Below are positions 1-64,000 of a stretch of 64,000 nucleotides of DNA, in pieces. Both the position numbers and the translations under genes were made by a program. Numbering within the stretch: the first letter of the stretch is position 1; every line of letters starts with the position of its first letter. Where the stretch lies: the NCBI RefSeq assembly GCF_004010195.1, contig NC_057719.1:8754066-8818065 (forward strand), given 5' to 3'. Under the pieces are notes generated by a model. The model was not told where the DNA came from and searched no databases. It saw only the letters and a program-made list of their open reading frames with translations. Source of the stretch: Chiloscyllium plagiosum. Its lineage: Eukaryota.

Positions 1-1427
1 AGCCTCCTGCCTGGTTATTTTGCCCTCCAATTTAAAGCTTTTCGCCCTGGGATTGTGCTCTCCTGCAATATTACCATGTCCACATAATATCTGCTAACGG
101 CTGAAGTGAGTGAGCACCATTGTTTGCCATTTGCAATGTGAAAGTACATTTGGAAAATTGAAAACCTTTGTTAATGGATGTGCAAGGGCTGAATTGTTCC
201 ATCTTCATGTCAACTCACCCACTTTATTTTATTACGATTGCTCCATTTAAAATTAAGTGAATCAAGCTCCCTGCAGCTGAAGGGCATTGGTATTGAAATT
301 TTAAATTCACAAACAACAGGAACAGTGTAGAATTAACTGCTGATGCCCCACTGATGCTTTGAGTGAATCTACCAGAATCAGCAGTGGAACTATAATGGAG
401 AATGTAATGTGTCTATTAATATATGACAAAAGACATGATATTGTAAAACGATAATAAGAAAATAAACCAGCGCTAATGCTTTGTAGAGCACAGAGGGGTT
501 ATTTCTTCACTCCATAACGCCAGCAGGAAAATACTGTTGCTCATAAATAGAAATATTGCAAGCAAGCAAGGTGTACCTGTGTAACATTAGATAACAATAA
601 TGTTCACTATGGATATCCAATCCCTCTACACCTCCATCCGCCATGACCAGGGACTCCAAGCCCTCCGTTTTTTCCTCTCCCGATGTCCCCAACAGTACCC
701 TTCCACCGACACTCTCATTCGTTAGGCCGTACTGGTCCTCACCCGTAACAATTTCTCCTTCGAATCCTCCCACTTACTCCAGACCGTATGGGCCCCGGCT
801 ATGCCTGACTCTTTGTTGGCCACGTAGAACAGTCCATCTTCCGTAATTACACCGGCACCACTCCCCACCTCTTCCTTCGCTACATTGATGACTGCATTGG
901 CGCAACCTCGTGCTCCCGCGAGGAGGTTGAGCAATTCATCAACTTCACCAATACATTCCACCCTGACCTTAAATTTACCTGGACCATCTCTGACACCTCC
1001 CTCCCCTTCCTGGACCTCTCCATCTCCATTAATGACGACCGACTTGACACTGACATTTTTTACAAACCCACCGACTCCCACAGCTACCTGGATTACACCT
1101 CTACCCACCCTACCTCTTGCAAAAATGCCATCCCGTATTTCCAATTCCTCCGCCGTATCTGATCCCAGGAGGACCAGTTCCTCCACAGAACACACCAGAT
1201 GGCCTCCTTCTTTAGAGACCGTAATTTCCCTTCCCACGTGGTTAAAGATGCCCTCCAACGCATCTCGTCCACATCCCGCACCTCCCTCCAACCGTAACAA
1301 GGACAGAACACCCCTGGTGCTCACCTTCCACCCTACCAACCTTCGCATAAACCAAATCATCCGCCGACATTTCCGCCACCTTCAAAAAGACCCCACCACC
1401 AGGGATATATTTCCCTCCCCACCCCTC

Positions 1428-1847
1428 NNNNNNNNNNNNNNNNNNNNNNNNNNNNNNNNNNNNNNNNNNNNNNNNNNNNNNNNNNNNNNNNNNNNNNNNN
1501 NNNNNNNNNNNNNNNNNNNNNNNNNNNNNNNNNNNNNNNNNNNNNNNNNNNNNNNNNNNNNNNNNNNNNNNNNNNNNNNNNNNNNNNNNNNNNNNNNNNN
1601 NNNNNNNNNNNNNNNNNNNNNNNNNNNNNNNNNNNNNNNNNNNNNNNNNNNNNNNNNNNNNNNNNNNNNNNNNNNNNNNNNNNNNNNNNNNNNNNNNNNN
1701 NNNNNNNNNNNNNNNNNNNNNNNNNNNNNNNNNNNNNNNNNNNNNNNNNNNNNNNNNNNNNNNNNNNNNNNNNNNNNNNNNNNNNNNNNNNNNNNNNNNN
1801 NNNNNNNNNNNNNNNNNNNNNNNNNNNNNNNNNNNNNNNNNNNNNNN
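1428..1847. other. Assembly gap (420 N)
   Basis: Run of N. Confidence 1.
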
Positions 1848-2048
1848 CAAACTTCCAGCTCAGCATTGTCCCCATGACTTGTCCTACCTGCCTACCTTCT
1901 TTTCCACCTATCCACTCCACCGTCCTCCTGCCCTCCTCCTGCTACCATCTTCATCCCCTCCCTCACTCACCTATTGTATTCTATGCTACTTTCTCCCCAT
2001 CCCCACCCTCCCCTAGCTTATCTCTCCACACTTCAGGCTCTCTGCCTT

Positions 2049-2085
2049 TATTCCTGATGAAGGGCTTTTCCCCGAAACGTCGATT
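2049..2085 (+). ncRNA. Minimal hammerhead ribozyme motif in PLE terminus
   Basis: CTGATGA(2054-2060)-AGGGCTTTTCCCC-GAAA(2074-2077)-CGTC; palindromic ACGT in place of stem III. Confidence 0.7.
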
Positions 2086-2319
2086 TTACTGCTCCTCCGA
2101 TGCTGCCTGAACTGCTGTGCTCTTCCAGCACCACTAATCCAGAATAACATTAGAATAATATAAAGTGAAACCATTTCCCACACACAAAGATAGTTGGAAA
2201 GTGGGATACTCTCTCTCTCTCTCTCTCTAACAATGCCTCCCTCCCTATCATGAGTCAATTATAAGGTTCACAACTGAAATTGACAGACCTTTGTTGCTTC
2301 AGGGTATCATATAAAGCCT

Positions 2320-2560
2320 CGTTCATTAGATACAGAAGCAGAATTAGGCCATTCGGCGCATCGGGTCTGCTCTGTCATCCAATCATGGCTGATATGCTCC
2401 TCACCCCCATTTTCCTGCCTTCTCTCCATATCCCTTCAATCCATTACCAATTAAAAAATCTGTCCAACTCCTCTTTGAATTTACTCACTGTCCAAGCATC
2501 CACCGATTTCCACAGATTCACAACCCTTTGGGAGAAGCATTTTCTCTTCAATTCTATCTG
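2320..2560 (-). mobile_element. CR1/HER1-type LINE 3' end
   Basis: AGGCCATTCGG...ATCATGGCTGAT...TTCCACAGATTCACAACCCT, as in other CR1 3' ends in the window. Confidence 0.7.
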
Positions 2561-2734
2561 GCTTTGCTTGTGTCCGGGTGCCCTTGCAGAGGGAGCAAAT
2601 TGGATCCATAAATACTCTCAATGTTTTTAGAGAGAGGTCGGTGAAATAACTTCACGGAGGCTGGTATGCCATCACTAAGTCACTCTTTATTTATAGGTGT
2701 AGAGTATATGACACTGACCCAGAGTGAACAAAAC

Positions 2735-2986
2735 CCAGTGGTTAGCGATGCTGTCTCACAGCACCAGGGACCCAGGTTCGATTCCAGCCTTGGGCGACTG
2801 TCTGTGTGGAGTTTGCACATTCTCCCCGTGTCTGCGTGGGTTTCCTCCTGGTGCTCTGGTTTCCTCCCACAGTCCAAGGTTGTGCAGGTCAGGTGAATTG
2901 GCCATGCTAAATTGCCCATAGTGGTCAGGGAGGTGTAGGTTAGGTGCATTGGTCAGGGGTAAATGTGGAGTAATAGGGTAGGGGAA
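2735..2986 (+). mobile_element. HE1-type V-SINE (tRNA-derived), 3' part missing
   Basis: B-box GGTTCGATTCC followed by V-domain CTGTGTGGAGTTTGCACATTCTCCCCGTG...CCATGCTAAATTGCCC. Confidence 0.85.
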
Positions 2987-2990
2987 TTTC

Positions 2991-3292
2991 AGATTAGATT
3001 AGATTACTTACAGCGTGGAAACAGGTCCTTCAGCCCAACAAGTCCACACCGACCCGCCACCCATCCAGACCCATTCCCCTACACCTAATGCTATGGGCAA
3101 TTTAGCATGGCCAATTCACCTGATCTGCACATCTTTGGACTGTGGGAGGAAACTGGAGCACCCGGAGGAAACCCACGCAGACACAGGGAGAATGTGCAAA
3201 CTCCACACAGTCAGTCGCCTGAGGCGGGAATTGAACTTGGGTCTCTGGCGCTGTGAGGCAGCAGTGCTAACCACTGTGCCACTGTGCCACCC
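2991..3292 (-). mobile_element. HE1-type V-SINE, full length
   Basis: Reverse-complement head GGTGGCACAGTGG, V-domain and (TCTAA)n tail. Confidence 0.9.
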
Positions 3293-3652
3293 CCTCAGTG
3301 GCTCAAAGATTAGCACTGCTGCTTCACAGCGCCAGGGACCCAGGTTCGATTCCAGCTTTGGCCGAATGTCTCTGCGGGCTTTGCACATTCTCCCCGTGTC
3401 TGTGTGGGTTTCGTCCAGGTGCTCCAGTTTCCTCCACAGTCCAAAGAAATGCAGAATGGGTGAATTGGCTACAGTAAATTGCACAGTGTTCAGGGATGTG
3501 GTTATCTGAATTAGTCAGGGGTAGATGTGGAGTAGGGGAATGGGATTCTATGAGATGGAATGGATCTGGATAGGATACTCTTCGGAGGGTCGGTGTGGAG
3601 TTGTTGGGCCGAAGGGCATGTTTCCACATTGTCAGGATTCTATGATTCTATG
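3293..3652 (+). mobile_element. HE1-type V-SINE
   Basis: Head, V-domain, CR1-derived tail ending (GATTCTAT)n. Confidence 0.88.
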
Positions 3653-3669
3653 AACCCCTGACATTCCTG

Positions 3670-4261
3670 GACTTAATATTGAGTTCAACATCTTCAAATT
3701 GTGAACCCACTCCCATTCCTTCCCTTTGTTTTAGTTTTACTTGTTATATTGCCCTCTCTCCCTCCCCCTACCCTAGTGGAACTGTTCTGTTCTTTACAAT
3801 TTGGCAGTCAGACACATCATTGTTCTGCAATCCTCACATTCTGATCACTTAATCTGAACTATCAAAGTCATTTCTCCCCCAGCACTCCACATGCCCCCCC
3901 CCCCCTTCCCCATCATTACATAAATGCTGCCCCCTCCACACTTCTCACCAACTCTGAAGAGTCACATAGACTTGAAACGTTAGCCTGCTGTCTCTCCGCG
4001 GATGCAGCCTGACCCACTGTGATCCCGTAGGAAAAAGTGAGGACTGCAGATGCTGGACATCAGAGTCGAGACTGTAATGCTGGAAAAGCGCAGCCGGTTT
4101 GGCCGCATCCGAGGAGCAGGAGAATTGATGTTTCAGGCATACGCCCTTGATCAGGAATGCCTGAAATGTCGATTCTCCTGCTCCTTGGATGCTGCCTGAC
4201 CTGCTGTGTGTTTCCAGCAACACACTCTCGACTGCTATGATCTCCAGCACAGTTTTGTTTT
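3670..4261 (+). mobile_element. PLE 3' terminal segment (family 2) with hammerhead motif, containing a nested palindromic family-1 mini-element (~4028-4233)
   Basis: CTGAAGA..GAAACGTT at 3954-3981; CATTCCTG duplicated at 3662-3669 and 4262-4269; internal fold-back centred near 4150. Confidence 0.7.
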
Positions 4262-4711
4262 CATTCCTGTTGACCTCTGCAACCGTGGCAGCCCCAATCA
4301 GGGAACTCTTATTCTATGAGGTCCACCTGGCTGACCTTGTTACAATCATGACAGTGGGCACCGCAGGGAGTGGGACACTTTATCTCCTCTTGCAATTCCA
4401 TTTTGATTTCGATCCCATTCCCTCTCCCTCACCTTTCATGCTCTGAGTGGGCTTTTCATGTAATCAATTGGAAAACTGAGTAACTGGTTAATGGATGGAA
4501 AAAAAACAATTCACCATGAGTGATTTGCTGATGGGAAAAATAAACGTTCAACTGTGTATAAGAGCATTTCTAGATATTAATGTAAAGCCTGAATGATGTG
4601 GAGCTCTTGTGGTACAGTGGTAGTGTCCCGACCTCTGAACCAGAACTTGGTTCCAGTTCCAGAGTTGTGTCGTAATATTTCTAGGTGTCTTTAAACCTAA
4701 AGCTTCTTTTT

Positions 4712-5046
4712 TATTCATTTACGGGATGCGAGCGTCACTGACCAGGACAGCAATTTACTGCCCATCCCCAACACCCCAGAGGGCGGTTCAGACACAACCA
4801 CCTTGCTGTGGGTCTGGAGTCCCATGTAGGTCAGACCAGGTAAGGATGGCAGATTTCCTTCCTTCAAGGACGTTAGTGAACCAGATGTGTTTTTCCTGAC
4901 CATCGACAGTGGTTTCACAGTAATTGTTCAAATCTTTTGATTCCAGATTTTTATTAAATTCAGATTCCACCATCTTCCATGGGAGAATTCAAATTTAGGT
5001 CTTGGGATTAAGAGTCTAGTAATTATACTTGGCCAGCACTTCCCCA
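4712..5046 (-). mobile_element. Second tRNA-derived SINE family (tentatively MetaSINE-like)
   Basis: Reverse complement of CATCTGGTTCACTAA..CCTTACCTGGTCTG..GACTCCAGACCCACAGCAA plus tail GGGATGGGCA.TAAAT shared with the LINE at 42070-43560. Confidence 0.7.
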
Positions 5047-5569
5047 AAACTGTTTGTTTGGTGTTCTCTGGGGATCTTGGATTCTCAATCAAAGATATGG
5101 TAATTTTGCAAATAATTGCAGGGCTCCTGAGCTTTCCACTTGATTTGAAACTGGCCCTTGTGGTGCAGTGATAGTGTCTCTATCTCTGAACCATGAGGCC
5201 TGGGTTCGAGTCCTGCCTGCTCTAGAGGTGGATAAAAACTCACAGGTCAGATGGATTGGAAACTATCTGCAATGCCTCAGTGGGGTGCAAATGGAATTAT
5301 GGGTGGGCGTAGCTCATATCAAAGAGACTGATGAAATATGCTTGAGGGAGTTTAAGGCCCACTTCCAATCTCATGGACTCATTGAGGTTCCCACTTGCAG
5401 TCTACCACCCCCTGTCAAAGTGTAGCACGCACAGAATGGTGAAATGTGGATTGGCAAAGAACTGAAGAAGGCCTCCTTTGTCTATTGTGTCTGTCAGCTT
5501 TTTGAAAGAACTAGAACAGGTCTGTGGGGCTGAATGGCCTACTTTTCATCCTATTGAGTAGACTTGGAT

Positions 5570-5990
5570 ATTACTCATTAGAATTTAGAAGAATGGTAGT
5601 TGGGGTGATGGGGGGAGGGTGGGGGTGAAACCATATAGAAACGTATAAAGTTATGAAGGGAATCAATAAGGTAGAAGCAGGGAAGTCGTTTCCACTGGTG
5701 GGTGAAACTAGAACTCGGGGGCATAGCCTCAAAATAAGGGGGGAGCAGATTTAGGACTGAGTTAAGGAGGAACATCTTCACCCAAAGAGTCATGAGTCTG
5801 TGGAATTCCTCACCCAGTGACGCAGTAGAAGCTACCTCGTTGAATGTTTTTAAGGCAAAGATCAATAGATGTTTGAACAGTAAAGTGGAGCTGAGTCCAC
5901 AAAAAGATCAGCCGTGATATTATTGAATCGCGGAACCAGGCTCGACGGGCCAAACGGCCTACTCCTGCTCCTGTTTCTTATGTTCCTATA
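5570..5990 (+). mobile_element. CR1/HER1 LINE 3' fragment
   Basis: GAATTTAGAAGAATG...AGGAACATCTTCACCCAAAGAG...GGCCTACTCCTGCTCCTG..(TTCTTATG) tail. Confidence 0.8.
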
Positions 5991-6922
5991 GTCTTGGGCC
6001 CACATTACACAAGCCAGGAACACACCCTACACATGAATAAACGATGGCCAGGAAGGTACAGCCTTAATTGTGACTCTTGGGCTATTGAGCGTGGAGATTA
6101 TCTCAGTTTGATGTCCCCTTGATTTTTACACTCTGCTGATGCCAGTCAGCTACAGCGTGTCCCTTTATAGCCCTGTTGACCATGTGACCTGTCAGTCTTA
6201 CACATGTCTCGTTTCTCTTTCCACTTGAGTGACCCTCTCTGTTGCAGAACACGTCCACATCAGCGTACTGTATTCATTTGGTAAAGGTTATCTATTTACA
6301 CTGCAGCCTGCAGGTCTATGTAACTATGACAGAGTACACAACAAAGCTTAGCTCTGAACTGTATGCATGATCCCCAGTTGATTTTTGACAGAGATGTTTG
6401 TTGATTCAGTAGCAAAATATTTGATGACAAGCTGTCATGACCATGTTAACTCAAGACTTCAGCTCCCAACAGAATCATGTCACTTGCTACAGTTGTCACT
6501 CAGCAGTCCCACGCGGTCGTGTTAAACAATCAGAAACACAGAAGCCATTGTTTCTACACACTTGCTACAAATATTGTTACCTTCCCATTGATTTCAATAC
6601 ACCAACCAGCCTCTCCCACACCAGCACCACCGTTGGTATCCGTCCCCATTCATTGTCTCGCGGCACAGATCTTTTTGCTGCCTTTATATCATTTGATTGT
6701 TGATCTGATATCCTCCTAGATAAGCTCCCATTCTCAGTCTTGAACTCATTCAAAGTACTGGTGCTTTCACCTCAATCTACAACTATCCAGATGGACAAGG
6801 GCAGCAGATACTTGAGAACACCACCACCTGCAAGTTCCCTCCCGAACCACTCACCATCCTGACTTGGAAATATATCAGTGTTCCTTCAGTGCCATTGGTT
6901 CGAAATCCTTGAACTCTCTCCC

Positions 6923-7020
6923 GAATGTGGAGATGCCAGAATGGGGCTGGGGTGGACCTGACCAAGCTTGTGATTTCAAATACACCTGTTGGACTATAAC
7001 CTGGTGTCATGTGACTTCTG
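6923..7020. mobile_element. Family-3 PLE-terminus mini-insertion inside a LINE 3' fragment (6780-7180)
   Basis: CCTGTTGGACTATAACCTGGTG core; TSD ACTCTCTCCC at 6913-6922 and 7021-7030. Confidence 0.7.
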
Positions 7021-7487
7021 ACTCTCTCCCTAATAGCAATGAGTTTCCTTATGTCACATGGTCGGCAATGGCTGAAGATGCCAGCTCACCACCTCTCAAG
7101 GGCAATTACACATAAGTAATTGGAATGGTGTATCCAGCAATGCCTACTTCATCTGAAAAAAGTGAACTTTAAAAAAAAAATGCATCAATTCACAGCATAA
7201 CCTTTACTGAATTACACTGGCTTGCAGTTTGACCATGACTGAGAATTTTAAAATTCTTATCCTTGTTTTTGAGTTTCTCTGTTGAGAAAGGGCTTCTTTC
7301 TCTCCCAGCAAACTGTACCGCTCCAATATCCATCTGAGATCTCTGCACTCTTCCAATTCTGGTCTGGTACACAACTATAATTTTAATCTCTCTGTCCACC
7401 ATTGGATGGACTTTCACGTGGCTAAACTGGGATTCTCTCCTTAGACCTCTCCCTTTGCGAACTTAGGACACTCCTTAGAAATATATT

Positions 7488-7815
7488 AAATAGAATAGAA
7501 TCCCTACAGTGTGGAAACAGGACCTTCGGCCCAACAAGTGCACACCGATTCTCCGAACAGTATCCCACCTTGTCCTCTACCCTATGCTCTACATTTACCC
7601 CTGACTAATGCACCTAATCAACATATCCCTGAACACTATGGGCAATTTAGCACGGCCAATTCACCCAACCTGCACATTTTTGGACTGTGGGGGGAAACCC
7701 ACACAGACACAGGGAGAATGCGCAAACACCACATAGACAATCGCCCAATGTTTGAATTGAACCCGGGTCCCTGGTGCTGTGAGGCAGCAGTACTAACCAC
7801 TGAGCCACCATGACT
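7488..7815 (-). mobile_element. HE1-type V-SINE
   Basis: Reverse-complement head, V-domain and tail. Confidence 0.88.
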
Positions 7816-8179
7816 CCCTGTACCATGTACCTCTACCGTGCGTTAAGAACATTAAGGGCATTGAACCATCCTGTGTGTTTATTTAAGACTGAAACAGATA
7901 AATTCTTTGGCCAATCCCTTGGGTATCTGACCTAATATCTCCTAATGTGACTCAATGCCAATCTTTGTTTGTTGATAGTACTCTGAACCGTGCTTGGGAC
8001 TTGGCGCCACACCAATGCAAGGTACTGTTCTTCCTGTTTGTAACCTCCTTTTCCTACTTGAGTCCAAGAAATCTGTTCTCCTCCATCACAAAGATTCTCC
8101 CACGTCCGGATCAATTCCTAACACCCCAACTGTGCTGCTCCCAGGAGAAACCTCAATACATCTGTCAAAGTCAATCCTG

Positions 8180-8370
8180 ATGTGGAGGTGCCAGTGTTGG
8201 ACTGAGGTGAACAAAGACAGAAGTCACACGACATCAGGTTATAATCCATCAGGTTGATTTGAAATCACAAGCTACCCCTTTGTCAGGTGAACATCACTTG
8301 ACGAAGATCCAAAAACTTGTGATTTCAAATCAACCTGTTGGACTATAACCTCGTGTCATGTGACTTCTGA
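8180..8370. mobile_element. Family-3 palindromic mini-element
   Basis: Inverted arms around ~8285; TSD CAAAGTCAATCCTG at 8166-8179 and 8371-8384. Confidence 0.8.
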
Positions 8371-9294
8371 CAAAGTCAATCCTGGTTATTGTCCCCTTGC
8401 ACTGTCACCCCTCCATTAAGAACATTAAGGGCATCAAACCATCCTGTGTGTATATTTAAGACTGAAACATATGAATTCTCGATCAGTAGGGGAATCAAGG
8501 GTAATGGGGAAGCTGTCGGAAAGTGGACTTGAGGAATGTCAGAGCGGGTCATTGAATGGTGGCGCAGGCTCGATGGGCCGAATGGCCTACTCCTGTTCCT
8601 ATTCCTCACAGACCTCTGGTCTTCATTGAGGTTTGTGACACTATAGGAAGGAGGGAAACTGTCACATAGTCAAATATCAGATGACAGGACAGAAGCCAGG
8701 GATGGTTAACCCACTTGAATCATCCTCGACACAATATCTTGCATAAGATAAAATTCACTGTGAAGGCAAATTGGAAAATAATGTAACACTTGACTTCTCA
8801 ACTTCAAACAGAGGAAGCACTTTGGGCATAACATTTGATGTTACTTCCTTTTTGAAGATGGAAACAGTTGATGATTCAAACAGTGTGCGCATCATGGAGT
8901 TATTGAGATTAAAAAAAAATTCCTGGTGCTCCCTAACAAAGACAGCAAATGAAAAAAGAAATTCCAGATCAAGAAAGCTTTTTCATGAAGTGGGAACCCA
9001 AAACTAGATGCTATGAATACATCAAGGATGATAGCGTCGTGGTTATGTTGCTGAGCTACTGATCAAATGCTCTCGACTTACAATCCAGAGAAATGAGCTG
9101 AAATCCCACTGCAGCAAAGCTCAGGAACTTACATTTTGTTAGTTAAATAAAAATTTAATAAGAATTCACTCATGCCCTTCATGGTAGTAATCTTGTATCC
9201 TTATCTCATCTGACCTACATGTGACTCCAGACACTCAGAAATGTGGCTCACTCTTAATTCATGAGCCAATTCTTTGCCTGAGAGAAAAGAAAAT

Positions 9295-9632
9295 TGAGAA
9301 AGAAGACAGACAGAAAAGAGAGAGAGAGAGGGGGAGGGACGGGGAGGGAGGGGGGGAGNNNNNNNNNNNNNNNNNNNNNNNNNNNNNNNNNNNNNNNNNN
9401 NNNNNNNNNNNNNNNNNNNNNNNNNNNNNNNNNNNNNNNNNNNNNNNNNNNNNAGAAGAGACAGAGGGAACAGAGTCAAAAGAGAGGAGAGTGAGAGAAG
9501 AGAAAGGGAGACAGAAGAAGAAGAGAGAGGGAGAGAAGAGAGATAGAGAAAGAGAGGGAAGGAGAGAAGAAAGAGAGAGAGAGAGCAAGAGATGGAGGCA
9601 GAGAAAAGAGAGAGAGAGAGAGAGAGGTGAGA
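9295..9632. repeat. GA-rich low-complexity/microsatellite tract containing a 95-N gap (9359-9453)
   Basis: (GA)n and GAGAA runs either side of the N run. Confidence 0.95.
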
Positions 9633-11009
9633 ATGTGGAAGCTACTACCAGAGAGCAGTAATTGTGGTTGACAGCATAGGTGCATTCTGTAGATCACAAG
9701 ATGGAGGAAGGAACTGACCAGAAGCGTGAATGGGTTGGGTTGAATGGCTTGCAGTGTACTGCTGTGTAAATGTACACTGAAAGGGGGCAAGCAGTGAGCT
9801 TGACTGCTGGTGACAGGACTTTTAAGTAGCAAGGAAAGTTTGCTTCCACAATAAGAAAGTGCGGTGATCGGAATTGGAGTCGTCAGGGTTATGAAGGGCA
9901 AGGGCGAGGCTAATCCAGGCAAATTCCTCAGCATGGCACAGCTTTCAAATACCAAAGGACATGTGTTAAAAGTGGGATGTAAGGTATAGATGGAAAAATC
10001 AGGCAGAATTGTTTCACCCAAAGGGGATAGCTGTGTCGAATCTGTTAGCAGGGGAGACCACTGAAGCAGCTAGTATAAATGGATTTGAGAGGCAATTACT
10101 TGCAATTCTGGAGGGATACTGGGAGAGCTATCAAAAAGGGACAGGGTTTTAAAAACCTAATGGTCTGTTCCTGTTCCTATGAATCCTTGTCTTGTTACAT
10201 ACTGTTAACACATCCCAGTGGTGGATGTGGTTGACAATAAGTGCAACATTTTCAGTACACCATCAAACAAATCTGCTTCTGCTTCCCAGAAAACCCATTA
10301 AATCTGGCACCAGTGGACACTTACGGGGACTTGAAGACAACACAACAGGATAATGAGCGACTGCCTTCAAATTAACACAAGCATTTTGAATTGGTTCGGG
10401 ACAGAGGAGGAACTGGTTGATGACTGAATGTTGTTGAAATCATACGTCAGTGTGAACCGAACACAAGGCCACGTCAAGATCCAATTGCAATGTGGAAACA
10501 ACACAGGAACGTGGCCTCCTTCATTGTTTCAATCTTCTTTCCTGACATCGTCACAACCAAAGATCATCCACCCTCAGCACACAAGACATTTGGCACCATC
10601 CAGCATGAGGCAGCCTGTTTGTTTGGCACCACCAATATGCAGTGTCCACAGATCATAGAATCCTTACTGTGTGGAAACTAGCCATTTGGCCCATCGAGTT
10701 CACCGCGACGCCCCCCCCCCCCTGCCCCAAAAAGCATCCACCCAGATCCAGTACATTGACTTTACTGCTCCTCGGATGCTGTCTGACTTGCTGCGTTTTT
10801 CCAGCTTCACATCTATCCCCATTAAACTGTGCATTTCCGATGGCTAACCCACCCACAGTGGAACTTAACATTGCCAACAACCAAATGCTTTTAATACTAC
10901 GGAATGACCCCTTAGAGAGTTGGTAACAGCGCATCGCTATGGCACTACACTGATCCAGACACACTGCATTCAGCTGCTGTTGCATTCAAAGAATCATAGA
11001 ATCCATATA

Positions 11010-11310
11010 AATGAAGAAGCAAGCCATTCGGCCCATTGAGTACACACCAACTTTAAAGACCATCCCACTTGGACCTCCACCCCTTCCCTCTCACCCTGAA
11101 TTACCAATGGCTATTCTAACTAGTCTGCACATACTTGGATCCTATTGGCAATTTCCCATAGCCAATCCACCCTAACCGGCACAACTTTGGACTGTGGGAG
11201 GAAACCAGAGGGGACTCACGCAGACACGGGGAGAATGAGCAAACTCCACACAGACAGTCACCCAAGGCTAGAAATGAACCCAGGGTCCCTGAGCCACCAT
11301 GCCTCCCCAT
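11010..11310 (-). mobile_element. HE1-type V-SINE (diverged)
   Basis: TTTGGACTGTGGGAGGAAACC...AAACTCCACACAGACAGTC. Confidence 0.8.
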
Positions 11311-11693
11311 CTATGAGATGCAGTGCTGTAACTCAGTCAGGCTCCACACCTGCAATCTCCACCATTGAGAAAGACAAGGGCAGCGGATTGAGGGGAACGC
11401 AGAATTCGCTCTGTGTCAAACACCATCCTGACATGAAACAATATTCCTTCCTGGCTGAAACTCCCATCCAGGTAGCACTGTGGGTGTAGCATGTAGCAGA
11501 CATTTTAAAGCACTCATGATAAAACAGTTGCACACAGAAAAAGTTACTGAGATATCCAACAAACAATCACGCTCAGGCCCAGCTTTGTTTCTGGCAGTTC
11601 CATCAACTATAAAAGCAATGAGTGCAAAGGATGTTAGACCTGGTGGAATCAATGATTGAAACACTTTAACTTGTCTAAATGTAATTCTTTTCT

Positions 11694-12097
11694 ATTCATT
11701 CATGGGATGTCGGTATCGCTGGCTGGACCAGTATTTATTGCCCATCCCTAGTTGCCCAGAGGCGGTTACAATCAACCACATTGCTGTGGGTCTGGAGTCA
11801 CATGTAGGCCAGACCAGGGAGAATGATTATACCCAAAACGCTCCCTTCTCCAACTCCTGCGTTCTTCCAGCCTCCTGCTTGTCTACTTTAGACCAGGTAA
11901 GGATGGCAGTTTCCTTCCCTATAGCACATTAGTGAACCAGGTGGACTTTTCCTGACAATGGATTCGTGGTCGTCATTAGATTTTTAATTCCAGATTTTTT
12001 TTTACTGGATTCAAGTTCCATCATCTGGCGTGGTGGGACTCGAACTCTGATCCTCACAACACTACCGGGGTCTCTGGGTTAACAGCCCAGTGATGAT
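11694..12097 (-). mobile_element. MetaSINE-like SINE with a ~70-bp insertion (11819-11889)
   Basis: Same family as 4712-5046; AGACCAGG duplicated around the insert. Confidence 0.7.
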
Positions 12098-12957
12098 TCT
12101 GTGGAAAGAGCTGGGAGACGGAGCTGAAGCGTGGAGCTGACGTTTTAATATCGGATCAGACACAGTCATACTGGATGGTGCGGCAGGCCTGAGGGGCCGA
12201 ATGGAAAATCAGGCTGAACTGCGAGACCCAAAGGGGAATAGATGTCATGAATAAATTAGCACAGAAGGTCACTGGAGACAGACAGCGCGAATAGATTTGA
12301 GAAACAGTTATTTGTAATTCTGGGGGGGGGAGAAGTACCAAAAAGGGACAGGGTTAAAAGCCTAAGAATCTGTTCCTGTTTCTATTTCTGATGGTCTTAC
12401 AAGTAGTGTTGGTCAAACTATACTAAAATGTATACGCCAAGATTTCAAGTTAACTTCTTGGTGAGAGTCAGTCACTTGACATTTGTGAGCTCTCATCTTT
12501 TCCTCTCACGTCATGGCTAATCCTAACACAATACATTGTGTCCTGCGATCCTCAGAATTCAATGATCACATTTCTGAAACACAAAGTGTTGGAGCTCCTT
12601 CAAATGTTTATTCCAGCTCACACCGAGCACTGCAGGCTGACCTATCATTGCTCAAGAACCTCAAAACACAGAAGGATAGGCCATTTGCCACCTCCCCTCT
12701 GAAGCCTGCTCCACCAATCACTAAGATCATGGCTGATTGGATCAATTCCATTGACCTGTCTGACGACCCACCCCCATAACCGGTCACTCAGTTGTCAATG
12801 GCAAATCCGTCTATTCCAACCTTGAATAAATTCTACAACACAGCCTCCACATCCTTCTGGGGAAGAGAATTCCGCAGACTCACAGCCTTTTTGAGAGAAT
12901 AAAAAAATCCTCATCTCTGTCTTAAAAGGGGAACCTCTTATTCATGGACACACATCA

Positions 12958-14042
12958 CAGCTCTGATGAAGAATCATCTCGACTTGAAACATTAGCGTGC
13001 GCTCTCTCCACAGATGCTGCCTGACCCACTGCTGTTTATCATTCTTATAAATGACCTGGATGAGGGCGTGGAAGGATGGGTTAGTAAATTTGCAGATGAC
13101 ACTAAGATCGCTGAAGTTGTGGACACTGCAGATGGATGTTGCAGTTTACAGAGGGACTTAGATAAGCTGCACAGCTGGGCTGAGAGGTGGCAAATGCAGT
13201 TCAATGTGGAAAAGTGTGAGGTGATTCACTTTGGAAGGAGTAACAGGAATGCAGAGTACTGGGTGAATGGTAAGATTCTTGGTAATGTAGATGAGCAGAG
13301 AGACCTCGGTGTCCATGTCCATAGATCCCTGAAAGTTGCCACCCAGGTTGATAGGGTTGTTAGAAGGCATATGGTGTGTTAGCTTTTATTGGTAGAGGGA
13401 TTGAGTTTTGGAACTATGAGGTCATGTTGCAGCTGTACAAAACTCTAGTGTGGCCGGACTTGGAGTTTTGTGTGCAATTCTTCTCACTGCATTATAGAAA
13501 GGATGTGGAAGCATTGGAAAGGGTGCGGAGGAGATTTACCTAGCTGTTGCCTCGTATGGAGGGAAGGTCTTATGAGGAAAGGCTGAGGGACTTGAGACTG
13601 TTTTTATTAGAGAGACAAAGGTTGAGAGGTGACTCAATAGAGACATACAAGATGATCAGAGGAATAGATAGGGTGGGTAGTAAGAGCCTTTTTCCTCGGA
13701 TGGTGATGGCTAACACGAGTTGACACAGCTTTAAGTTGGGGGGGTGGGGTGATAGATAAAGGACAGATGTTAGAGGTAGATTCTTTACTTAGAGTAGTAG
13801 GGTTATGGAACGCACTGCCTGCAATAGTAGTGGACTCGCTAACTTTAAGGCATTTAAATGCTCATTGGATAAACATATGGATGATATTGGAATAGTGTAG
13901 GTTAGATGGGCTTCAGATTGGTTTCACAGGTCGGCACAACATCGAGGGCCAAAGGGCCTGTACTGCGCTGTAATGTTGTTTATCCTATGATCTCCAGCAT
14001 TTGTTGTTTTCAGTACAGATTCCAGCATCTGCAGTAATTTGC
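12958..14042 (+). mobile_element. Family-2 PLE terminus (hammerhead at 12963-12989) split by a CR1 insertion
   Basis: CTGATGA..GAAAC then CAGATGCTGCCTGACCCACTG | CR1 | TGATCTCCAGCATTTGTTGTTTTCAGTACAGATTCCAGC. Confidence 0.75.
13032..13987 (+). mobile_element. CR1/HER1 LINE, 5'-truncated RT C-terminus and 3' UTR (pseudogene)
   Basis: ORF 13014-13382 LFIILINDLDEGVEGWVSKFADDTKI...WQMQFNVEKCEVIHFG, then frameshifts. Confidence 0.93.
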
Positions 14043-15191
14043 CCCAACCCACCTAACCTTTCCTCAAAGGGTATCCTCAGAATGAGTCATTTAAACTTTT
14101 TATGTACTGCTTCCAATGGAGAGAGAAAAAAATCTCCTCACCTCAGTCTGAACTAGGAAAGCCCTTTTACTCCCCACTAGGCTCTGTTGTGATCTGAATC
14201 TACATAAAGTTTCTAACTTTTTACAAATACATACAAAACACAGGTGTATGAATTACAGAGGACAAATTAAAGCCTATACTTCTAGCCAGAGAGAATTGAC
14301 TTCCTCCAACCTCAACTGCCTCAGGCACTTTTGAGATACAAAAGACACAGGCACTTGTCAATCTGGCCACTAGTTGGTACTGTTCCAGGAGTTTGCATCT
14401 AGATCCAAAGGAGCCATCCATATTATTCAGAGCACTACCATTTGAAATCAATAATTCCAACCTTTTCTTGTTGGTGGTAAGATTGACAAGAATGATTGGA
14501 TGTAGGATTCATCACACGACCTCCAGCCTCAAAATGATCTCCCCCACTCACCCACTATTGGTGCCTGGCGAAAATCCATCATCGCAAGACTCAGAAAGCC
14601 AGGAACAGTTGGCTATTCAGCCCCTCGAACTTGTTCCACCACTCAACATGTTCGTCGTTAATCACCTAATTCAGTATTCTGCCTTTCCACACCAATCAAA
14701 ACACAAACAAACTCTTCACCATCTGATTTCTGATGATCAGTTGTACAGCCTTTTACTCAGTTGATGAAGAAACAAATGCATTCAAAGAATGGAAGACTTT
14801 TATTTTTTTTTAAACTCTGTCCTTTGTTTTTATCCTGAATGTTATTTCGAGCACTGTCCTGGAAGTGAAGTGTTAGTTTCTGGAGAATGCTGGACAACCC
14901 TGAGAGGTGGTCTCTAAGATGTTAGTCAATGGCAGGAAGTGGTAACCCATTATGTCTCGATATCTTAACTCTTCCCCCTCCCCCTGCTCTCACCAAAACA
15001 AATCTCTAAATTCAATCAACCATTCAACCATGAGCACACAAAATCTCAAACACAGGCATTCTATACCTTTCCAAATCAGCGCACAATAACGTTCATTAAC
15101 CTAATTAAATCAGATCTCTTTAGAAGTCCCTTATGACTAAATGAGTGGATGCTTAGGCTGGAATCTGAAGACAACAAATGCTGGGGATCAT

Positions 15192-15691
15192 CGAATAAAC
15201 AACATTACAGCGCTATACAGGCCCTTCGGCCCTCGATGTTGTGCCTACATGTGAAACCAATCTGAAGCCTACCTAACCAACACTATTCCAATATCATCCA
15301 TATGTTTATTCAATGACCATTTAAATGCCCTTAAGGTTAGCGAGTTCACTACTGTTGCAGGCAGTGCATTCCACACCACTACTATTCTGAATGAAGAATC
15401 TACCTCTGACATCTGTCACCCCTCAACTTAAAGCTATGTCAATTCGTACTAGCCATCACCATCCGAGGTAAAAGGCTCTCACTGTCCACCCTTTCTAATC
15501 TTCTGATAATCTTGTACGTCTCTATTAAGTCATCTCTCAACCTTCATCTCTCTAACGAAAACAGCCTCAAGTCTTTTAGCCTTTCATCATAAGACCTTCC
15601 CTCCATACCAGGCAACATCTTGGTAAATCTCCTCTGTACCCTTTCCAATGCTTCCACATCCTTCCTATAATGCGGCGACCAGAACTGTACA
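15192..15691 (-). mobile_element. CR1/HER1 LINE 3' fragment, same subfamily as 13032-13987
   Basis: Reverse complement aligns with 13471-13987 by eye. Confidence 0.88.
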
Positions 15692-16159
15692 TGATATTGT
15701 GTGCTATTGTACCTTCTTACATGATCGGGCAGTAGAGTTCCCTCTCCTTGACCGAGCTAAAATCACTTTAAATAACTTGACAGGAACTAGCGTCACATAG
15801 AGAGTAGGGTAAGTGTCCTCTGAAATTAACCTTTCCATTGCAACACCACTGTCAACATTGGACTGTACTAGATTTAAGGAAAAATGTATTATTTCTAATT
15901 TCAGGTGAATGTGTTGTTAGATATAAGCAGACAGGGAATAAAAGATTTCTGAATGAGTGAAAGGGAGAATGATTGTTACAGGGAATAATTACGGATGGCA
16001 TAATCTCTACCCATGACTTGGCTACAGAAAACAATTGACAGTTTGCAGAAAATGAACCAAATCTGGATCAATGCCAGAGAGTGATCAATACCTGAGAGTG
16101 AACACAATGAGAATAACCAACAGCTGTGAGTGAAGAGGAAGAGATTAATTATTATTATT

Positions 16160-16780
16160 AGGGTAATATATAAGGGACTTGGCTGGCAAACAGGAAACTG
16201 GGAGCAGGAATTAGTTTTGGTTTGGTGCGATGTGACAAGTCAGTGCTACAGGGATCGATGTTGGAGTGTCACCTATTTACAATTTATATTAACAATGTGA
16301 GTGAGGAGACTGAATGCATGGATGCTAGATTTGCTGATGGCACCAAATGGATAGTTATGCAGAGGATATAAGGAATCTGTAAAGTGAAACCCGAGGGTTA
16401 AATGAGTGGGCAAAATGTTTGCAGATGGAGTACAAAATTGGACAATGTCTACTTTGGCAGGAAGGGCAGAAAATCAGCACGTGATTTCAACAGTGAGATA
16501 TTGCAGCATGTGGTGGCATGGACATCTGGGTGCCCTGGTAGACGAATCATAAAAGAAAATTAGTTTGCAGATGCAACAGGTTATCTGGAAAAGGCAAATG
16601 GAACATTGTTGTACATTGCAATGATAAGGGTATATTAAAAGTAGTGAAGTTCTGCTTTAGTTGTACAAGGTATTTTTGCAGCCACATCTGGAGTACTCCA
16701 CACAGTTTTGGTCTCCTCATTTCAGAAATTATATAAATGTGTTCAAAACAATTCAGTGACAATTCATTCGACTTATCGAG
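16160..16780 (+). mobile_element. Old CR1 RT fragment
   Basis: AGATTTGCTGATGGCACCAAA (FADD-like) and TGGCAGATGGAG-like motifs, heavily decayed. Confidence 0.75.
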
Positions 16781-16785
16781 TTATA

Positions 16786-17135
16786 GAATTGAATTGAATT
16801 GAATTGAATTTACTGTCACGTGTGCTGAGGCTCAGTGAAAAGCTTTGTCTTGCGAGCAATACAGCCAGGTCACAGAGTTAAGTAGCATAGATAGTAAATA
16901 ATAGGTAAACAGCGGCAAAAACAAAAACACAGGTACAGGCGAATGTTAAGAGTTTATGAGTCCATTCAGTATTCTAACAACAGGCGGGTAGAAACTGTTT
17001 TGAAACCGGCTGGTGCGTGTGTTCAGGCTTCTGTACCTTCTCCCTGAAGGTAGTGGTTGTAGACAAACATTGCCAGGGTGGGATGGATCTTTGAGAATGC
17101 TGGCGGCCTTTCCTTGACAGCGGGCCTGGTAGATG
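16786..17135 (-). mobile_element. Rex1/Babar-type LINE 3' end with (AATTC)n tail
   Basis: Minus ORF KAASILKDPSHPGNVCLQPLPSGRRYRSLNTRTSRFQNSFYP. Confidence 0.85.
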
Positions 17136-17137
17136 GA

Positions 17138-17575
17138 GGAGATGTACAGCACGGAAACAAACCCTTCAGTCCAACTCATCCATGCTGGCCAGATATCCTA
17201 AATTAGTCTCGTTTCATTTGCCAGCTTTTGGCTCATATCCCTCTAAACCCTTCCTATTCATGTACCCATCCAGATGCTTTTTAAATGCTGTAATTGTACC
17301 AGTCTCCACCACTTCCTCTGGCAGCTCATTCCAAAAATCCACCTCTGTCTGCATGAAATGTTGCCCCTTAGATCCCTTTTAAATCCCCCTTTCACTTTAA
17401 ACTTATGCCCTTTAGTTCTGGACTTCCCCACTCGGGGAAAAGTCCTTGGTGATTCATCCTATCCATATCCTTCGTGATTTCACAAACATTTATGAGGTCC
17501 CCCCCTCAGCTCCCGAAGTTCCAGGCAAAATAGCCCCAGTCTATTCAGCCTATTCCTGTAGCTCAACTCCTCCAG
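17138..17575 (-). mobile_element. CR1/HER1 LINE 3' fragment
   Basis: LEELSYRNRLNRLGLFCLE on the minus strand plus 3' UTR. Confidence 0.85.
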
Positions 17576-17751
17576 CTCACAATGGAGCTTTGAAGAATAA
17601 GAGGTGATCTTATTCAGACATACAGGATTCTGAGGGAACTTGACAGGTCGGACACTCTGAGGTTTTTCCTGTCTCTGAGGGACTCTAATCAGCATTTGCA
17701 GGTGAAAATTCTCACTTTCTCCCAGGTTAAAAAATAACGGCTATAATCACC

Positions 17752-17976
17752 TAGGAGAAAACGAGGACTGCAGATGTTGGAGATCAGAGTCAGAAAGTTT
17801 GGTGCTGGAAAAGCACAGCAGGTCAGGCAGCGTCTGAGGAGCAGGAGGATCGACATTTCAGGCATAAACCCTTCATCAAGATTCCTGACAAAGAGTTCAT
17901 ACTCAAAACATCGACTCTCCTGCTACTCAGATGCTGCCAGACCGGCTGTGCTTTTCCAGCACCACATTTTTCAACT
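17752..17976. mobile_element. Family-1 palindromic mini-element inside CR1 debris (17580-18360)
   Basis: GGTGCTGGAAAAGCACAGC...|...GCTGTGCTTTTCCAGCACC arms with decayed hammerhead cores at the centre. Confidence 0.8.
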
Positions 17977-18389
17977 AAAAATAAAGGTTGCCCATTCTTG
18001 CTGGAGACCAGGACAAATATGCCTTTCATTAAAGGTTTGTGAGCATTTGGAACCCAGCGAGCTGCGGAGGGGCAGTCATTGAATAGGTTTAAGGCAGAGG
18101 CGGATAAATTCTTCACTGGAAAGGGAATCAAAAGTTATCAGGGAGTGGTTGGAACATTGGTTTGAGGCCACAGTCAGGGCAGGAAAGTGGACGTGAGGAA
18201 CGTTGGATCAGCCGTGATCCTATTGAATGGTGGAGCAGGCCTGAGGGGCCGAATGGCCTACTCCCGTTCCTATTTCTTATGATTTTATCAGATCGGCCAT
18301 CATCTTATTGAAGAGTGGAACAGCCTTGAGGAGCTGGGTGGCCTACCTCTGTTCCTAACCCAGAGGTTCCTAAATATTATGTTCTTCAA

Positions 18390-19280
18390 AACGATTACAG
18401 ATAGAGAATTATTGATACCTGTGATTGACTGCAGAGAGGATAATTGAAACCTGTGATTGATTAGAGAAGGATAATCGATACCTGTGATTGAATAGTGAGA
18501 GGATAATCGATGCCTGAGATTGAATAGTGAGAGGATAATCAATACCTGTGATTGATTAGTGAGAGGATAATCGATACCTGAGATTGATTAGTGAGAGGAT
18601 AATCAATACCTGTGATTGATTAGTGAGAGGATAATCGATACCTGAGATTGATTAGTGAGAGGATAATCGATACCCGTGATTGATTAGTGAGAGGATAATC
18701 GATACCTGAGATTGAATAGTGAGAGGATAATCGATACCTGTGATTGATTAGTGAGAGGATAATCGATGCCTGAGATTGAATAGTGAGAGGATAATCGATG
18801 CCTGAGATTGAATAGTGAGAGGATAATCGATACCTGTGATTGATTAGTGAGAGGATAATCGATACCTGAGATTGAATAGTGAGAGGAGAATCGATACCTG
18901 TGATTGATTAGTGAGAGGAGAATCAATACCTGTGATTGATTAGAGAGAGGATAATCAATACCTGTGATTGAATAGTGAGGAGAATCGATACCTGTGATTG
19001 ATTAGAGAGAGGAGAATCGATACCTGTGATTGATTAGAGAGAGGATAATTGATACCTGTGATTGACTGCAGAGAGGATAATCGACACCTAGATTGATTAT
19101 AGAGAGGATAATCAATACCTGTGATTGATTAGTGAGATGATAATCGATACCTGTGATTGATTCGAGAGAGGATAATCGAAACTTGTGATTGATTAGAGAG
19201 AGGATAATTGATACCTGTGATTGACTACAGGGAGGATAATTGATACCTATGACTAATTAATGATTGAATAATCAATACTC
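18390..19280. repeat. 32-bp minisatellite, ~27 copies
   Basis: Unit GATTGA(T/A)TAGTGAGAGGATAATCGATACCTG(T/A), head to tail with no spacers. Confidence 0.97.
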
Positions 19281-19399
19281 TGAAGTGAATAAAAGATAAT
19301 GGATAGCTGAGAGCGATTACCTGAAACAATGACTTTTTGTGGTTCTACCAATACCTAGGAGTAATTGTAAGTGGTGTAGTATTTTTTAAAGTCTTTCTC

Positions 19400-19928
19400 A
19401 ATTCATTGACAGGATGAGGGTATCGTTCTCTCAGCCAGCAGTTATTGACAGCAGCTTCCTTCCCTAAAGGACCTGAGTGAACCAGATGGAGCTTTCCTGG
19501 CAATTAACATCATTAGAATCGTAATTCCAGATTTTTACTGAATTTGAATTCACCAGCTGTCATGGTGGGATTCGAACCCAGGTCCCCAGAACATTACCTA
19601 GGTCTCTGGATTAACAGTCTAGCATAGGGGAGGTGTTGGCCTAGTGGTAGTATCAGCAGACAGTGAAATTTGACTTCAATAAAAATCTGAGATTAAGAGT
19701 CTAATGATGATTGTGAGCCCATTGTCGATTGTTGGAAAAACCCATCTGGTTCACTAATGTTCTTTTGATCCTTACTTGATCTGGCCTACAATTGACTCCT
19801 AACCCACAGCAATGTGGTTGATTCTTAACTGCCCTCTGGGCAATTAAGGATGGACAATGAACGCTGGCCTAGTCATCGATGTCCTCATTCAGTGAATGAA
19901 TAAAATACACTGCTAGGCCATTGCCTTT
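19400..19928. mobile_element. Two MetaSINE-like copies: plus copy (19626-19905) nested in a minus copy
   Basis: Minus copy breaks at ~19625 and its head (CTAGGCCATTGCCT) resumes at ~19912. Confidence 0.7.
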
Positions 19929-19954
19929 GCTGTAATGTAAAGTAGCCTTAGTCA

Positions 19955-20132
19955 AGCCTGAGCATTGGGCTGCTCTCTCATTAGAGAGAGAGACAACTGC
20001 TGATGGTTTAATCTGAGAGCCAGCATGCCTCAGGGAAAAGGAAAAGTTGGGAAGGAGAATTCCTCCGGTGTTGGAATTGAACCCATGGTGTTGGCATCAC
20101 TCTGTGTCACAAATCCAGCTAACTCACCCCCT
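19955..20132 (-). mobile_element. Further tRNA-derived SINE family (also at 53550-53975)
   Basis: GGGTTCAATTCC B-box and GAGAGAGCAGCCC tail shared with the 53550 copy. Confidence 0.6.
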
Positions 20133-20334
20133 TAGTAGCTTATAAGTAAAGGAGGAACTCTGACTTTGATAATATATACAGTTGCTCGATCATAGATGAA
20201 ATAACTGCATAGAGACCTGGTATCCCATCACCAAGTCACATGTGTACAGTACATTGGCTGGTGACCAGCCAGCTCAGAGTCAGTCCCTGAATTCAAGGGA
20301 CTCTCTCAATTCCCTGTTTATTTAATTTTTTTAA

Positions 20335-20608
20335 AGATTCTCTACAGTGTGGAAACAGACCCTTAGGCCCAACAAGTCCACATTTCCCTCTGACTAATGC
20401 ACCTAACACAATGGGCAATCTAGCATGGCCAATTCACCTGACCTGCACATCTTTGGACTGTGGGAGGAAACTGGAGCACCTGGAGGAAACCCACGCAGAC
20501 ACGGGGAGAGCGTGCAAACTCCACACAGACAGTCGCCCGAGGCTGGAATCGAACTTGGGACCCTAGTGCTGTGAGGCAGCAGTGCTGACCACTGAGCCAC
20601 CGTGCCGC
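20335..20608 (-). mobile_element. HE1-type V-SINE, full head
   Basis: Minus strand GCGGCACGGTGGCTCAGTGG..., V-domain, tail. Confidence 0.9.
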
Positions 20609-20625
20609 TATAATTCCCTGTTTAT

Positions 20626-20975
20626 TTATTTATTTTTTCTTGCACTCCACTCCCTGCGGCGCCCACCTCTCCCTGAACAACTCCAGGGTGTTGGTGAAAT
20701 CTCCTGTTCTTTTTTTTATATAGGAAAACACCCATCTTCTGTTTTTTTTTTATTAACCCCCACACTACCCACCTAAGTGCGGTAGAATTCCCTGTTTATT
20801 TTTTTCTTTTTTTTTTTTTTGTTTTTTTTTTAATTCAATTTCCACCACCAGGAAGATAGGAAACACCCGGGTGGCCAGTGACAAACACTGCCCTTCACAT
20901 CAAAGGACAGTGCTGTGTGATCAAAACAGTGAAGGGGAGGGGAGGGACTAAATCAAAATAGAGTTGGAGGGGAAG
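20626..20975 (-). mobile_element. Poly(A)-tailed L1/Tx1-like 3' fragments
   Basis: Minus 20640-20695 encodes TNTLELFRERWAPQGVEC; minus 20950-20975 encodes PSNSILI-stop followed by a 3' UTR and poly(A). Confidence 0.6.
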
Positions 20976-22309
20976 AATTCCCTGTTTATATCTGTAACCC
21001 AGGGTGCCCTGATTGGCCCGGGTTAACAACCCCAATCAAGGATCTCATAGTCAATGAGATCCACCTGGTTCCAATCACTACAGATGGAGAATTTGGGAAT
21101 TTCTGAAAATTGGCACATTTTGTCAAGTTGTTTGTCTTGCACTCACCAGGACACAGACAAGAACACCAATGTAAAATGGAACAACACTGTAAACTGTGTG
21201 AGAACAGATTACTGATTGGACATGGACCCTGACCAGTAAAGGCTGCGGCATGGAATCTGCACCAGTTTGATGACGAGGGTTAACCTACCGAGTTTAAATT
21301 TAAACAAAGTTCAATAGTTAACCGTCAGTCATCATCTAAGTGGTGAATTCTGCATGGCAAAACCTATACCAATCAGAGTCCACTTGCCTAACAATTAGCA
21401 TTCTCTGATTAACAGTATAAATATTGTATTCCCGTTACTTTGATATTTCTTGCAAATTGTTCTGGTGAATGCAAGGTGAAAAGTTTTGCATTTTATCAAT
21501 GAAACCCTGTTAATATTTTTATACACATTGCTCACAGATAGAATTCAATGATAAAATATGCTTTCAGCAGGGCAGAAATTGTAATGAAGTCTAGCTTTAA
21601 ATCTCAACCTCTTTCAGAATTGATGTAGTCAGATGTCTTCCGATATTGATGAATTATTGACCTAATATTAGACTTCATCATGGCAGGATGTCCTCCTAGG
21701 GTAATGACAGTACCTCCCTGCATAGCATTAATGATTTACACAGCACAGATGCAGGTAGATAAATCAGGACCTAAACAAAGATCTCCAGCTCTCTTTCTCT
21801 CTCTCTCTCTCTTTCTCTTGGCACCTGGACAATTGCCAAGCATTCCTGAAGCCAAAGCATATCTTCTCATTTCTGTGGTGCATAATTCAGGAACTGCATG
21901 TCTTCTGGGCATCAGAGCTGTATATTAAAGATGGCAGTGATAATATCAAGTGTGTCTGTTGTGCCTGAACTATAAGCATAGATTTAGGCAATACATAACT
22001 TGATGTCTAAAAGCTCCAATTAATACATCAAGTCAAGTGACAAGTTGCTCAATTTCATTAAAAGGGCATTTAAACCACAAAAGACCTATCAGCTTCAATC
22101 TTTCTTGTGTGTTTGACTCCTCTTCATTTCTCAGTCCCTCCTCCCATTTATTTTTGATTTGCTGCTCCTTTCCAAAAGTGTGACCAAAGAGATTTACTAG
22201 TTGGTTGGATTGGGAAATGATGTTACCAGGTCCTGGCTTCACATTCCAAGCCTCGATGTGGGCATTTTCCCTCCTTTCTGGTTGTGCGTGCAGGCCCTGT
22301 TTCAGGCCT

Positions 22310-22430
22310 CGCAGAGCTGAAGGAGTGCTGCACAGTCGGAGGTGCCGTCTTTGGGATGTGATGTTAAATCAAGGATCTGTCTGCCTTCTCAGATGGGTGT
22401 AACACTATTTCAGAGAGGACCAGTGAAGAT
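22310..22430 (+). mobile_element. Deu-domain SINE fragment (SacSINE1/AmnSINE1-like)
   Basis: GGAGTGCTGCACAGTCGGAGGTGCCGTCTTTGGGATGTGATGTTAAATCAAGG; related pieces at ~22800, 27800-28200 and 55925-56200. Confidence 0.7.
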
Positions 22431-22544
22431 CTCCACTTATGTAGCTCCCCACCAGCTGCTGAAAACGTACCAACCAGGGTGCATAAAATCTAGTCTTAAT
22501 CTAAACTGAGCTGGAAAATGGGGTTAGAGTAGTGACGGGGGGCC

Positions 22545-22715
22545 GAGAGTGTGTTGCTGGAAGAGCACAGCAGATCAAGCAGCATCCGAGGAGCAGGAGA
22601 ATCGACGTTTTAGGCATAAGCCCTTCATCAGGAATGAGGCTTGTGGGTCGGGAGGCTAGAGATAAATGAGAAGGGTGGGGCTGGGGGGAAGGTAGCTGGG
22701 AATATGATAGATAGA
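22545..22715 (-). mobile_element. PLE 3' terminal segment (family 1)
   Basis: Minus TTCCTGATGAAGGGCTTATGCCTAAAACGTCG (GAAA mutated); homologous to 1990-2140. Confidence 0.8.
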
Positions 22716-23109
22716 ATGATGCATTTGTTTTTTCCCAGTGCAGACTCAATGGGCCAAATGGCCTCTTTTGTTCTGTACTGTATATCTTGAGTAGTGAGCT
22801 TTTGTCTGAGGTGTTAAATTGAGGTCCCATCTGCTTTGCCCTGGTATTGTTTCAAGGAGTATTCAGGAAGTTCTTCAAGGTCAATATTGACCCTTTGACT
22901 AACCCTAACCCCTCTAAAAAACTCGACACAAATCCAGAGAGTCCAAGAAAAACTCAGAAGGTCTGGTATCTGTGCAGGAAGAAACAGAACTAACAGTTCG
23001 AGTGTGGTATAACTGAAAAGGGTTGGAAATTATTTCCATATTTTCGAAAGAGGCAGAAGAGGGATGAAGGGAACAGATGGTGTGGAAGTCCTGTGTACAA
23101 GATAAAGCA

Positions 23110-23304
23110 AAAAAATCACACAACACCAGGTTATAGTCCAACAGGTTTATTTGGAAGCACAAGCTTTCAGAGTATAAGCTAGCTCCCTGACGAAGGAGCA
23201 GCGCTCCGAAAGCTAGTGCTTCCAAATAAACCTGTTGGTCTATAACCTGGTGTTGTGTGATTTTTAATTTTGTCCATCCCAGTGCAACATCGGCTCCTCT
23301 ACAT
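23110..23304. mobile_element. Family-3 palindromic mini-element with intact hammerhead motif
   Basis: CTGACGA(23187-23193)-A-GGAGC-AGC-GCTCC-GAAA(23208-23211)-GCTA; TSD CAAGA(T/C)AAAGCA at 23098-23109 and 23305-23316. Confidence 0.82.
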
Positions 23305-23379
23305 CAAGACAAAGCAGTTGTTAACAGTGTTATAAGAGAGTAAGAGATGTACACCCAGTGATCTTAATTCCAAACGTTT

Positions 23380-24275
23380 TAAGGATAGTTATGGACAAGG
23401 GTAAGACTAGTCCTTGGCTTCCCAGGACTGGGAATTACAGTCAGTATGAGGCAAGACCTGGAGAAATTAGATTTGGGGAATGGCTGTTTGAGGGCAAGCC
23501 CACATCTGACATGTGGGAATCTTTTCAAGGCCAGACTTCAGGAGCAGCATGTTCCTGTGAGGACGAAAGATAAGGATGGTAAGATTCCGGTAACCTGGAC
23601 GACAAGAGATATGGAAAGTTTAGCTGAACAGCAAAAGGAAATGTATGTAAGTCCAGGAAACTGAAATCAGCCAAGTCCCTTGAGAAATATAAAAGGAAGC
23701 ATGAAAGAACCTAAAAAAGGAATTAGGACGGCGAAAAGGAGTCATGAAACACTCTTGAGTTAAGGAGAATCCCAAGGCATTTTACGCAGAAACGAGGAGC
23801 AAGAGGGTAGGTAGGGAAAGGGTTGATCTACTCAAGGATGAAGGAGGACATTTAGATATGGGGCTAGAGCTACTGGGTGAGATACTGGATGAATACTTTG
23901 CATCAGTATTCAACAGAGAGAAGGACATGGATCATGGTAAGATCAGGGAAAGATATATTGATATTCTAGGACATGTCACTATGAAGGAGGAGGAGGTATA
24001 GATCTCTTGAATAATGTTAAGGTAGATACGCTCTGATGAAAATAGGTGGAGTTGTGGATGGTTAGGAAGGTGTTCAAAGAATGCAGCAGGAAATATATCC
24101 ATTGGAAAGTCAGAAGGAGAAATAATAAATGGAATTTACAAAGTTTAAGAGGCATTTACACAGACACATGAACAGTCAGGGCATATGGAATTAGTTTATA
24201 ATGGCATCACAGTTGACACAGTTTTGATGGGCTGAATGGCATCTTCTTGTGCTGCATTGATCTATGTTCTATGGA
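23380..24275 (+). mobile_element. Decayed CR1 ORF2 fragments
   Basis: AAGGAGAATCCCAAGGCATTTTAC (KENPKAFY), GAATACTTTGCATCAGTATTC (EYFASVF), then a 3' end. Confidence 0.8.
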
Positions 24276-25414
24276 TGAGAGATATGGTTTTCCAGCCACT
24301 GTCAGGGGATTTGACTATGTTCCTTTTTTTCATTTTCTTTTCAATGTCTAGAAATTCTCTTACATACAACTGAACACTATTTTTCCCTTCAACTAACCAC
24401 CTGCGGTTTTTTATTCATCTATCAAACACCAGTAAACCACCTATGTTTACTTGGGAATCTGTAACTCACTGCCTGTAAAGGTGGGAAAGACAGAAACCCT
24501 CATCATGTTGAAGAAGTATTTAGATGCACACTTGTGATGCTCAGGCGAGGGGAAATGGGATTAGAAAAGTGAGATGTTCTTGACCAGTGCAGATTCGAAG
24601 GGCCGAATGGCCTTTTTCTGTGCAGTAGATCTCTATGACTCCATGAGAACATTCAGGGGATAAGGCCAAAGAGAAGTAGGTGGTTCAATCAAAATGGCTT
24701 GGCTGGGGAGCAGAGGGGAGCTTCCTGTTCTTAAATAGAGATGACAATTGCTGACATTTGCAATAATGTGATATACTAATTGTTCATTGATGTCAGGCCT
24801 GGAGACTGGATGGTGCAGAGGCTAAAAAGCCATTGGGAGAGTGTGAGCACAATCAAGCTGAAAACAGTACCGTTCTGGTGGATAGCCAGTCACTCAGCAG
24901 GCATGGCAATTCACAGATCACTGAATGCCTGAGTAATCACCCTGATAACACAGAGCTTACATCTTTTTTTAAGCTCATTCATGGGATGTGGGCATCACTG
25001 ACTAGACTAGTATTGCCCAGAGGCAGTTTAGAATCGACCACGTTGCTGTGGGTCTGGAGTCACATCAAGGGGCCAGCCCAGGTAAGTCTGGCAGGTTTCT
25101 CTCTACAAAGTATGCGTGAATCTGATGGATGTTTCCACCAACAATAGCTTCAGATTCCAGAACTTTCAGATTCTGCCATCTGCCACAGCCAGATTGGAAC
25201 CCAGGTTCTCCCCAGAAAATGAACTAATAATCAAGCCATAATCGCACCAGGCCCAAACCTCCATGGTTGCAATCTGTGTTGGAAGAAGGGGTGCTGTCCA
25301 AGTTTTCCATCTTACGTTCACCAGGAACACCCAAACTCCAATAAAATTCAATTGTGAAAACACGGTTAGGCTAAAGGGCCTGATCCCATGCTGTGAACCT
25401 CTATGAAACAACAA

Positions 25415-25745
25415 TTAGATCGGATTCCCTACAGTGTGGAAACAGGGCCTTCAGCCCAACAAGTCCACACCGACCGTCTGAAGAGTAACCCTCCCAGACT
25501 CATTCCCCCACCCTATATTTACCCCTGACTAATGCACCTAGCACTAAAGGCAATTTATCGTGGCCAATCCACCTGACCTGCACATCTTTGGATTGCAGGA
25601 GGCAACCGGAGCACCCAGAGGGAACACACACAGATATGGGGAGAACATGCAAACTCCACACAGACAGTCGCCCAAGGCAGGAATCGAACCCAAGTCACTG
25701 GTGCTGTGAGACAGCAGTGCTAACCACTGAGCCACTGTGCAGCCA
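25415..25745 (-). mobile_element. HE1-type V-SINE
   Basis: Full head, V-domain and tail. Confidence 0.9.
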
Positions 25746-26019
25746 TATTCCTTTGTAAAAACATTTGATAAATGATTTCCTTCAGGATTTTGTGCTGTTA
25801 TGATTCTGCCCTCATGTCATAAAGATACAAAGTCTGAATAATGTGTGTCTTTCCTCAACAATAGCAAAGCCCTGGGTCTTCACTCCCTACACAACTGATT
25901 TGAATTACATGAACCTCATTATCTTTTTTACTTATTATTTCCAAAGCTAGGAAAGGCTAGCACAAAAGGAGCAACACACAATCGTGCCATTTACTGGAAG
26001 CAGATTGTCTCATTCTCGA

Positions 26020-26293
26020 ATACAATCCTTACAGTGGGGAAGGATATCATTTGGCCCATCGAGTCCACACTGACCCTTGAAAGAACATCCCACCCAGACC
26101 CACCCCATTATCCACAGCGAATCCATCTAACCTGCGCTCCTTTGGACTGTGGGAGGAAACCAGGGCATCCAGACAAAACTCACACAGTGACGGGGACAAT
26201 GTACAAACTCCACACAGACAGTTGCCCGAGGCTGGAATTGAACCCTGGTGTGGTGAGGCAGCAGTGCTAGCCACTGAGCCACTGTGCCACCCC
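26020..26293 (-). mobile_element. HE1-type V-SINE
   Basis: Head GGGGTGGCACAGTGGCTCAGTGG on the minus strand, V-domain. Confidence 0.85.
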
Positions 26294-26667
26294 AACTGCT
26301 GCTGGACTTAAAGGGTTGAATCTTACTTTCTGTTGTTCGCAAACAAACATTTTCAAATTGTTCCTGCATAGTTTGATGCATTTTGAGTTATTTTGTGTAA
26401 TGTGTTCATTTGCTGTAAGTACATTGGCAGCTTCTCATGAATGATGTTCACTGACCGATCGCCATGGTGAACAAAAAAGAAAACTTAAAAATATATGAAG
26501 CCAGGTCTCACTCTGGGACCCTACCTTTCCAGAGGGATCATTACACTCATGTGGCTCTGTGTCAACTATTCCCCTGATACACTTTGGGATGCCTCACTCA
26601 TTCATTCATCTTGAATTAAGTTTTTTTGTGTTGGGAGTTGAACGAAGAAGTCTTCAAAACATTACCT

Positions 26668-27480
26668 AGATTAATAGTGGTACTGGAAAAGCACAGCAGG
26701 TCAGGCAGCATCCGAAGAACAGGAGAATTGATGTTTTGGGCTAAAACTCCTCATCAGGAATGAGGCTGTGAACCGAGGGGGTGCTGAGATAAATGGGGTT
26801 GGGGGTGGGGCTAGGGGGAAGGTAGCTGAGAGTGCAATAGGTGGATGGAGGTGGGGGTAAAGGTNNNNNGATAGGTAGGAGAGGAGGGTGGAGCGGATAG
26901 GTTGGAAGGAAGATGGACAGGTGGGACGGGTCATGAGGAAATTGGTGAAATCCACATTGATATCCTGAGGTTGGAGGGTCCCGAGGCGGACGATGAGGCG
27001 TTCCTCTTCCAGACGTTGGGTGGTTAGGAAGTGGCAATGGAGGGGGTCCAGGACCAGCATGTCCTCGGCCGAATGGGAGGGGGAGTTTAAGTGTTCAGCC
27101 ACGGGGCGGTAGGGTTAGTGGGTTCTGGAGATGTTCTCTGAAGCACTCTGCAAGTAGGCATCCTGTTTCCCCGATGTAGAGAGACTGCGTCAGGAGCAAC
27201 GGATACAGTAAATGACATGTGTGGAAGTGCAGGTGAAACTTTGATGGATGTGGAAGACTCCTTTGGGGCCTTGGACATAGGTGAGGGGCAAGGTGTGGGC
27301 ACAGGCTTTGCAATTCCTGCAGTGGCAGGGAAGGGTGCCGGGAGGGGACATTGGATTGGTGGGGGGCATCAGCCTGATGAGATAGTTGCGAAGGGAATGG
27401 TCTTTGCGGAAAGTGGATAGGGGTGGGGAGGGAAATATATCCCTGGTGGTGGGGTCCATTAGTAGGTGACGGAAATGGTG
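26668..27480 (-). mobile_element. Penelope-like element (Neptune-like) GIY-YIG endonuclease remnant plus terminal repeat
   Basis: Minus ORFs DPTTRDIFPSPPL..PCHCRNCKAC..HVIYCIRCS / LYIGETG / RLEEERLIVRLGTLQP, frameshifted. Same family as 592-2144. Confidence 0.9.
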
Positions 27481-28224
27481 GAGTCCAGTGATAATACCAC
27501 TGGCGTACCACCAATCATTTAGCCCTGTGAACTATATCTAATTCCATGAAAACATTCAATGTTTTTGCTTCAACTGTTTTCTGCAGCAGAGAATTCCACA
27601 GGCTCCCCACTTTCTGGGTGAAGACATTTCTCCTCATCTCAGTCCTAAATGTATCTGCAGACTGTGACTGCAGGTTCTTGAGACCCCAGTTATTGGGATT
27701 GTCATGGGAGGAGGGATTCTGCCTCCTTCATCCTGGACAGAACACTACTTAAAATTTAACAGCTACTTTTAGTCCTGGTAATCAAGTTAATGATATGTCA
27801 GCTCTGGCTCAATGGATAACAGACTCCTTTCTGAGGTGAGTATGTCATGAGTTCGAGTCCTATATCGGAGACGAGAGATGAAAATCCAGGCAGATAGTTA
27901 ATTATAGCACCAAGGAAATGCCCATTGAACACTTGACTTTTGACTTGTTGGGTGAGAGATGTGAACAAACAAAGATCCCTGCACTATCTTGAGTAGACAC
28001 ATTGGTGGTCTCCATAGTGTTCCAGTGACAATGAACTGACAACACCAAAAGAGGTCATTACTGCCTCACTGTTTCATGGGATTTTACTCTATGCAAATTG
28101 GCTTCCACCTCAGAACAGTGGCTTCACCTCAAAAAAAGAGGAATTTCTTCCCTGGCTTGGAGATGTCCTGAGGTGGACAATATGACATACAAATTCAAGT
28201 CCTTTGTTTATAAGTTCATCTGTG

Positions 28225-28718
28225 ACATAGAGTCATAGAGATGTACAGCATTGAAACAGACCTTTTGGCCCAACTTGTCCATGCCAACCAGACATCTCAA
28301 CCTAATCTAGTCTCATTTGCTAGCACTTGGCCCATATCCCTCTCAACCCTTCCGATGTATATACACTTCCAGATGCCTTTTAAATGCTGTAATTGCACCA
28401 GCCTCCATTAGTCCCTCTGTCAGGTCATGCCATACACGCAACACCCTCTCCGTGAAAAAGTTACCCATCAGGTCCCTTTTAAATTTTTCTTCTCTCACCC
28501 TAAATCTATGCCCTCTAGTTCTGGACTCCCCCACACCAGAGAAAAGACCTTGTCTATTTACCCTATCTATGCCCCTCATGATTTTATAAATCTCTACAAG
28601 GTCACCCCTCAGCCTCCAACGCTCCAAGGCAAACAGCCCTAGCATATTCAGCCTCCCCCTGTAGCTCAAACCCTCCAACCCTGGCAACATCCTTGTAAAC
28701 CTTTCCTGAACCCTTCAC
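28225..28718 (-). mobile_element. CR1/HER1 LINE 3' fragment
   Basis: ORF MLPGLEGLSYRGRLNMLGLFALERWRLRGDLVEIYKIMRGIDRV. Confidence 0.92.
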
Positions 28719-29639
28719 ACCACGCGCCCCCATTTCTGTCTACCTTTCAACCTTGCTGATGTCCTCAGCGAGGGAACTTGGCTCAACTTTACTTCTCACC
28801 ATGAAAGGAAACACACAATGAGATTAGATCCTTAAATGGAACCGCAATCAATGGTAAACAATCCCCAAAAGCCACTGTACCATAACTCAAACTTGAACGA
28901 AATGCATCGTGTTTGGAGATGCACTTTCGGAGATCTGTGCTGATAATCGTGTACCGTCACTGCTACGGTAGGAATACTTGCTCACATTAACGCCTTGTCC
29001 TCTGGATGTCTGACAGCTTGCAAGTCTGTGGTCAGTGTCACTTTTCGCAGTGTTCTCCTTTACATGAAATTTAAGCAATTAATTATTTATCCTCCCTCCT
29101 CTTTCATTTCTCCCACATCTCCGCTCCCAGCTTTCCGCCGGGATGCTGGCTGTTTTTCCATGCTTTCGCAGGCTCGCTTAGAAATCACCTGAAGTGCAGC
29201 CTGCCGAAAGGAGTGCAGAATGATACATTTTTGCCTGGCTGGGTCATTTATTGACTGAAATTTCTTTGCACACTCCCTGCTAGTATATCCCACTCTCTAT
29301 AAACTGTAGGGTGGGGGAGGGGGGGGGGGGGGTCTCTGAAGTTTTGTTGTTCATGTCTAAATGCGCAGTAAGCCCTGTTCCCCAATGCCTCTGTGCACAC
29401 AGAACTACACCGACACCTGGTGAAGCAACAGCTTTGCTTTAAAATTCACCTTCTCGTCTTCTCTTTCTCTGTCCCCAATTGGCGTTGGACCAACTCTGGT
29501 TTCTGTGCCTTTAGTTGCCCAGGCCCTGAGCTCCAGCATGTCCTTCATGTGCTTCTACCTGAGTATGGCATTCAAGAGCATGAGCTAAATTGAAGTCAAT
29601 GGGCATCCAATGGAACCTTCTGCTGCCTGTAGCACAAGG

Positions 29640-30100
29640 GGAATGAGGCGATGGGCTAGCAGTTATTAATACTGGACTATTCATCCAAAAACCCAGGTAA
29701 TGTTCTGGGCACTGTGGGTTCAAATCCTGCCATGGCAAATGGTGGAATCTGAATTCATCTGGAATTAAGAGTTTAATGATGACCATGATTGTCAGGAAAA
29801 GAAAACCCATCTGGTTCCACCCATGTTCTCTGGTCTGGCCTACGTGACTCCAGCCCTCAAGCAATGGGGTTGACTCTCAGTTGCAATCTGGACAACTAAA
29901 GACGGGCAATAATGGTTCATTAATGTCCTTTATGGAAGCAACCTGCTGTCCTTACCTGGTCTGGCCTACATGTGACTCCAGACTCTTAACTGCCCCCTCG
30001 GCAATTAGGGTCGGGCAATAAATCCTCATCCTGAGAATGAGTTAAAAGGAAAAGCTCTGGCCCAGCCTGTGATGCTAATATCCTGTGAACGAATTGAAAA
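29640..30100 (+). mobile_element. MetaSINE-like SINE with duplicated 3' half
   Basis: TGGTCTGGCCTAC..GACTCCAG and the tail each occur twice. Confidence 0.65.
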
Positions 30101-31402
30101 AATGCGCGGCCAGGCATCTCTGTCTCAGGAGGTACTAAAGTATTTCCTCAGCCTAGTATTTTAGGCCCGAACCTGCTCAGCCCCTTCCTGTGGAGGCGTG
30201 CAATGTGGATCAGACAATGTTCAGTGTCATTCACAACTCCTTAGAGGGTTATGAAAGCTACTGCCTGGTCAATATCTAGCTGTCTCTTCTTGATATGTCT
30301 GAAACGATATCTCCATCTTTTGTGCGATTACCCAAAGTGAAAATTCCTCTCATTCGATTTGACATGCTTTTATAATAAGTTCTGATGAAAAGAAAACCTG
30401 GAGGTTTCACTCCATGCAGGTTAACTGCACCCTGGGCTGACCTTTGGACCTCTAAGGAGCTGAGATCTGTCTCTGAAATCACAAATATGACCTGCCAGTT
30501 CAGTGGGTCAAAATGTTTATGTAGTGAGTACAGAACAGTGCAGGAATGCAGAACTGTTTCTGACAGATATTGGAATTTTCTCATCTGATTACTGAAAAGT
30601 CAATGTGTCATCTTTTGGGAGACAGACTGTGTGCAATTATGACATGAAGGGTGGAATATATTTTAATGCACTGATTGATTCTGACGGCAAAATTAAGAGA
30701 TAAAACACGTCAAAGAAACAGTTTAATCACTCAAACAGCCAGCCTGCTTGCTCTATCTAAAGTGTCACCAGGATGTACTATTAATGCTATTTTTTATTCA
30801 TGTGGGCATCGTTGACTGGGCAAGCATTTTATTGCCCATCCCTAGTCACCCTTGAGAAGGTGGTGGTGAGCTGCCTTCTTGAACCAAAGTAGTCCTATAT
30901 GTGGATACACATCAAATACACATGTCCCGTATCAGTTGCCCTTCACCTAGAAAGACAAGACTGGCAGATGCAGAGGAACACTCTCATTTCTTGTGCCATT
31001 GCTCAGTAGCATGGATTCAGTTTATTTGAAAAGGTTAAAGGACAGATTAGACTCTAACTTGCAGTTACAGATTACCATGCATTAAACCTATTTCTAGCAT
31101 TCCTTCTGCTGGACTGGGTATAGTAGTTGGTCTTGTGGTTTCAGCCTGGTCCTTGGGTCTATTAATTCTTAAAGAAACACAGCTCTTAAAGTGTCTTAAA
31201 GCACTTTAGACACCATTACCCGTAAGTTCCCCTCCAAGCCACACATCATACTGACTCAGAACTATATCATTGGTGTTGGGTAAAAGTCCTGGAGCACCCT
31301 TAGAAACAGCATTGTTACAATGGAAACGGAATGTTGTGCCTTTATTTCGAAGGGAATGGAATGTAAAAATAGGGAGGTTTTGCTGAAATTATATACTGCA
31401 CT

Positions 31403-31491
31403 CCTGAAGAAGGGCTTATGCCCGAAACGTCGATTCTCCTGTTCCCTGGATGCTGCATGACCTGCTGCGCTTTTCCAGCAACACATTTTCA
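31403..31491 (+). mobile_element. Solo family-1 PLE terminus with intact hammerhead, inserted in CR1 (31310-31665)
   Basis: CTGAAGA(31404-31410)-A-GGGC-TTAT-GCCC-GAAA(31424-31427)-CGTC; 21-bp TSD GCT(G/A)AAATTATATACTGCACT at 31382-31402 and 31492-31512. Confidence 0.85.
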
Positions 31492-31666
31492 GCTAAAATT
31501 ATATACTGCACTAGTTAGACGATTGGAATACTGTGAACAGACGTGGACCCCTTATTTAAGGAAACAATCAAAGTATTGGTATTGGAGGCAGTCAGAGAAT
31601 GTTCACACGACTGATACCAGGTATGGAGGGCTGTCTTATGAGGAGAGGCTGAGTAGGTTGGGCCTG

Positions 31667-31992
31667 TCCTGGTTGTTCTCCTATAGCGTGCATTTCGTCA
31701 GCACGATTTGACTGTAACACGATTGGCGAATTGGGGCACCTTTTTTTTTAAAACACAAACTCCCATTGGCTATGACGCAATTCCATTCCCGACACTAGGT
31801 GCTGCCGAGGGCTGGACTCGTGCTGGCCTCGCATGGTCAGTCGGCTCGCGTGCTTCATGGTGGAGTGCTTCCTGAAAGGTACAGTACTGCACTCAGTAAT
31901 TTCCGGTCCCCTCTTTTGTAAATGCCGTGTTTTCCATGAATATGGAAGGACAAAATTGCACGAATGTAACTCAGTATTGTACAATACTGTTA
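31667..31992. mobile_element. Probable Tc1/mariner (Tigger-like) MITE debris within CR1
   Basis: Left end similar to the MITE at 33205 (GGTTGTTCTCCTATAGCG..GAATTGGG..CAC). Confidence 0.45.
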
Positions 31993-32620
31993 CTCAGCAA
32001 ACTCAGAAACCCCTTCAAGTTACCTTCCAATTTTTCAGGGTAAAGTATTAAATTTACCCTGAAATGAGATGAGGAGGAATTTCTTCTCTCAGAAATAGTG
32101 AATCTTTACCACAGAGGGCTAATGAGCCTGATTCATTAATAAACACACAACTTTTACTAAAGCCTGACAAAAAAAGCATTGATCTCAAACATTAACTCTT
32201 TCTTTCAACGGATGCTGGCGGATTTGTGTAGCTCTAGCACTTTTTGGAGGGGGATTCTTCGCAAAGGGTTGTTGAAGATTTGAGTATCTCTGGTGTTCTC
32301 TAACACAGAAGGCTGTGGACCATCACTTGCTGAGTATGAGGACATCGGTGAATAGAGTTTTGGAAACTGACGGAACTATGAGCTATGGAGATACTGCATA
32401 AAGGTGAGAGAGAACCCAGGATCTTACTGAACAGATTCAGTGAGGGAAATTCAGCATGTCTAGAAGGACCCTCACCAACTTTTACAGATGCACTATTGAA
32501 AGCACACCGTCCGGGTGCATAACGGCCTGGTACGGCAACTGCTCTGCCCAGGATGGTAAGAAACTACGGAAGGTAATGTGCACAGCCCAGACCATCACAG
32601 AAGCCACCCTCCCATCCATT

Positions 32621-32843
32621 GATAAAAACAGAAGTTGCTGGAAAAGCTCAGCAGGTTCAGCAGCATCTGTGAAGAGAAATTAACGTTTCAGGTCTGGTGA
32701 CCCTTCCTTCGAACCTTTGAGGAAAGGTCACTGAACACAAAGCGTTAACTCTGATTTCTCTGCACAGATGCTGCCAGACCTGCTGAGTTTTTCCGGCACC
32801 TTCTGGTTTTGTTTCTGATTTCCAGCATCCGCAGTTCTTTCGG
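32621..32843. mobile_element. Palindromic PLE-terminus mini-element (family 2-related)
   Basis: Arms GGAAAAGCTCAGCAGG..CAGCATCTGTG / CACAGATGCTG..CCTGCTGAGTTTTTCC; CCATCCA repeated on both flanks. Confidence 0.75.
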
Positions 32844-33204
32844 CTTCCATCCAGGCTCTCTGTTTACACTCCCATTGTCCTAGAAAGGCTGTCAACATCA
32901 TCAAAGAACCCTCCCACCCCAGTAATGCTCTCCTACAACCACTTCCGTCAGGCAGAAGACACAGAAGCTTGAAAACACACACACACCAACAGGTTCAAGG
33001 ACAGCTTCTTCCTGGCTGTTATCAAACTGATGCATGGACTCTCTAACTTCAAATAATGCTGATCTTGTTAATGTTGATCTTGCTTCATGCACCTCCTATT
33101 CAGTGTAACCTGTATGCCTAACTCTGTCCAAGCACCCGATGATCTATATGTCCTTGCTTACTATAATCTGCCTGTACTGCTCTCAAACTAAGCTTTTCAC
33201 TGTA

Positions 33205-33411
33205 CAGGTCGATCTGCTATAACGCGAATTTCATTAACATGCATTTGTTGAAACATGATTAACGAATTGGGTACACTGTTTCTAAAGCGTGAACTTTAAA
33301 AATATGTATTTGCTGTAATACAATTACATCATCCACACTTTAAGTGCTGTTTCCAAAGTGTGAGTTTTCAATAATACAGGGTTGCACATCATGTTATAGA
33401 AGAACTATCTG
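33205..33411. mobile_element. Tc1/mariner-type MITE
   Basis: Imperfect TIRs CAGGTCGATCTGCTATAAC / GTTATAGAAGAACTATCTG with TA on both sides; removing it restores the Rex1 tail TTTTCACTGTACTTAGG. Confidence 0.75.
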
Positions 33412-33855
33412 TACTTAGGTACATGTGACAATAAATCAAATCAATCAATCAAACGTCCCCTCTTCCTCAGTCTTATGAACATGTGCCCATGTAAATCCAT
33501 GTAAATTGTGAAAAAGGCACCTGGCATTTGTTGAAGGGAGGGTAAAAGCAGTTGCAAAAAATGAAACGTGACCGTACGTATGTAGCCAGGTCGATGTAAT
33601 AGCTGCAGAAGAGACAGATGATATTTAATGCAGGGAAGTGTAAGATGATTCTTTTTGTTTGGAAGAATGAGGAGAGACAATTCAAAATAAAAGGTATAAT
33701 TTGAAAGCAGCAATAGGAAGGGCTCTATGCATAAATCATTGAAGGTGATGGGACAGGTTGGGAAAGCAGATCATAAAGCCTCAACAATAGGAACTTAGGG
33801 TACAAAAGTGAGGAAGTTATGATAAATCTACCTCAACACTAGTGCAATGTCAATT

Positions 33856-34142
33856 GGGGTGGCACGGTGGCTCGGTGGTTAGCCCTGCTGCCTTACAGTG
33901 CCAGGGACCCATGTTCGATGCCAGCCGTGGGCGACTTTCTGTGTGGAGTTTGCACGTTCTCTGCGCGGGCTTCCCCCGGGTGCTCTGGTTTCCTCCCACA
34001 ATCCAAACGATGTGCAGGTCAGGTGAATTGGCCATGCTAAATTGCCACGTCAGGGATAAATAATGGGTCTGGGTGGGTTACTCGTCTGTGTGGACTTGTT
34101 GGGCTGAAGGGTCTGTTTCCATACTGTAGGGAATCTAATCTA
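33856..34142 (+). mobile_element. HE1-type V-SINE inside old CR1 debris (33480-34600)
   Basis: GGGGTGGCACGGTGGCTCGGTGG head, V-domain, AATCTAATCT tail. Confidence 0.9.
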
Positions 34143-34802
34143 GTCTGACACTTAGCACCACAGTTTTGGAAAGATTTGAAGGCACCAGAGGACGTGTGGA
34201 AAAGATTGATGAGAATAGTTCCAGGGATGAGGGACTTCACTTAACAAGACAGACTGACGAGGCTTAGGTTGAGAGGAAATTTGATAAAAATACTTAAAAT
34301 CACGAGGGGTCTAAATGATTAGATAAAGAGAAACCGCATTGGTGAAAGGTTTGGGAATCAAAGGGTACAGTTTTAAAATGATTGCAAATGTTAACATGAA
34401 AGAAAGTCTTTGTTACACAGCAAGCCTGAGAGTACAGTGGAGAAGGGTCAATTTAACTTTCATAAGGGAATTTGATCATTATCAGAAAAGGAAGAATTTG
34501 CAAGCCTTATGGGAGGAAGCTAGGGAGTGTCAGAAGGTGAATTGATTCTGCAGTGAGCTAGCACAGACATGTTAGGCTATTTCGAAGCAATTCTGTGGTT
34601 CTACTAATAGTTCGAATTTCGAATACTCTACCTGGGACTATAGTAGAGACAGATTCAAACAAGAAAAAAATGAAATAGTTATCTTAGCAGAAAGGGTTTG
34701 CAGATCTACAGCAAAGAGGTGGCAGAGCGAGATTAGGTGCACTGCTCTTGCATTTGTGATGATATTGATAAAGCAGGATTGGCATCAATCTAGGAGCGCA
34801 AC

Positions 34803-35108
34803 TGTTAGCACTCCTCGGTTGACTGTCTGTGTGGTGTTTGCACATTCTCCCCGTGTCTGCGTGAGTTTCCTCTGGGTACTCCGGTTTCCTCCCACAGTCC
34901 AAAGATGTGCAGATTAGGTGGATTGGCCATGGGGAATTGTCCCACAGTGTCCAGGGATGTGCAGGCTAGTGGAATAGCGATGGGTAATCCAGGGTGAAAG
35001 GGATTGGGAAGAGGGTAGGTTTTGGATGCGACGCTCTTTGGAAGGTCGGTGTGGATTCAATGGGCCGAATGGCCTGCTTCTTCACAGTAGGGATTCTATG
35101 ATTCTATG
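34803..35108 (+). mobile_element. HE1-type V-SINE (head partly deleted)
   Basis: V-domain and (GATTCTAT)2 tail. Confidence 0.85.
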
Positions 35109-35389
35109 AAGGCAACAGCAACTGAATGCCGGGCGTCTGGATCAGTGCAGTGCCATAGCAATGGGCTGAGGGGTTTCTCTGAGGGGTCATTTCATAATAT
35201 TAAAAGCTCGCAACAAAGTACTGACCATACCCAACCAGGCCATGCTTGAAAAACTTAAAAGGTGCCATTCAACAATACAGGTGATTCTTCAATTGGACAA
35301 CAGTGGCTATATAATTGTAAGTGTGCCAAGCATCACGCTGACTAGGATTATTTGTCAGGTTTACAGCAGAGCACAGTTACGTGCATTGG

Positions 35390-35572
35390 AAGGTATATAT
35401 ATAAGGTGTACATATATAAGCTGTGCATATATAAGGTGTACACATATTAGCTGTACATATACAAGCTATACAAATATAAGCTGTGCCTAGATAAGGTGAA
35501 CATATATAAGCTGTACATATACAAGCTGTACAAGTATAAGCTGTGCATATATAAGGTGTACATATATAAGTT
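35390..35572. repeat. 15-bp minisatellite, ~12 copies
   Basis: Unit ATAAG(C/G)TGT(A/G)CATAT. Confidence 0.93.
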
Positions 35573-36309
35573 CATAAGACACAGGAGAAGAGGAGACCAT
35601 TCAGCCCATCAATTCTGTTCCACCACTCAATGAGATCATGGCTAATTTGATAATTCTCAACCCCACTTTCTTGCCCTTTCCCTCTCACCTTCGATTTCAT
35701 AACACTCACATGGGACTCTGTTCTTTTCCAACACAAAGAACCTGGGCACATATTGCATCTGTTTCAACTTAATAAAACAGGTAAGGCCCATTCTGTTCAC
35801 TCCTCTGGGAAATGCCTTGACCAATCAGAATCAATCTGCTTAGATTAAAATTTAAACAAAGTTTAACAGTTAACTCTCAGGGGTGTAATTGGTAACAAGT
35901 GAGCCAGAACACAGCAGACACAGGATCTGACTGAGGTGGAATTACACCCAGGATCCAGTCCAGATTTGGTAAGAGAAGCCCCAGCATAACAATCTTCCCT
36001 GAATCAGCACAACTGAGCAAAATAATTGACTGGTGATTGAAACAGAGTAAAACAGAGTGGCAGGCAGCTCACCATCACCTTCTCAAGGGCAATGAGGAAT
36101 AATCAATAAATGGGCAATAAAAGCTGGCTCAGCCAGGCATGCCCACATCCTATGAGTGAATAAAATTAGACATCCTTCAGCTGAGTGATGTAACATTGCT
36201 GGTCTTATCTTACAACTGGCTTCAGTTAGCTGCTTTGATCTTCCCTCGCTATATAAGACCTGTGACAGGAATTGAAATCAGGCAACAGACGTGCTGCATG
36301 GCTATAATT

Positions 36310-36675
36310 AGAGTCAAGAGTCCTATGGCATGGAGACAGCCCCTTCGGCCCCAATTGGTCCGTACTGACCAAAACGCCCATCCACACTAACCCCATTTCC
36401 CTGCACTTGGCCCATATCCAACTAATCCTTTCCTATCCATGTATTTGTCCAAGTGCCCTGTAAACGTTGTTAATGTACCAGCCTCTACCACTTCCACTGG
36501 CAACTCATTCCTTATGCCTACCACCCTCTGTGTAAAACAGTTGCCCCTCAGGTTCCTGCTTATTCTTTAAATTGATGCCCTCTAATCCGTGATTCCCCAA
36601 CTCTGGGAAAAAGACTGAGTGCATTCATGCATCTCATGATCTTATACACTTCCATAAGATCTCCCCTCAGTTTCC
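36310..36675 (-). mobile_element. CR1/HER1 LINE 3' fragment
   Basis: CCCTTCGGCCC...CACTTGGCCCATATCC...ACCACCCTCTGTGTAAAA. Confidence 0.82.
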
Positions 36676-36859
36676 GAAAACAAAATTGGACTTATTTAAA
36701 CTAAATTTTGAAGGTATCTTGAGTACTTGCTGCAGCAGCAGAAGAAGGGTGCAAGCTTCAAGGAACAGGTTGTCACCAAAGACCTGGACAACTACACAAC
36801 ATCTGGGCACAATGGAACACATTGGGGTTACCTGGAAAGCAGCTTTTCTGAAATTTTAA

Positions 36860-37035
36860 ACTATCACACAATACCAGGTTATAGTTCAATAGGTTTATTT
36901 GGAAGCACTGGCTTTTGGAGTGTTGCTTCTTCTTCAGGGAGCTTGTACTTTCAAATAAATCTGTTGGACTATAACCTGGTGTTGTGTGATTTTTAACTTT
37001 GTACACCCCAGTCCAACACTGGCATCTCCACATCA
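36860..37035. mobile_element. Family-3 palindromic mini-element
   Basis: ATCACACAATACCAGGTTATAG / CTATAACCTGGTGTTGTGTGAT arms; TTTCTGAA on both flanks. Confidence 0.8.
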
Positions 37036-37570
37036 TTTCTGAATTGGGTACGTGGTTATTTTGTGGACAGGTGAATGACCCGTTAGACTTTCTTAAAAGA
37101 TCATCCTCCCTCAGCTAATACCCCTGAGATTGCATTGATATCTGCACTCCTCTAGTTCTGAACTCACTTCACCTGACCTCACTTTCATCCCATAAGACAT
37201 TCCTACTTATTTGACTGAGATTTTAGTCATATGTCCTCATACCTTCTAATGTGGCTTGGTTTCACACTTTGTTTAATAATGGCCTCATTAAGTGCCTCAG
37301 ACTGTTTTGCCACATTAAAACTGAGATGGAAAGTATAAATTATTGTTAATATCTTAGCATGCCACAGGAAAAATATATACTTTGTGCTCAGATATTCATG
37401 TATGCTTCATTGTCTTTGCAATTAATTCAATTTGCTGAATCAAGCATTGTTTTTTTTCTGTTATTTGATTGCTTCATTTTCTTTCATAAATTTGATCCCT
37501 ACTTATAGCCATGACTAAAATGGTTTGACAATGTGTTTTTACTCTTTGTTTTAGGGATACTGTTTACCTA

Positions 37571-37926
37571 TTAGATTAGATTCCCTAATAGTTTGGAAAC
37601 AGGCCCTTCGGTTAGATTAGATTCCCTAATAGTTTGGAAACAGGCCCTTCGGCTCAACAAGTCCACACCGACCCTCTGAAGAGTAACCCACCCAGATCCA
37701 TTTCCCTCTGACTAATGCACCGAACACTATGGGGCAATTTCCCATGACCAATCCACCCCAACCTGCACATCTTTGGACTGTGGGAGGAAACCGGAGCACC
37801 CGGAGGAAACCCACACAGACACGGTGAGAATGTGCAAACTCCACACAGTCAACCGAGGCTGGAATCAAACCCGGGTCCCTGGCGCTGTGAGGCTGCAGTG
37901 CTAACCACTAAGCCACCGTGCCACCC
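37571..37926 (-). mobile_element. HE1-type V-SINE with duplicated 41-bp tail
   Basis: Full element; 37571-37611 is identical to 37612-37652. Confidence 0.92.
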
Positions 37927-38016
37927 TAAAACCAGCTTGTTGTGTTGGAATTTAAACACAGCAGCATTTAACACTGAACTTTAACACGCTGCAGTATAAA
38001 ACACAACCCGCACAAA

Positions 38017-38098
38017 TAGCAGAGGGGGGATGCAAACCCACAACTCCTTAGAGACTGCTGACTTAATCCAGCACCTAGGACCGCTCGGCCATGTTACC
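38017..38098 (-). pseudogene. tRNA-Leu(AAG) pseudogene
   Basis: Minus strand GGTAACATGGCCGAGCGGTCCTAGGTGCTGGATTAAGTCAGCAGTCTCTAAGGAGTTGTGGGTTTGCATCCCCCCTCTGCTA (82 nt) is collinear with vertebrate tRNA-Leu-AAG as I recall it (~17 mismatches). T-loop, anticodon stem and acceptor stem are disrupted. Confidence 0.88.
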
Positions 38099-38621
38099 AA
38101 ACTACCTATCTGTGCTACTTAACTCTGTGATCAGCCTGTATTGCTTGCAAGACAAAGCTTTTCATTGTGCCTCAGCACACGTAACAATAAATTCAATTCA
38201 ATTCAATTTGCTACCACTGTGTCACAGGAGGGCCCTTGGGTGTGTTTTTTTTATTTAACATATTTTTCGAATCAAATGTGTTGTTTTATGACCTATTGAA
38301 TAAATTGGAGACTCGTGCACACCATTGGTATTAACACAGCAATTAATATTCAACTTTCATTGCAACCTGTAATAGTCTGAAATTAGAAAGAGTGTCCAAA
38401 TTTCAACAGGTTAGAAAACCAATGATCGTATCATCCAGGTCTAGGTCCAAGGCCTAGATCCCAGATCCTGTGTCCCGGTCTGTAAAAACACATGTAGAAT
38501 TGCCAACCCTCCAGGTTTATCCTTGACTCTCCAGATATTGAAAGCTAATTTGAGACCAACCATGGAGAAAAATCAGAAAATACCGAAATACAATGTGTGT
38601 TGAATCAAGATCGCACCTTTA

Positions 38622-39088
38622 AGGTGGCACGGTGGCTGAATGGTTAGCACTGCTGCCTCACAGCGCCAGGGACCCGGGTTCAATTCCCATCTTGGGCAAC
38701 TATCTGTGTGGAATTTGCACATTCTCCCCGTGTCTGCGCGGGTCTCCTCCGGGTGCTCCGGTTTCCTCCCACAATCCAAAGATGTGCAGGTCAGGTGAAT
38801 TGGCCATGCTAAATCGCCCGTAGTGTTAGGTGCATTAGTCAGGGGTGAACGTAGGGGAATGGGTCTGGGTGGTAAAAACAATGACTGCAGATGCTGGAAA
38901 CCAGATTCTGGATTAGTGGTGCTGGAAGAGCACAGCAATTCAGGCAGCATCCTCGGATGCTGCCTGAATTGCTGTGCTCTTCCAGCACCACTAATCCAGA
39001 ATGGGTCTGGGTGGGTTGCTCCTCGGAGGGTTGATGTGGACTTGTTGGGCCGAAGGGCCTGTTGCCACACTGTAGGGAATCTAATCTA
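38622..39088 (+). mobile_element. HE1-type V-SINE interrupted by a fold-back mini-element
   Basis: Head, V-domain, tail; insert at 38873-38998. Confidence 0.92.
38873..38998. mobile_element. Family-1 perfect-hairpin mini-element
   Basis: 48-bp perfect arms 38905-38952 / 38955-39002; 16-bp perfect TSD GAATGGGTCTGGGTGG at 38857-38872 and 38999-39014. Confidence 0.9.
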
Positions 39089-39508
39089 AAAAATGTAACA
39101 GAACATCCCAAAGTGCTATGAAGGAGTGTTACCAAACAGAATTTTTGCAGAAATGTGATGCTTCCTTTTTGAGATGACTTGCGGGGGAAAGTGTGTTAGG
39201 TTTTGACTAACTTGCTACCCCCTCACCATCAGAAAACCTCGACTGACTGCTTTGGATTAGTTAAGTAAAATAAATGAGGAGAAATTTCTCAACCCAGAGA
39301 GTGGTGAGCCGGTGGAATTCTCTGTCTGAGAAAACAGTTGAAGCCAAACAATGATTATCGTTCATTGGAATAACAAGATCAAAAGGTACGGGGAGAAAGC
39401 AGGAACAGGTTACTAGGTTGCATGATCAGCCATACTGAATGGTGAAGCACACTTGAAGGGCTGAATGGCCTACTCCATGAATGGGAAACAAATTCCTTTG
39501 TTTCTTTA

Positions 39509-39712
39509 GTTAAAAATCACACAACACCAGGTTATAGTCCAACAGGTTGATTTGGAAGCATAAGCTTTTGAAGCGCTGCTCCTTCGTCAGGTAGCTAGGA
39601 GGAGTGGTGCTCTGAAAGCTAGTGCTTCCAAATAAACCTGTTGGACTATAACCTGGTGTCTTGTGACTTTTAACTTTGTCCATGTCAGTCCAACACTGGC
39701 ACCTCCACATTA
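39509..39712. mobile_element. Family-3 palindromic mini-element
   Basis: Inverted arms; TSD TGTTTCTTTA at 39499-39508 and 39713-39722. Confidence 0.82.
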
Positions 39713-40479
39713 TGTTTCTTTATGTTAGCTTGCCCTAAATAAAATCTCTGTTCTAAGCCATCCAATACACATCAATGCTTCTTTATCTATTACAATATGA
39801 TTGATCATTACTCAACTTCCATCATCTGATTTTAATATGAGTCCTTTCATGGAGTGAAGGGATTTTTAAACAGGACAAGTGCTGACTTGAAATAGCTGTA
39901 GATTTTGGCAAGCTTAGTGAAACCTGTATGAGATGTACAGAATCCACCTGTATTGTGATGTTCATTTTATACAATGACCATGAAACCAGACAAATAACTC
40001 AGTGTTAAGAAATTTGCATCTTCAGTTTAATCCATATTTGTATGAGAAGTTGAATGTGTTGAAGATCACAGAGTTGTCTACAACTGTTCAATTTGAAAGG
40101 ACAATGGAGCTAGGCTCAAGAATATACAAATGAACCCTATTTCAATTGCTGTCCTTCCAAACAGCCCAAAATGTTGACTTTCCTGCTCCTCGGATGCTGC
40201 TTGATTGGCTGTGCTTTTCTAGCACCACACTCTTTGACTCCTTCCAAACAGCAAAGCAGATTAAAGAATATGGATGGTTGTGAAAAACTGGGTGGCATGG
40301 ACAAGTTGGGCCGCAGGACCTGTTTCCAGGCTGTAAACTTCAATGACTCATTATAAGAGAATCTGAAAGATCTCTCTAAAATTCTCTAAAACTCCAAAAT
40401 TCCCAGTGAAAATGAGGAAACAGCCATTCACCAAGAATTCTAGAATGCTATTATTACAGAAGAAACAAGAGAGCAACAC

Positions 40480-40772
40480 TGGGGAAATGATGGCCGAGTG
40501 GTTTTATTGCGGGACTGTTAACCCAGGTAATGCTTCAGGGACCTGGGATCAAATGGTGATGGTGAAATTGAATTCAATAAAAATTTGGAATTAAGAGTCT
40601 AATGATGACCATGAATCAATTGTCAGGGAAAAATCTACCTGGTTCACTAATGTCTTTTAGGGAATAAAAAACTGTCATCCTTCCCTGGTCTGGCCTACAC
40701 GTGACTCCAGACCCACAGCAATGTGGTTGACTCTTAACTGCCCTCTGGGCAATTAGGGATTTCATCCCCATA
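40480..40772 (+). mobile_element. MetaSINE-like SINE
   Basis: CTGGTTCACTAATGTCTTTTAGGGAA..TGGTCTGGCCTACACGTGACTCCAGACCCACAGCAATGTGG. Confidence 0.75.
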
Positions 40773-42069
40773 CCTAAAAATGCCACGATTATTTAAGCTT
40801 GGTTTGAGTCGCGGTTTGTGCAGGGTGGTTTTTTCCAGATTACCTCTTTCCCTGTGCATGTGTTGATTGTATGTTTTATTATTTTTTCTTGGAGTTAATC
40901 AGAAATGAAATTCCTTCACTCAAAAAAATCCTTGGAATTGACAACTTCATTTTGATCTAACTGTTTTTTGAAACTCATTCTTGGGGCATGGGTGTCGCTG
41001 GCTGGGCCAGCATTTAATGCCCATCCCTAGTTACCCCTTAAGAAGGTGGTAGTGAGCTGCCTTTTTGAACTGCTGCAGTCCATGTGTAGATCCACAATTC
41101 CCTTAGGGAGGGTGTCCCATCAAGGCAGAAGTTAAGAGCATGATGGAATTAACTCCACATACCTGAATGAGTGCACTTCCAACAGTATTCAGATAGCTCA
41201 AACCCATCCGGGACAGCTCGATTAGTAACTACTTATAGCATTCACTCTTTTCACCATAGATGCCCAATAGCAACAGCGTGTACTATCCACATTGTTGGAT
41301 ACTATGCACAACAATAACTCTGCAAGTTTCCATGGATAGCAACTTCCTCGTGGCCTCTACCAGCATGACTTGCAGTTTCTCTTCTAAACTGCACACCGAC
41401 CTGGTTTCAAACCATATATATAAAGAGCTTACTGTCCTGGAACACATTCCCTGACAGTGTTTGGGGTGTTCCTACAGCACAAGGACAGGAGCAGTCCAAG
41501 ACAGCAGTTCACCTTCTCAAGAGGCAATTGGGGATGGACAATGCATGCCGGTTCTGCCCACAATATCTACATCCCATGATGAATGTGAAAGAAAGTATTT
41601 GAGCATCTTTCTGGTCTTGACTGTCAGTCAAACAATGGCAGACGGAGAAAATTAAATTAAAATGCATCTCTTTTACAGCTAAATTAGGTTTCTCCTGCGG
41701 CATTTACACAGGCTCCCAGTAATTAGAATTAGTTTCTGAGGAGGCTGTCATGGTGCATGGTGTAATAGAAAGTCACCATGCTTTGAAACAAGTTAATCAT
41801 ACACACTGCAAAGCAACAGTCTCAAGAAATCTGAAAGAAAACGATATGTAATTTGGAAGGCACAGAATTGGCTGTCTGGGAGTTAAGTACAACTAGGAGA
41901 AAGTGAGAAAGTGGGAGTTAAGTAGCAATTGGGAGGTGCAGGATGGCTGAGATAGGGTAGGGGGTGAGTCTGGATAGGATGCTCTTTGGAGAGTAAGCAT
42001 GGACTTGTTGGGTTGAATGGCCTCTTTCTACACTGTAGGGATTCTATGGATTCTATGGAACAAACTAGC

Positions 42070-43560
42070 CTTTATTTCAAAGGGATTGGATGACAGTAAT
42101 ATCAAGAAATGGCTGAAGGCACTACAATGTCTATGATCCTTGATAATATTTTGGCAATACCATTGAAGACTTGTGCCCGAGAACTTAGCTCATCCCTAGC
42201 CAAGCTGTTCCACTACAACACTGGCCTCATCCAACAATGGTGAAATTTGCCTAGGTATGTCCTGTATATAAAAAGCAGGACAAATATAATTACCTTCCCA
42301 TCAGTCCACTCTCCATCCTGTGTAATGTGATGGACGGTGTCATCAATAGTGATAATAAGCAGCACCTGCTCAGCAATAACCTGCACAGTGATGCCCAGTT
42401 TGTGTTCAGCTCCTTGGTTCAAACATGGACGAAAGAGCTGAATTCCATAGGCGAGGGGAGAGTGATAACCCTTGACATCAAGGCCACATTTGACCTAGTG
42501 TGGCATGAACGAGTCTGAGTAAAACTGGAATCAATGAGTATCAGGGGACAAACACTCCGCTAGTTGGAGTCATACCTGACACAAAGACAAGATGGTCGTG
42601 ATTGTTGGATTCAGTCATCTCAGCTCCAGGACATCTCTGCAGGAGTTTCTCAGGCCCAACTTCAGCTGCTTCATCAATGACCTTCTCTCCATCACAAAGT
42701 CAGAATATATTCGCTGATGAATGCACAATATTCTGCACCATGTGTGACCCTTCAGACACTGAAGCAGTCCATATCTAAATTCAACACAACTTGGACAATA
42801 TTCGGGCTTGGGCTGACAAGTGGCACTTCGCAATCGTGCCATAGAAGTGCCACACAATGACCATCTCTAACACGAGAGAATCTAACCACCACCCCTTGAT
42901 ATTCATTGGTGTTACCATTACAAATACCCCACTACCAACATTCCAGGATTACCATTGAGCAGAAACTGAACTGGATTTGCCACATAAACACAATGGCTAC
43001 AAGATCAGGTTAGAGGCTAGGAATGCTTCAGTGAAATTTCACCTCCTGACTCACCAAAGCTTGTCAATCACCTACAAGGCACAAGTCAGGAGTGTGTTGG
43101 AATACTCCCCACTTGCCTAGAAGGGCACAACTCCACCGACACTCAAGAATCTTGACACCATCCAGGACGGAGCAGCCTACTTGATTGGCACCACATTCAT
43201 GAACATTCAGTACATCCACCACTAACGCTCAGTAGCACCAGTGTGTACTGTCTGCAAGATGATCTGCAGAAAATCACCAAAGATCCTCAGACAGCACCTT
43301 CCAAAATCCCAATCATTCCAAGTAGAAGGATAAGGACAGCAGATATATAAGAATGCCATCACTTTCAAATTCTCCTCCAAAGGACTGACCATTCTGCGTT
43401 GGAAATATCTCACCATTCTTTCAGTGTCACTGAGTGAAAATGTTGGAACTCTGGGGTTCATGAAGGCAGCTCACTACTATTTTCTCAAGGGTCATTGGGG
43501 TGGGTAATAGATGCTAGACCAGCCAGTGATGCCCACACCTCCTGAATGAATCTTTAAAAA
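42070..43560 (+). mobile_element. Second CR1-group LINE family, decayed RT and 3' end
   Basis: VITLDIKATFDLVWH, TTCAGCTGCTTCATCAATGACCTT (FSCFINDL), TTCGCTGATGA (FAD). Tail shared with the MetaSINE-like family. Other pieces at 41100-41590, 44790-45510 (-) and 55260-55650. Confidence 0.85.
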
Positions 43561-44436
43561 GTCTGAGTTGTCCACGGTTTTGGTGATGTTATATCTGTAC
43601 CTGGAGTACTATGCACATGTTTGGTGTCCTACCCAGGAGGAGCTACACATGCCTGAGATAGAGTAGAGGTAAAGTTCACCAGATTGATTCCAGAAATGAG
43701 AGGGCTCTGTTGTGAGGAGACAGTGGTTAAAATGGACCTATACTCTCTGGAATTTAGAAAGGTGAGACCTGATCTCATCAAAAAATATAAAGCTTTCAGA
43801 GGGTTTGACAGTGTTTAAGCTGAGATGCTAATTTTTCCCTGGCTGGAAAACCTATGGACCATGGATTCAGAATGTGATCATGGTGATTTAGCACTGAAAT
43901 GTGGAGAGATTTCTTCACTCAGTGAGGTCTGAAGCTCAGCCTGCACTTTTGACTGAGATCTCTACATGTTTGGGCATTGAGGGGACCTAGTGAGAGGACA
44001 GAAAATTGGAATTGAGCTACTGGAGACGCTTTGAGGGATGGTATTTCTCATGCTCCATCACCAAATTGGGTTGCCTTAAATCCTTTGGTGAGGTATGTAT
44101 CTACCAGTTGACCATTGTTGAATGTCAGTTCCCTGGCCCTGGATTGGTTACATAGATATCACCTACAATGCCCTCATTTCGTCCAATGCCCATTAAAGTC
44201 AACAGCAAGCCTCCAGATGGTTAATAAATTAGTCATAACAGAGAAGCATTAGAAAGTACTTTGAATTAATTCAGCAAAATGAGCCTGTCAAAATAAGTCA
44301 ATATTTTCTTCAAAGCGGTGGGTGAGGATTAGAGAACATGTCATCACCTTTTGCTCCTATTCTGTCAATGAAAATAAATAAATAACAATGAATCTCTGTC
44401 AAAGCAGAGTGTTGTCAGAGCTGCACCCATCCAGGC

Positions 44437-44748
44437 AAGATTAGATTAGATTCCCTACAGTGCAGAAACAGGCCCTTCGGCCCATCAAGTCCTCACCGAC
44501 CCTCCGAAGAGTAACCTACCCAGACCCATTCCCCTACTCCCTACTAATGCACCTATCATTATGGGCAATTTAACATGGCCAATTCACCAAAGACCTGCAC
44601 ATCTTTGGATTGTGGGAGGAAACCGGAGCACCCGGAAGAAACCCACTCAGACACAGGGAAGAATGTGCAAACTCCACACAAACAGTCGCCCGAGGCGGGA
44701 ATCGAACCTGGGTCCCTGGCGCTAACCACTGAGCCACCATGCCACCCC
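44437..44748 (-). mobile_element. HE1-type V-SINE
   Basis: (ATTAG)n tail, V-domain, head. Confidence 0.9.
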
Positions 44749-44789
44749 GGTTTGATGAAATGTCTCCACGAGCACTGAGGCAAGTGGAG

Positions 44790-45510
44790 ACATTTAATCA
44801 AACCCCTGATTTATGCTTTATAAATAGCAGACAACCTTGGGGAGACAGGAGGTCAACTATTCACTGCACAATTTGTGGCCTTTGACATGTGTGTTCCCAT
44901 AGAATTTATACAGTTAGCCCAATTCATTTTATAGTCAATGGTAACCCCAAGATATTAGTGGGAGATTTAGAGGTAGAATACAATTGAGTTTCAAGGCTAG
45001 ATAGGTTCACTCTTATTGGGTATGGTCATTGCCTGGCACTTGTGTGGCACATACATTACTTGCCACTTATCAGCCTAAGCCTGGAGACTATCCAGATTTT
45101 GCTGTATTTGAACATGGACAACTTCAGGACCTGAGGAGTCACGGTTGGTACTGAACATTGTGCAGTCATTGACAAACAGCCCCACTTCTGACCTTATGAT
45201 GGAGGGAAGGTCATTGATGAAGCAGCTGAAGATGGTTGGGCCTAGGACACTACCCTGAGGAACTCCTGCAGAGATGCCTGACCATCCTCCAATGTGCCAG
45301 GGGAAAAGCTTTCCTCCTGATGCTCATTGGTTCCAGTTCTGCTCCAACTCCCTGACACCAAACCCAGTCAAGTGCTACCTTAATGTCAAGGGCTGTCACT
45401 CTTACCTCACCTTTGGAAGTCAGCTCTTTTGTCCATCTTTGCATCAAGGCTGTAATGAGGTCAGGAAATGAGTGCAAAGTTAGCATCAGTGAGCAGGTTA
45501 TGTCAAAAGT
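44790..45510 (-). mobile_element. CR1-group LINE RT fragment (family of 42070-43560)
   Basis: PDLITALMQRWTKELTSKGEVRVTALDIKVALDWVW. Confidence 0.82.
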
Positions 45511-46514
45511 AGTTAACTCGACAAGAAATGTTTAATTGATAAGAGAATCAAGGCTAATGGGGGTGGGGGGTGTCAGGAAAAAAGTTACTTGAAGGCCAAA
45601 ACTAGATCTTATTGAATGGTGGGAGTACACATTGAGAGGCTCTTGCTCTTATTTATCATGATCTTAAGAGGTTAAGGTCATCCTGAAGTGTCGAAAGCTG
45701 CTAAACAAATTGAATCTTTTCCTTACTCTCTTCTTCAGCTACTGAAATAAATGACACAAATTCAATTGGACAATTTAACTAGATTAAAGTTTTGTTAAAT
45801 TCTAAGATGCAGGCTTTGGAACAAAAGATGATGGTGATTATACATCGAGGGGAGGTGAACACAGGGTGCTCCTGACTCTGGGATTGTCTCGCTGACTGAT
45901 GCCAACAGTCTAGCCAGGTTCTGGCAGTAAAAGGGAAGGTCTGGAGCCGTCATCAATCTGACTCTCCGATATTCCCAGCAGCAGCTGTCAATCACTGTCA
46001 CTGGAGAACGAGCCCAGAACTGACTTTCCAATCTGGAACTGGAGCCTCGGAACAGTCCTCCCAATGCTGCAGACAATCTCACATTCTTTTAGGTACTCTG
46101 GAGCAAGTAGCCCTTTCATCAAAACTGCAAAAAAAAAAGCAGCTTCTGACAAAGGACCACTGAATCCAACACCACCAGGCAATGTGGGTGCATTGTGACC
46201 AGTGAAGAGGGACCCATGTTCCCATTGCTGCAAGGGTTGAGAACCAGAGAGTACTTAAAGTGATTAGGAAAAGAGCCAAGAACAACATGAGGAAAGCATT
46301 TTTACGCAGTGATTAGAGTGGGGAATGCACTGCCTGAGAGACTGCTGGAGGTAGATTCAATAATAATTTTCAGGGGGGAAATGGATAAGCAGCTTTAAAA
46401 ATAATGATTGCACAGGCCGGTGTGGAATGTGAGGACAGTGGCAGACGAAATTTAATGCAGGGATTCATTTTGGTGGGAAGTACAAGGCAATAGAAAATGA
46501 AGGGGACACAGTAG

Positions 46515-46822
46515 CAGAGGCATGTTGGCTCAGTGGTTAGCGTTGCTGCCTCACAGCGCCAGGGACCCAGGTTTGATTCCCACCTCAGATGACTGTCTGT
46601 GTGGAGTTTGCATGTGCACTGCGTGGGTTTCCTCCAGGTGCTCCGGTTTCCTCCCAAAGATGTGCAGGTCAGGTGGATTGGCCATGCTAAATGGCCCAGG
46701 TGCATTAGTCAGGAGTAAATATAGGGTAGGGGAATGGGTCTGGGTGGGTTACTCTTCAGAGGGTTGGTGTGGACTTGTTGGGCCAAAGGGCCTGTTTCCA
46801 TACTGTAGAGAATCTATCAATC
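46515..46822 (+). mobile_element. HE1-type V-SINE
   Basis: Head, V-domain, tail. Confidence 0.9.
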
Positions 46823-46894
46823 AGAGGCATTTGGGTACATGTGTGCATACATTGCTTAAACTGTCAGGGCATCATGAGAAAGTGGTTACCAACA

Positions 46895-48830
46895 CGGGGA
46901 GGGTTTGAGTTACAAGGACAGGCTCCATGAAGTTTAGGAGGCTGAGGGGTGACCTGATACAGGTTTATAAAATCATAGATGAGGTGAATAGTAAACGTCT
47001 TTTCCCTATGATAGGGGAGTTCAAAACTAGAAGGTGTTAATCTAAGGTGAGAGGGGAAAGGTTTTAAAAGGGACCCAAAGGTCAACTTTTTCGCACAGAG
47101 GATGATTCATGTGTGGAATGAGCTGCCAGAGGAAATGGTAGATGCTGGTATAGGTACAATATTTAAAAGGCATTTGGACAGGAACATGAATAAGAAAGGT
47201 TTAGAGCGATAATGGCTGAACGCAGGTAAATGGGACTAGTTCAGTTTGGGAAACCTGGTCACATGGACGAGATGGGCTGAAGGGTCTGTTTCTGTGCTGT
47301 ATGACTCTATAAGTCCATAAAGGGATCACGGGCTTCATAAATAGAAGCTAGAAGTACAATATCGAGGTGTTTATGATGAAGATTTATAAGTCTTAGCCTC
47401 AATTGAAGTATTGCACCAATTTGTGAGCGCGACATTTTGGGAAGGATGTGAAGGCTTTGGAGAAGGTGCAGATAAGATTTACCAGAATGGGATGAGGAGC
47501 AACATGGGTTACGTGGCTGCTGACTTTACAGAGAGGAAGGTTTGAGCAGGGTTTGTTGGAGCTGCTCATAATTATGAAAGCTTTTTTATTCATTGATGGG
47601 ATGTGGGTGTCACTAGCCAGGCCAATGTTTCTCCACCATCTCTAATTGCCCATATACTTATCCAAATGTCTTTTAAACATTGTAACTGTACCCAAGCCTT
47701 GGAGTCCCCTAACTTAGGAAAAAGATCCCTGCCATTCAACTTCTCTATACCTCTCATGTCTTTAAAAACATCGATGAGGCCACCTCTCAACTTCCTACAC
47801 TCCAGTAATAGAAGTCCCAGTCCATCTAGCCTCTCCCTATAACTCAAACCTTCCATTCCCAGCAACATCCTCGTAAATATAGTATAAGTATTTATAAGTA
47901 TAGGAATTAGGATCATCTGATGGCTGTACAAGACATTGGTGAGACCACTTTTGGAATATTGTGGTCTCCTTCCTATTAGAAGGATGTTGTGAAACTTGAA
48001 AGGGTTCAGAAAAAATTTACAAGGATGTTGCCAAGATTAGAGGATTTGAGCTATAGGGAGGGGCTAAATAGACTGGATTATTTTCCCTGGAGCGCCGGAG
48101 GCTGAGGAGTGACCTTATAGAAGTTTATAAAATCATGAGGGACATGGATAGGGTGAATAGACAAGGTCTTTTCCCAGGGTAGCAGAGTCCAAAACTCGGG
48201 GATATAAGTTTAAGGTGAGAAGGGAAAAATTTAAAAGGAACAACTTTTACATGCAGAGGGTAGTGTGCGTATGGAATAAGTTGCCAGAAGAGGTGGTGGA
48301 GATTGGCACAATTACAACATTTAAAAGGAATTTGGATGGGTACGTGAACCCATACAGTGTAGAAACAGGCCCTTCTGCCCAACAAGTCCACACTGACCCT
48401 CCAAAGAGTAACCCACCCAGACCCATTCCCCAACACTTTTATCGTGAATTTACTCCTGACTAATGCACCTAACTTACAGATCCCTGAACGCTATGAGCAA
48501 TTTAGCACAGCCAATTCACCTAACCTGCACATTTTTGGGTTGTGGGAAGAAACTGGAGCATCTGGAGGAAGCCCACGCAGACACGAGGCAAACATGCAAA
48601 CTCCACGCAGAGAGTCGCCCAAGGCTGGAACTGAACCTGGGTCCATGGTGCTGTGAGGCAGCAGTGCTAATCACTGAGCCACCCCTTTAGAAAAAGGGAA
48701 TGAGAAGGTTTAGAGGGATATGGGCCAAATGCTGGCAAATGGGACTAGATTAGGTTAGGATAGCTTGTTGGCATGGACATGTTGGACCGAAGGGTCTGTT
48801 TTCGTGCTGTACACCTCTATGACTCTAAAT
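46895..48830. mobile_element. Cluster of nested CR1/HER1 3' fragments (46895-47312 +, 47650-47880 -, 47885-48830 +)
   Basis: Repeated GAGGCTGAGGGGTGACCT..TATAAAATCAT and LSYRERL-type coding remnants. Confidence 0.85.
48350..48685 (-). mobile_element. HE1-type V-SINE nested in CR1
   Basis: CR1 sequence resumes at ~48700. Confidence 0.88.
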
Positions 48831-49614
48831 ATTTTCCGAACTGTCTCTGGCTTGATAATTTTCTGAGTAACACCAATATTACTACTACACCATCTCACCC
48901 ACTTGCTCTGTTAGCCTGGCCTGAGTCCCCTGTTAATCTCTGATGGGCTTTCTTTTTAACCACAGGGAATATAAGGGCACCAGATGGAAGCCTTGCATTT
49001 CCAAAATGAATTAAATACACACAACGCAATCACAGTATGTTCCCACGAACTTTGAGCTTTATTGTCCACACAGTCTTGCTTGGCTGTCATTGTGGCCTCC
49101 TGCAACTGTGAATCTAATCTGATTGTGTTCAGGGCTTCATTAAAGGAGAAATAAATAGGATTTGTAACTAAATAGAAAAATGGGTCTGTGACACAACATT
49201 AGGGACTCAGATAATGAATTTCTGACAGTTTGTTATGCTAATCTAATACAATCTGGTTTGCTAATATTAAATGTAATGGTATGCTGGATACAACTGAGGC
49301 AATTAGATGGTTAGAATTTTATTCACAATCCCATAAATTCATTACTGGCTGCAGTTAGATTGCATACATAAAGGATGGGTAATTAACTTTCCAGCTGGAT
49401 CTTTGATGGGAGGGAAAATGCAGCAAGATGAAATGGGACAGCTTGTGATTGTGATCTCAAAGCTGGCCTTGCTGTAACCCAGTCCCTTCGAGCTCTGAAT
49501 GCTGACAGAAGCTCGGCTCCTCGCTAATTTCTCCTGAGGGTCAGCACGCGGCGAGCGCAAAGACAGCGGGAGAAAAAAACAAACAGTTCATCCGTCAAAA
49601 GATTATGGCTGATC

Positions 49615-49810
49615 GAGTTTTGAGAAGATTTGTAGCTCAGGTTGAGGTTCTGGATGTAGGTTTGCTCACTGAGCTGGGAGGTTCATTGCCAGATGTTTCG
49701 TCACCCTACTAGGTAACATCTTCGCCCGGGGGCCCACTGAAGATGTTACCTAGTAGAGTGATAAAACCTCCGGAAATGAACCTTACAGCTCAGCGACCAA
49801 ACCTACATCT
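49615..49810. mobile_element. Family-4 palindromic mini-element (related to the PLE at 59294)
   Basis: Arms with CTGAAGATGTTACCTAGTAG(A/G)GTGA..AAAC; TSD AGATTA(T/C)GGCTGATC at 49600-49614 and 49811-49825. Confidence 0.82.
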
Positions 49811-50289
49811 AGATTACGGCTGATCTGATTGTTGCCTTAACTCCACTTTCCTGTTCACTCCTCATGACCTTTGACCCTCTTGTATTTTAAAAGTATCGAT
49901 AGTCGCATTCTTTGGTGCCCTCTGCCCCTTTTTTTCTTCTGAGTGGTGGAGATAACGGGAAGAGATGCAAGATGGAAATCTAAACTTTCAGGATAAGGGT
50001 CACTCTGCACTTTTTTTATCCCTAAACAACATAGCTACCGTCCCTAAGCTTGACGCATTAGAGCATGCACCTCATGTTTAGTCACCATCCCTATTAGAAC
50101 TTCAGGATGTTGTCACTCTTCTTGACCAGCTGAGGACTAACCAGAGTTCCAATAGCAGCCAATGTCCCATTGGGTACCACCTCCAAATGGGGCATTCAGT
50201 TGGCAATGGTCCCCAGCCCCACAGGGATCAGTGTAAACTGGAACTGAGTGAAGAGTTCTCAGATTTGAGGAGTGCAGAAATCACATACT

Positions 50290-50642
50290 ATCTCTAGAGA
50301 ATGGAAGCAGGCCATTCAGCATACCATGTCCCCACTACCCCTCGAAGGAGCAACCCACCCAGACACACTCCCCGACCCTCTCCTTGTAATCCAATATTTC
50401 TAATGGCTAACCCACCTAGCCTGCATACCCCTGGACATTATGGGCAACTTAGCATATCCAATTCACCCCAACCTGCACAACTTAAGACTGTGAGAGGAAA
50501 CCCAAACAGAAAGGGGGAGGCGGGGGGGGGGGGTGGGGGGAGATGAGCAAACTCCACACAGGCAGTTACCCGAGGCTGGAATCAAACCTGTGTCCCTGGA
50601 GCTGTGAGGCAGCAGTGCTAACGACTAAGCCACTATGCCACC
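50290..50642 (-). mobile_element. HE1-type V-SINE (diverged)
   Basis: AAACTCCACACAGGCAG...CTGTGAGGCAGCAGTGCTAAC. Confidence 0.82.
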
Positions 50643-51065
50643 AGTTATCAGCTACATGCAGAATCTGAGACAGACACTTGGAATTCCAGAGGTGATCTTC
50701 CCAGCCTTCTGTCTTAGCTTTATTTGGTAACTAGGCAGAACAATCGCACACTGCACACCTCAGACTGGCAGTGCTACTTTTTCTCGGGGTGGCACCATTT
50801 TGAATTGATGTCATGGAAAATTCTGGAAATGTTACACCAAGCTGTTTACAACGGTAAACAAAAAAAAACCTACGATTGGTAAGGAATGGAAAAAAAAATT
50901 CTGAAAAGTTTGCATTTGTAAAGCACCTCTCACAACCACAGGATGGTCATTTTCTAATCTACCTAGAGTAGGTAGGGCTTGAAGCCAGAACTCCAGGGTA
51001 TATATGCTACCCCTATACCCAGGAGATCAGCTGGGTATAGGGGTAGCATATATAAAAATTATACA

Positions 51066-51402
51066 GCTCAGTGGTTAGCACCCATTGCCTCATAACACCA
51101 GAGACCTGGGTTCGATTCCACTCTCAGCTGACTCAGGGGAGTTTGCATGTTCTCCCTATATCCACATGGGTTTCCTCCAGGTGATCAGGTTTCCTCCCAC
51201 AGTCCAAAGATGTGCAGGTTAGACAAACTGGCTAATGCCAGATTACCCACAGTATCCAGGGATGTGTAGGCTGGGTGAATTAGCCATGGGAAATGCAGGG
51301 TTACAGGGGTGGGGTGGGTCTGGGTGGGATGCTTTTCAGAGGGTTAGTGTGGACTCGATAGGCTGAATGGCCTGCTTTCACACTATAGGGATTCTATGAT
51401 TC
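51066..51402 (+). mobile_element. HE1-type V-SINE
   Basis: GCTCAGTGGTTAGCAC head, V-domain, GGATTCTATGATTC tail. Confidence 0.88.
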
Positions 51403-52156
51403 ATTGCTGGGACTGATACCTCTTGAGTGTGGAGCAATAAACTGCTGTGTTAATGAAAACAGGAAGTGTGAAAAGTATTTTAGTAGAAATAGCATAGAAT
51501 ATGACTCCAAAACAAAATGACTCTATTCAAAATATTAATACTGTTTCTCTCCCCACTAGTGTTGCCAGAGCTGCTGAGTTTCTCTAGCATTTCTCAACAA
51601 CATTCACAGTAAGTTGTCCTTATTCATTTGCAGTGTTACCCAGTCAGTAGGAGAGTGTGTTGGCGAATAGGCGATTTGACCACATCAGCACTTTTCCCCT
51701 GATAAAATTAAGAGATTGCCTTTGCACTCCTTTGCAAATCAAAGTATCATGAGAGTTGCTTCAATTTCCATCTCAACCCCAGTGCTCAGCAACAAGACAA
51801 TTAGAAAGATCCTGGCGGAGGCTGAAGGATTAATCAACTTCAAAGCCTCTGAAAAGTGACTTGACATCAAATATTGGTGCCAGTTAAACAAACTTAGTTC
51901 TTCTGTGATTTTGTGATATCGTAATTATCTGTCATGGCTCTGTAAAAAGTCTCACAATTATGGCAAAAGAGTGGAATGCACTATTGATTTCTGGTTGAGC
52001 ATCAAGACTAACTCACTCCTGTATTAATTTACAATGTACCACACCAGAGCCGCTTCTCACTGATTATCATGTGTTCGTCACCTTAGAAACTTGGAAAACA
52101 GGAGCAAGAGTAGGCCATTCGGCCCCAGGAGCCTGCTCCACCATTCGATAAAATCA

Positions 52157-52780
52157 AGGATGGAACCAAGATGGCGGCAGAGGAGGACGCTTCAGCTCTG
52201 CCCGTTCTCCTTCTTTACCTGCTCTTTATTTTGTCTCTTTGTGTTTTTAGATTAGATTACTTTACAGTGCGGAAACAGGCCCTTCGGCCCAACAAGTCCA
52301 CACCGACCCGCCGAAGCGTAACAGCTCTGCCCGTTCTCCTTCTTTACCTGCTCTTTATTTTGTCTCTTTGTGTTTTGTTCTTCTTCTCTACCAGCCTTAA
52401 TAACCCCTGACCTCAGCACAGAAATGATGTGGGTGCTCCTGGCATGGCATGATGGCATTCTGGTTTGACATGGCCTCAGCATGGTCTTCCTGGTCTTCAG
52501 GCAATACCAGAATAATCTCCCAGCCTCATGATCCTCAAGGTGAAGCCTGGCGCGGTCCGGAGCCAAGGCCCGGTACGGACTGGAAGCTAGATGGTCTGAA
52601 TGGGATTAATACCATTCTGACTGCTTCTTTCTGCAATGCTGGACTTTTTATTTCTCAAATTTCTAAGATCTTATAACTGAAGAGGTTGTACCTGGGTACC
52701 TTTGTACTGAGCTGGTGCTGTAAGTGGTGACCTATCACTTTACTCATTTGAGTACATGTGACTATAAAGCTAATTGAATT
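52157..52780 (+). mobile_element. Putative non-autonomous retroelement with YY1-type 5' motif and Rex1-like tail
   Basis: CAAGATGGCGGC at 52167-52178; ends TACATGTGACTATAAAGCTAATTGAATT like Rex1 tails in this window. Confidence 0.5.
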
Positions 52781-52819
52781 CATGTTCTTTGATCCCTTTA
52801 GCCCCAAGTACTATATTAG

Positions 52820-53100
52820 CGAGTTTGGAGAAGATTTGTAGCTCAGGTTAAGGTTTTGGATGTAGGTTTGCTCGCTGAGCTGCAAGGTTCACTTCCAGAC
52901 GTTTCGTTACCTTACTAGGTAATATCTTTAATGAGCCTCAGGTGAAGCAATGCTGAAAATTCCTGCTTTCTATTTATATGTTTGGGTTTCTTTGGGTTGG
53001 TGATGTAACCTGAGAAAAGGAACCGGAAGTGACTTCACCATAGGAAATAACATCACCACAGGAAATGACATCACTAATGCAGCTCCGCATGAAGGTGCTG
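52820..53100 (-). mobile_element. Family-4 PLE terminal repeat
   Basis: GAGAAGATTTGTAGCTCAGG...GACGTTTCGTTACCTTACTAGGTAATATCTT matches the 49615 element. Confidence 0.75.
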
Positions 53101-53134
53101 AGTGATCGACACATTGTAGGCAAGAGGATGGCCA

Positions 53135-53545
53135 TAGTTATAGAGTCATACAGCACAGAAGAGGCCCTTTGGCCCACTGAGTCTGTACCGACCTAACTGC
53201 ACTAATCTGACTTTCCAGAACCTGGCCTCATGGCCTTGAATGTTATAACACTTCAAGTGCTTGTCCAAGTACAGTTTAAACGTTGTGAGGTTTCTGCCTC
53301 AGCTACTCTCCTAGGCAGTGCATTCCAGATCCCCACCACCTTCTGGGTGAAAACCCTTTTCCTCAAAACCTCTCGGAATCTCCTACCTTTCACCCTAAAA
53401 TGGTGCCCCTTCGTTTGACAAAGTTAGCTGCTTACCATCCATCCTGTCCATGCCCCATATAATTCTATACATCTCAGTCAGGTCCTCCTTGAATCTCCTC
53501 TGTTCTATAGAAAACAGCCCGAGCCTATCCAGTCTCCCTTCTTGG
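53135..53545 (-). mobile_element. CR1/HER1 LINE 3' fragment
   Basis: GRLDRLGLFSIEQRRFKEDLTEMYRII. Confidence 0.85.
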
Positions 53546-54685
53546 TTAGAATGGGGGTCGGTTTCACTCGCTTGGCTGGACGGATAGTTTGTGATACAGA
53601 GTGATGGCAAAAGTGTGGGTTCAATTCCTGCAGTGGTTGTGATTACCATGAAAACCCCCTCCTTGACTGATTGATTGTCACATGCACCATAGTACAGTGA
53701 AACGCTTTGTTTACAAGCAGTACATGCAGATCATAGTAAACAAGGATATGCAGATCAAAAAGACTTAGACAGAGGCAATCAAAATACATTGCTTATTGAG
53801 GCTAGAGAGTCCATTCCAGGAAAAAGCTGTTCCTGAACCTACTGGTGCATGGGTTTAGGTTTCTGTGTCTTCTCAACGTTTTCCCATGTGTGGGTCTTAG
53901 TGACCCTCAGGTTAAACCACCACCAGTCATCGCTCTCTAATAAGAGAGCAGCCCCCATGATCTGGGAAGACTGTGGCAACTGTACCTTTACAGAGTGAAA
54001 CTGTTCCAACCCAGGAAACATGCTCTGCACCCCTGCCCAGTGCAATCACACCTGTCCTAAAGTGCAGTGACCAGAGCCACATACAGTAGTCTGCACAGAG
54101 GGACCAGGGTTTTGGATGAACCGACGTTTCCGGGGGGTTGGCAGCTGGACAGGAACTGTCTGGGAACAGGCAATGCATGTGGAATAAAGACATGAACAAG
54201 GCTTTCAGTGGCAATGGAACTGAGATGGTAATGTATTAGTAATGGCATGGATATGCAGTCAGGTCATCATGGGATCAAAATCTCCCAATTTCTGACGAAA
54301 CACACCAGCCCAGTGTCAGGATCCTGCACCGTGCTCCAGGAACTCAATAACACATTGGGCACGGGATAAAGCACATTATTGCACCAATGCACTAAGTGAC
54401 AATGTTTTCTTTAGTCACAAACAGCTGAAATTAGACAAGAGAAAAATATAAATCCATTAAAAATCGACTCGAGCGAAAGCAATTTCAAAGACCATTTATC
54501 CGTAATATCTCCCCTGGCTTCAATCAACGATAGATCAACATGAAGCTCTGCAGGAGGATTATTTTGCCAAGCCCAAGGTTGGCTACTATCAGAGGCTTTT
54601 AACTAGATGCTGTACTTTGGACAAACAACCTGGCACTATCCTTTCACGTGAGTTTGCCCTTACATGTTGGCTTATGTAGGTTAAG

Positions 54686-54866
54686 CGCAGCAGGCCAGGC
54701 AGCATCCGAGGAGCAGGAGAATCGACGTTTCGGGCATAAGCCTTTCTTCAGGCTTATGCCCGAAACGTCGATTCTCCTGCTCCTCGGATGCTGCCTGGCC
54801 TGCTGCACTTTTCCAGCACCACACTTTTCAACTCTGGTCTCCAGCATCTGCAATCCTCACTTTCTC
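54686..54866. mobile_element. Family-1 perfect-hairpin mini-element with intact minus-strand hammerhead
   Basis: 57-bp perfect arms 54687-54743 / 54750-54806; minus CCTGAAGAAAGGCTTATGCCCGAAACGTCGATT; 15-bp TSD CTTATGTAGGTTAAG at 54671-54685 and 54867-54881. Confidence 0.9.
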
Positions 54867-56087
54867 CTTATGTAGGTTAAGTCTTACTCCGGCAAGTTCA
54901 GACTTGGTTGTCATCATCTCAGTTTAAAAGCACTCAATGTGTGACAACTTTTTCTCAAACAGTTCATCTCTCAAGGTTATCCTCTGTTGCTGGGGCCCAC
55001 TGACTCCAAGACTGAGAATCAAAGGGCCTCCTGAGACATCCCACTCATTTTCCCTTGCGTATCTCCATCCAGAATTCCCGCAATCCCTGACCTGGATAAA
55101 TAACCCACCATGCAGTTTCCCATTGCTCCACCCAGCAATTAGATTGTAGTTGGTCTACTCACTTCGGTTCCATCTCTCTCAGATTCCTTTACTTAAATAA
55201 AATGACCAATCTCAGTTTTGAGATTGATCCACATAGCCTCCCGCAGCTTTGTAGGGGAGACATTGACCAGAAACTGAAATGGACCCACCACATTAAAAAC
55301 ATTGGGTAGGTGAATGGCTCGGAATACTACCGTGAGTAACTCAGTCCCTGACTTCCCAAAGCCTGTTCACCATCAACAAGGCACGAGTCAGGAGTATGAT
55401 GGAATGCTCCCCAATTTCCTGAACTGGGTGAAGCTCCAGCAACGCTCAGAAAACTTGACAATATCCATCCCAAAGCAGCTTGCTTGATTGGCACCACATC
55501 CACAAATCACGACTCTCTCCACTTCAGGAATAAGGAGGAGGTCATTTTGGATTGAAAGGTGGAATCACACTCAGTAGACAGCAGTGTAGACTCTCTACAA
55601 GAAGCATCATAGCAACTCACAAAACCTCCTTTGATGGAAATATCTGTACCCACAGGTGAAAATGTGCTGCTCAAAATCATTCCTAATGGCCAGGTTCTCG
55701 TGCAAAGGTGAACCTTTGAAATTCTCTACAACAGACAGACTTTGTTTATATTAAAGGCTCAGACTGTAGAGGTTTTGGATACTCCGATGGGATGAAGGGA
55801 TTAGGCAGGAAGATGGGAGGTGGAGTTGAGGATCCATTATGATCACACTGAATGGCGGAGCAGACTCGAGAGGTTTATTCCAGCTCCAGCGCTCCAACGT
55901 TATCCATGGAATATTCAGGAAGAGGTGGACACTGGCCAGGATGCTGGGGAAAACTCCTCTGCTCTTCAAAAATGACATCCATTCAAGGTCAAATAAGCCT
56001 GAGGTTAATGCGCCATCCAAAAGGGGAAGCATTTCCTCAGGGTAACATTGAACCCTCAGTCTGGATTGAGCTGCTTGAGTCTATGGA

Positions 56088-56172
56088 CCTGATGAAGGAG
56101 CATCGCTCCGAAAGCTAGTGTGCTTCCAATTAAACCTGTTGGACTATAACCTGGGGTTGTGTGATTTTTAAC
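56088..56172 (+). mobile_element. Solo family-3 terminus with intact hammerhead, in a Deu-SINE
   Basis: CTGATGA(56089-56095)-A-GGAG-CATCG-CTCC-GAAA(56110-56113)-GCTA; TSD TGAGT(C/T)TATGGA at 56076-56087 and 56173-56184. Confidence 0.82.
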
Positions 56173-56269
56173 TGAGTTTATGGAGTGGGACATGCATTGA
56201 CTCAGTCCACTGACTCAGGCTGACAAGTGAAATTGCAGCAAACTGCTCAACACAGTATTTCCATAGAAA

Positions 56270-57580
56270 CTCAGAAACCAAAGGACAGCAGTAGGCCATT
56301 CAGCCCTTCAAACCTGCTTCTCCATTCGAAATGATCACGGCTGATCATCCAACTCAATGCCCTTTTCCCACTTTCTCCTTGGGACTCCATTAGCCCCAAA
56401 ATTACATTTAATTCCTTATTGAAAACATTCAATGTTTTTGGCTTAATACTTAGCACTGCTGTCTCATAACGCCAGGAACCTGGGTTTGACCCCCAGCTTT
56501 CTGTGTGGAGTTTGCACATTCTCCCTGTGTCAATGCGGGTTTCCTCCGAGTACTCCGGTTTCCTCCCACAGTCCAAAGATGTGCAGGTTAGGGTGGATTG
56601 GCCATGCTAAATTGCCCCATAGTGCAATCTAGATAGGTTAGCAATGGGAAATGTAAAATATAATTCTATATTTTGGCCTCATCCATTTTTGTGGTAGAGG
56701 CTTCCATAGGTTCACCACTCTCTTTGTAAAGAAATTTCTCTTCATTTCAGTCCTCAGTGGCCAGCCCCATATCCTGAGAGTGTGACCCTTGGTTCTGGAC
56801 TCTCCTGCCCTCAGGAGCATCTTTCCTGCATTTGCCCTGCGTCGCCTGGTAGAATGTTATTGATTTCTGTGAGATCCCACCTCCCCCCCACCAACCCCCA
56901 TTGTTCTAAACTCCATTTGACTCCCAGCTTTCTGTGTGGAGTTTGCATTCTCCCTGTGTCTATGCGGGTTTCCTCCGGGTGCTCTGGTTTCCTCCCACAG
57001 TCCAAAGATATGCAGGTTAGGGTGGATTGTCCATGCTAAATTGCCCCATAGTGCAGTCTAGATAGGTTAGCATTGGGAAACGTAAAATATAATTCTATAT
57101 TTTGGCCTCATCCATTTTTGTGGTAGAGGCTTCCATAGGCTCACCACTCTCTTTGTAAAGAAATTTCTCTTCATCTCAGTCCTCAGTGGCCCGCCCCATA
57201 TCCTGAGAGTGTGACCCTTGGTTCTGGACTCTCCTGCCCTCAGGAGCATCTTTCCTGCATTTGCCCTGCGTCGCCTGGTAGAATGTTATTGATTTCTGTG
57301 AGATCCCACCTCCCCCCCACCAACCCCCATTGTTCTAAACTCCAGTGAGTATAGTCCTAACTGACTCAGTCTGTCTTCAGACATCAGTCCTACCATCCCG
57401 GGAATCAGTCTGGTAAACCTTTGGATAATCTCTCCGTCGCCATAGCATACACAGATTTTTAAAAAATGAAAACTGCAGCAATATTCCAGGCGTGGTGTCA
57501 CTGACGCCCTGGACAATTGCAGCAAGACACCCCTGTTCCTGCACTTGAATCCTCTTCCTAAACTTGACAACGCCAGCGTG
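56270..57580 (-). mobile_element. CR1 3' fragment containing an HE1 SINE, with a ~430-bp tandem duplication
   Basis: GESRTKGHTLRI..EMKRNFFTKRVV occurs twice; IQRFTRLIPGMVGL..RLSQLGLYSLEFR. Confidence 0.88.
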
Positions 57581-58975
57581 CTCCCTCTCCATGGATGCTG
57601 CCTGACCCGCTGTGATCTGCAGCTCTTTTTGTTTTCAGTACAGATTCCAGCATCTGCATTAACTTGCTCCTGCAATTAATATTCTTCCCTGACTGCTGCA
57701 CCTCCAAGGGCATGTTGGGAAGGGAAAGCAATATTAGCCTTCTACATCCAGAGTGGGGGAAGATGGGTGAAGTTACAGAAACTGGATTATCTGGTCACTA
57801 TCCCTTTGCCGTTTGCTATTTGATTGCTCTGAAACAGAGATTGCAGTTCCTTTACTGGCTGTAAAACAATTCAGGACCCGCTATTGTGAAAGGCACTACA
57901 ACAATGCAGGAACTTTATTTAGGGAACACAAGGACCGGTCTGACATGACTAGCAGCAGAAGAATACTCCAAAAACTGCATGCGTTGGAAGCCCATTGCAA
58001 AAAAAAGAAATTGCACTTCAAAAAAGATAAAGATGGACCTAAGATCAACCCAGGATTCTGAGATACAAGTGGGGATTAAATGGAGCACAATCAAAGACTG
58101 CACTCCCACCTCCCCAACTGAGGGATATCTAATGATGGAGCATATTGTGTATGAGAGCAAAACATTTCCATTTAAGGAGCTATCAGCTAGACACTTCTTC
58201 AATATCTGGTGTAGTGAAGCATGAGGGCCTGGGGGTTAAATATGTGAAGGATACTGGAATTCACAATGACAAACGCAGAATCAGCACCATGGACAGAGAT
58301 AGACTCAGCGACTCTTCGGATTTGTCAGAGCAGAAGGAGGCCATTCGACCTATGATGTCTGCACCAGCTCCCGTGAGAAATAGAGAGTTCAGGGACTGTG
58401 GAGCAGATAAAGGGCTCAGGGTGTGGGGGACAGAGAGAGGGCTCAAGGAGTAAGCTGCAGAGAAAAGACTCATTTGTACTTATATTACTTCTAAATGTGA
58501 CCATTCTAATGCTTCCACCTTCCATAAATCCAGGCTCTGCCAAACGTTCTGGCACCCACTGTGTCCCAGCACCAACACTCATTCATTCATCGCCTCTGAC
58601 CAGGGAGATGTACACTGACTCCTGATCAAACAGTAGCTCAATTTTAAAATTCACATTGTGTTTTGAAACCCTTCCGTGGCCTTGGTCCTTCAGTGTCCGG
58701 CCATCCCCTTCAATCTGATGACCCTTGGGGAGCTCTGTGCTCCTCTAACGCCAATCTCTAATGCATGTTCAAACATTAATCATTCTCGTTCAGACCAACT
58801 ACTTGGGAAACAATGGCCTTGTGGTATTATTGCTGGGACATTAATCTAATGACCAACTTAAATTTCTGGGGGCCAGGATTCAAATCCTACTGATTGCAGA
58901 TAGTGTAATTTGAATTCAGTTTTTAAAAATCTGCAGTTAAAAGCCTAATAATGGCTGTGACACTGTTGGTGATTG

Positions 58976-59280
58976 TTAGATTAGATTTCCCAGTGTGCAA
59001 ACAGGCCCTTCGGCCCAACCAGTCCACACTGACCCTCCGAAGAGTAACCCACCCAGACCCATTTCCCTCTGGCTAAAGCACCTGACACTATGGGCAATCT
59101 AGTACAGCCAATCCACCCTGACCTGCACATCTTTGGACTGTGGGAGGAAGCCGGAGCACCCGCAGGAAACACACACAGACACGGGGAGAAGGTGCAAACT
59201 CCACACAGACAGTCGGCCGAGGCTGGAATCAAACCTGGGACTTTGTTGCTATGACACAGCAGTGCTAATCACTGTGCCAC
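58976..59280 (-). mobile_element. HE1-type V-SINE nested in a MetaSINE-like copy (58805-58975, resuming 60080-60220)
   Basis: Tail, V-domain and head; host SINE continues after the PLE. Confidence 0.88.
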
Positions 59281-59479
59281 AGAGTTGTAAACAAAGTTTG
59301 GGAGAAGATTTGTAGCTTAGGTGCTCGTTGTTGTGGTTCTGTTCGCCGAGCTGGGAATTTGTCTTGCAAACGTTTCGTCCCCTGTCTAGGTGACATCCTC
59401 AGTGCTTGGGAGCCTCCTGTGAAGCGCTTCTGTGATGTTTCCTCCGGCATTTATAGTGGCCTGTCCCTGCCGCTTCCGG

Positions 59480-59947
59480 AGCATTTCCAAACTGACAGCC
59501 AGAGAACTGCGACCACTAGGACTCATAACAGCACACAAACCAACAGCCACCCTCAGACAACAACTCACCAGAACAAAGGACCCGATACCCAACATGAGCA
59601 AAACCAATGTAGTGTACAAAATCCCATGCAAGGACTGCACAAAACACTACATAGGACAAACAGGAAGACAGCTAACGATCCGTATCCATGAACACCAACT
59701 AGCCACGAAACAGCACGACCAGCTATCCTTAGTAGCCACACACGCAGATGACAAGCAACATGAATTCGACTGGGACAACACTAACATTATAGGGCAAGCC
59801 AAACAGAGAACAGCCAGGGAATTCCTAGAGGCATGGCACTCATCTACAGACTCTATCAACAAACACATCGACCTGGACCCAATATACCGGCCACTACAGC
59901 GGACAGCTGGAACTGACAACTGGAAGCGGCAGAGACAGGCCATATAA
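59480..59947 (+). CDS. GIY-YIG endonuclease domain of PLE ORF (N-terminally truncated, frame open)
   Basis: NVVYKIPCKDCTKHYIGQTGRQLTIRIHEHQ...HEFDWDNTNIIG..REFLEAWHS..SINKH; the track's start at 59432 lies in the inverted repeat. Confidence 0.9.
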   Translation, partial: SISKLTARELRPLGLITAHKPTATLRQQLTRTKDPIPNMSKTNVVYKIPCKDCTKHYIGQTGRQLTIRIHEHQLATKQHDQLSLVATHADDKQHEFDWDNTNIIGQAKQRTAREFLEAWHSSTDSINKHIDLDPIYRPLQRTAGTDNWKRQRQAI

Positions 59948-59992
59948 ACACCGGAGGAAACATCACAGAAGCGCTTCACAAGAGGCTCCCAA

Positions 59993-60032
59993 GCACTGAG
60001 GATGTCACCTAGACAGGGGACGAAACGTTTGC
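59993..60032 (+). ncRNA. Minimal hammerhead ribozyme motif (identical copy on minus strand at 59366-59405)
   Basis: GCA-CTGAGGA(59996-60002)-TGTCACCT-AGAC-AGGGGAC-GAAA(60022-60025)-CGTT-TGC; stem I GCA/TGC. Confidence 0.75.
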
Positions 60033-60235
60033 AAGACAAATTCCCAGCTGGCGAACAGAACCACAACAGTTGTAAACACTTTTTCAGGAGAGGAAATTGA
60101 TATCCTACATGTGACGCCAGACTCACAGCAATATGGTTGACCCTTAACTACCAACAAGACAATTAGGAATGGGTAATAAATGCTGGTCTTGCCAGCAACA
60201 CCCATATCTTGCAAGCGAATTTTACTAAAGCATTT

Positions 60236-60775
60236 GATTAGATTAGATTTGATTTGATTATTATTGTCATATGTACCGAGGTATAGTGAAAAGTTTTGTT
60301 TTGCAGGCAGGTCATACCATGCAAAGCGCATTTGGGTAATAAAACAAAGTAAGGAATACAATGTTACAATGACAGCGAAGATGCATAAAGAGTGGGATCA
60401 ATATTAAACTTTAAACTCAAGAAGTCCATTCAGAAGTCTGATAATAGCGGGGAAGAAGCTGTTCTTGAATCTGTTGGAATGTGTGTTTAAGCTTTTGTAT
60501 CTTCTGCCTGATAGAAGAGGTTGGAAGAGATTAGAACCAGGATGGGAAGGGTCTTTGATCATGTTAGCTGCCTTCCCGAGGCAGCAGCAAGTATAGATGG
60601 AGTCAGTGGCTGGAAGGTTGGTTTGTGTGACGGACTGTGCTTTGTTCACAACTCTCTGTAGTTTCTTATAGTCCTAGGCGGAGTAGTTGCCGTACCAAGC
60701 CGTGGTGCATCCGGATGGGATACTTTCTATGGTGCATCAATTAAAAATGGGCAAGAGTTTTAATTAAAATGCCAG
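60236..60775 (-). mobile_element. Rex1/Babar-type LINE 3' fragment
   Basis: KAANMIKDPSHPGSNLFQPLLSGRRYKSLNTHSNRFKNSFFP; (AAATC)n tail. Confidence 0.88.
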
Positions 60776-61429
60776 TATTGGGGAGTGTGCCTACAGTTAC
60801 TTTGCAACCAAGTTCTGCATGTCTCTCCCTGAACCTCTGCACCTCTCCATCTGACTTTACTCCTTTAATAGTATCCAGGAACCTGCCCTCTTCACCATAG
60901 TTTGTTCTATGAACTGTTTTAGTATCTCTTTCTGTGGCTTGGTGCGAAAATCCTGTTTGATGGCCTGTTTAATCCTGTGAAGCACCTCAGGGTGATTTTT
61001 AACCACGTTGTGGGTGCTACGTAAATGCACTGTTGTTTTAACTGCGTACTGCAGTGCTCTGCTTGAAATACTCCAAGCAAGCGTGACACCTCCAAAGCAC
61101 TCAAAAAAAATGAACAATTCACATCAACTTGACTGATGATGCATGATAAATTAAGCATTGATTTTTACTTCAGCAGTGAGTTATTTAGGGCTTTGTCAAG
61201 AATGAAGAAATACCTATCAGTTTATTTAGTCTGTGGGTTTCTTTTTAGGACTCTGGAATTAAAAAGTTTTAAAGCTTTAGAAACAAATTGTAGACTTTGT
61301 TGCGTTCGGTTTATCATCTATTTCACCCACTTTTGCTTCCTGTGTCAATCCAGACCATCAGCAACTTGGGCCAAGGTGATGGTGACAAAGCTCAAGCACA
61401 GTTCAATTTCCCTCTTGGTTCACAAAATT

Positions 61430-62075
61430 AGAATCCCTCAGGAATCACAGAATCCCTACAGTGAGGAAGCAAGCCATTCGGCCCATCAAGTCTACAAGGA
61501 ACCTCCTACCCAGACTCACCCCATCCCTGTAACCTTGCACTTCCCCTGGCTAACCCACACAGCCTGCACATCCCTGAACACTAGGGGGCAATTTAGCATG
61601 GGCAATCCACCTGACCTGCATACAGAACAAAGAAAATTTACAGCCCAAGAACAGGCCCTACGGCCCTCCAAGCCTGAGCCAATCCAAATCCACTGTCTAA
61701 ACCTGTTGCCCAATTCCAAAGCATTTGTATCCCTCTGCTCCCCACCTACTCATGCATATGTCCAGACGCATCTGAAATGAATCTACTGGACCTGCCTCTA
61801 CTACCAACGCGGTCCAGGCACCTACCACCCTTTGTGTAACATCTTTGGATCGTTGGAGGGAGCCCATGCAGACACTGGGTTAATGTATAAACTCCACACA
61901 GAGTTCAAGGGAAAGGACGCTCAATCCAAGACATTAACTCCGATTTCTCTCCACAGATGCTGCCAGGCCGGCTGAGCAATTCCAGCAATCTCTTTCTTTG
62001 TTTCCACACAGACAGTGGCCTGAGGTTGGAGTTGAACCTGGGTCCTTGGCACTATGAGGCAGTAGTGCTAACTAC
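61430..62075 (-). mobile_element. HE1-type V-SINE with nested CR1 3' end (61621-61838) and nested PLE terminus (61903-62002)
   Basis: SINE resumes after each insert; TCCACACAGA duplicated at 61893-61902 and 62003-62012. Confidence 0.82.
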
Positions 62076-62217
62076 TGATCCACCATGCTACTCATGGAGG
62101 AAGGCTACTCTGTCTGCAGTGTTTTAGCACTTCTGATGCAGTAAGCCATCTAAGGGTGCATCACAGGAACATAATCAAGCAGTTTCTCCATTGAGGAGCC
62201 TTGTTGGGTTTCTTCTA

Positions 62218-62500
62218 GGGGGAAGCTGATGGTTTTATCACGAGCGTGTTAATACTGAAACTCAGGTTAGGGTCAGGGCCAGCCAGACCTGGGGTCAAAT
62301 TCCATCATAGCACATGGTTGAATTTAAATTCAATAAATATCTAGAATGGAGCATCTAAATGATGACCACTGGGGGACTTCTGCCATCCTTACCCGGTCTG
62401 GCCTACATGTAACTCCAGACCCACAGCAAACTGGTTGACTCTTCACTGCTCTGGCCAATTAGGGATGGGCTATAAATGCTGGCCTAGCCAGCAATCCCCT
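62218..62500 (+). mobile_element. MetaSINE-like SINE
   Basis: CTGCCATCCTTACCCGGTCTGGCCTACATGTAACTCCAGACCCACAGCAA plus tail. Confidence 0.72.
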
Positions 62501-63089
62501 CCTCCACCCACCCCCACCACCGCGCAGCTTATAAATGAAACTGAAAAAAAAAATTAAGTTGAAAATCCAGAGGCATGAAATAACATCTCTTGACTAGTTG
62601 CTTAGAAATATCTGGAAAAGGCTCTTTGGCCCATCAATTCTGTGCTGACCTATTTACACTACTCCACTTTCCAGTACTTGGCCCTTGGCTTTGAATGTTC
62701 TCACATTTCATGCACTGATCCATATATTCTTAATCTTAAGAACAGCTTTGGTGAGAGAGGTTGGAAATTTCTATTTAACACGATTGAAGTTTAGTCCCCA
62801 CTCTTGCAATTTGATTTGAAATGTCAGTAATATGGTACTTTTAAGTTATTTCAACACACACACACTCACACACACACACTAGGAAATTCAAGAAAATCCT
62901 ATATTCTCACAAGAAGAGAGATTTTATCCAACTTCCCTTCACATTAAATGGCATGACCATTGCTCAATCTCTCATTACCAACATCTTCCAGGTTACCATT
63001 GACCAGCCACTTCACTAGACCAGCCAGGAAGAACATTCCTGGTGGTGGGTGAGTTCCAAACCAGGGATCATTGTTTATGGATAACAAGT

Positions 63090-63335
63090 CACCCTTTAGG
63101 ACTGAGATGAGAAGGAATCTTTTCACCCAGAGAGTGGGGAACCTGTGGAATTCAGTACCACAGAAAGTGGTTGAGACCAAAACATTGTGTTTTCAAGAAG
63201 GAGGTAGATATGACTCTTGTGGTTAAAAAGATTATGGGATGTGGGTGAAGGCACGATTAGGGTATTGAGCTTGATGATCAATCATGGTCACTGAAGCAGT
63301 TGAACAGCCTAACCCTATCTTATACATTTCTACAT
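63090..63335 (+). mobile_element. CR1 3' fragment
   Basis: TTTAGGACTGAGATGAGAAGGAATCTTTTCACCCAGAGAGTGG. Confidence 0.8.
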
Positions 63336-64000
63336 TTCTAATTATATTCTGTGGCTGTAAGGTGGGAATTGTGCAGCAGGTAACTCATCTCCTGACTCCT
63401 CCAAATCTGTCTGCAGTCTACAAGGCACAAGGCAGGGGGGTACGGCACAGGTTCAAGTGGAAACGGATTACTGTCTGTAAAGGAAAGATATGGAGATGGT
63501 GGGGGAATGTCACTGTTATTTTGGAGAGCAGGAACGATGGGCGTAATGGCGTCCTTCTGTGAGTACAATGTGGAAGTCACAACCGTTAAGTTGAATATCA
63601 TTTCGGTTCTTCGTAAATAAGTGTGTGAGGAGAGTCAAGGAAGGTGAACTTCAGTGGGAGATGGCTGCATGGCACCAGTTGTGGACAAGCTGGGCCAGAT
63701 TCACTGTGTTTGTTCTGAAGTTCAGTGCCATGGTGGACAAAAACATGATACATTCACTGCCACCAGGGCACAACGGAGAAAGAGCACTACCTGAGGTCTT
63801 CCTGCTAAAGGTAAATGGGGTCTACTCAGTTATCAGGCTCTCTTAATGCCTCAATGCATGGAGATAAAGTCTTGCATGTGTAAGAGACATCCTTAGTTTA
63901 TTTGCATAGAGTCTGTTTGTTTGTTTCATTGATATACTGTGCAGAACCAAACTCCGTTTGTAACTATGTATGTATGCAAAGATTTTTGGTTTATGAGTAA

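Follow-up and report, generated by a model that had tools for sequence, protein, structure and literature searches.

The question raised by the 64,000-nt stretch of Chiloscyllium plagiosum contig NC_057719.1 analysed here (hereafter the window) is what its many short, hammerhead-bearing insertions are, how they were made and whether their motif acts as a ribozyme. The role of the hammerhead in Penelope-like elements (PLEs), and whether minimal hammerheads cut in cells, are stated as open in the literature cited below. We propose, with a probability of about 0.7, that the insertions are dead pseudo-LTR (pLTR) end-pieces of six PLE families, that Neptune-type stubs stem from run-off at the 5' end of element RNA that was capped and uncut, and that U6 RNA was joined to that RNA after a ribozyme cut. 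The kind of element and the motif are already known; the handle on in vivo cutting is the testable addition.

The core was searched as CTGANGA-N-stem II-GAAA with a 4-nt palindrome, in which a base between 9 and 10.1 must be allowed since most sites are otherwise missed. The pattern scan found seven exact minimal-hammerhead cores in the window. Core and palindrome are exact at 23187+, 31404+, 56089+, 59996+ and 59402-, further exact cores being present at 2054+, with a stem mismatch, and at 12963+, where stem and tetramer have decayed. The first-pass annotation, made from the letters of the window, had placed the first four correctly and noted the mismatch at 2054+, whereas its core at 59366 minus, which is exact, lies at 59402-, 59366 being the low end of that copy. 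Moreover, 59366 minus and 59996, listed as separate positions, are the arms of one 779-bp insertion. Three other positions need correction: 54752-, given as a family 1 core without mismatch, has G10.1 changed to A; 3954, given as an ordinary family 2 core, misses 3 nt after the core; and 49738, given with stem GTCACCT..AGGGGAC, is 49737, where AAAA replaces GAAA and the stem GTTACC..GGTGAC is that of a sister family.

Rfam, proposed earlier as a means to check the motif, is silent on it: a scan of the window at E<=1 gave 16 matches, none to a hammerhead model. The pattern CTGANGANGN{7,16}CGAAA matches the whole genome 240,063 times, against 3,425 for its reverse, hence the motif is not due to chance; the pattern is sequence-only and about 45% of its matches are expected to pass helix tests. 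These tests were performed on 155 fixed-step 10-kb stretches (1,490,050 nt in all) with 110 core matches against 3 reversed ones: stem II of at least 4 bp, palindrome, H17 and stem I of at least 2 bp are combined in 49/110 and 0/3, respectively. Helix II has at least 3 bp in 96 of the 110 matches; it measures 4-6 bp in families 1, 2, 3, 5 and 6, and 3 bp followed by a bulge in family 4. Stem III is replaced by a palindromic tetramer, ACGU or AGCU, followed by an NUH triplet and intact in 74/110 matches, most of the other tetramers resembling CpG decay. Helix I is 3-6 bp long in families 2-6 as well as in one family 1 subtype; the two commonest forms of family 1 have just 2 bp plus one mismatch.

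Since neutral decay is expected after insertion, the informative comparison of conservation is that across families. All six have CUGANGA and GAAA, one base between 9 and 10.1 and the G10.1-C11.1 pair; the catalytic core is invariant, whereas stems I and II differ in letters yet stay paired, as had been noticed for stem II. Among copies, core and flank score 0.97 and 0.93, a comparison set aside as biased by picking copies for having the core start. Single-strand folding gave the hammerhead as lowest-energy fold in 1/11 copies, which has little weight for a motif thought to be dimeric. Judged by sequence, the motifs of the window are the minimal type I hammerhead ribozymes (HHRs) described for PLEs by Cervera and De la Pena (2014, PMC4209133), as the first-pass annotation had recognised: every feature matches, including core, extra base 9/10.1, G10.1-C11.1, palindromic 15.2-16.2 and short helix I. 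That paper also describes several families per genome, mostly solo motifs and opposite-strand pairs 100-700 bp apart, as found here. The largest counts in its available text are ~4,000 in coelacanth and ~9,000 in Xenopus tropicalis, against ~240,000 exact cores here; its supplements may hold shark motifs or counts.

At least 23 insertions were delimited by hand in the window (Table 1), where about 15 had been estimated. Seventeen of the 23 measure 59-225 bp. Head-to-head pairs make up 11 of the 23, and in many insertions the core is damaged or missing. Most had been said to have their own TSD; in 14/23 the TSD scores higher than every one of 39 random controls. There are indeed several distinct families, six rather than "at least four"; the sixth, with stem GGGTC..GACCC, was absent from the earlier account.

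Table 1. PLE-derived insertions delimited by hand in the window (window coordinates)
Position	Strand	Element	Features	TSD
760..2145	+	Family 1 (Neptune-type), 5'-truncated	RT remnant at 809-1159, then N gap and 3' UTR; core 2054 with cut predicted after 2081; left end placed approximately	Not found
3875..4265	+	Family 2 with 3' UTR	Core 3954 damaged by 3-nt deletion; split by head-to-head family 1 insertion ~4030-4249	
6926..7022	.	Family 3 subfamily	Inverted tail and direct piece, no core	14 bp
8181..8371	.	Family 3 subfamily, head-to-head	Decayed core	14-19 bp
10752..10810	+	Family 1 piece without core	Within SINE	Not found
12957..13030	+	Family 2 stub	Exact core 12963, stem/tetramer decayed	Not found
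17752..17976	.	Family 1 head-to-head stub	Two decayed cores	11 bp, probable
22533..22900	-	Family 1 with 3' UTR	G12 lost through CpG decay; 5' boundary approximate	
23112..23307	.	Family 3 head-to-head stub	Exact core 23187+	12 bp
26675..27520	-	Family 1 with endonuclease remnant and Cys linker	Decayed core	
31403..31491	+	Family 1 stub	Begins 1 nt ahead of exact core 31404; predicted cut after 31431 (GUC)	21 bp
32625..32848	.	Family 6 head-to-head stub		7-bp duplication, inside random-control range
36860..37036	.	Family 3 head-to-head stub	Decayed core	8 bp
38873..38999	.	Family 1 head-to-head piece	No hammerhead; within SINE	16 bp
39511..39711	.	Family 3 head-to-head stub	Core 39590- without G12	10 bp
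40164..40239	+	Family 1 stub	Begins within stem II	14 bp
49613..49812	.	Family 5 head-to-head stub	Poseidon-type sister of family 4; two damaged cores	15 bp
52820..53100	-	Family 5 with upstream sequence	Damaged core; 5' boundary approximate	
54685..54868	.	Family 1 head-to-head stub	Core 54752-, G10.1 to A	15 bp
56088..56173	+	Family 3 stub	Exact core 56089; cut predicted after 56117 (CUA), followed 11 nt later by the poly(A) signal ATTAAA	12 bp
57559..57672	+	Family 2 piece with tail	No core	No clear TSD
59293..60071	.	Family 4 (Penelope/Poseidon-type), single insertion	Inverted arm with exact core 59402-, GIY-YIG remnant 59423-59947+, exact core 59996+	11 bp
61915..62002	+	Family 6 piece without core	Within SINE	10 bp

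Families 1-4 are linked to RT and/or GIY-YIG remnants in broken copies, with Pfam scores that are weak or absent; the links of families 1 and 4 within the window had been reported correctly. RT followed by C-terminal GIY-YIG is found in families 1, 2 and 3 and just the endonuclease part in family 4, and the five long loci read (L111-L115) are all 5'-truncated and broken, with no intact ORF among them. Between RT and endonuclease, families 1 and 3 have a Cys linker, C-X4-C-X2-C, which is decayed in the single copy examined of family 2 (468 copies by relaxed pattern), a copy that aligns to family 1 at 39%, and which is absent before the family 4 endonuclease. Families 1, 2 and 3 are classed as putatively Neptune-type by the CX2-5CxxC linker. 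The insertions had been taken for a short retroelement class, with families 2 and 3 partnerless in the window; since these two families have RT and GIY-YIG partners elsewhere in the genome, the pieces are PLE ends and not a separate short element. The optional 30-40 nt tail, the head-to-head inverted copy and the TSD are all present and, like the pLTR TATA and initiator, the C-terminal GIY-YIG and the Neptune Cys linker, are described for Adineta vaga Penelope and the Neptune/Poseidon clades (PMC3846280, PMC8557442). A PDB sequence search with an RT piece and a Pfam search with six other ORFs of the window gave no match.

Copies stop at two fixed 3' points (231/253 in family 1, 81/84 in family 3), shared by short pieces and long copies. 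Likewise, Poseidon of Anolis carolinensis (Frangieh et al. 2024, PMC11167929) is described as starting RT at two internal sites separated by 30-40 nt, which gives the optional tail, and as carrying an HHR at the pLTR-ORF junction. Reads from a poly(A) single-cell run place a poly(A) site of family 3 RNA ~30 nt beyond the predicted cut, with 449 + 538 loose poly(A) ends among 3,619 reads, 11-14 nt after A(A/T)TAAA; host transcripts and a related species are possible sources of these reads, which show no transcription start. The hexamer is ATTAAA or AATAAA in 51/66 genomic copies and an A-run at the site is found in 0/66. Family 1 reads represent both strands, and 93% continue into other sequence; the loose ends listed include no poly(A) end.

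Automatic TSD calling recovered just 21/210 simple copies of the fixed-step sample, too few to define 5' ends, hence extension against long copies was used instead. Stubs of families 1 and 3 begin at an initiator-like A, 0-14 nt upstream of the core: the 5' end lies <=14 nt from C3 in 101/106 short family 1 and 35/37 short family 3 copies, the next 135 nt accounting for 5 and 2. TATAAA stands 30 nt upstream of the family 3 start A. The start A is usually preceded by G where the element has C. In family 3 genome-wide, 1,870/2,934 non-C bases before it are G, whereas an internal control site has G in 14 of its first 100 (hand count); family 1 has 70 G and 30 A before the start in the first 100 of 10,486 (hand count). 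These starts and the extra G are as expected if, in the Neptune-type families, reverse transcription ran off a 5' end that was capped and uncut. Of 22 loci with the G that were read over their whole length, 9 have it next to an inverted arm able to template it. Poseidon-type families 4 and 5 have no 5' pile-up at the core, 16/17 copies each retaining upstream sequence (by eye).

Alternatively, the stubs could result from ordinary 5' truncation, RT from the downstream repeat stalling past the hammerhead fold and the G arising via microhomology or untemplated addition. Truncation is usual in PLEs, 96/260 family 1 copies begin within or past the core, and filler or short inversions are frequent at junctions. 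We nevertheless consider this unlikely: the drop is steep and coincides with the initiator-like A which, in family 3, follows TATAAA by 30 nt; the G is bound to the start position (64% vs 14%) and occurs in both arms of one palindromic insertion (L273/L274); and the poly(A) site of family 3 RNA lies ahead of the RT start sites, where no genomic A-run is found. The Neptune-type short copies were probably copied into DNA from the front end of element RNA that was capped and still uncut. Reverse transcription would start 55-97 nt beyond the predicted cut and run off that end. If the start A, predicted 4 nt before C3 in families 1, 2 and 6 and 8 nt in family 3, is the transcription start and the G a copied cap, the hammerhead would form the first 32-37 nt of the mRNA. 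Head-to-head junctions are explained by self-priming on an antisense template in PMC3846280 and PMC8557442, whereas here two copies of the capped sense leader would account for the stubs.

Extrapolation from the fixed-step sample gives ~0.7 million short insertions that have TSDs and defined ends. This abundance bears out, with the genome-wide core count, the earlier claim of a very abundant element. It might also be expected of a non-autonomous SINE- or retrozyme-like class that is itself transcribed and then copied again by PLE enzymes; a stub might retain an internal promoter such as that of Drosophila Penelope, and Chlamys elements have non-autonomous derivatives. This seems quite improbable, given that the stubs have sequence and both 3' ends in common with long coding copies, lack the upstream TATA and open with the hammerhead rather than a tRNA-like head, no tRNA being called, and that head-to-head junctions vary between copies. 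Tandems are rare as well: a same-strand neighbour within 400 nt was found for 14/253, 2/41 and 5/84 copies (21/378), and the window holds no tandem array of hammerhead-bearing units. Non-LTR retrozymes (PMC7229834; bioRxiv 10.64898/2026.07.22.740005) are comparable in their type I hammerheads, link to PLE pLTRs and copy number, reported up to 120,000 in axolotl, but are described as tandem arrays expressed as circular RNAs, whereas the stubs are dispersed, single or head-to-head. The bioRxiv study sampled one chondrichthyan and its supplement may hold shark motifs or counts.

Evidence on cutting comes from U6. Nine of 64 U6 motif matches run into a PLE end, representing eight events in families 1, 3 and 4; in 8/8 the U6, with its 5-T end, is joined at the predicted cut, and in 0 of 8 at the cap site. 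These junctions back the GUC and CUA triplets predicted earlier and suggest that the motif cuts in vivo. Chimeric U6/L1 pseudogenes formed via RtcB (Moldovan et al. 2019, PMC6789731) likewise combine the five-U end of U6 with retroelement RNA and are retrotransposed, but their junctions are described as variable, whereas all eight here lie at the predicted ribozyme cut. The available text of PMC4209133 gives no evidence on 5' ends, caps or cleavage in vivo, and that of PMC11167929 reports protein-assisted cleavage in vitro and no RNA reads that stop at the cut; unlike there, U6 chimeras mark the cut here and Neptune-type stubs the likely capped start. Among plain copies no cut-site peak was seen (4/260, 1/92, 1/45; hand-read lists are flat too), and family 1-family 3 chimeras at the cut, expected from trans-ligation, were not found in 2.03 Mb, other pairs being indistinguishable. 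Retention of the motif as a promoter or protein-binding element that has lost ribozyme function would accord with this missing peak, the weak family 1 stem I, the poor in vitro cleavage described for minimal HHRs and the in vitro insertion of Anolis HHR mutants, for which the ribozyme is not needed (PMC11167929), but is very improbable in view of the junctions at the scissile bond in three families and the invariant core with differing, paired stems.

According to our reading of capped run-off stubs and cut-dependent U6 chimeras, the ribozyme would cut in the germ line and leave a 5'-OH, which an RtcB-type ligase would join to U6, the PLE enzyme then copying the chimera from its usual start sites. 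The weakest steps are that one hammerhead at each transcript end would pair via the palindromic tetramer, and that long copies would derive from a cut-and-ligated circle or a template jump between ends. More tentatively, the Neptune-type pLTR could work like a retroviral U3-R-U5, with a promoter, a ~65-nt repeat consisting of the hammerhead beginning at the cap, and then the poly(A) site; RT start sites past that site would be present only at the 5' end of the RNA. Copying of uncut RNA would yield abortive stubs, whereas cutting by both hammerheads, end-to-end pairing and RtcB ligation would give a circle and thereby long and tandem copies, making the ribozyme an abortive/productive switch and the U6 chimeras mis-ligated by-products. 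Several hundred thousand copies form a record of copied RNA templates, in which a probable cap site, the two sites of RT start and, via U6 chimeras, the cut are preserved. As dispersed hairpins and, in family 3, poly(A) signals, the stubs may also affect the host.

A core scan that allowed a single nucleotide to separate A9 from stem II gave seven exact minimal type I hammerhead ribozyme (min-HHR) cores in the window, all at sites already marked in the first-pass annotation; three further sites of that annotation proved to be altered (table). Insertions of Penelope-like element (PLE) ends were delimited by hand, which gave 23 from six families, 17 of them 59-225 bp long and 11 in head-to-head arrangement. 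The earlier estimate of about 15 insertions was too low, and that of at least four families holds as a minimum. In 14 of the 23 the target-site duplication is better than the best of 39 random controls. Copies of a SINE family and remnants of CR1-type RT are also dense in the window, and we take these to resemble shark repeats.

Hammerhead cores and other repeats, by position in the window or in loci (L) fetched from the genome
Position	Strand	Feature	Remarks
2054	+	exact core	
12963	+	exact core	
23187	+	exact core	
31404	+	exact core	
56089	+	exact core	
59402	-	exact core	part of a single insertion with 59996
59996	+	exact core	part of a single insertion with 59402
54752	-	altered core	G10.1 to A
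3954		altered core region	3-nt deletion
49737		altered core	AAAA replaces GAAA; sister family, not the one first assigned
38873-38999		head-to-head family 1 insertion	arms join ~17 nt past the cut
10752, 38873, 61915		PLE pieces	lie within SINE copies
2736-62094		SINE family	>20 copies; TTAGA-type tails; several head-to-head
13471-15691		inverted arms, CR1-type sequence	273 bp, 86%, 1,675 nt apart; second pair within
18403-19278		minisatellite	32-bp unit, 27.5 copies; related sequence at 16066-16137
35393-35570		minisatellite	15-bp unit, ~12 copies
56485-57344		tandem duplication	429 bp, 96% identity; contains SINE sequence; either recent or an assembly artefact
L005, near 1500		family 1 arm	joined head-to-head on family 3 stub
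L261, near 1500		family 5 arm	joined head-to-head on family 3 stub
L290, 318-424	-	full U6 copy	fused to unrelated sequence; translation possibly zinc-knuckle-like (by eye)

In the whole genome (3.556 Gb) the core pattern CTGANGANGN{7,16}CGAAA has 240,063 matches, compared with 3,425 for the reversed pattern. A fixed-step sample of the 23 largest contigs, made up of 155 stretches of 10 kb (1,490,050 nt), contained 110 matches versus 3 reversed; stem II has at least 3 bp in 96 of these 110 and the palindrome is present in 74, while all helix tests were passed by 49 when stem I of at least 2 bp was required and by 23 with at least 3 bp. Exact family patterns retrieved 3,097 copies of family 3 and 468 of family 2, with none for the controls. 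When decayed copies are included, the sample holds 253 ends of family 1, 84 of family 3 and 41 of family 2/6, which, scaled to the whole genome, corresponds to some 0.9 million ends and 0.7 million insertions, families 4 and 5 not being counted. The high abundance proposed from the window alone is therefore borne out. The largest numbers in the work cited here are 9,000 min-HHRs (PMC4209133) and 120,000 canonical retrozyme copies (PMC7229834; bioRxiv 10.64898/2026.07.22.740005).

In clean copies the sequence of stem II varies by family and its pairing is kept. Stem I likewise varies yet pairs (AUUC/GAAU, AGCU/AGCU, CAC/GUG, GCA/UGC, UCA/UGA, AGUU/AACU or AGCU), the two commonest family 1 forms having only 2 bp plus a mismatch. 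The family motifs share the min-HHR features listed by Cervera and De la Pena, who also report solo copies and opposite-strand pairs (PMC4209133), in agreement with the initial identification as minimal hammerheads of PLE termini. An Rfam check of the window gave no matching hammerhead model. The motif and its PLE carriers were already known; a literature search judged from listings, in a collection lacking most subscription papers, turned up no paper that counts shark min-HHRs or describes PLE stubs marked by a cap or chimeras of U6 and PLEs.

Families 2 and 3 had been described as lacking a coding partner, which does not hold beyond the window. Among 30 loci chosen by an ORF end, 17 have a family 3 core a few hundred nt downstream of that end. 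Four long family 3 loci combine a broken RT with a C-X4-C-X2-C linker and a GIY-YIG domain, the RT piece being 35% identical to the family 1 RT of the window. In one family 2 locus, remnants of RT and endonuclease (EN) stand immediately upstream and share 39% identity with the EN region of family 1 in the window. None of the copies retrieved is intact. By the linker, given as a mark of Neptune by Craig et al. (PMC8557442), families 1-3 are classified as putatively Neptune-type. The family 4 GIY-YIG domain is without the Neptune linker, and family 4 would by this criterion be Penelope/Poseidon-type.

The 3' ends fall at two points, one 47-66 and the other 84-97 nt beyond the predicted cut, and one of these is used by 231 of 253 family 1, 81 of 84 family 3 and 31 of 41 family 2/6 copies. 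They are the same feature as the optional tail that Frangieh et al. (PMC11167929) explained by a pair of internal RT start sites.

The 5' ends pile up at the core. The core start is present in 164 of 260 family 1 copies, 58 of which extend far upstream, and 101 of the 106 short copies end within 14 nt of C3, the core position used as reference; for family 3 the core start is present in 55 of 92 copies, 18 extend far upstream and 35 of the 37 others end within 14 nt. At the pile-up, long copies have initiator-like sequences (TCATTCC, TCAGCT, TCAGTT, CCACAACC), and family 3 has TATAAA 30 nt upstream of the initiator A, a combination of TATA and initiator with a precedent in the Adineta pseudo-LTR (PMC3846280). 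The element base before the start A is C. Family 3 copies with another base there have G in 1,870 of 2,934 cases, compared with 14 of the first 100, mostly point mutants, in a hand count at an internal control site. A hand count of the first 100 of 10,486 family 1 copies gave 70 G and 30 A, T being left out as some long subfamilies carry it there. The family 2 start is itself palindromic. Untemplated G is a mark of the copied cap in L1 and SVA (PMC4859970). Of 30 fully read loci, 22 carry the G. Counting against a copied cap, in nine of these it adjoins an inverted arm, a possible source of the base; most of the remainder have filler or flank ahead of the G, and one palindromic insertion has it in both arms. 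Families 4 and 5 displayed no pile-up at the core. The pile-up position is probably the cap site, and the short insertions starting there (stubs) would arise from run-off copying of uncut RNA. As in the head-to-head insertion at 38873, 12 of 260 sampled copies begin about 17 nt past the cut, possibly cross-matches of families 2 and 6. In the genome junction lists many copies show short deletions between small repeats within the hammerhead, from loop to tetramer or from core start to cut region.

RNA ends were taken from 2% of the reads of one poly(A) single-cell run, whose source organism may differ from C. plagiosum. The family 3 end collected 3,619 reads, mostly of a single strand, with poly(A) ends at two points (449 and 538 reads) 11-14 nt past A(A/T)TAAA and about 30 nt beyond the cut. 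Of 66 genomic family 3 copies, 51 have ATTAAA or AATAAA as this hexamer, and none has a genomic A-run at the poly(A) points. Family 3 RNAs can therefore end short of the RT start sites, although the reads may stem from a few host genes, and those sites would then remain in the 5' repeat only. This step applies to family 3 only, because family 1 reads are two-stranded and host-like, with no poly(A) end among the read ends listed.

Plain copies beginning at the cut are in no excess over neighbouring positions (4 of 260, 1 of 92 and 1 of 45). Two genome-wide lists of near-cut junctions have 1,275 and 627 entries; when the first 100 in each were read by hand, each gave about five clean cases, no commoner at the cut than at adjacent positions. 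Evidence on cleavage comes from U6 chimeras. The U6 3'-end motif, a pattern that overlooks copies with C at the final position, has 64 genome matches (control 7), nine of which represent eight events running into a PLE end: six in family 1, one in family 3 and one in family 4. These eight loci were fetched for reading together with one non-PLE match; Rfam detects U6 in four of them, the other four being shorter U6 3' pieces. In all eight the first base past the predicted cut comes directly after the five-T end; for family 4, whose direct arm is altered, this was taken from the inverted arm (product beginning with T). Seven chimeras stop where RT usually starts, and in the family 4 case the direct arm is short. 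None of the eight joins U6 to the cap site, though no other template end is nearly as common. Hammerhead cleavage yields a 5'-OH. U6 has a five-U end with a cyclic phosphate, and RtcB ligates it to RNA that begins with a 5'-OH (PMC6789731). We infer that the ribozyme cleaves in the germ line, and the findings provide solid indirect evidence on cleavage in cells. Since U6-SINE chimeras exist, template switching may be another source of U6 chimeras; even so, the PLE template had to start at the cut. By eye, about 14 of the 64 matches lead straight into the abundant SINE head.

Beyond germ-line cleavage, hammerheads might pair end-to-end, and long copies could conceivably come from a circle or a template jump. 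Cervera and De la Pena put forward circles (PMC4209133), and retrozyme RNA was circularised by RtcB in vitro (PMC7229834). The cross-family head-to-head joins in L005 and L261 suggest template switching between families.

Follow-up and report, generated by a model that had tools for sequence, protein, structure and literature searches.

Analysis of a 64,000-nt stretch of DNA, referred to throughout as the window, revealed three A-tailed inserts stacked in one orientation within a short LTR-like repeat, where they are bounded and separated by four exact copies of a single 14-mer (Table 1). We favour, with fair rather than strong confidence, an origin in which a site-preferring LINE of the L1/Tx1 type would have re-cut the target copy bearing the full TATAAA three times, on both strands, bypassing better TTTT/AA sites and carrying a SINE in trans.

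Table 1. The stack and its host repeat, from left to right in window coordinates
Feature	Position	Strand	Remarks
Host repeat, 3′ part	20197–20307	minus	ends ...CA on minus strand
Target-site copy 1	20308–20321		exact 14-mer
Insert 1	20322–20611	minus	290 bp; full-length tRNA-type SINE; short A-rich tail 20322–20332
Target-site copy 2	20612–20625		exact 14-mer
Insert 2, piece a	20626–20696	minus	A-rich tail 20626–20640; LINE ORF C-terminal fragment 20641–20696, stopping before the stop codon
Separator b1	20697–20709		target-like, 10/14 to the 14-mer at 20698
Insert 2, piece b	20710–20733	minus	A8 tail; 16 nt resembling the 3′ UTR of insert 3 (13/14 aligned)
Separator b2	20734–20741		9/14 to the 14-mer; 10/12 to b1, counting into the T-run
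Insert 2, piece c	20742–20785	minus	A10 tail and 34 nt of no assigned family
Target-site copy 3	20786–20799		exact 14-mer
Insert 3	20800–20975	minus	176 bp; last 8 LINE ORF codons, ~115-nt 3′ UTR, longest tail
Target-site copy 4	20976–20989		alone keeps TATAAA (20990–20985, minus strand) across the nick
Host repeat, 5′ part	20990–21082	minus	starts TG on minus strand; CCAAT at 21016–21012

The stack and its host repeat

An exact-match scan of the whole window placed the 14-mer at the four positions given by the first-pass annotation (20308, 20612, 20786 and 20976), with 0 mismatches among the copies. No further copy at two or fewer mismatches is present in the window, where the next best positions agree at 11/14. 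From the base composition, the chance of three extra exact 14-mers inside 700 nt is about 1e-17, and a chance origin was rejected. Simple tandem duplication was also ruled out, since the sequences between the copies bear no relation to one another and end in separate tails.

The bases to the left of copies 1–4 are c, t, g and g, respectively; to the right, copies 1–3 run into a T-rich tract and copy 4 into host sequence. From the unequal left-hand bases and the T-rich tracts that follow copies 1–3, we conclude that the 14-mers are shared target-site duplications (TSDs) of at most 14 bp. The same tracts bear out the earlier claim of three minus-strand A-tailed inserts between the copies. Position, orientation and TSD, as directly observed at this one locus, are the same in 3/3 inserts. 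Across the junction, copies 1–3 read AATAAA in place of TATAAA. The nick used, TTTAT/A, is one base off the generic L1 site TTTT/AA, and the 9-mer spanning it occurs once in the window. Perfect TTTT/AA sites created by earlier inserts, at 20329 and 20828, both lack an insert, and none comparable is visible at the 90 TTTT/AA sites of the window. Inspection of 27 other A-runs in the window for a TSD-flanked insert gave no convincing case. One of these runs, A7 at 26621–26627, has a flank matched over 17 nt by minus-strand sequence 3.1 kb upstream and possibly marks a TSD-flanked insert.

Once the inserts are removed, the host repeat is 218 bp in length; with the stack, it spans 20197–21082. The CCAAT motif and the TATA box reported on its minus strand were both located in the host sequence. 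We take the repeat to be an LTR and, judging from its sequence, it is likely a solo LTR; no internal gag-pol region flanked by host-type sequence was seen in the window. A second, interrupted LTR-like copy lies at 2642–4353, with which both halves of the host align collinearly. An 11-bp segment carrying AATAAA in this related copy (2642–2735) is deleted from the host. Outside the ends of the host, no clean TSD is seen, the right-hand GATG overlapping the left TG end; the outer TSD of the second copy is 5 bp, 4/5 matching.

The abundance of the host family was observed directly in sequencing reads. The depth on the 5′ part of the second copy is ~3,300 in run X21 (1,934 million letters) and similar in run X22, which implies that the family has thousands of copies. 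Reads at the end of the second copy share the host's five terminal letters, beyond which the agreement of the flanks is ~0.4. The common end letters followed by scattered flanks, together with the high depth, lead us to conclude that the host family is abundant, dispersed and sharp-ended. The inner loose ends of the reads on the second copy resemble host 20996–21027; their letters stop ~8 nt before the target site and are thus uninformative on its filling. The first-pass description of the host as an LTR is supported to the extent that it is an abundant LTR-like repeat with TG...CA ends and a sharp boundary. In metagenome scans, the LTR motif was found at seven loci, all of which (7/7) match just a 20-mer and are accordingly regarded as chance matches.

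At 4262–4290, the second copy has the corresponding target site in degenerate form, lacking TATAAA; it holds no A-tailed insert, but an unrelated repeat cluster lies within ~10 bp of it. Its degeneracy indicates that the target site varies within the host family. The second copy itself is interrupted by a Penelope-like end and several copies of the SINE; at 2736–3632, three or four of the latter alternate in orientation and are either nested or placed back to back.

The window as a whole is ~43% GC, rich in short repeats and devoid of long intact frames; we take its repeats to be shark-type SINE, CR1-like and Penelope-like remnants. At 18372–19360 lies a minisatellite of ~30 units of 32 bp, rich in purines on its plus strand. 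Three short, long-armed palindromes are present, at 17794–17970 and 23111–23265 (arms of 88 nt at 78% and 62 nt at 95%, respectively) and, recognised by eye, at 4028–4235. There are also open frames of 174 aa (59423–59947) and 349 aa (828–1877, across an N gap), which resemble Penelope-type RT/GIY-YIG ends.

The three inserts

Insert 3 has the composition proposed for it in the first-pass annotation, the end of an ORF followed by a 3′ UTR. Its tail is ~32 nt, with a pure run of 14. The UTR contains one hairpin of 13–16 bp, and its overall folding is no better than that of shuffled sequences (z −1.16). Five Rfam matches were obtained in 20600–21100, all far below the gathering score. An A-rich 3′ tail, 5′ truncation and a TSD are all present in insert 3, these being features common to all L1-clade elements.

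The same LINE end, comprising the ORF C-terminus, also occurs as an older copy at 2557–2641 and 4354–4430, split by the second LTR-like copy, so that the nesting seen in the stack is there reversed. At 4374–4399, read differences (depth ~4–15 reads per run) shift this older copy toward both piece a of insert 2 and insert 3. As both pieces match the older LINE end and the read differences move it toward both, we assign them to one family. In the parent LINE, piece a ends ~4 nt before insert 3 starts (window 20641 and 20975, respectively); this near-adjacency, a single case, possibly reflects a preferred RNA break point or chance.

The LINE C-terminal peptide (39 aa, about half of it from outside the ORF) was compared with 14 candidate proteins, none of which scored. 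A single protein hit, to a bacterial PKD-repeat protein, was rejected as spurious, and a protein atlas search with the peptide returned unrelated hits alone, all under 0.9. The LINE-end motif was found at 0 loci in metagenome scans. Of the ORF, the window contains only the last codons. The protein searches named no relative; we take the LINE to be Tx1-like, and it is probably a Tx1-clade case.

Insert 2, of 160 bp (20626–20785), resolves into three short A-tailed pieces, as in the first-pass annotation, and the peptide reported in this insert is encoded by piece a, as its translation confirms. The 34 nt of piece c have no second match in the window and no clear match to insert 3. Among the 27 other A-runs of the window, the score between the two separators, 7/9, is reached by 8/702 ordered pairs; the b1–target score is reached by 1/27 and the b2–target score by 9/27. 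Because the separators are both alike and target-like, insert 2 may have been copied from a read-through across a stack of greater age elsewhere. Should the separators be TSDs, their decay exceeds that of the pristine outer copies, and they would thus predate the insertion with which they arrived. We regard the likeness of the separators to each other and to the target as suggestive of this older-stack origin. Our estimate is that there is about an even chance that insert 2 derives from another member of the host family, as a 5′-truncated copy of RNA read through an older stack there, and a slightly smaller one that it was assembled by serial template switches. Template switching just after a tail is described in the accessible portion of PMC2912911. 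The serial switching put forward earlier for insert 2 stands as about as likely as its rival, although the target-like separators fit a copied older stack.

The commonest SINE of the window is present at full length in insert 1, with 77–87% identity to its best eight window matches. Insert 1 diverges by 6.6% from the majority of the other 13 copies in the window, the third lowest value of the 14. The tail consists of one AATCT unit, then TT, then A7, and this A7 is the longest A-run among 19 matches to the SINE 3′ motif in the window. Of the other 18 matches, a few of which may be chance or LINE ends, 14 have AATCT- or ATTCT-type units and two have A5–6. With A5–6 in 2/18 of the others, the tail of insert 1 is only modestly unusual. 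The A-rich tail said to replace (TCTAA)n is present as the A7 run, but the replacement is incomplete, one AATCT unit being kept, and it is shared in part by those two matches. We take the SINE to be HE1-like. HER1 is CR1-like. In the accessible part of PMC3747384, a table lists HE1 with HER1 as its partner in sharks and rays. If an A-tail were added to the SINE RNA behind a short U-run, this RNA would become a substrate of a poly(A)-priming enzyme.

Origin of the stack

In the mechanism that we favour, a poly(A)-primed LINE of the L1/Tx1 type would have a single preferred site, in the TATA-like box of the abundant LTR-like host family. The plus strand would be nicked after 20989 and reverse transcription primed on an A-tailed RNA; the opposite strand would be nicked 14 bp away, and every event would duplicate the 14-mer. 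The copy on the 5′ side of the insert alone would keep the sequence across the nick, so it would be cut again, and the stack would grow from left to right, the SINE being oldest and insert 3 newest. The SINE would be carried in trans through its A-tail. The analysis supports the trans-mobilisation of the SINE suggested by the first-pass annotation.

The enzyme, its clade, the order of events and the origin of insert 2 are what we infer. Since TATAAA survives across the nick in copy 4 alone, re-cutting predicts the order insert 1, insert 2, insert 3. The T-rich tracts lengthen rightward, from 11 to 16 to 36 nt, the longest adjoining the intact site, and this trend may be taken as weak support for the same order. 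Moreover, the unused perfect TTTT/AA sites argue against a purely generic L1-type enzyme. Site-preferring re-cutting, as originally proposed, thus agrees with the shared TSDs, the recurrence of both nicks three times over, the single orientation and the A-tail priming, albeit at a single locus. Against this reading, the nick is one base off the L1 consensus, and four pristine 14-mers lie beside a SINE diverged by 6.6%, for which the probability is ~0.03–0.28 at divergences of 8–3%; this tension would be eased if part of the 6.6% were subfamily difference. Also against it, the second copy (2642–4353) is without an insert at the matching site, though this site is degenerate as well.

Sense insertion leaves CCAAT and TATAAA intact upstream of the newest insert and gives AATAAA at every 3′ junction. 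We consider it rather unlikely that the LTR acts both as landing pad and as promoter, with read-through RNA of the stack re-inserted into further LTR copies and insert 2 as a second-generation product. If this were true, each stack would be a ready transcription unit and arrays would beget arrays, recording the order in which RNAs were captured.

The main rival to re-cutting, to which we give a low probability, is a single event at one nick pair, in which the reverse transcriptase, on finishing an RNA, repeatedly jumps to the 14-nt target overhang and copies it, so that a 3′ end identical to the first primer becomes available for priming on a further A-tailed RNA. Such an event needs neither re-cutting nor a sequence-specific enzyme, the identical length and sequence of the four copies would follow together, and insert 2 is itself composite. 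A jump onto the target 3′ end is, moreover, a published model for L1 and R2 in the accessible portion of PMC2912911. The three tails are nevertheless unequal in length and purity, and similar tandems were taken for sequential insertions by Kojima in the available text of PMC4494074.

No more probable is a generic, abundant L1-like element with a loose T-rich preference, for which the TATA-like site would be merely a favourable hot spot. The nick does lie near the L1 consensus TTTT/AA, as given in the available part of PMC1950540. However, the better generic sites inside the stack were left unused. A generic L1 enzyme is expected to give TSDs of variable length, whereas the TSD is 14 bp in all three inserts.

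Finally, it is very improbable that the assembly fused T-run junction reads of separate LTR copies via the shared 14-mer: the window does contain 520 N, and the best of 20 public runs has 0.64 of the stretch's sampled words (a share that is itself not evidence either way), but the host halves are collinear with the related copy, and such a join would still need a 14-mer beside each insert, so that an artefact would not remove the targeting.

Relation to known systems

The stack is real and clean, and aimed, stacked insertion has already been described in frogs and crocodilians. Given the accessible text of Kojima 2015 (PMC4494074), the behaviour is less new than the first-pass annotation implied. 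In that text, the crocodilian Tx1 families Tx1-8_Crp and Tx1-4_AMi prefer LTR retrotransposons, tandem copies of SINEU-3 sandwich one TSD and are read as sequential insertions, SINEs are carried in trans by target-preferring Tx1 families, and a LINE is counted as target-specific when >20% of its copies are flanked by one target repeat. In the literature searched, which lay outside Repbase Reports and most subscription papers, we found neither a shark case nor a TATA-box target.

If targeting holds genome-wide, the range of targets chosen by Tx1-type LINEs would be extended to the TATA box of an LTR and into a shark lineage, and the LINE would supply a new APE endonuclease whose stagger is defined at 14 bp, of use in studying how such enzymes read DNA. 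Stacks of this kind would serve as ordered records of mobile RNAs. It would take a demonstration that the LTR drives transcription and that whole stacks are re-mobilised to make the system surprising.

Three known systems invite comparison, each as far as the available portions of the papers describe it. The LINE of the stack resembles Tx1-8_Crp and Tx1-4_AMi in its putative preference for LTR retrotransposons, a comparison made by LTR preference and not by exact site; the host lineage is shark-like here and crocodilian there (PMC4494074). Tx1L of Xenopus laevis, inserted in Tx1D, is an APE-type LINE at one site of another transposon, as proposed here, and its endonuclease nicks its target almost exclusively in vitro (PMC1950540). 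The Tx1L target, however, is a piggyBac-type element and nicking was assayed in vitro, whereas the LINE of the stack is known from sequence alone. By analogy, the stack would work like Tx1-Mar with SINEU-3: in Mariner-N4_AMi, these form TSD-sandwiching tandems, with a SINE in trans, a fixed orientation per site and a TSD of 16 bp, much as in the stack (PMC4494074). The two differ in that SINEU-3/Tx1-Mar combines a DNA transposon target with a dedicated SINE family, the stack an LTR-like target with mixed cargo. The SINE of the stack, if it is HE1-like, normally has another partner, HER1, in the accessible part of PMC3747384.
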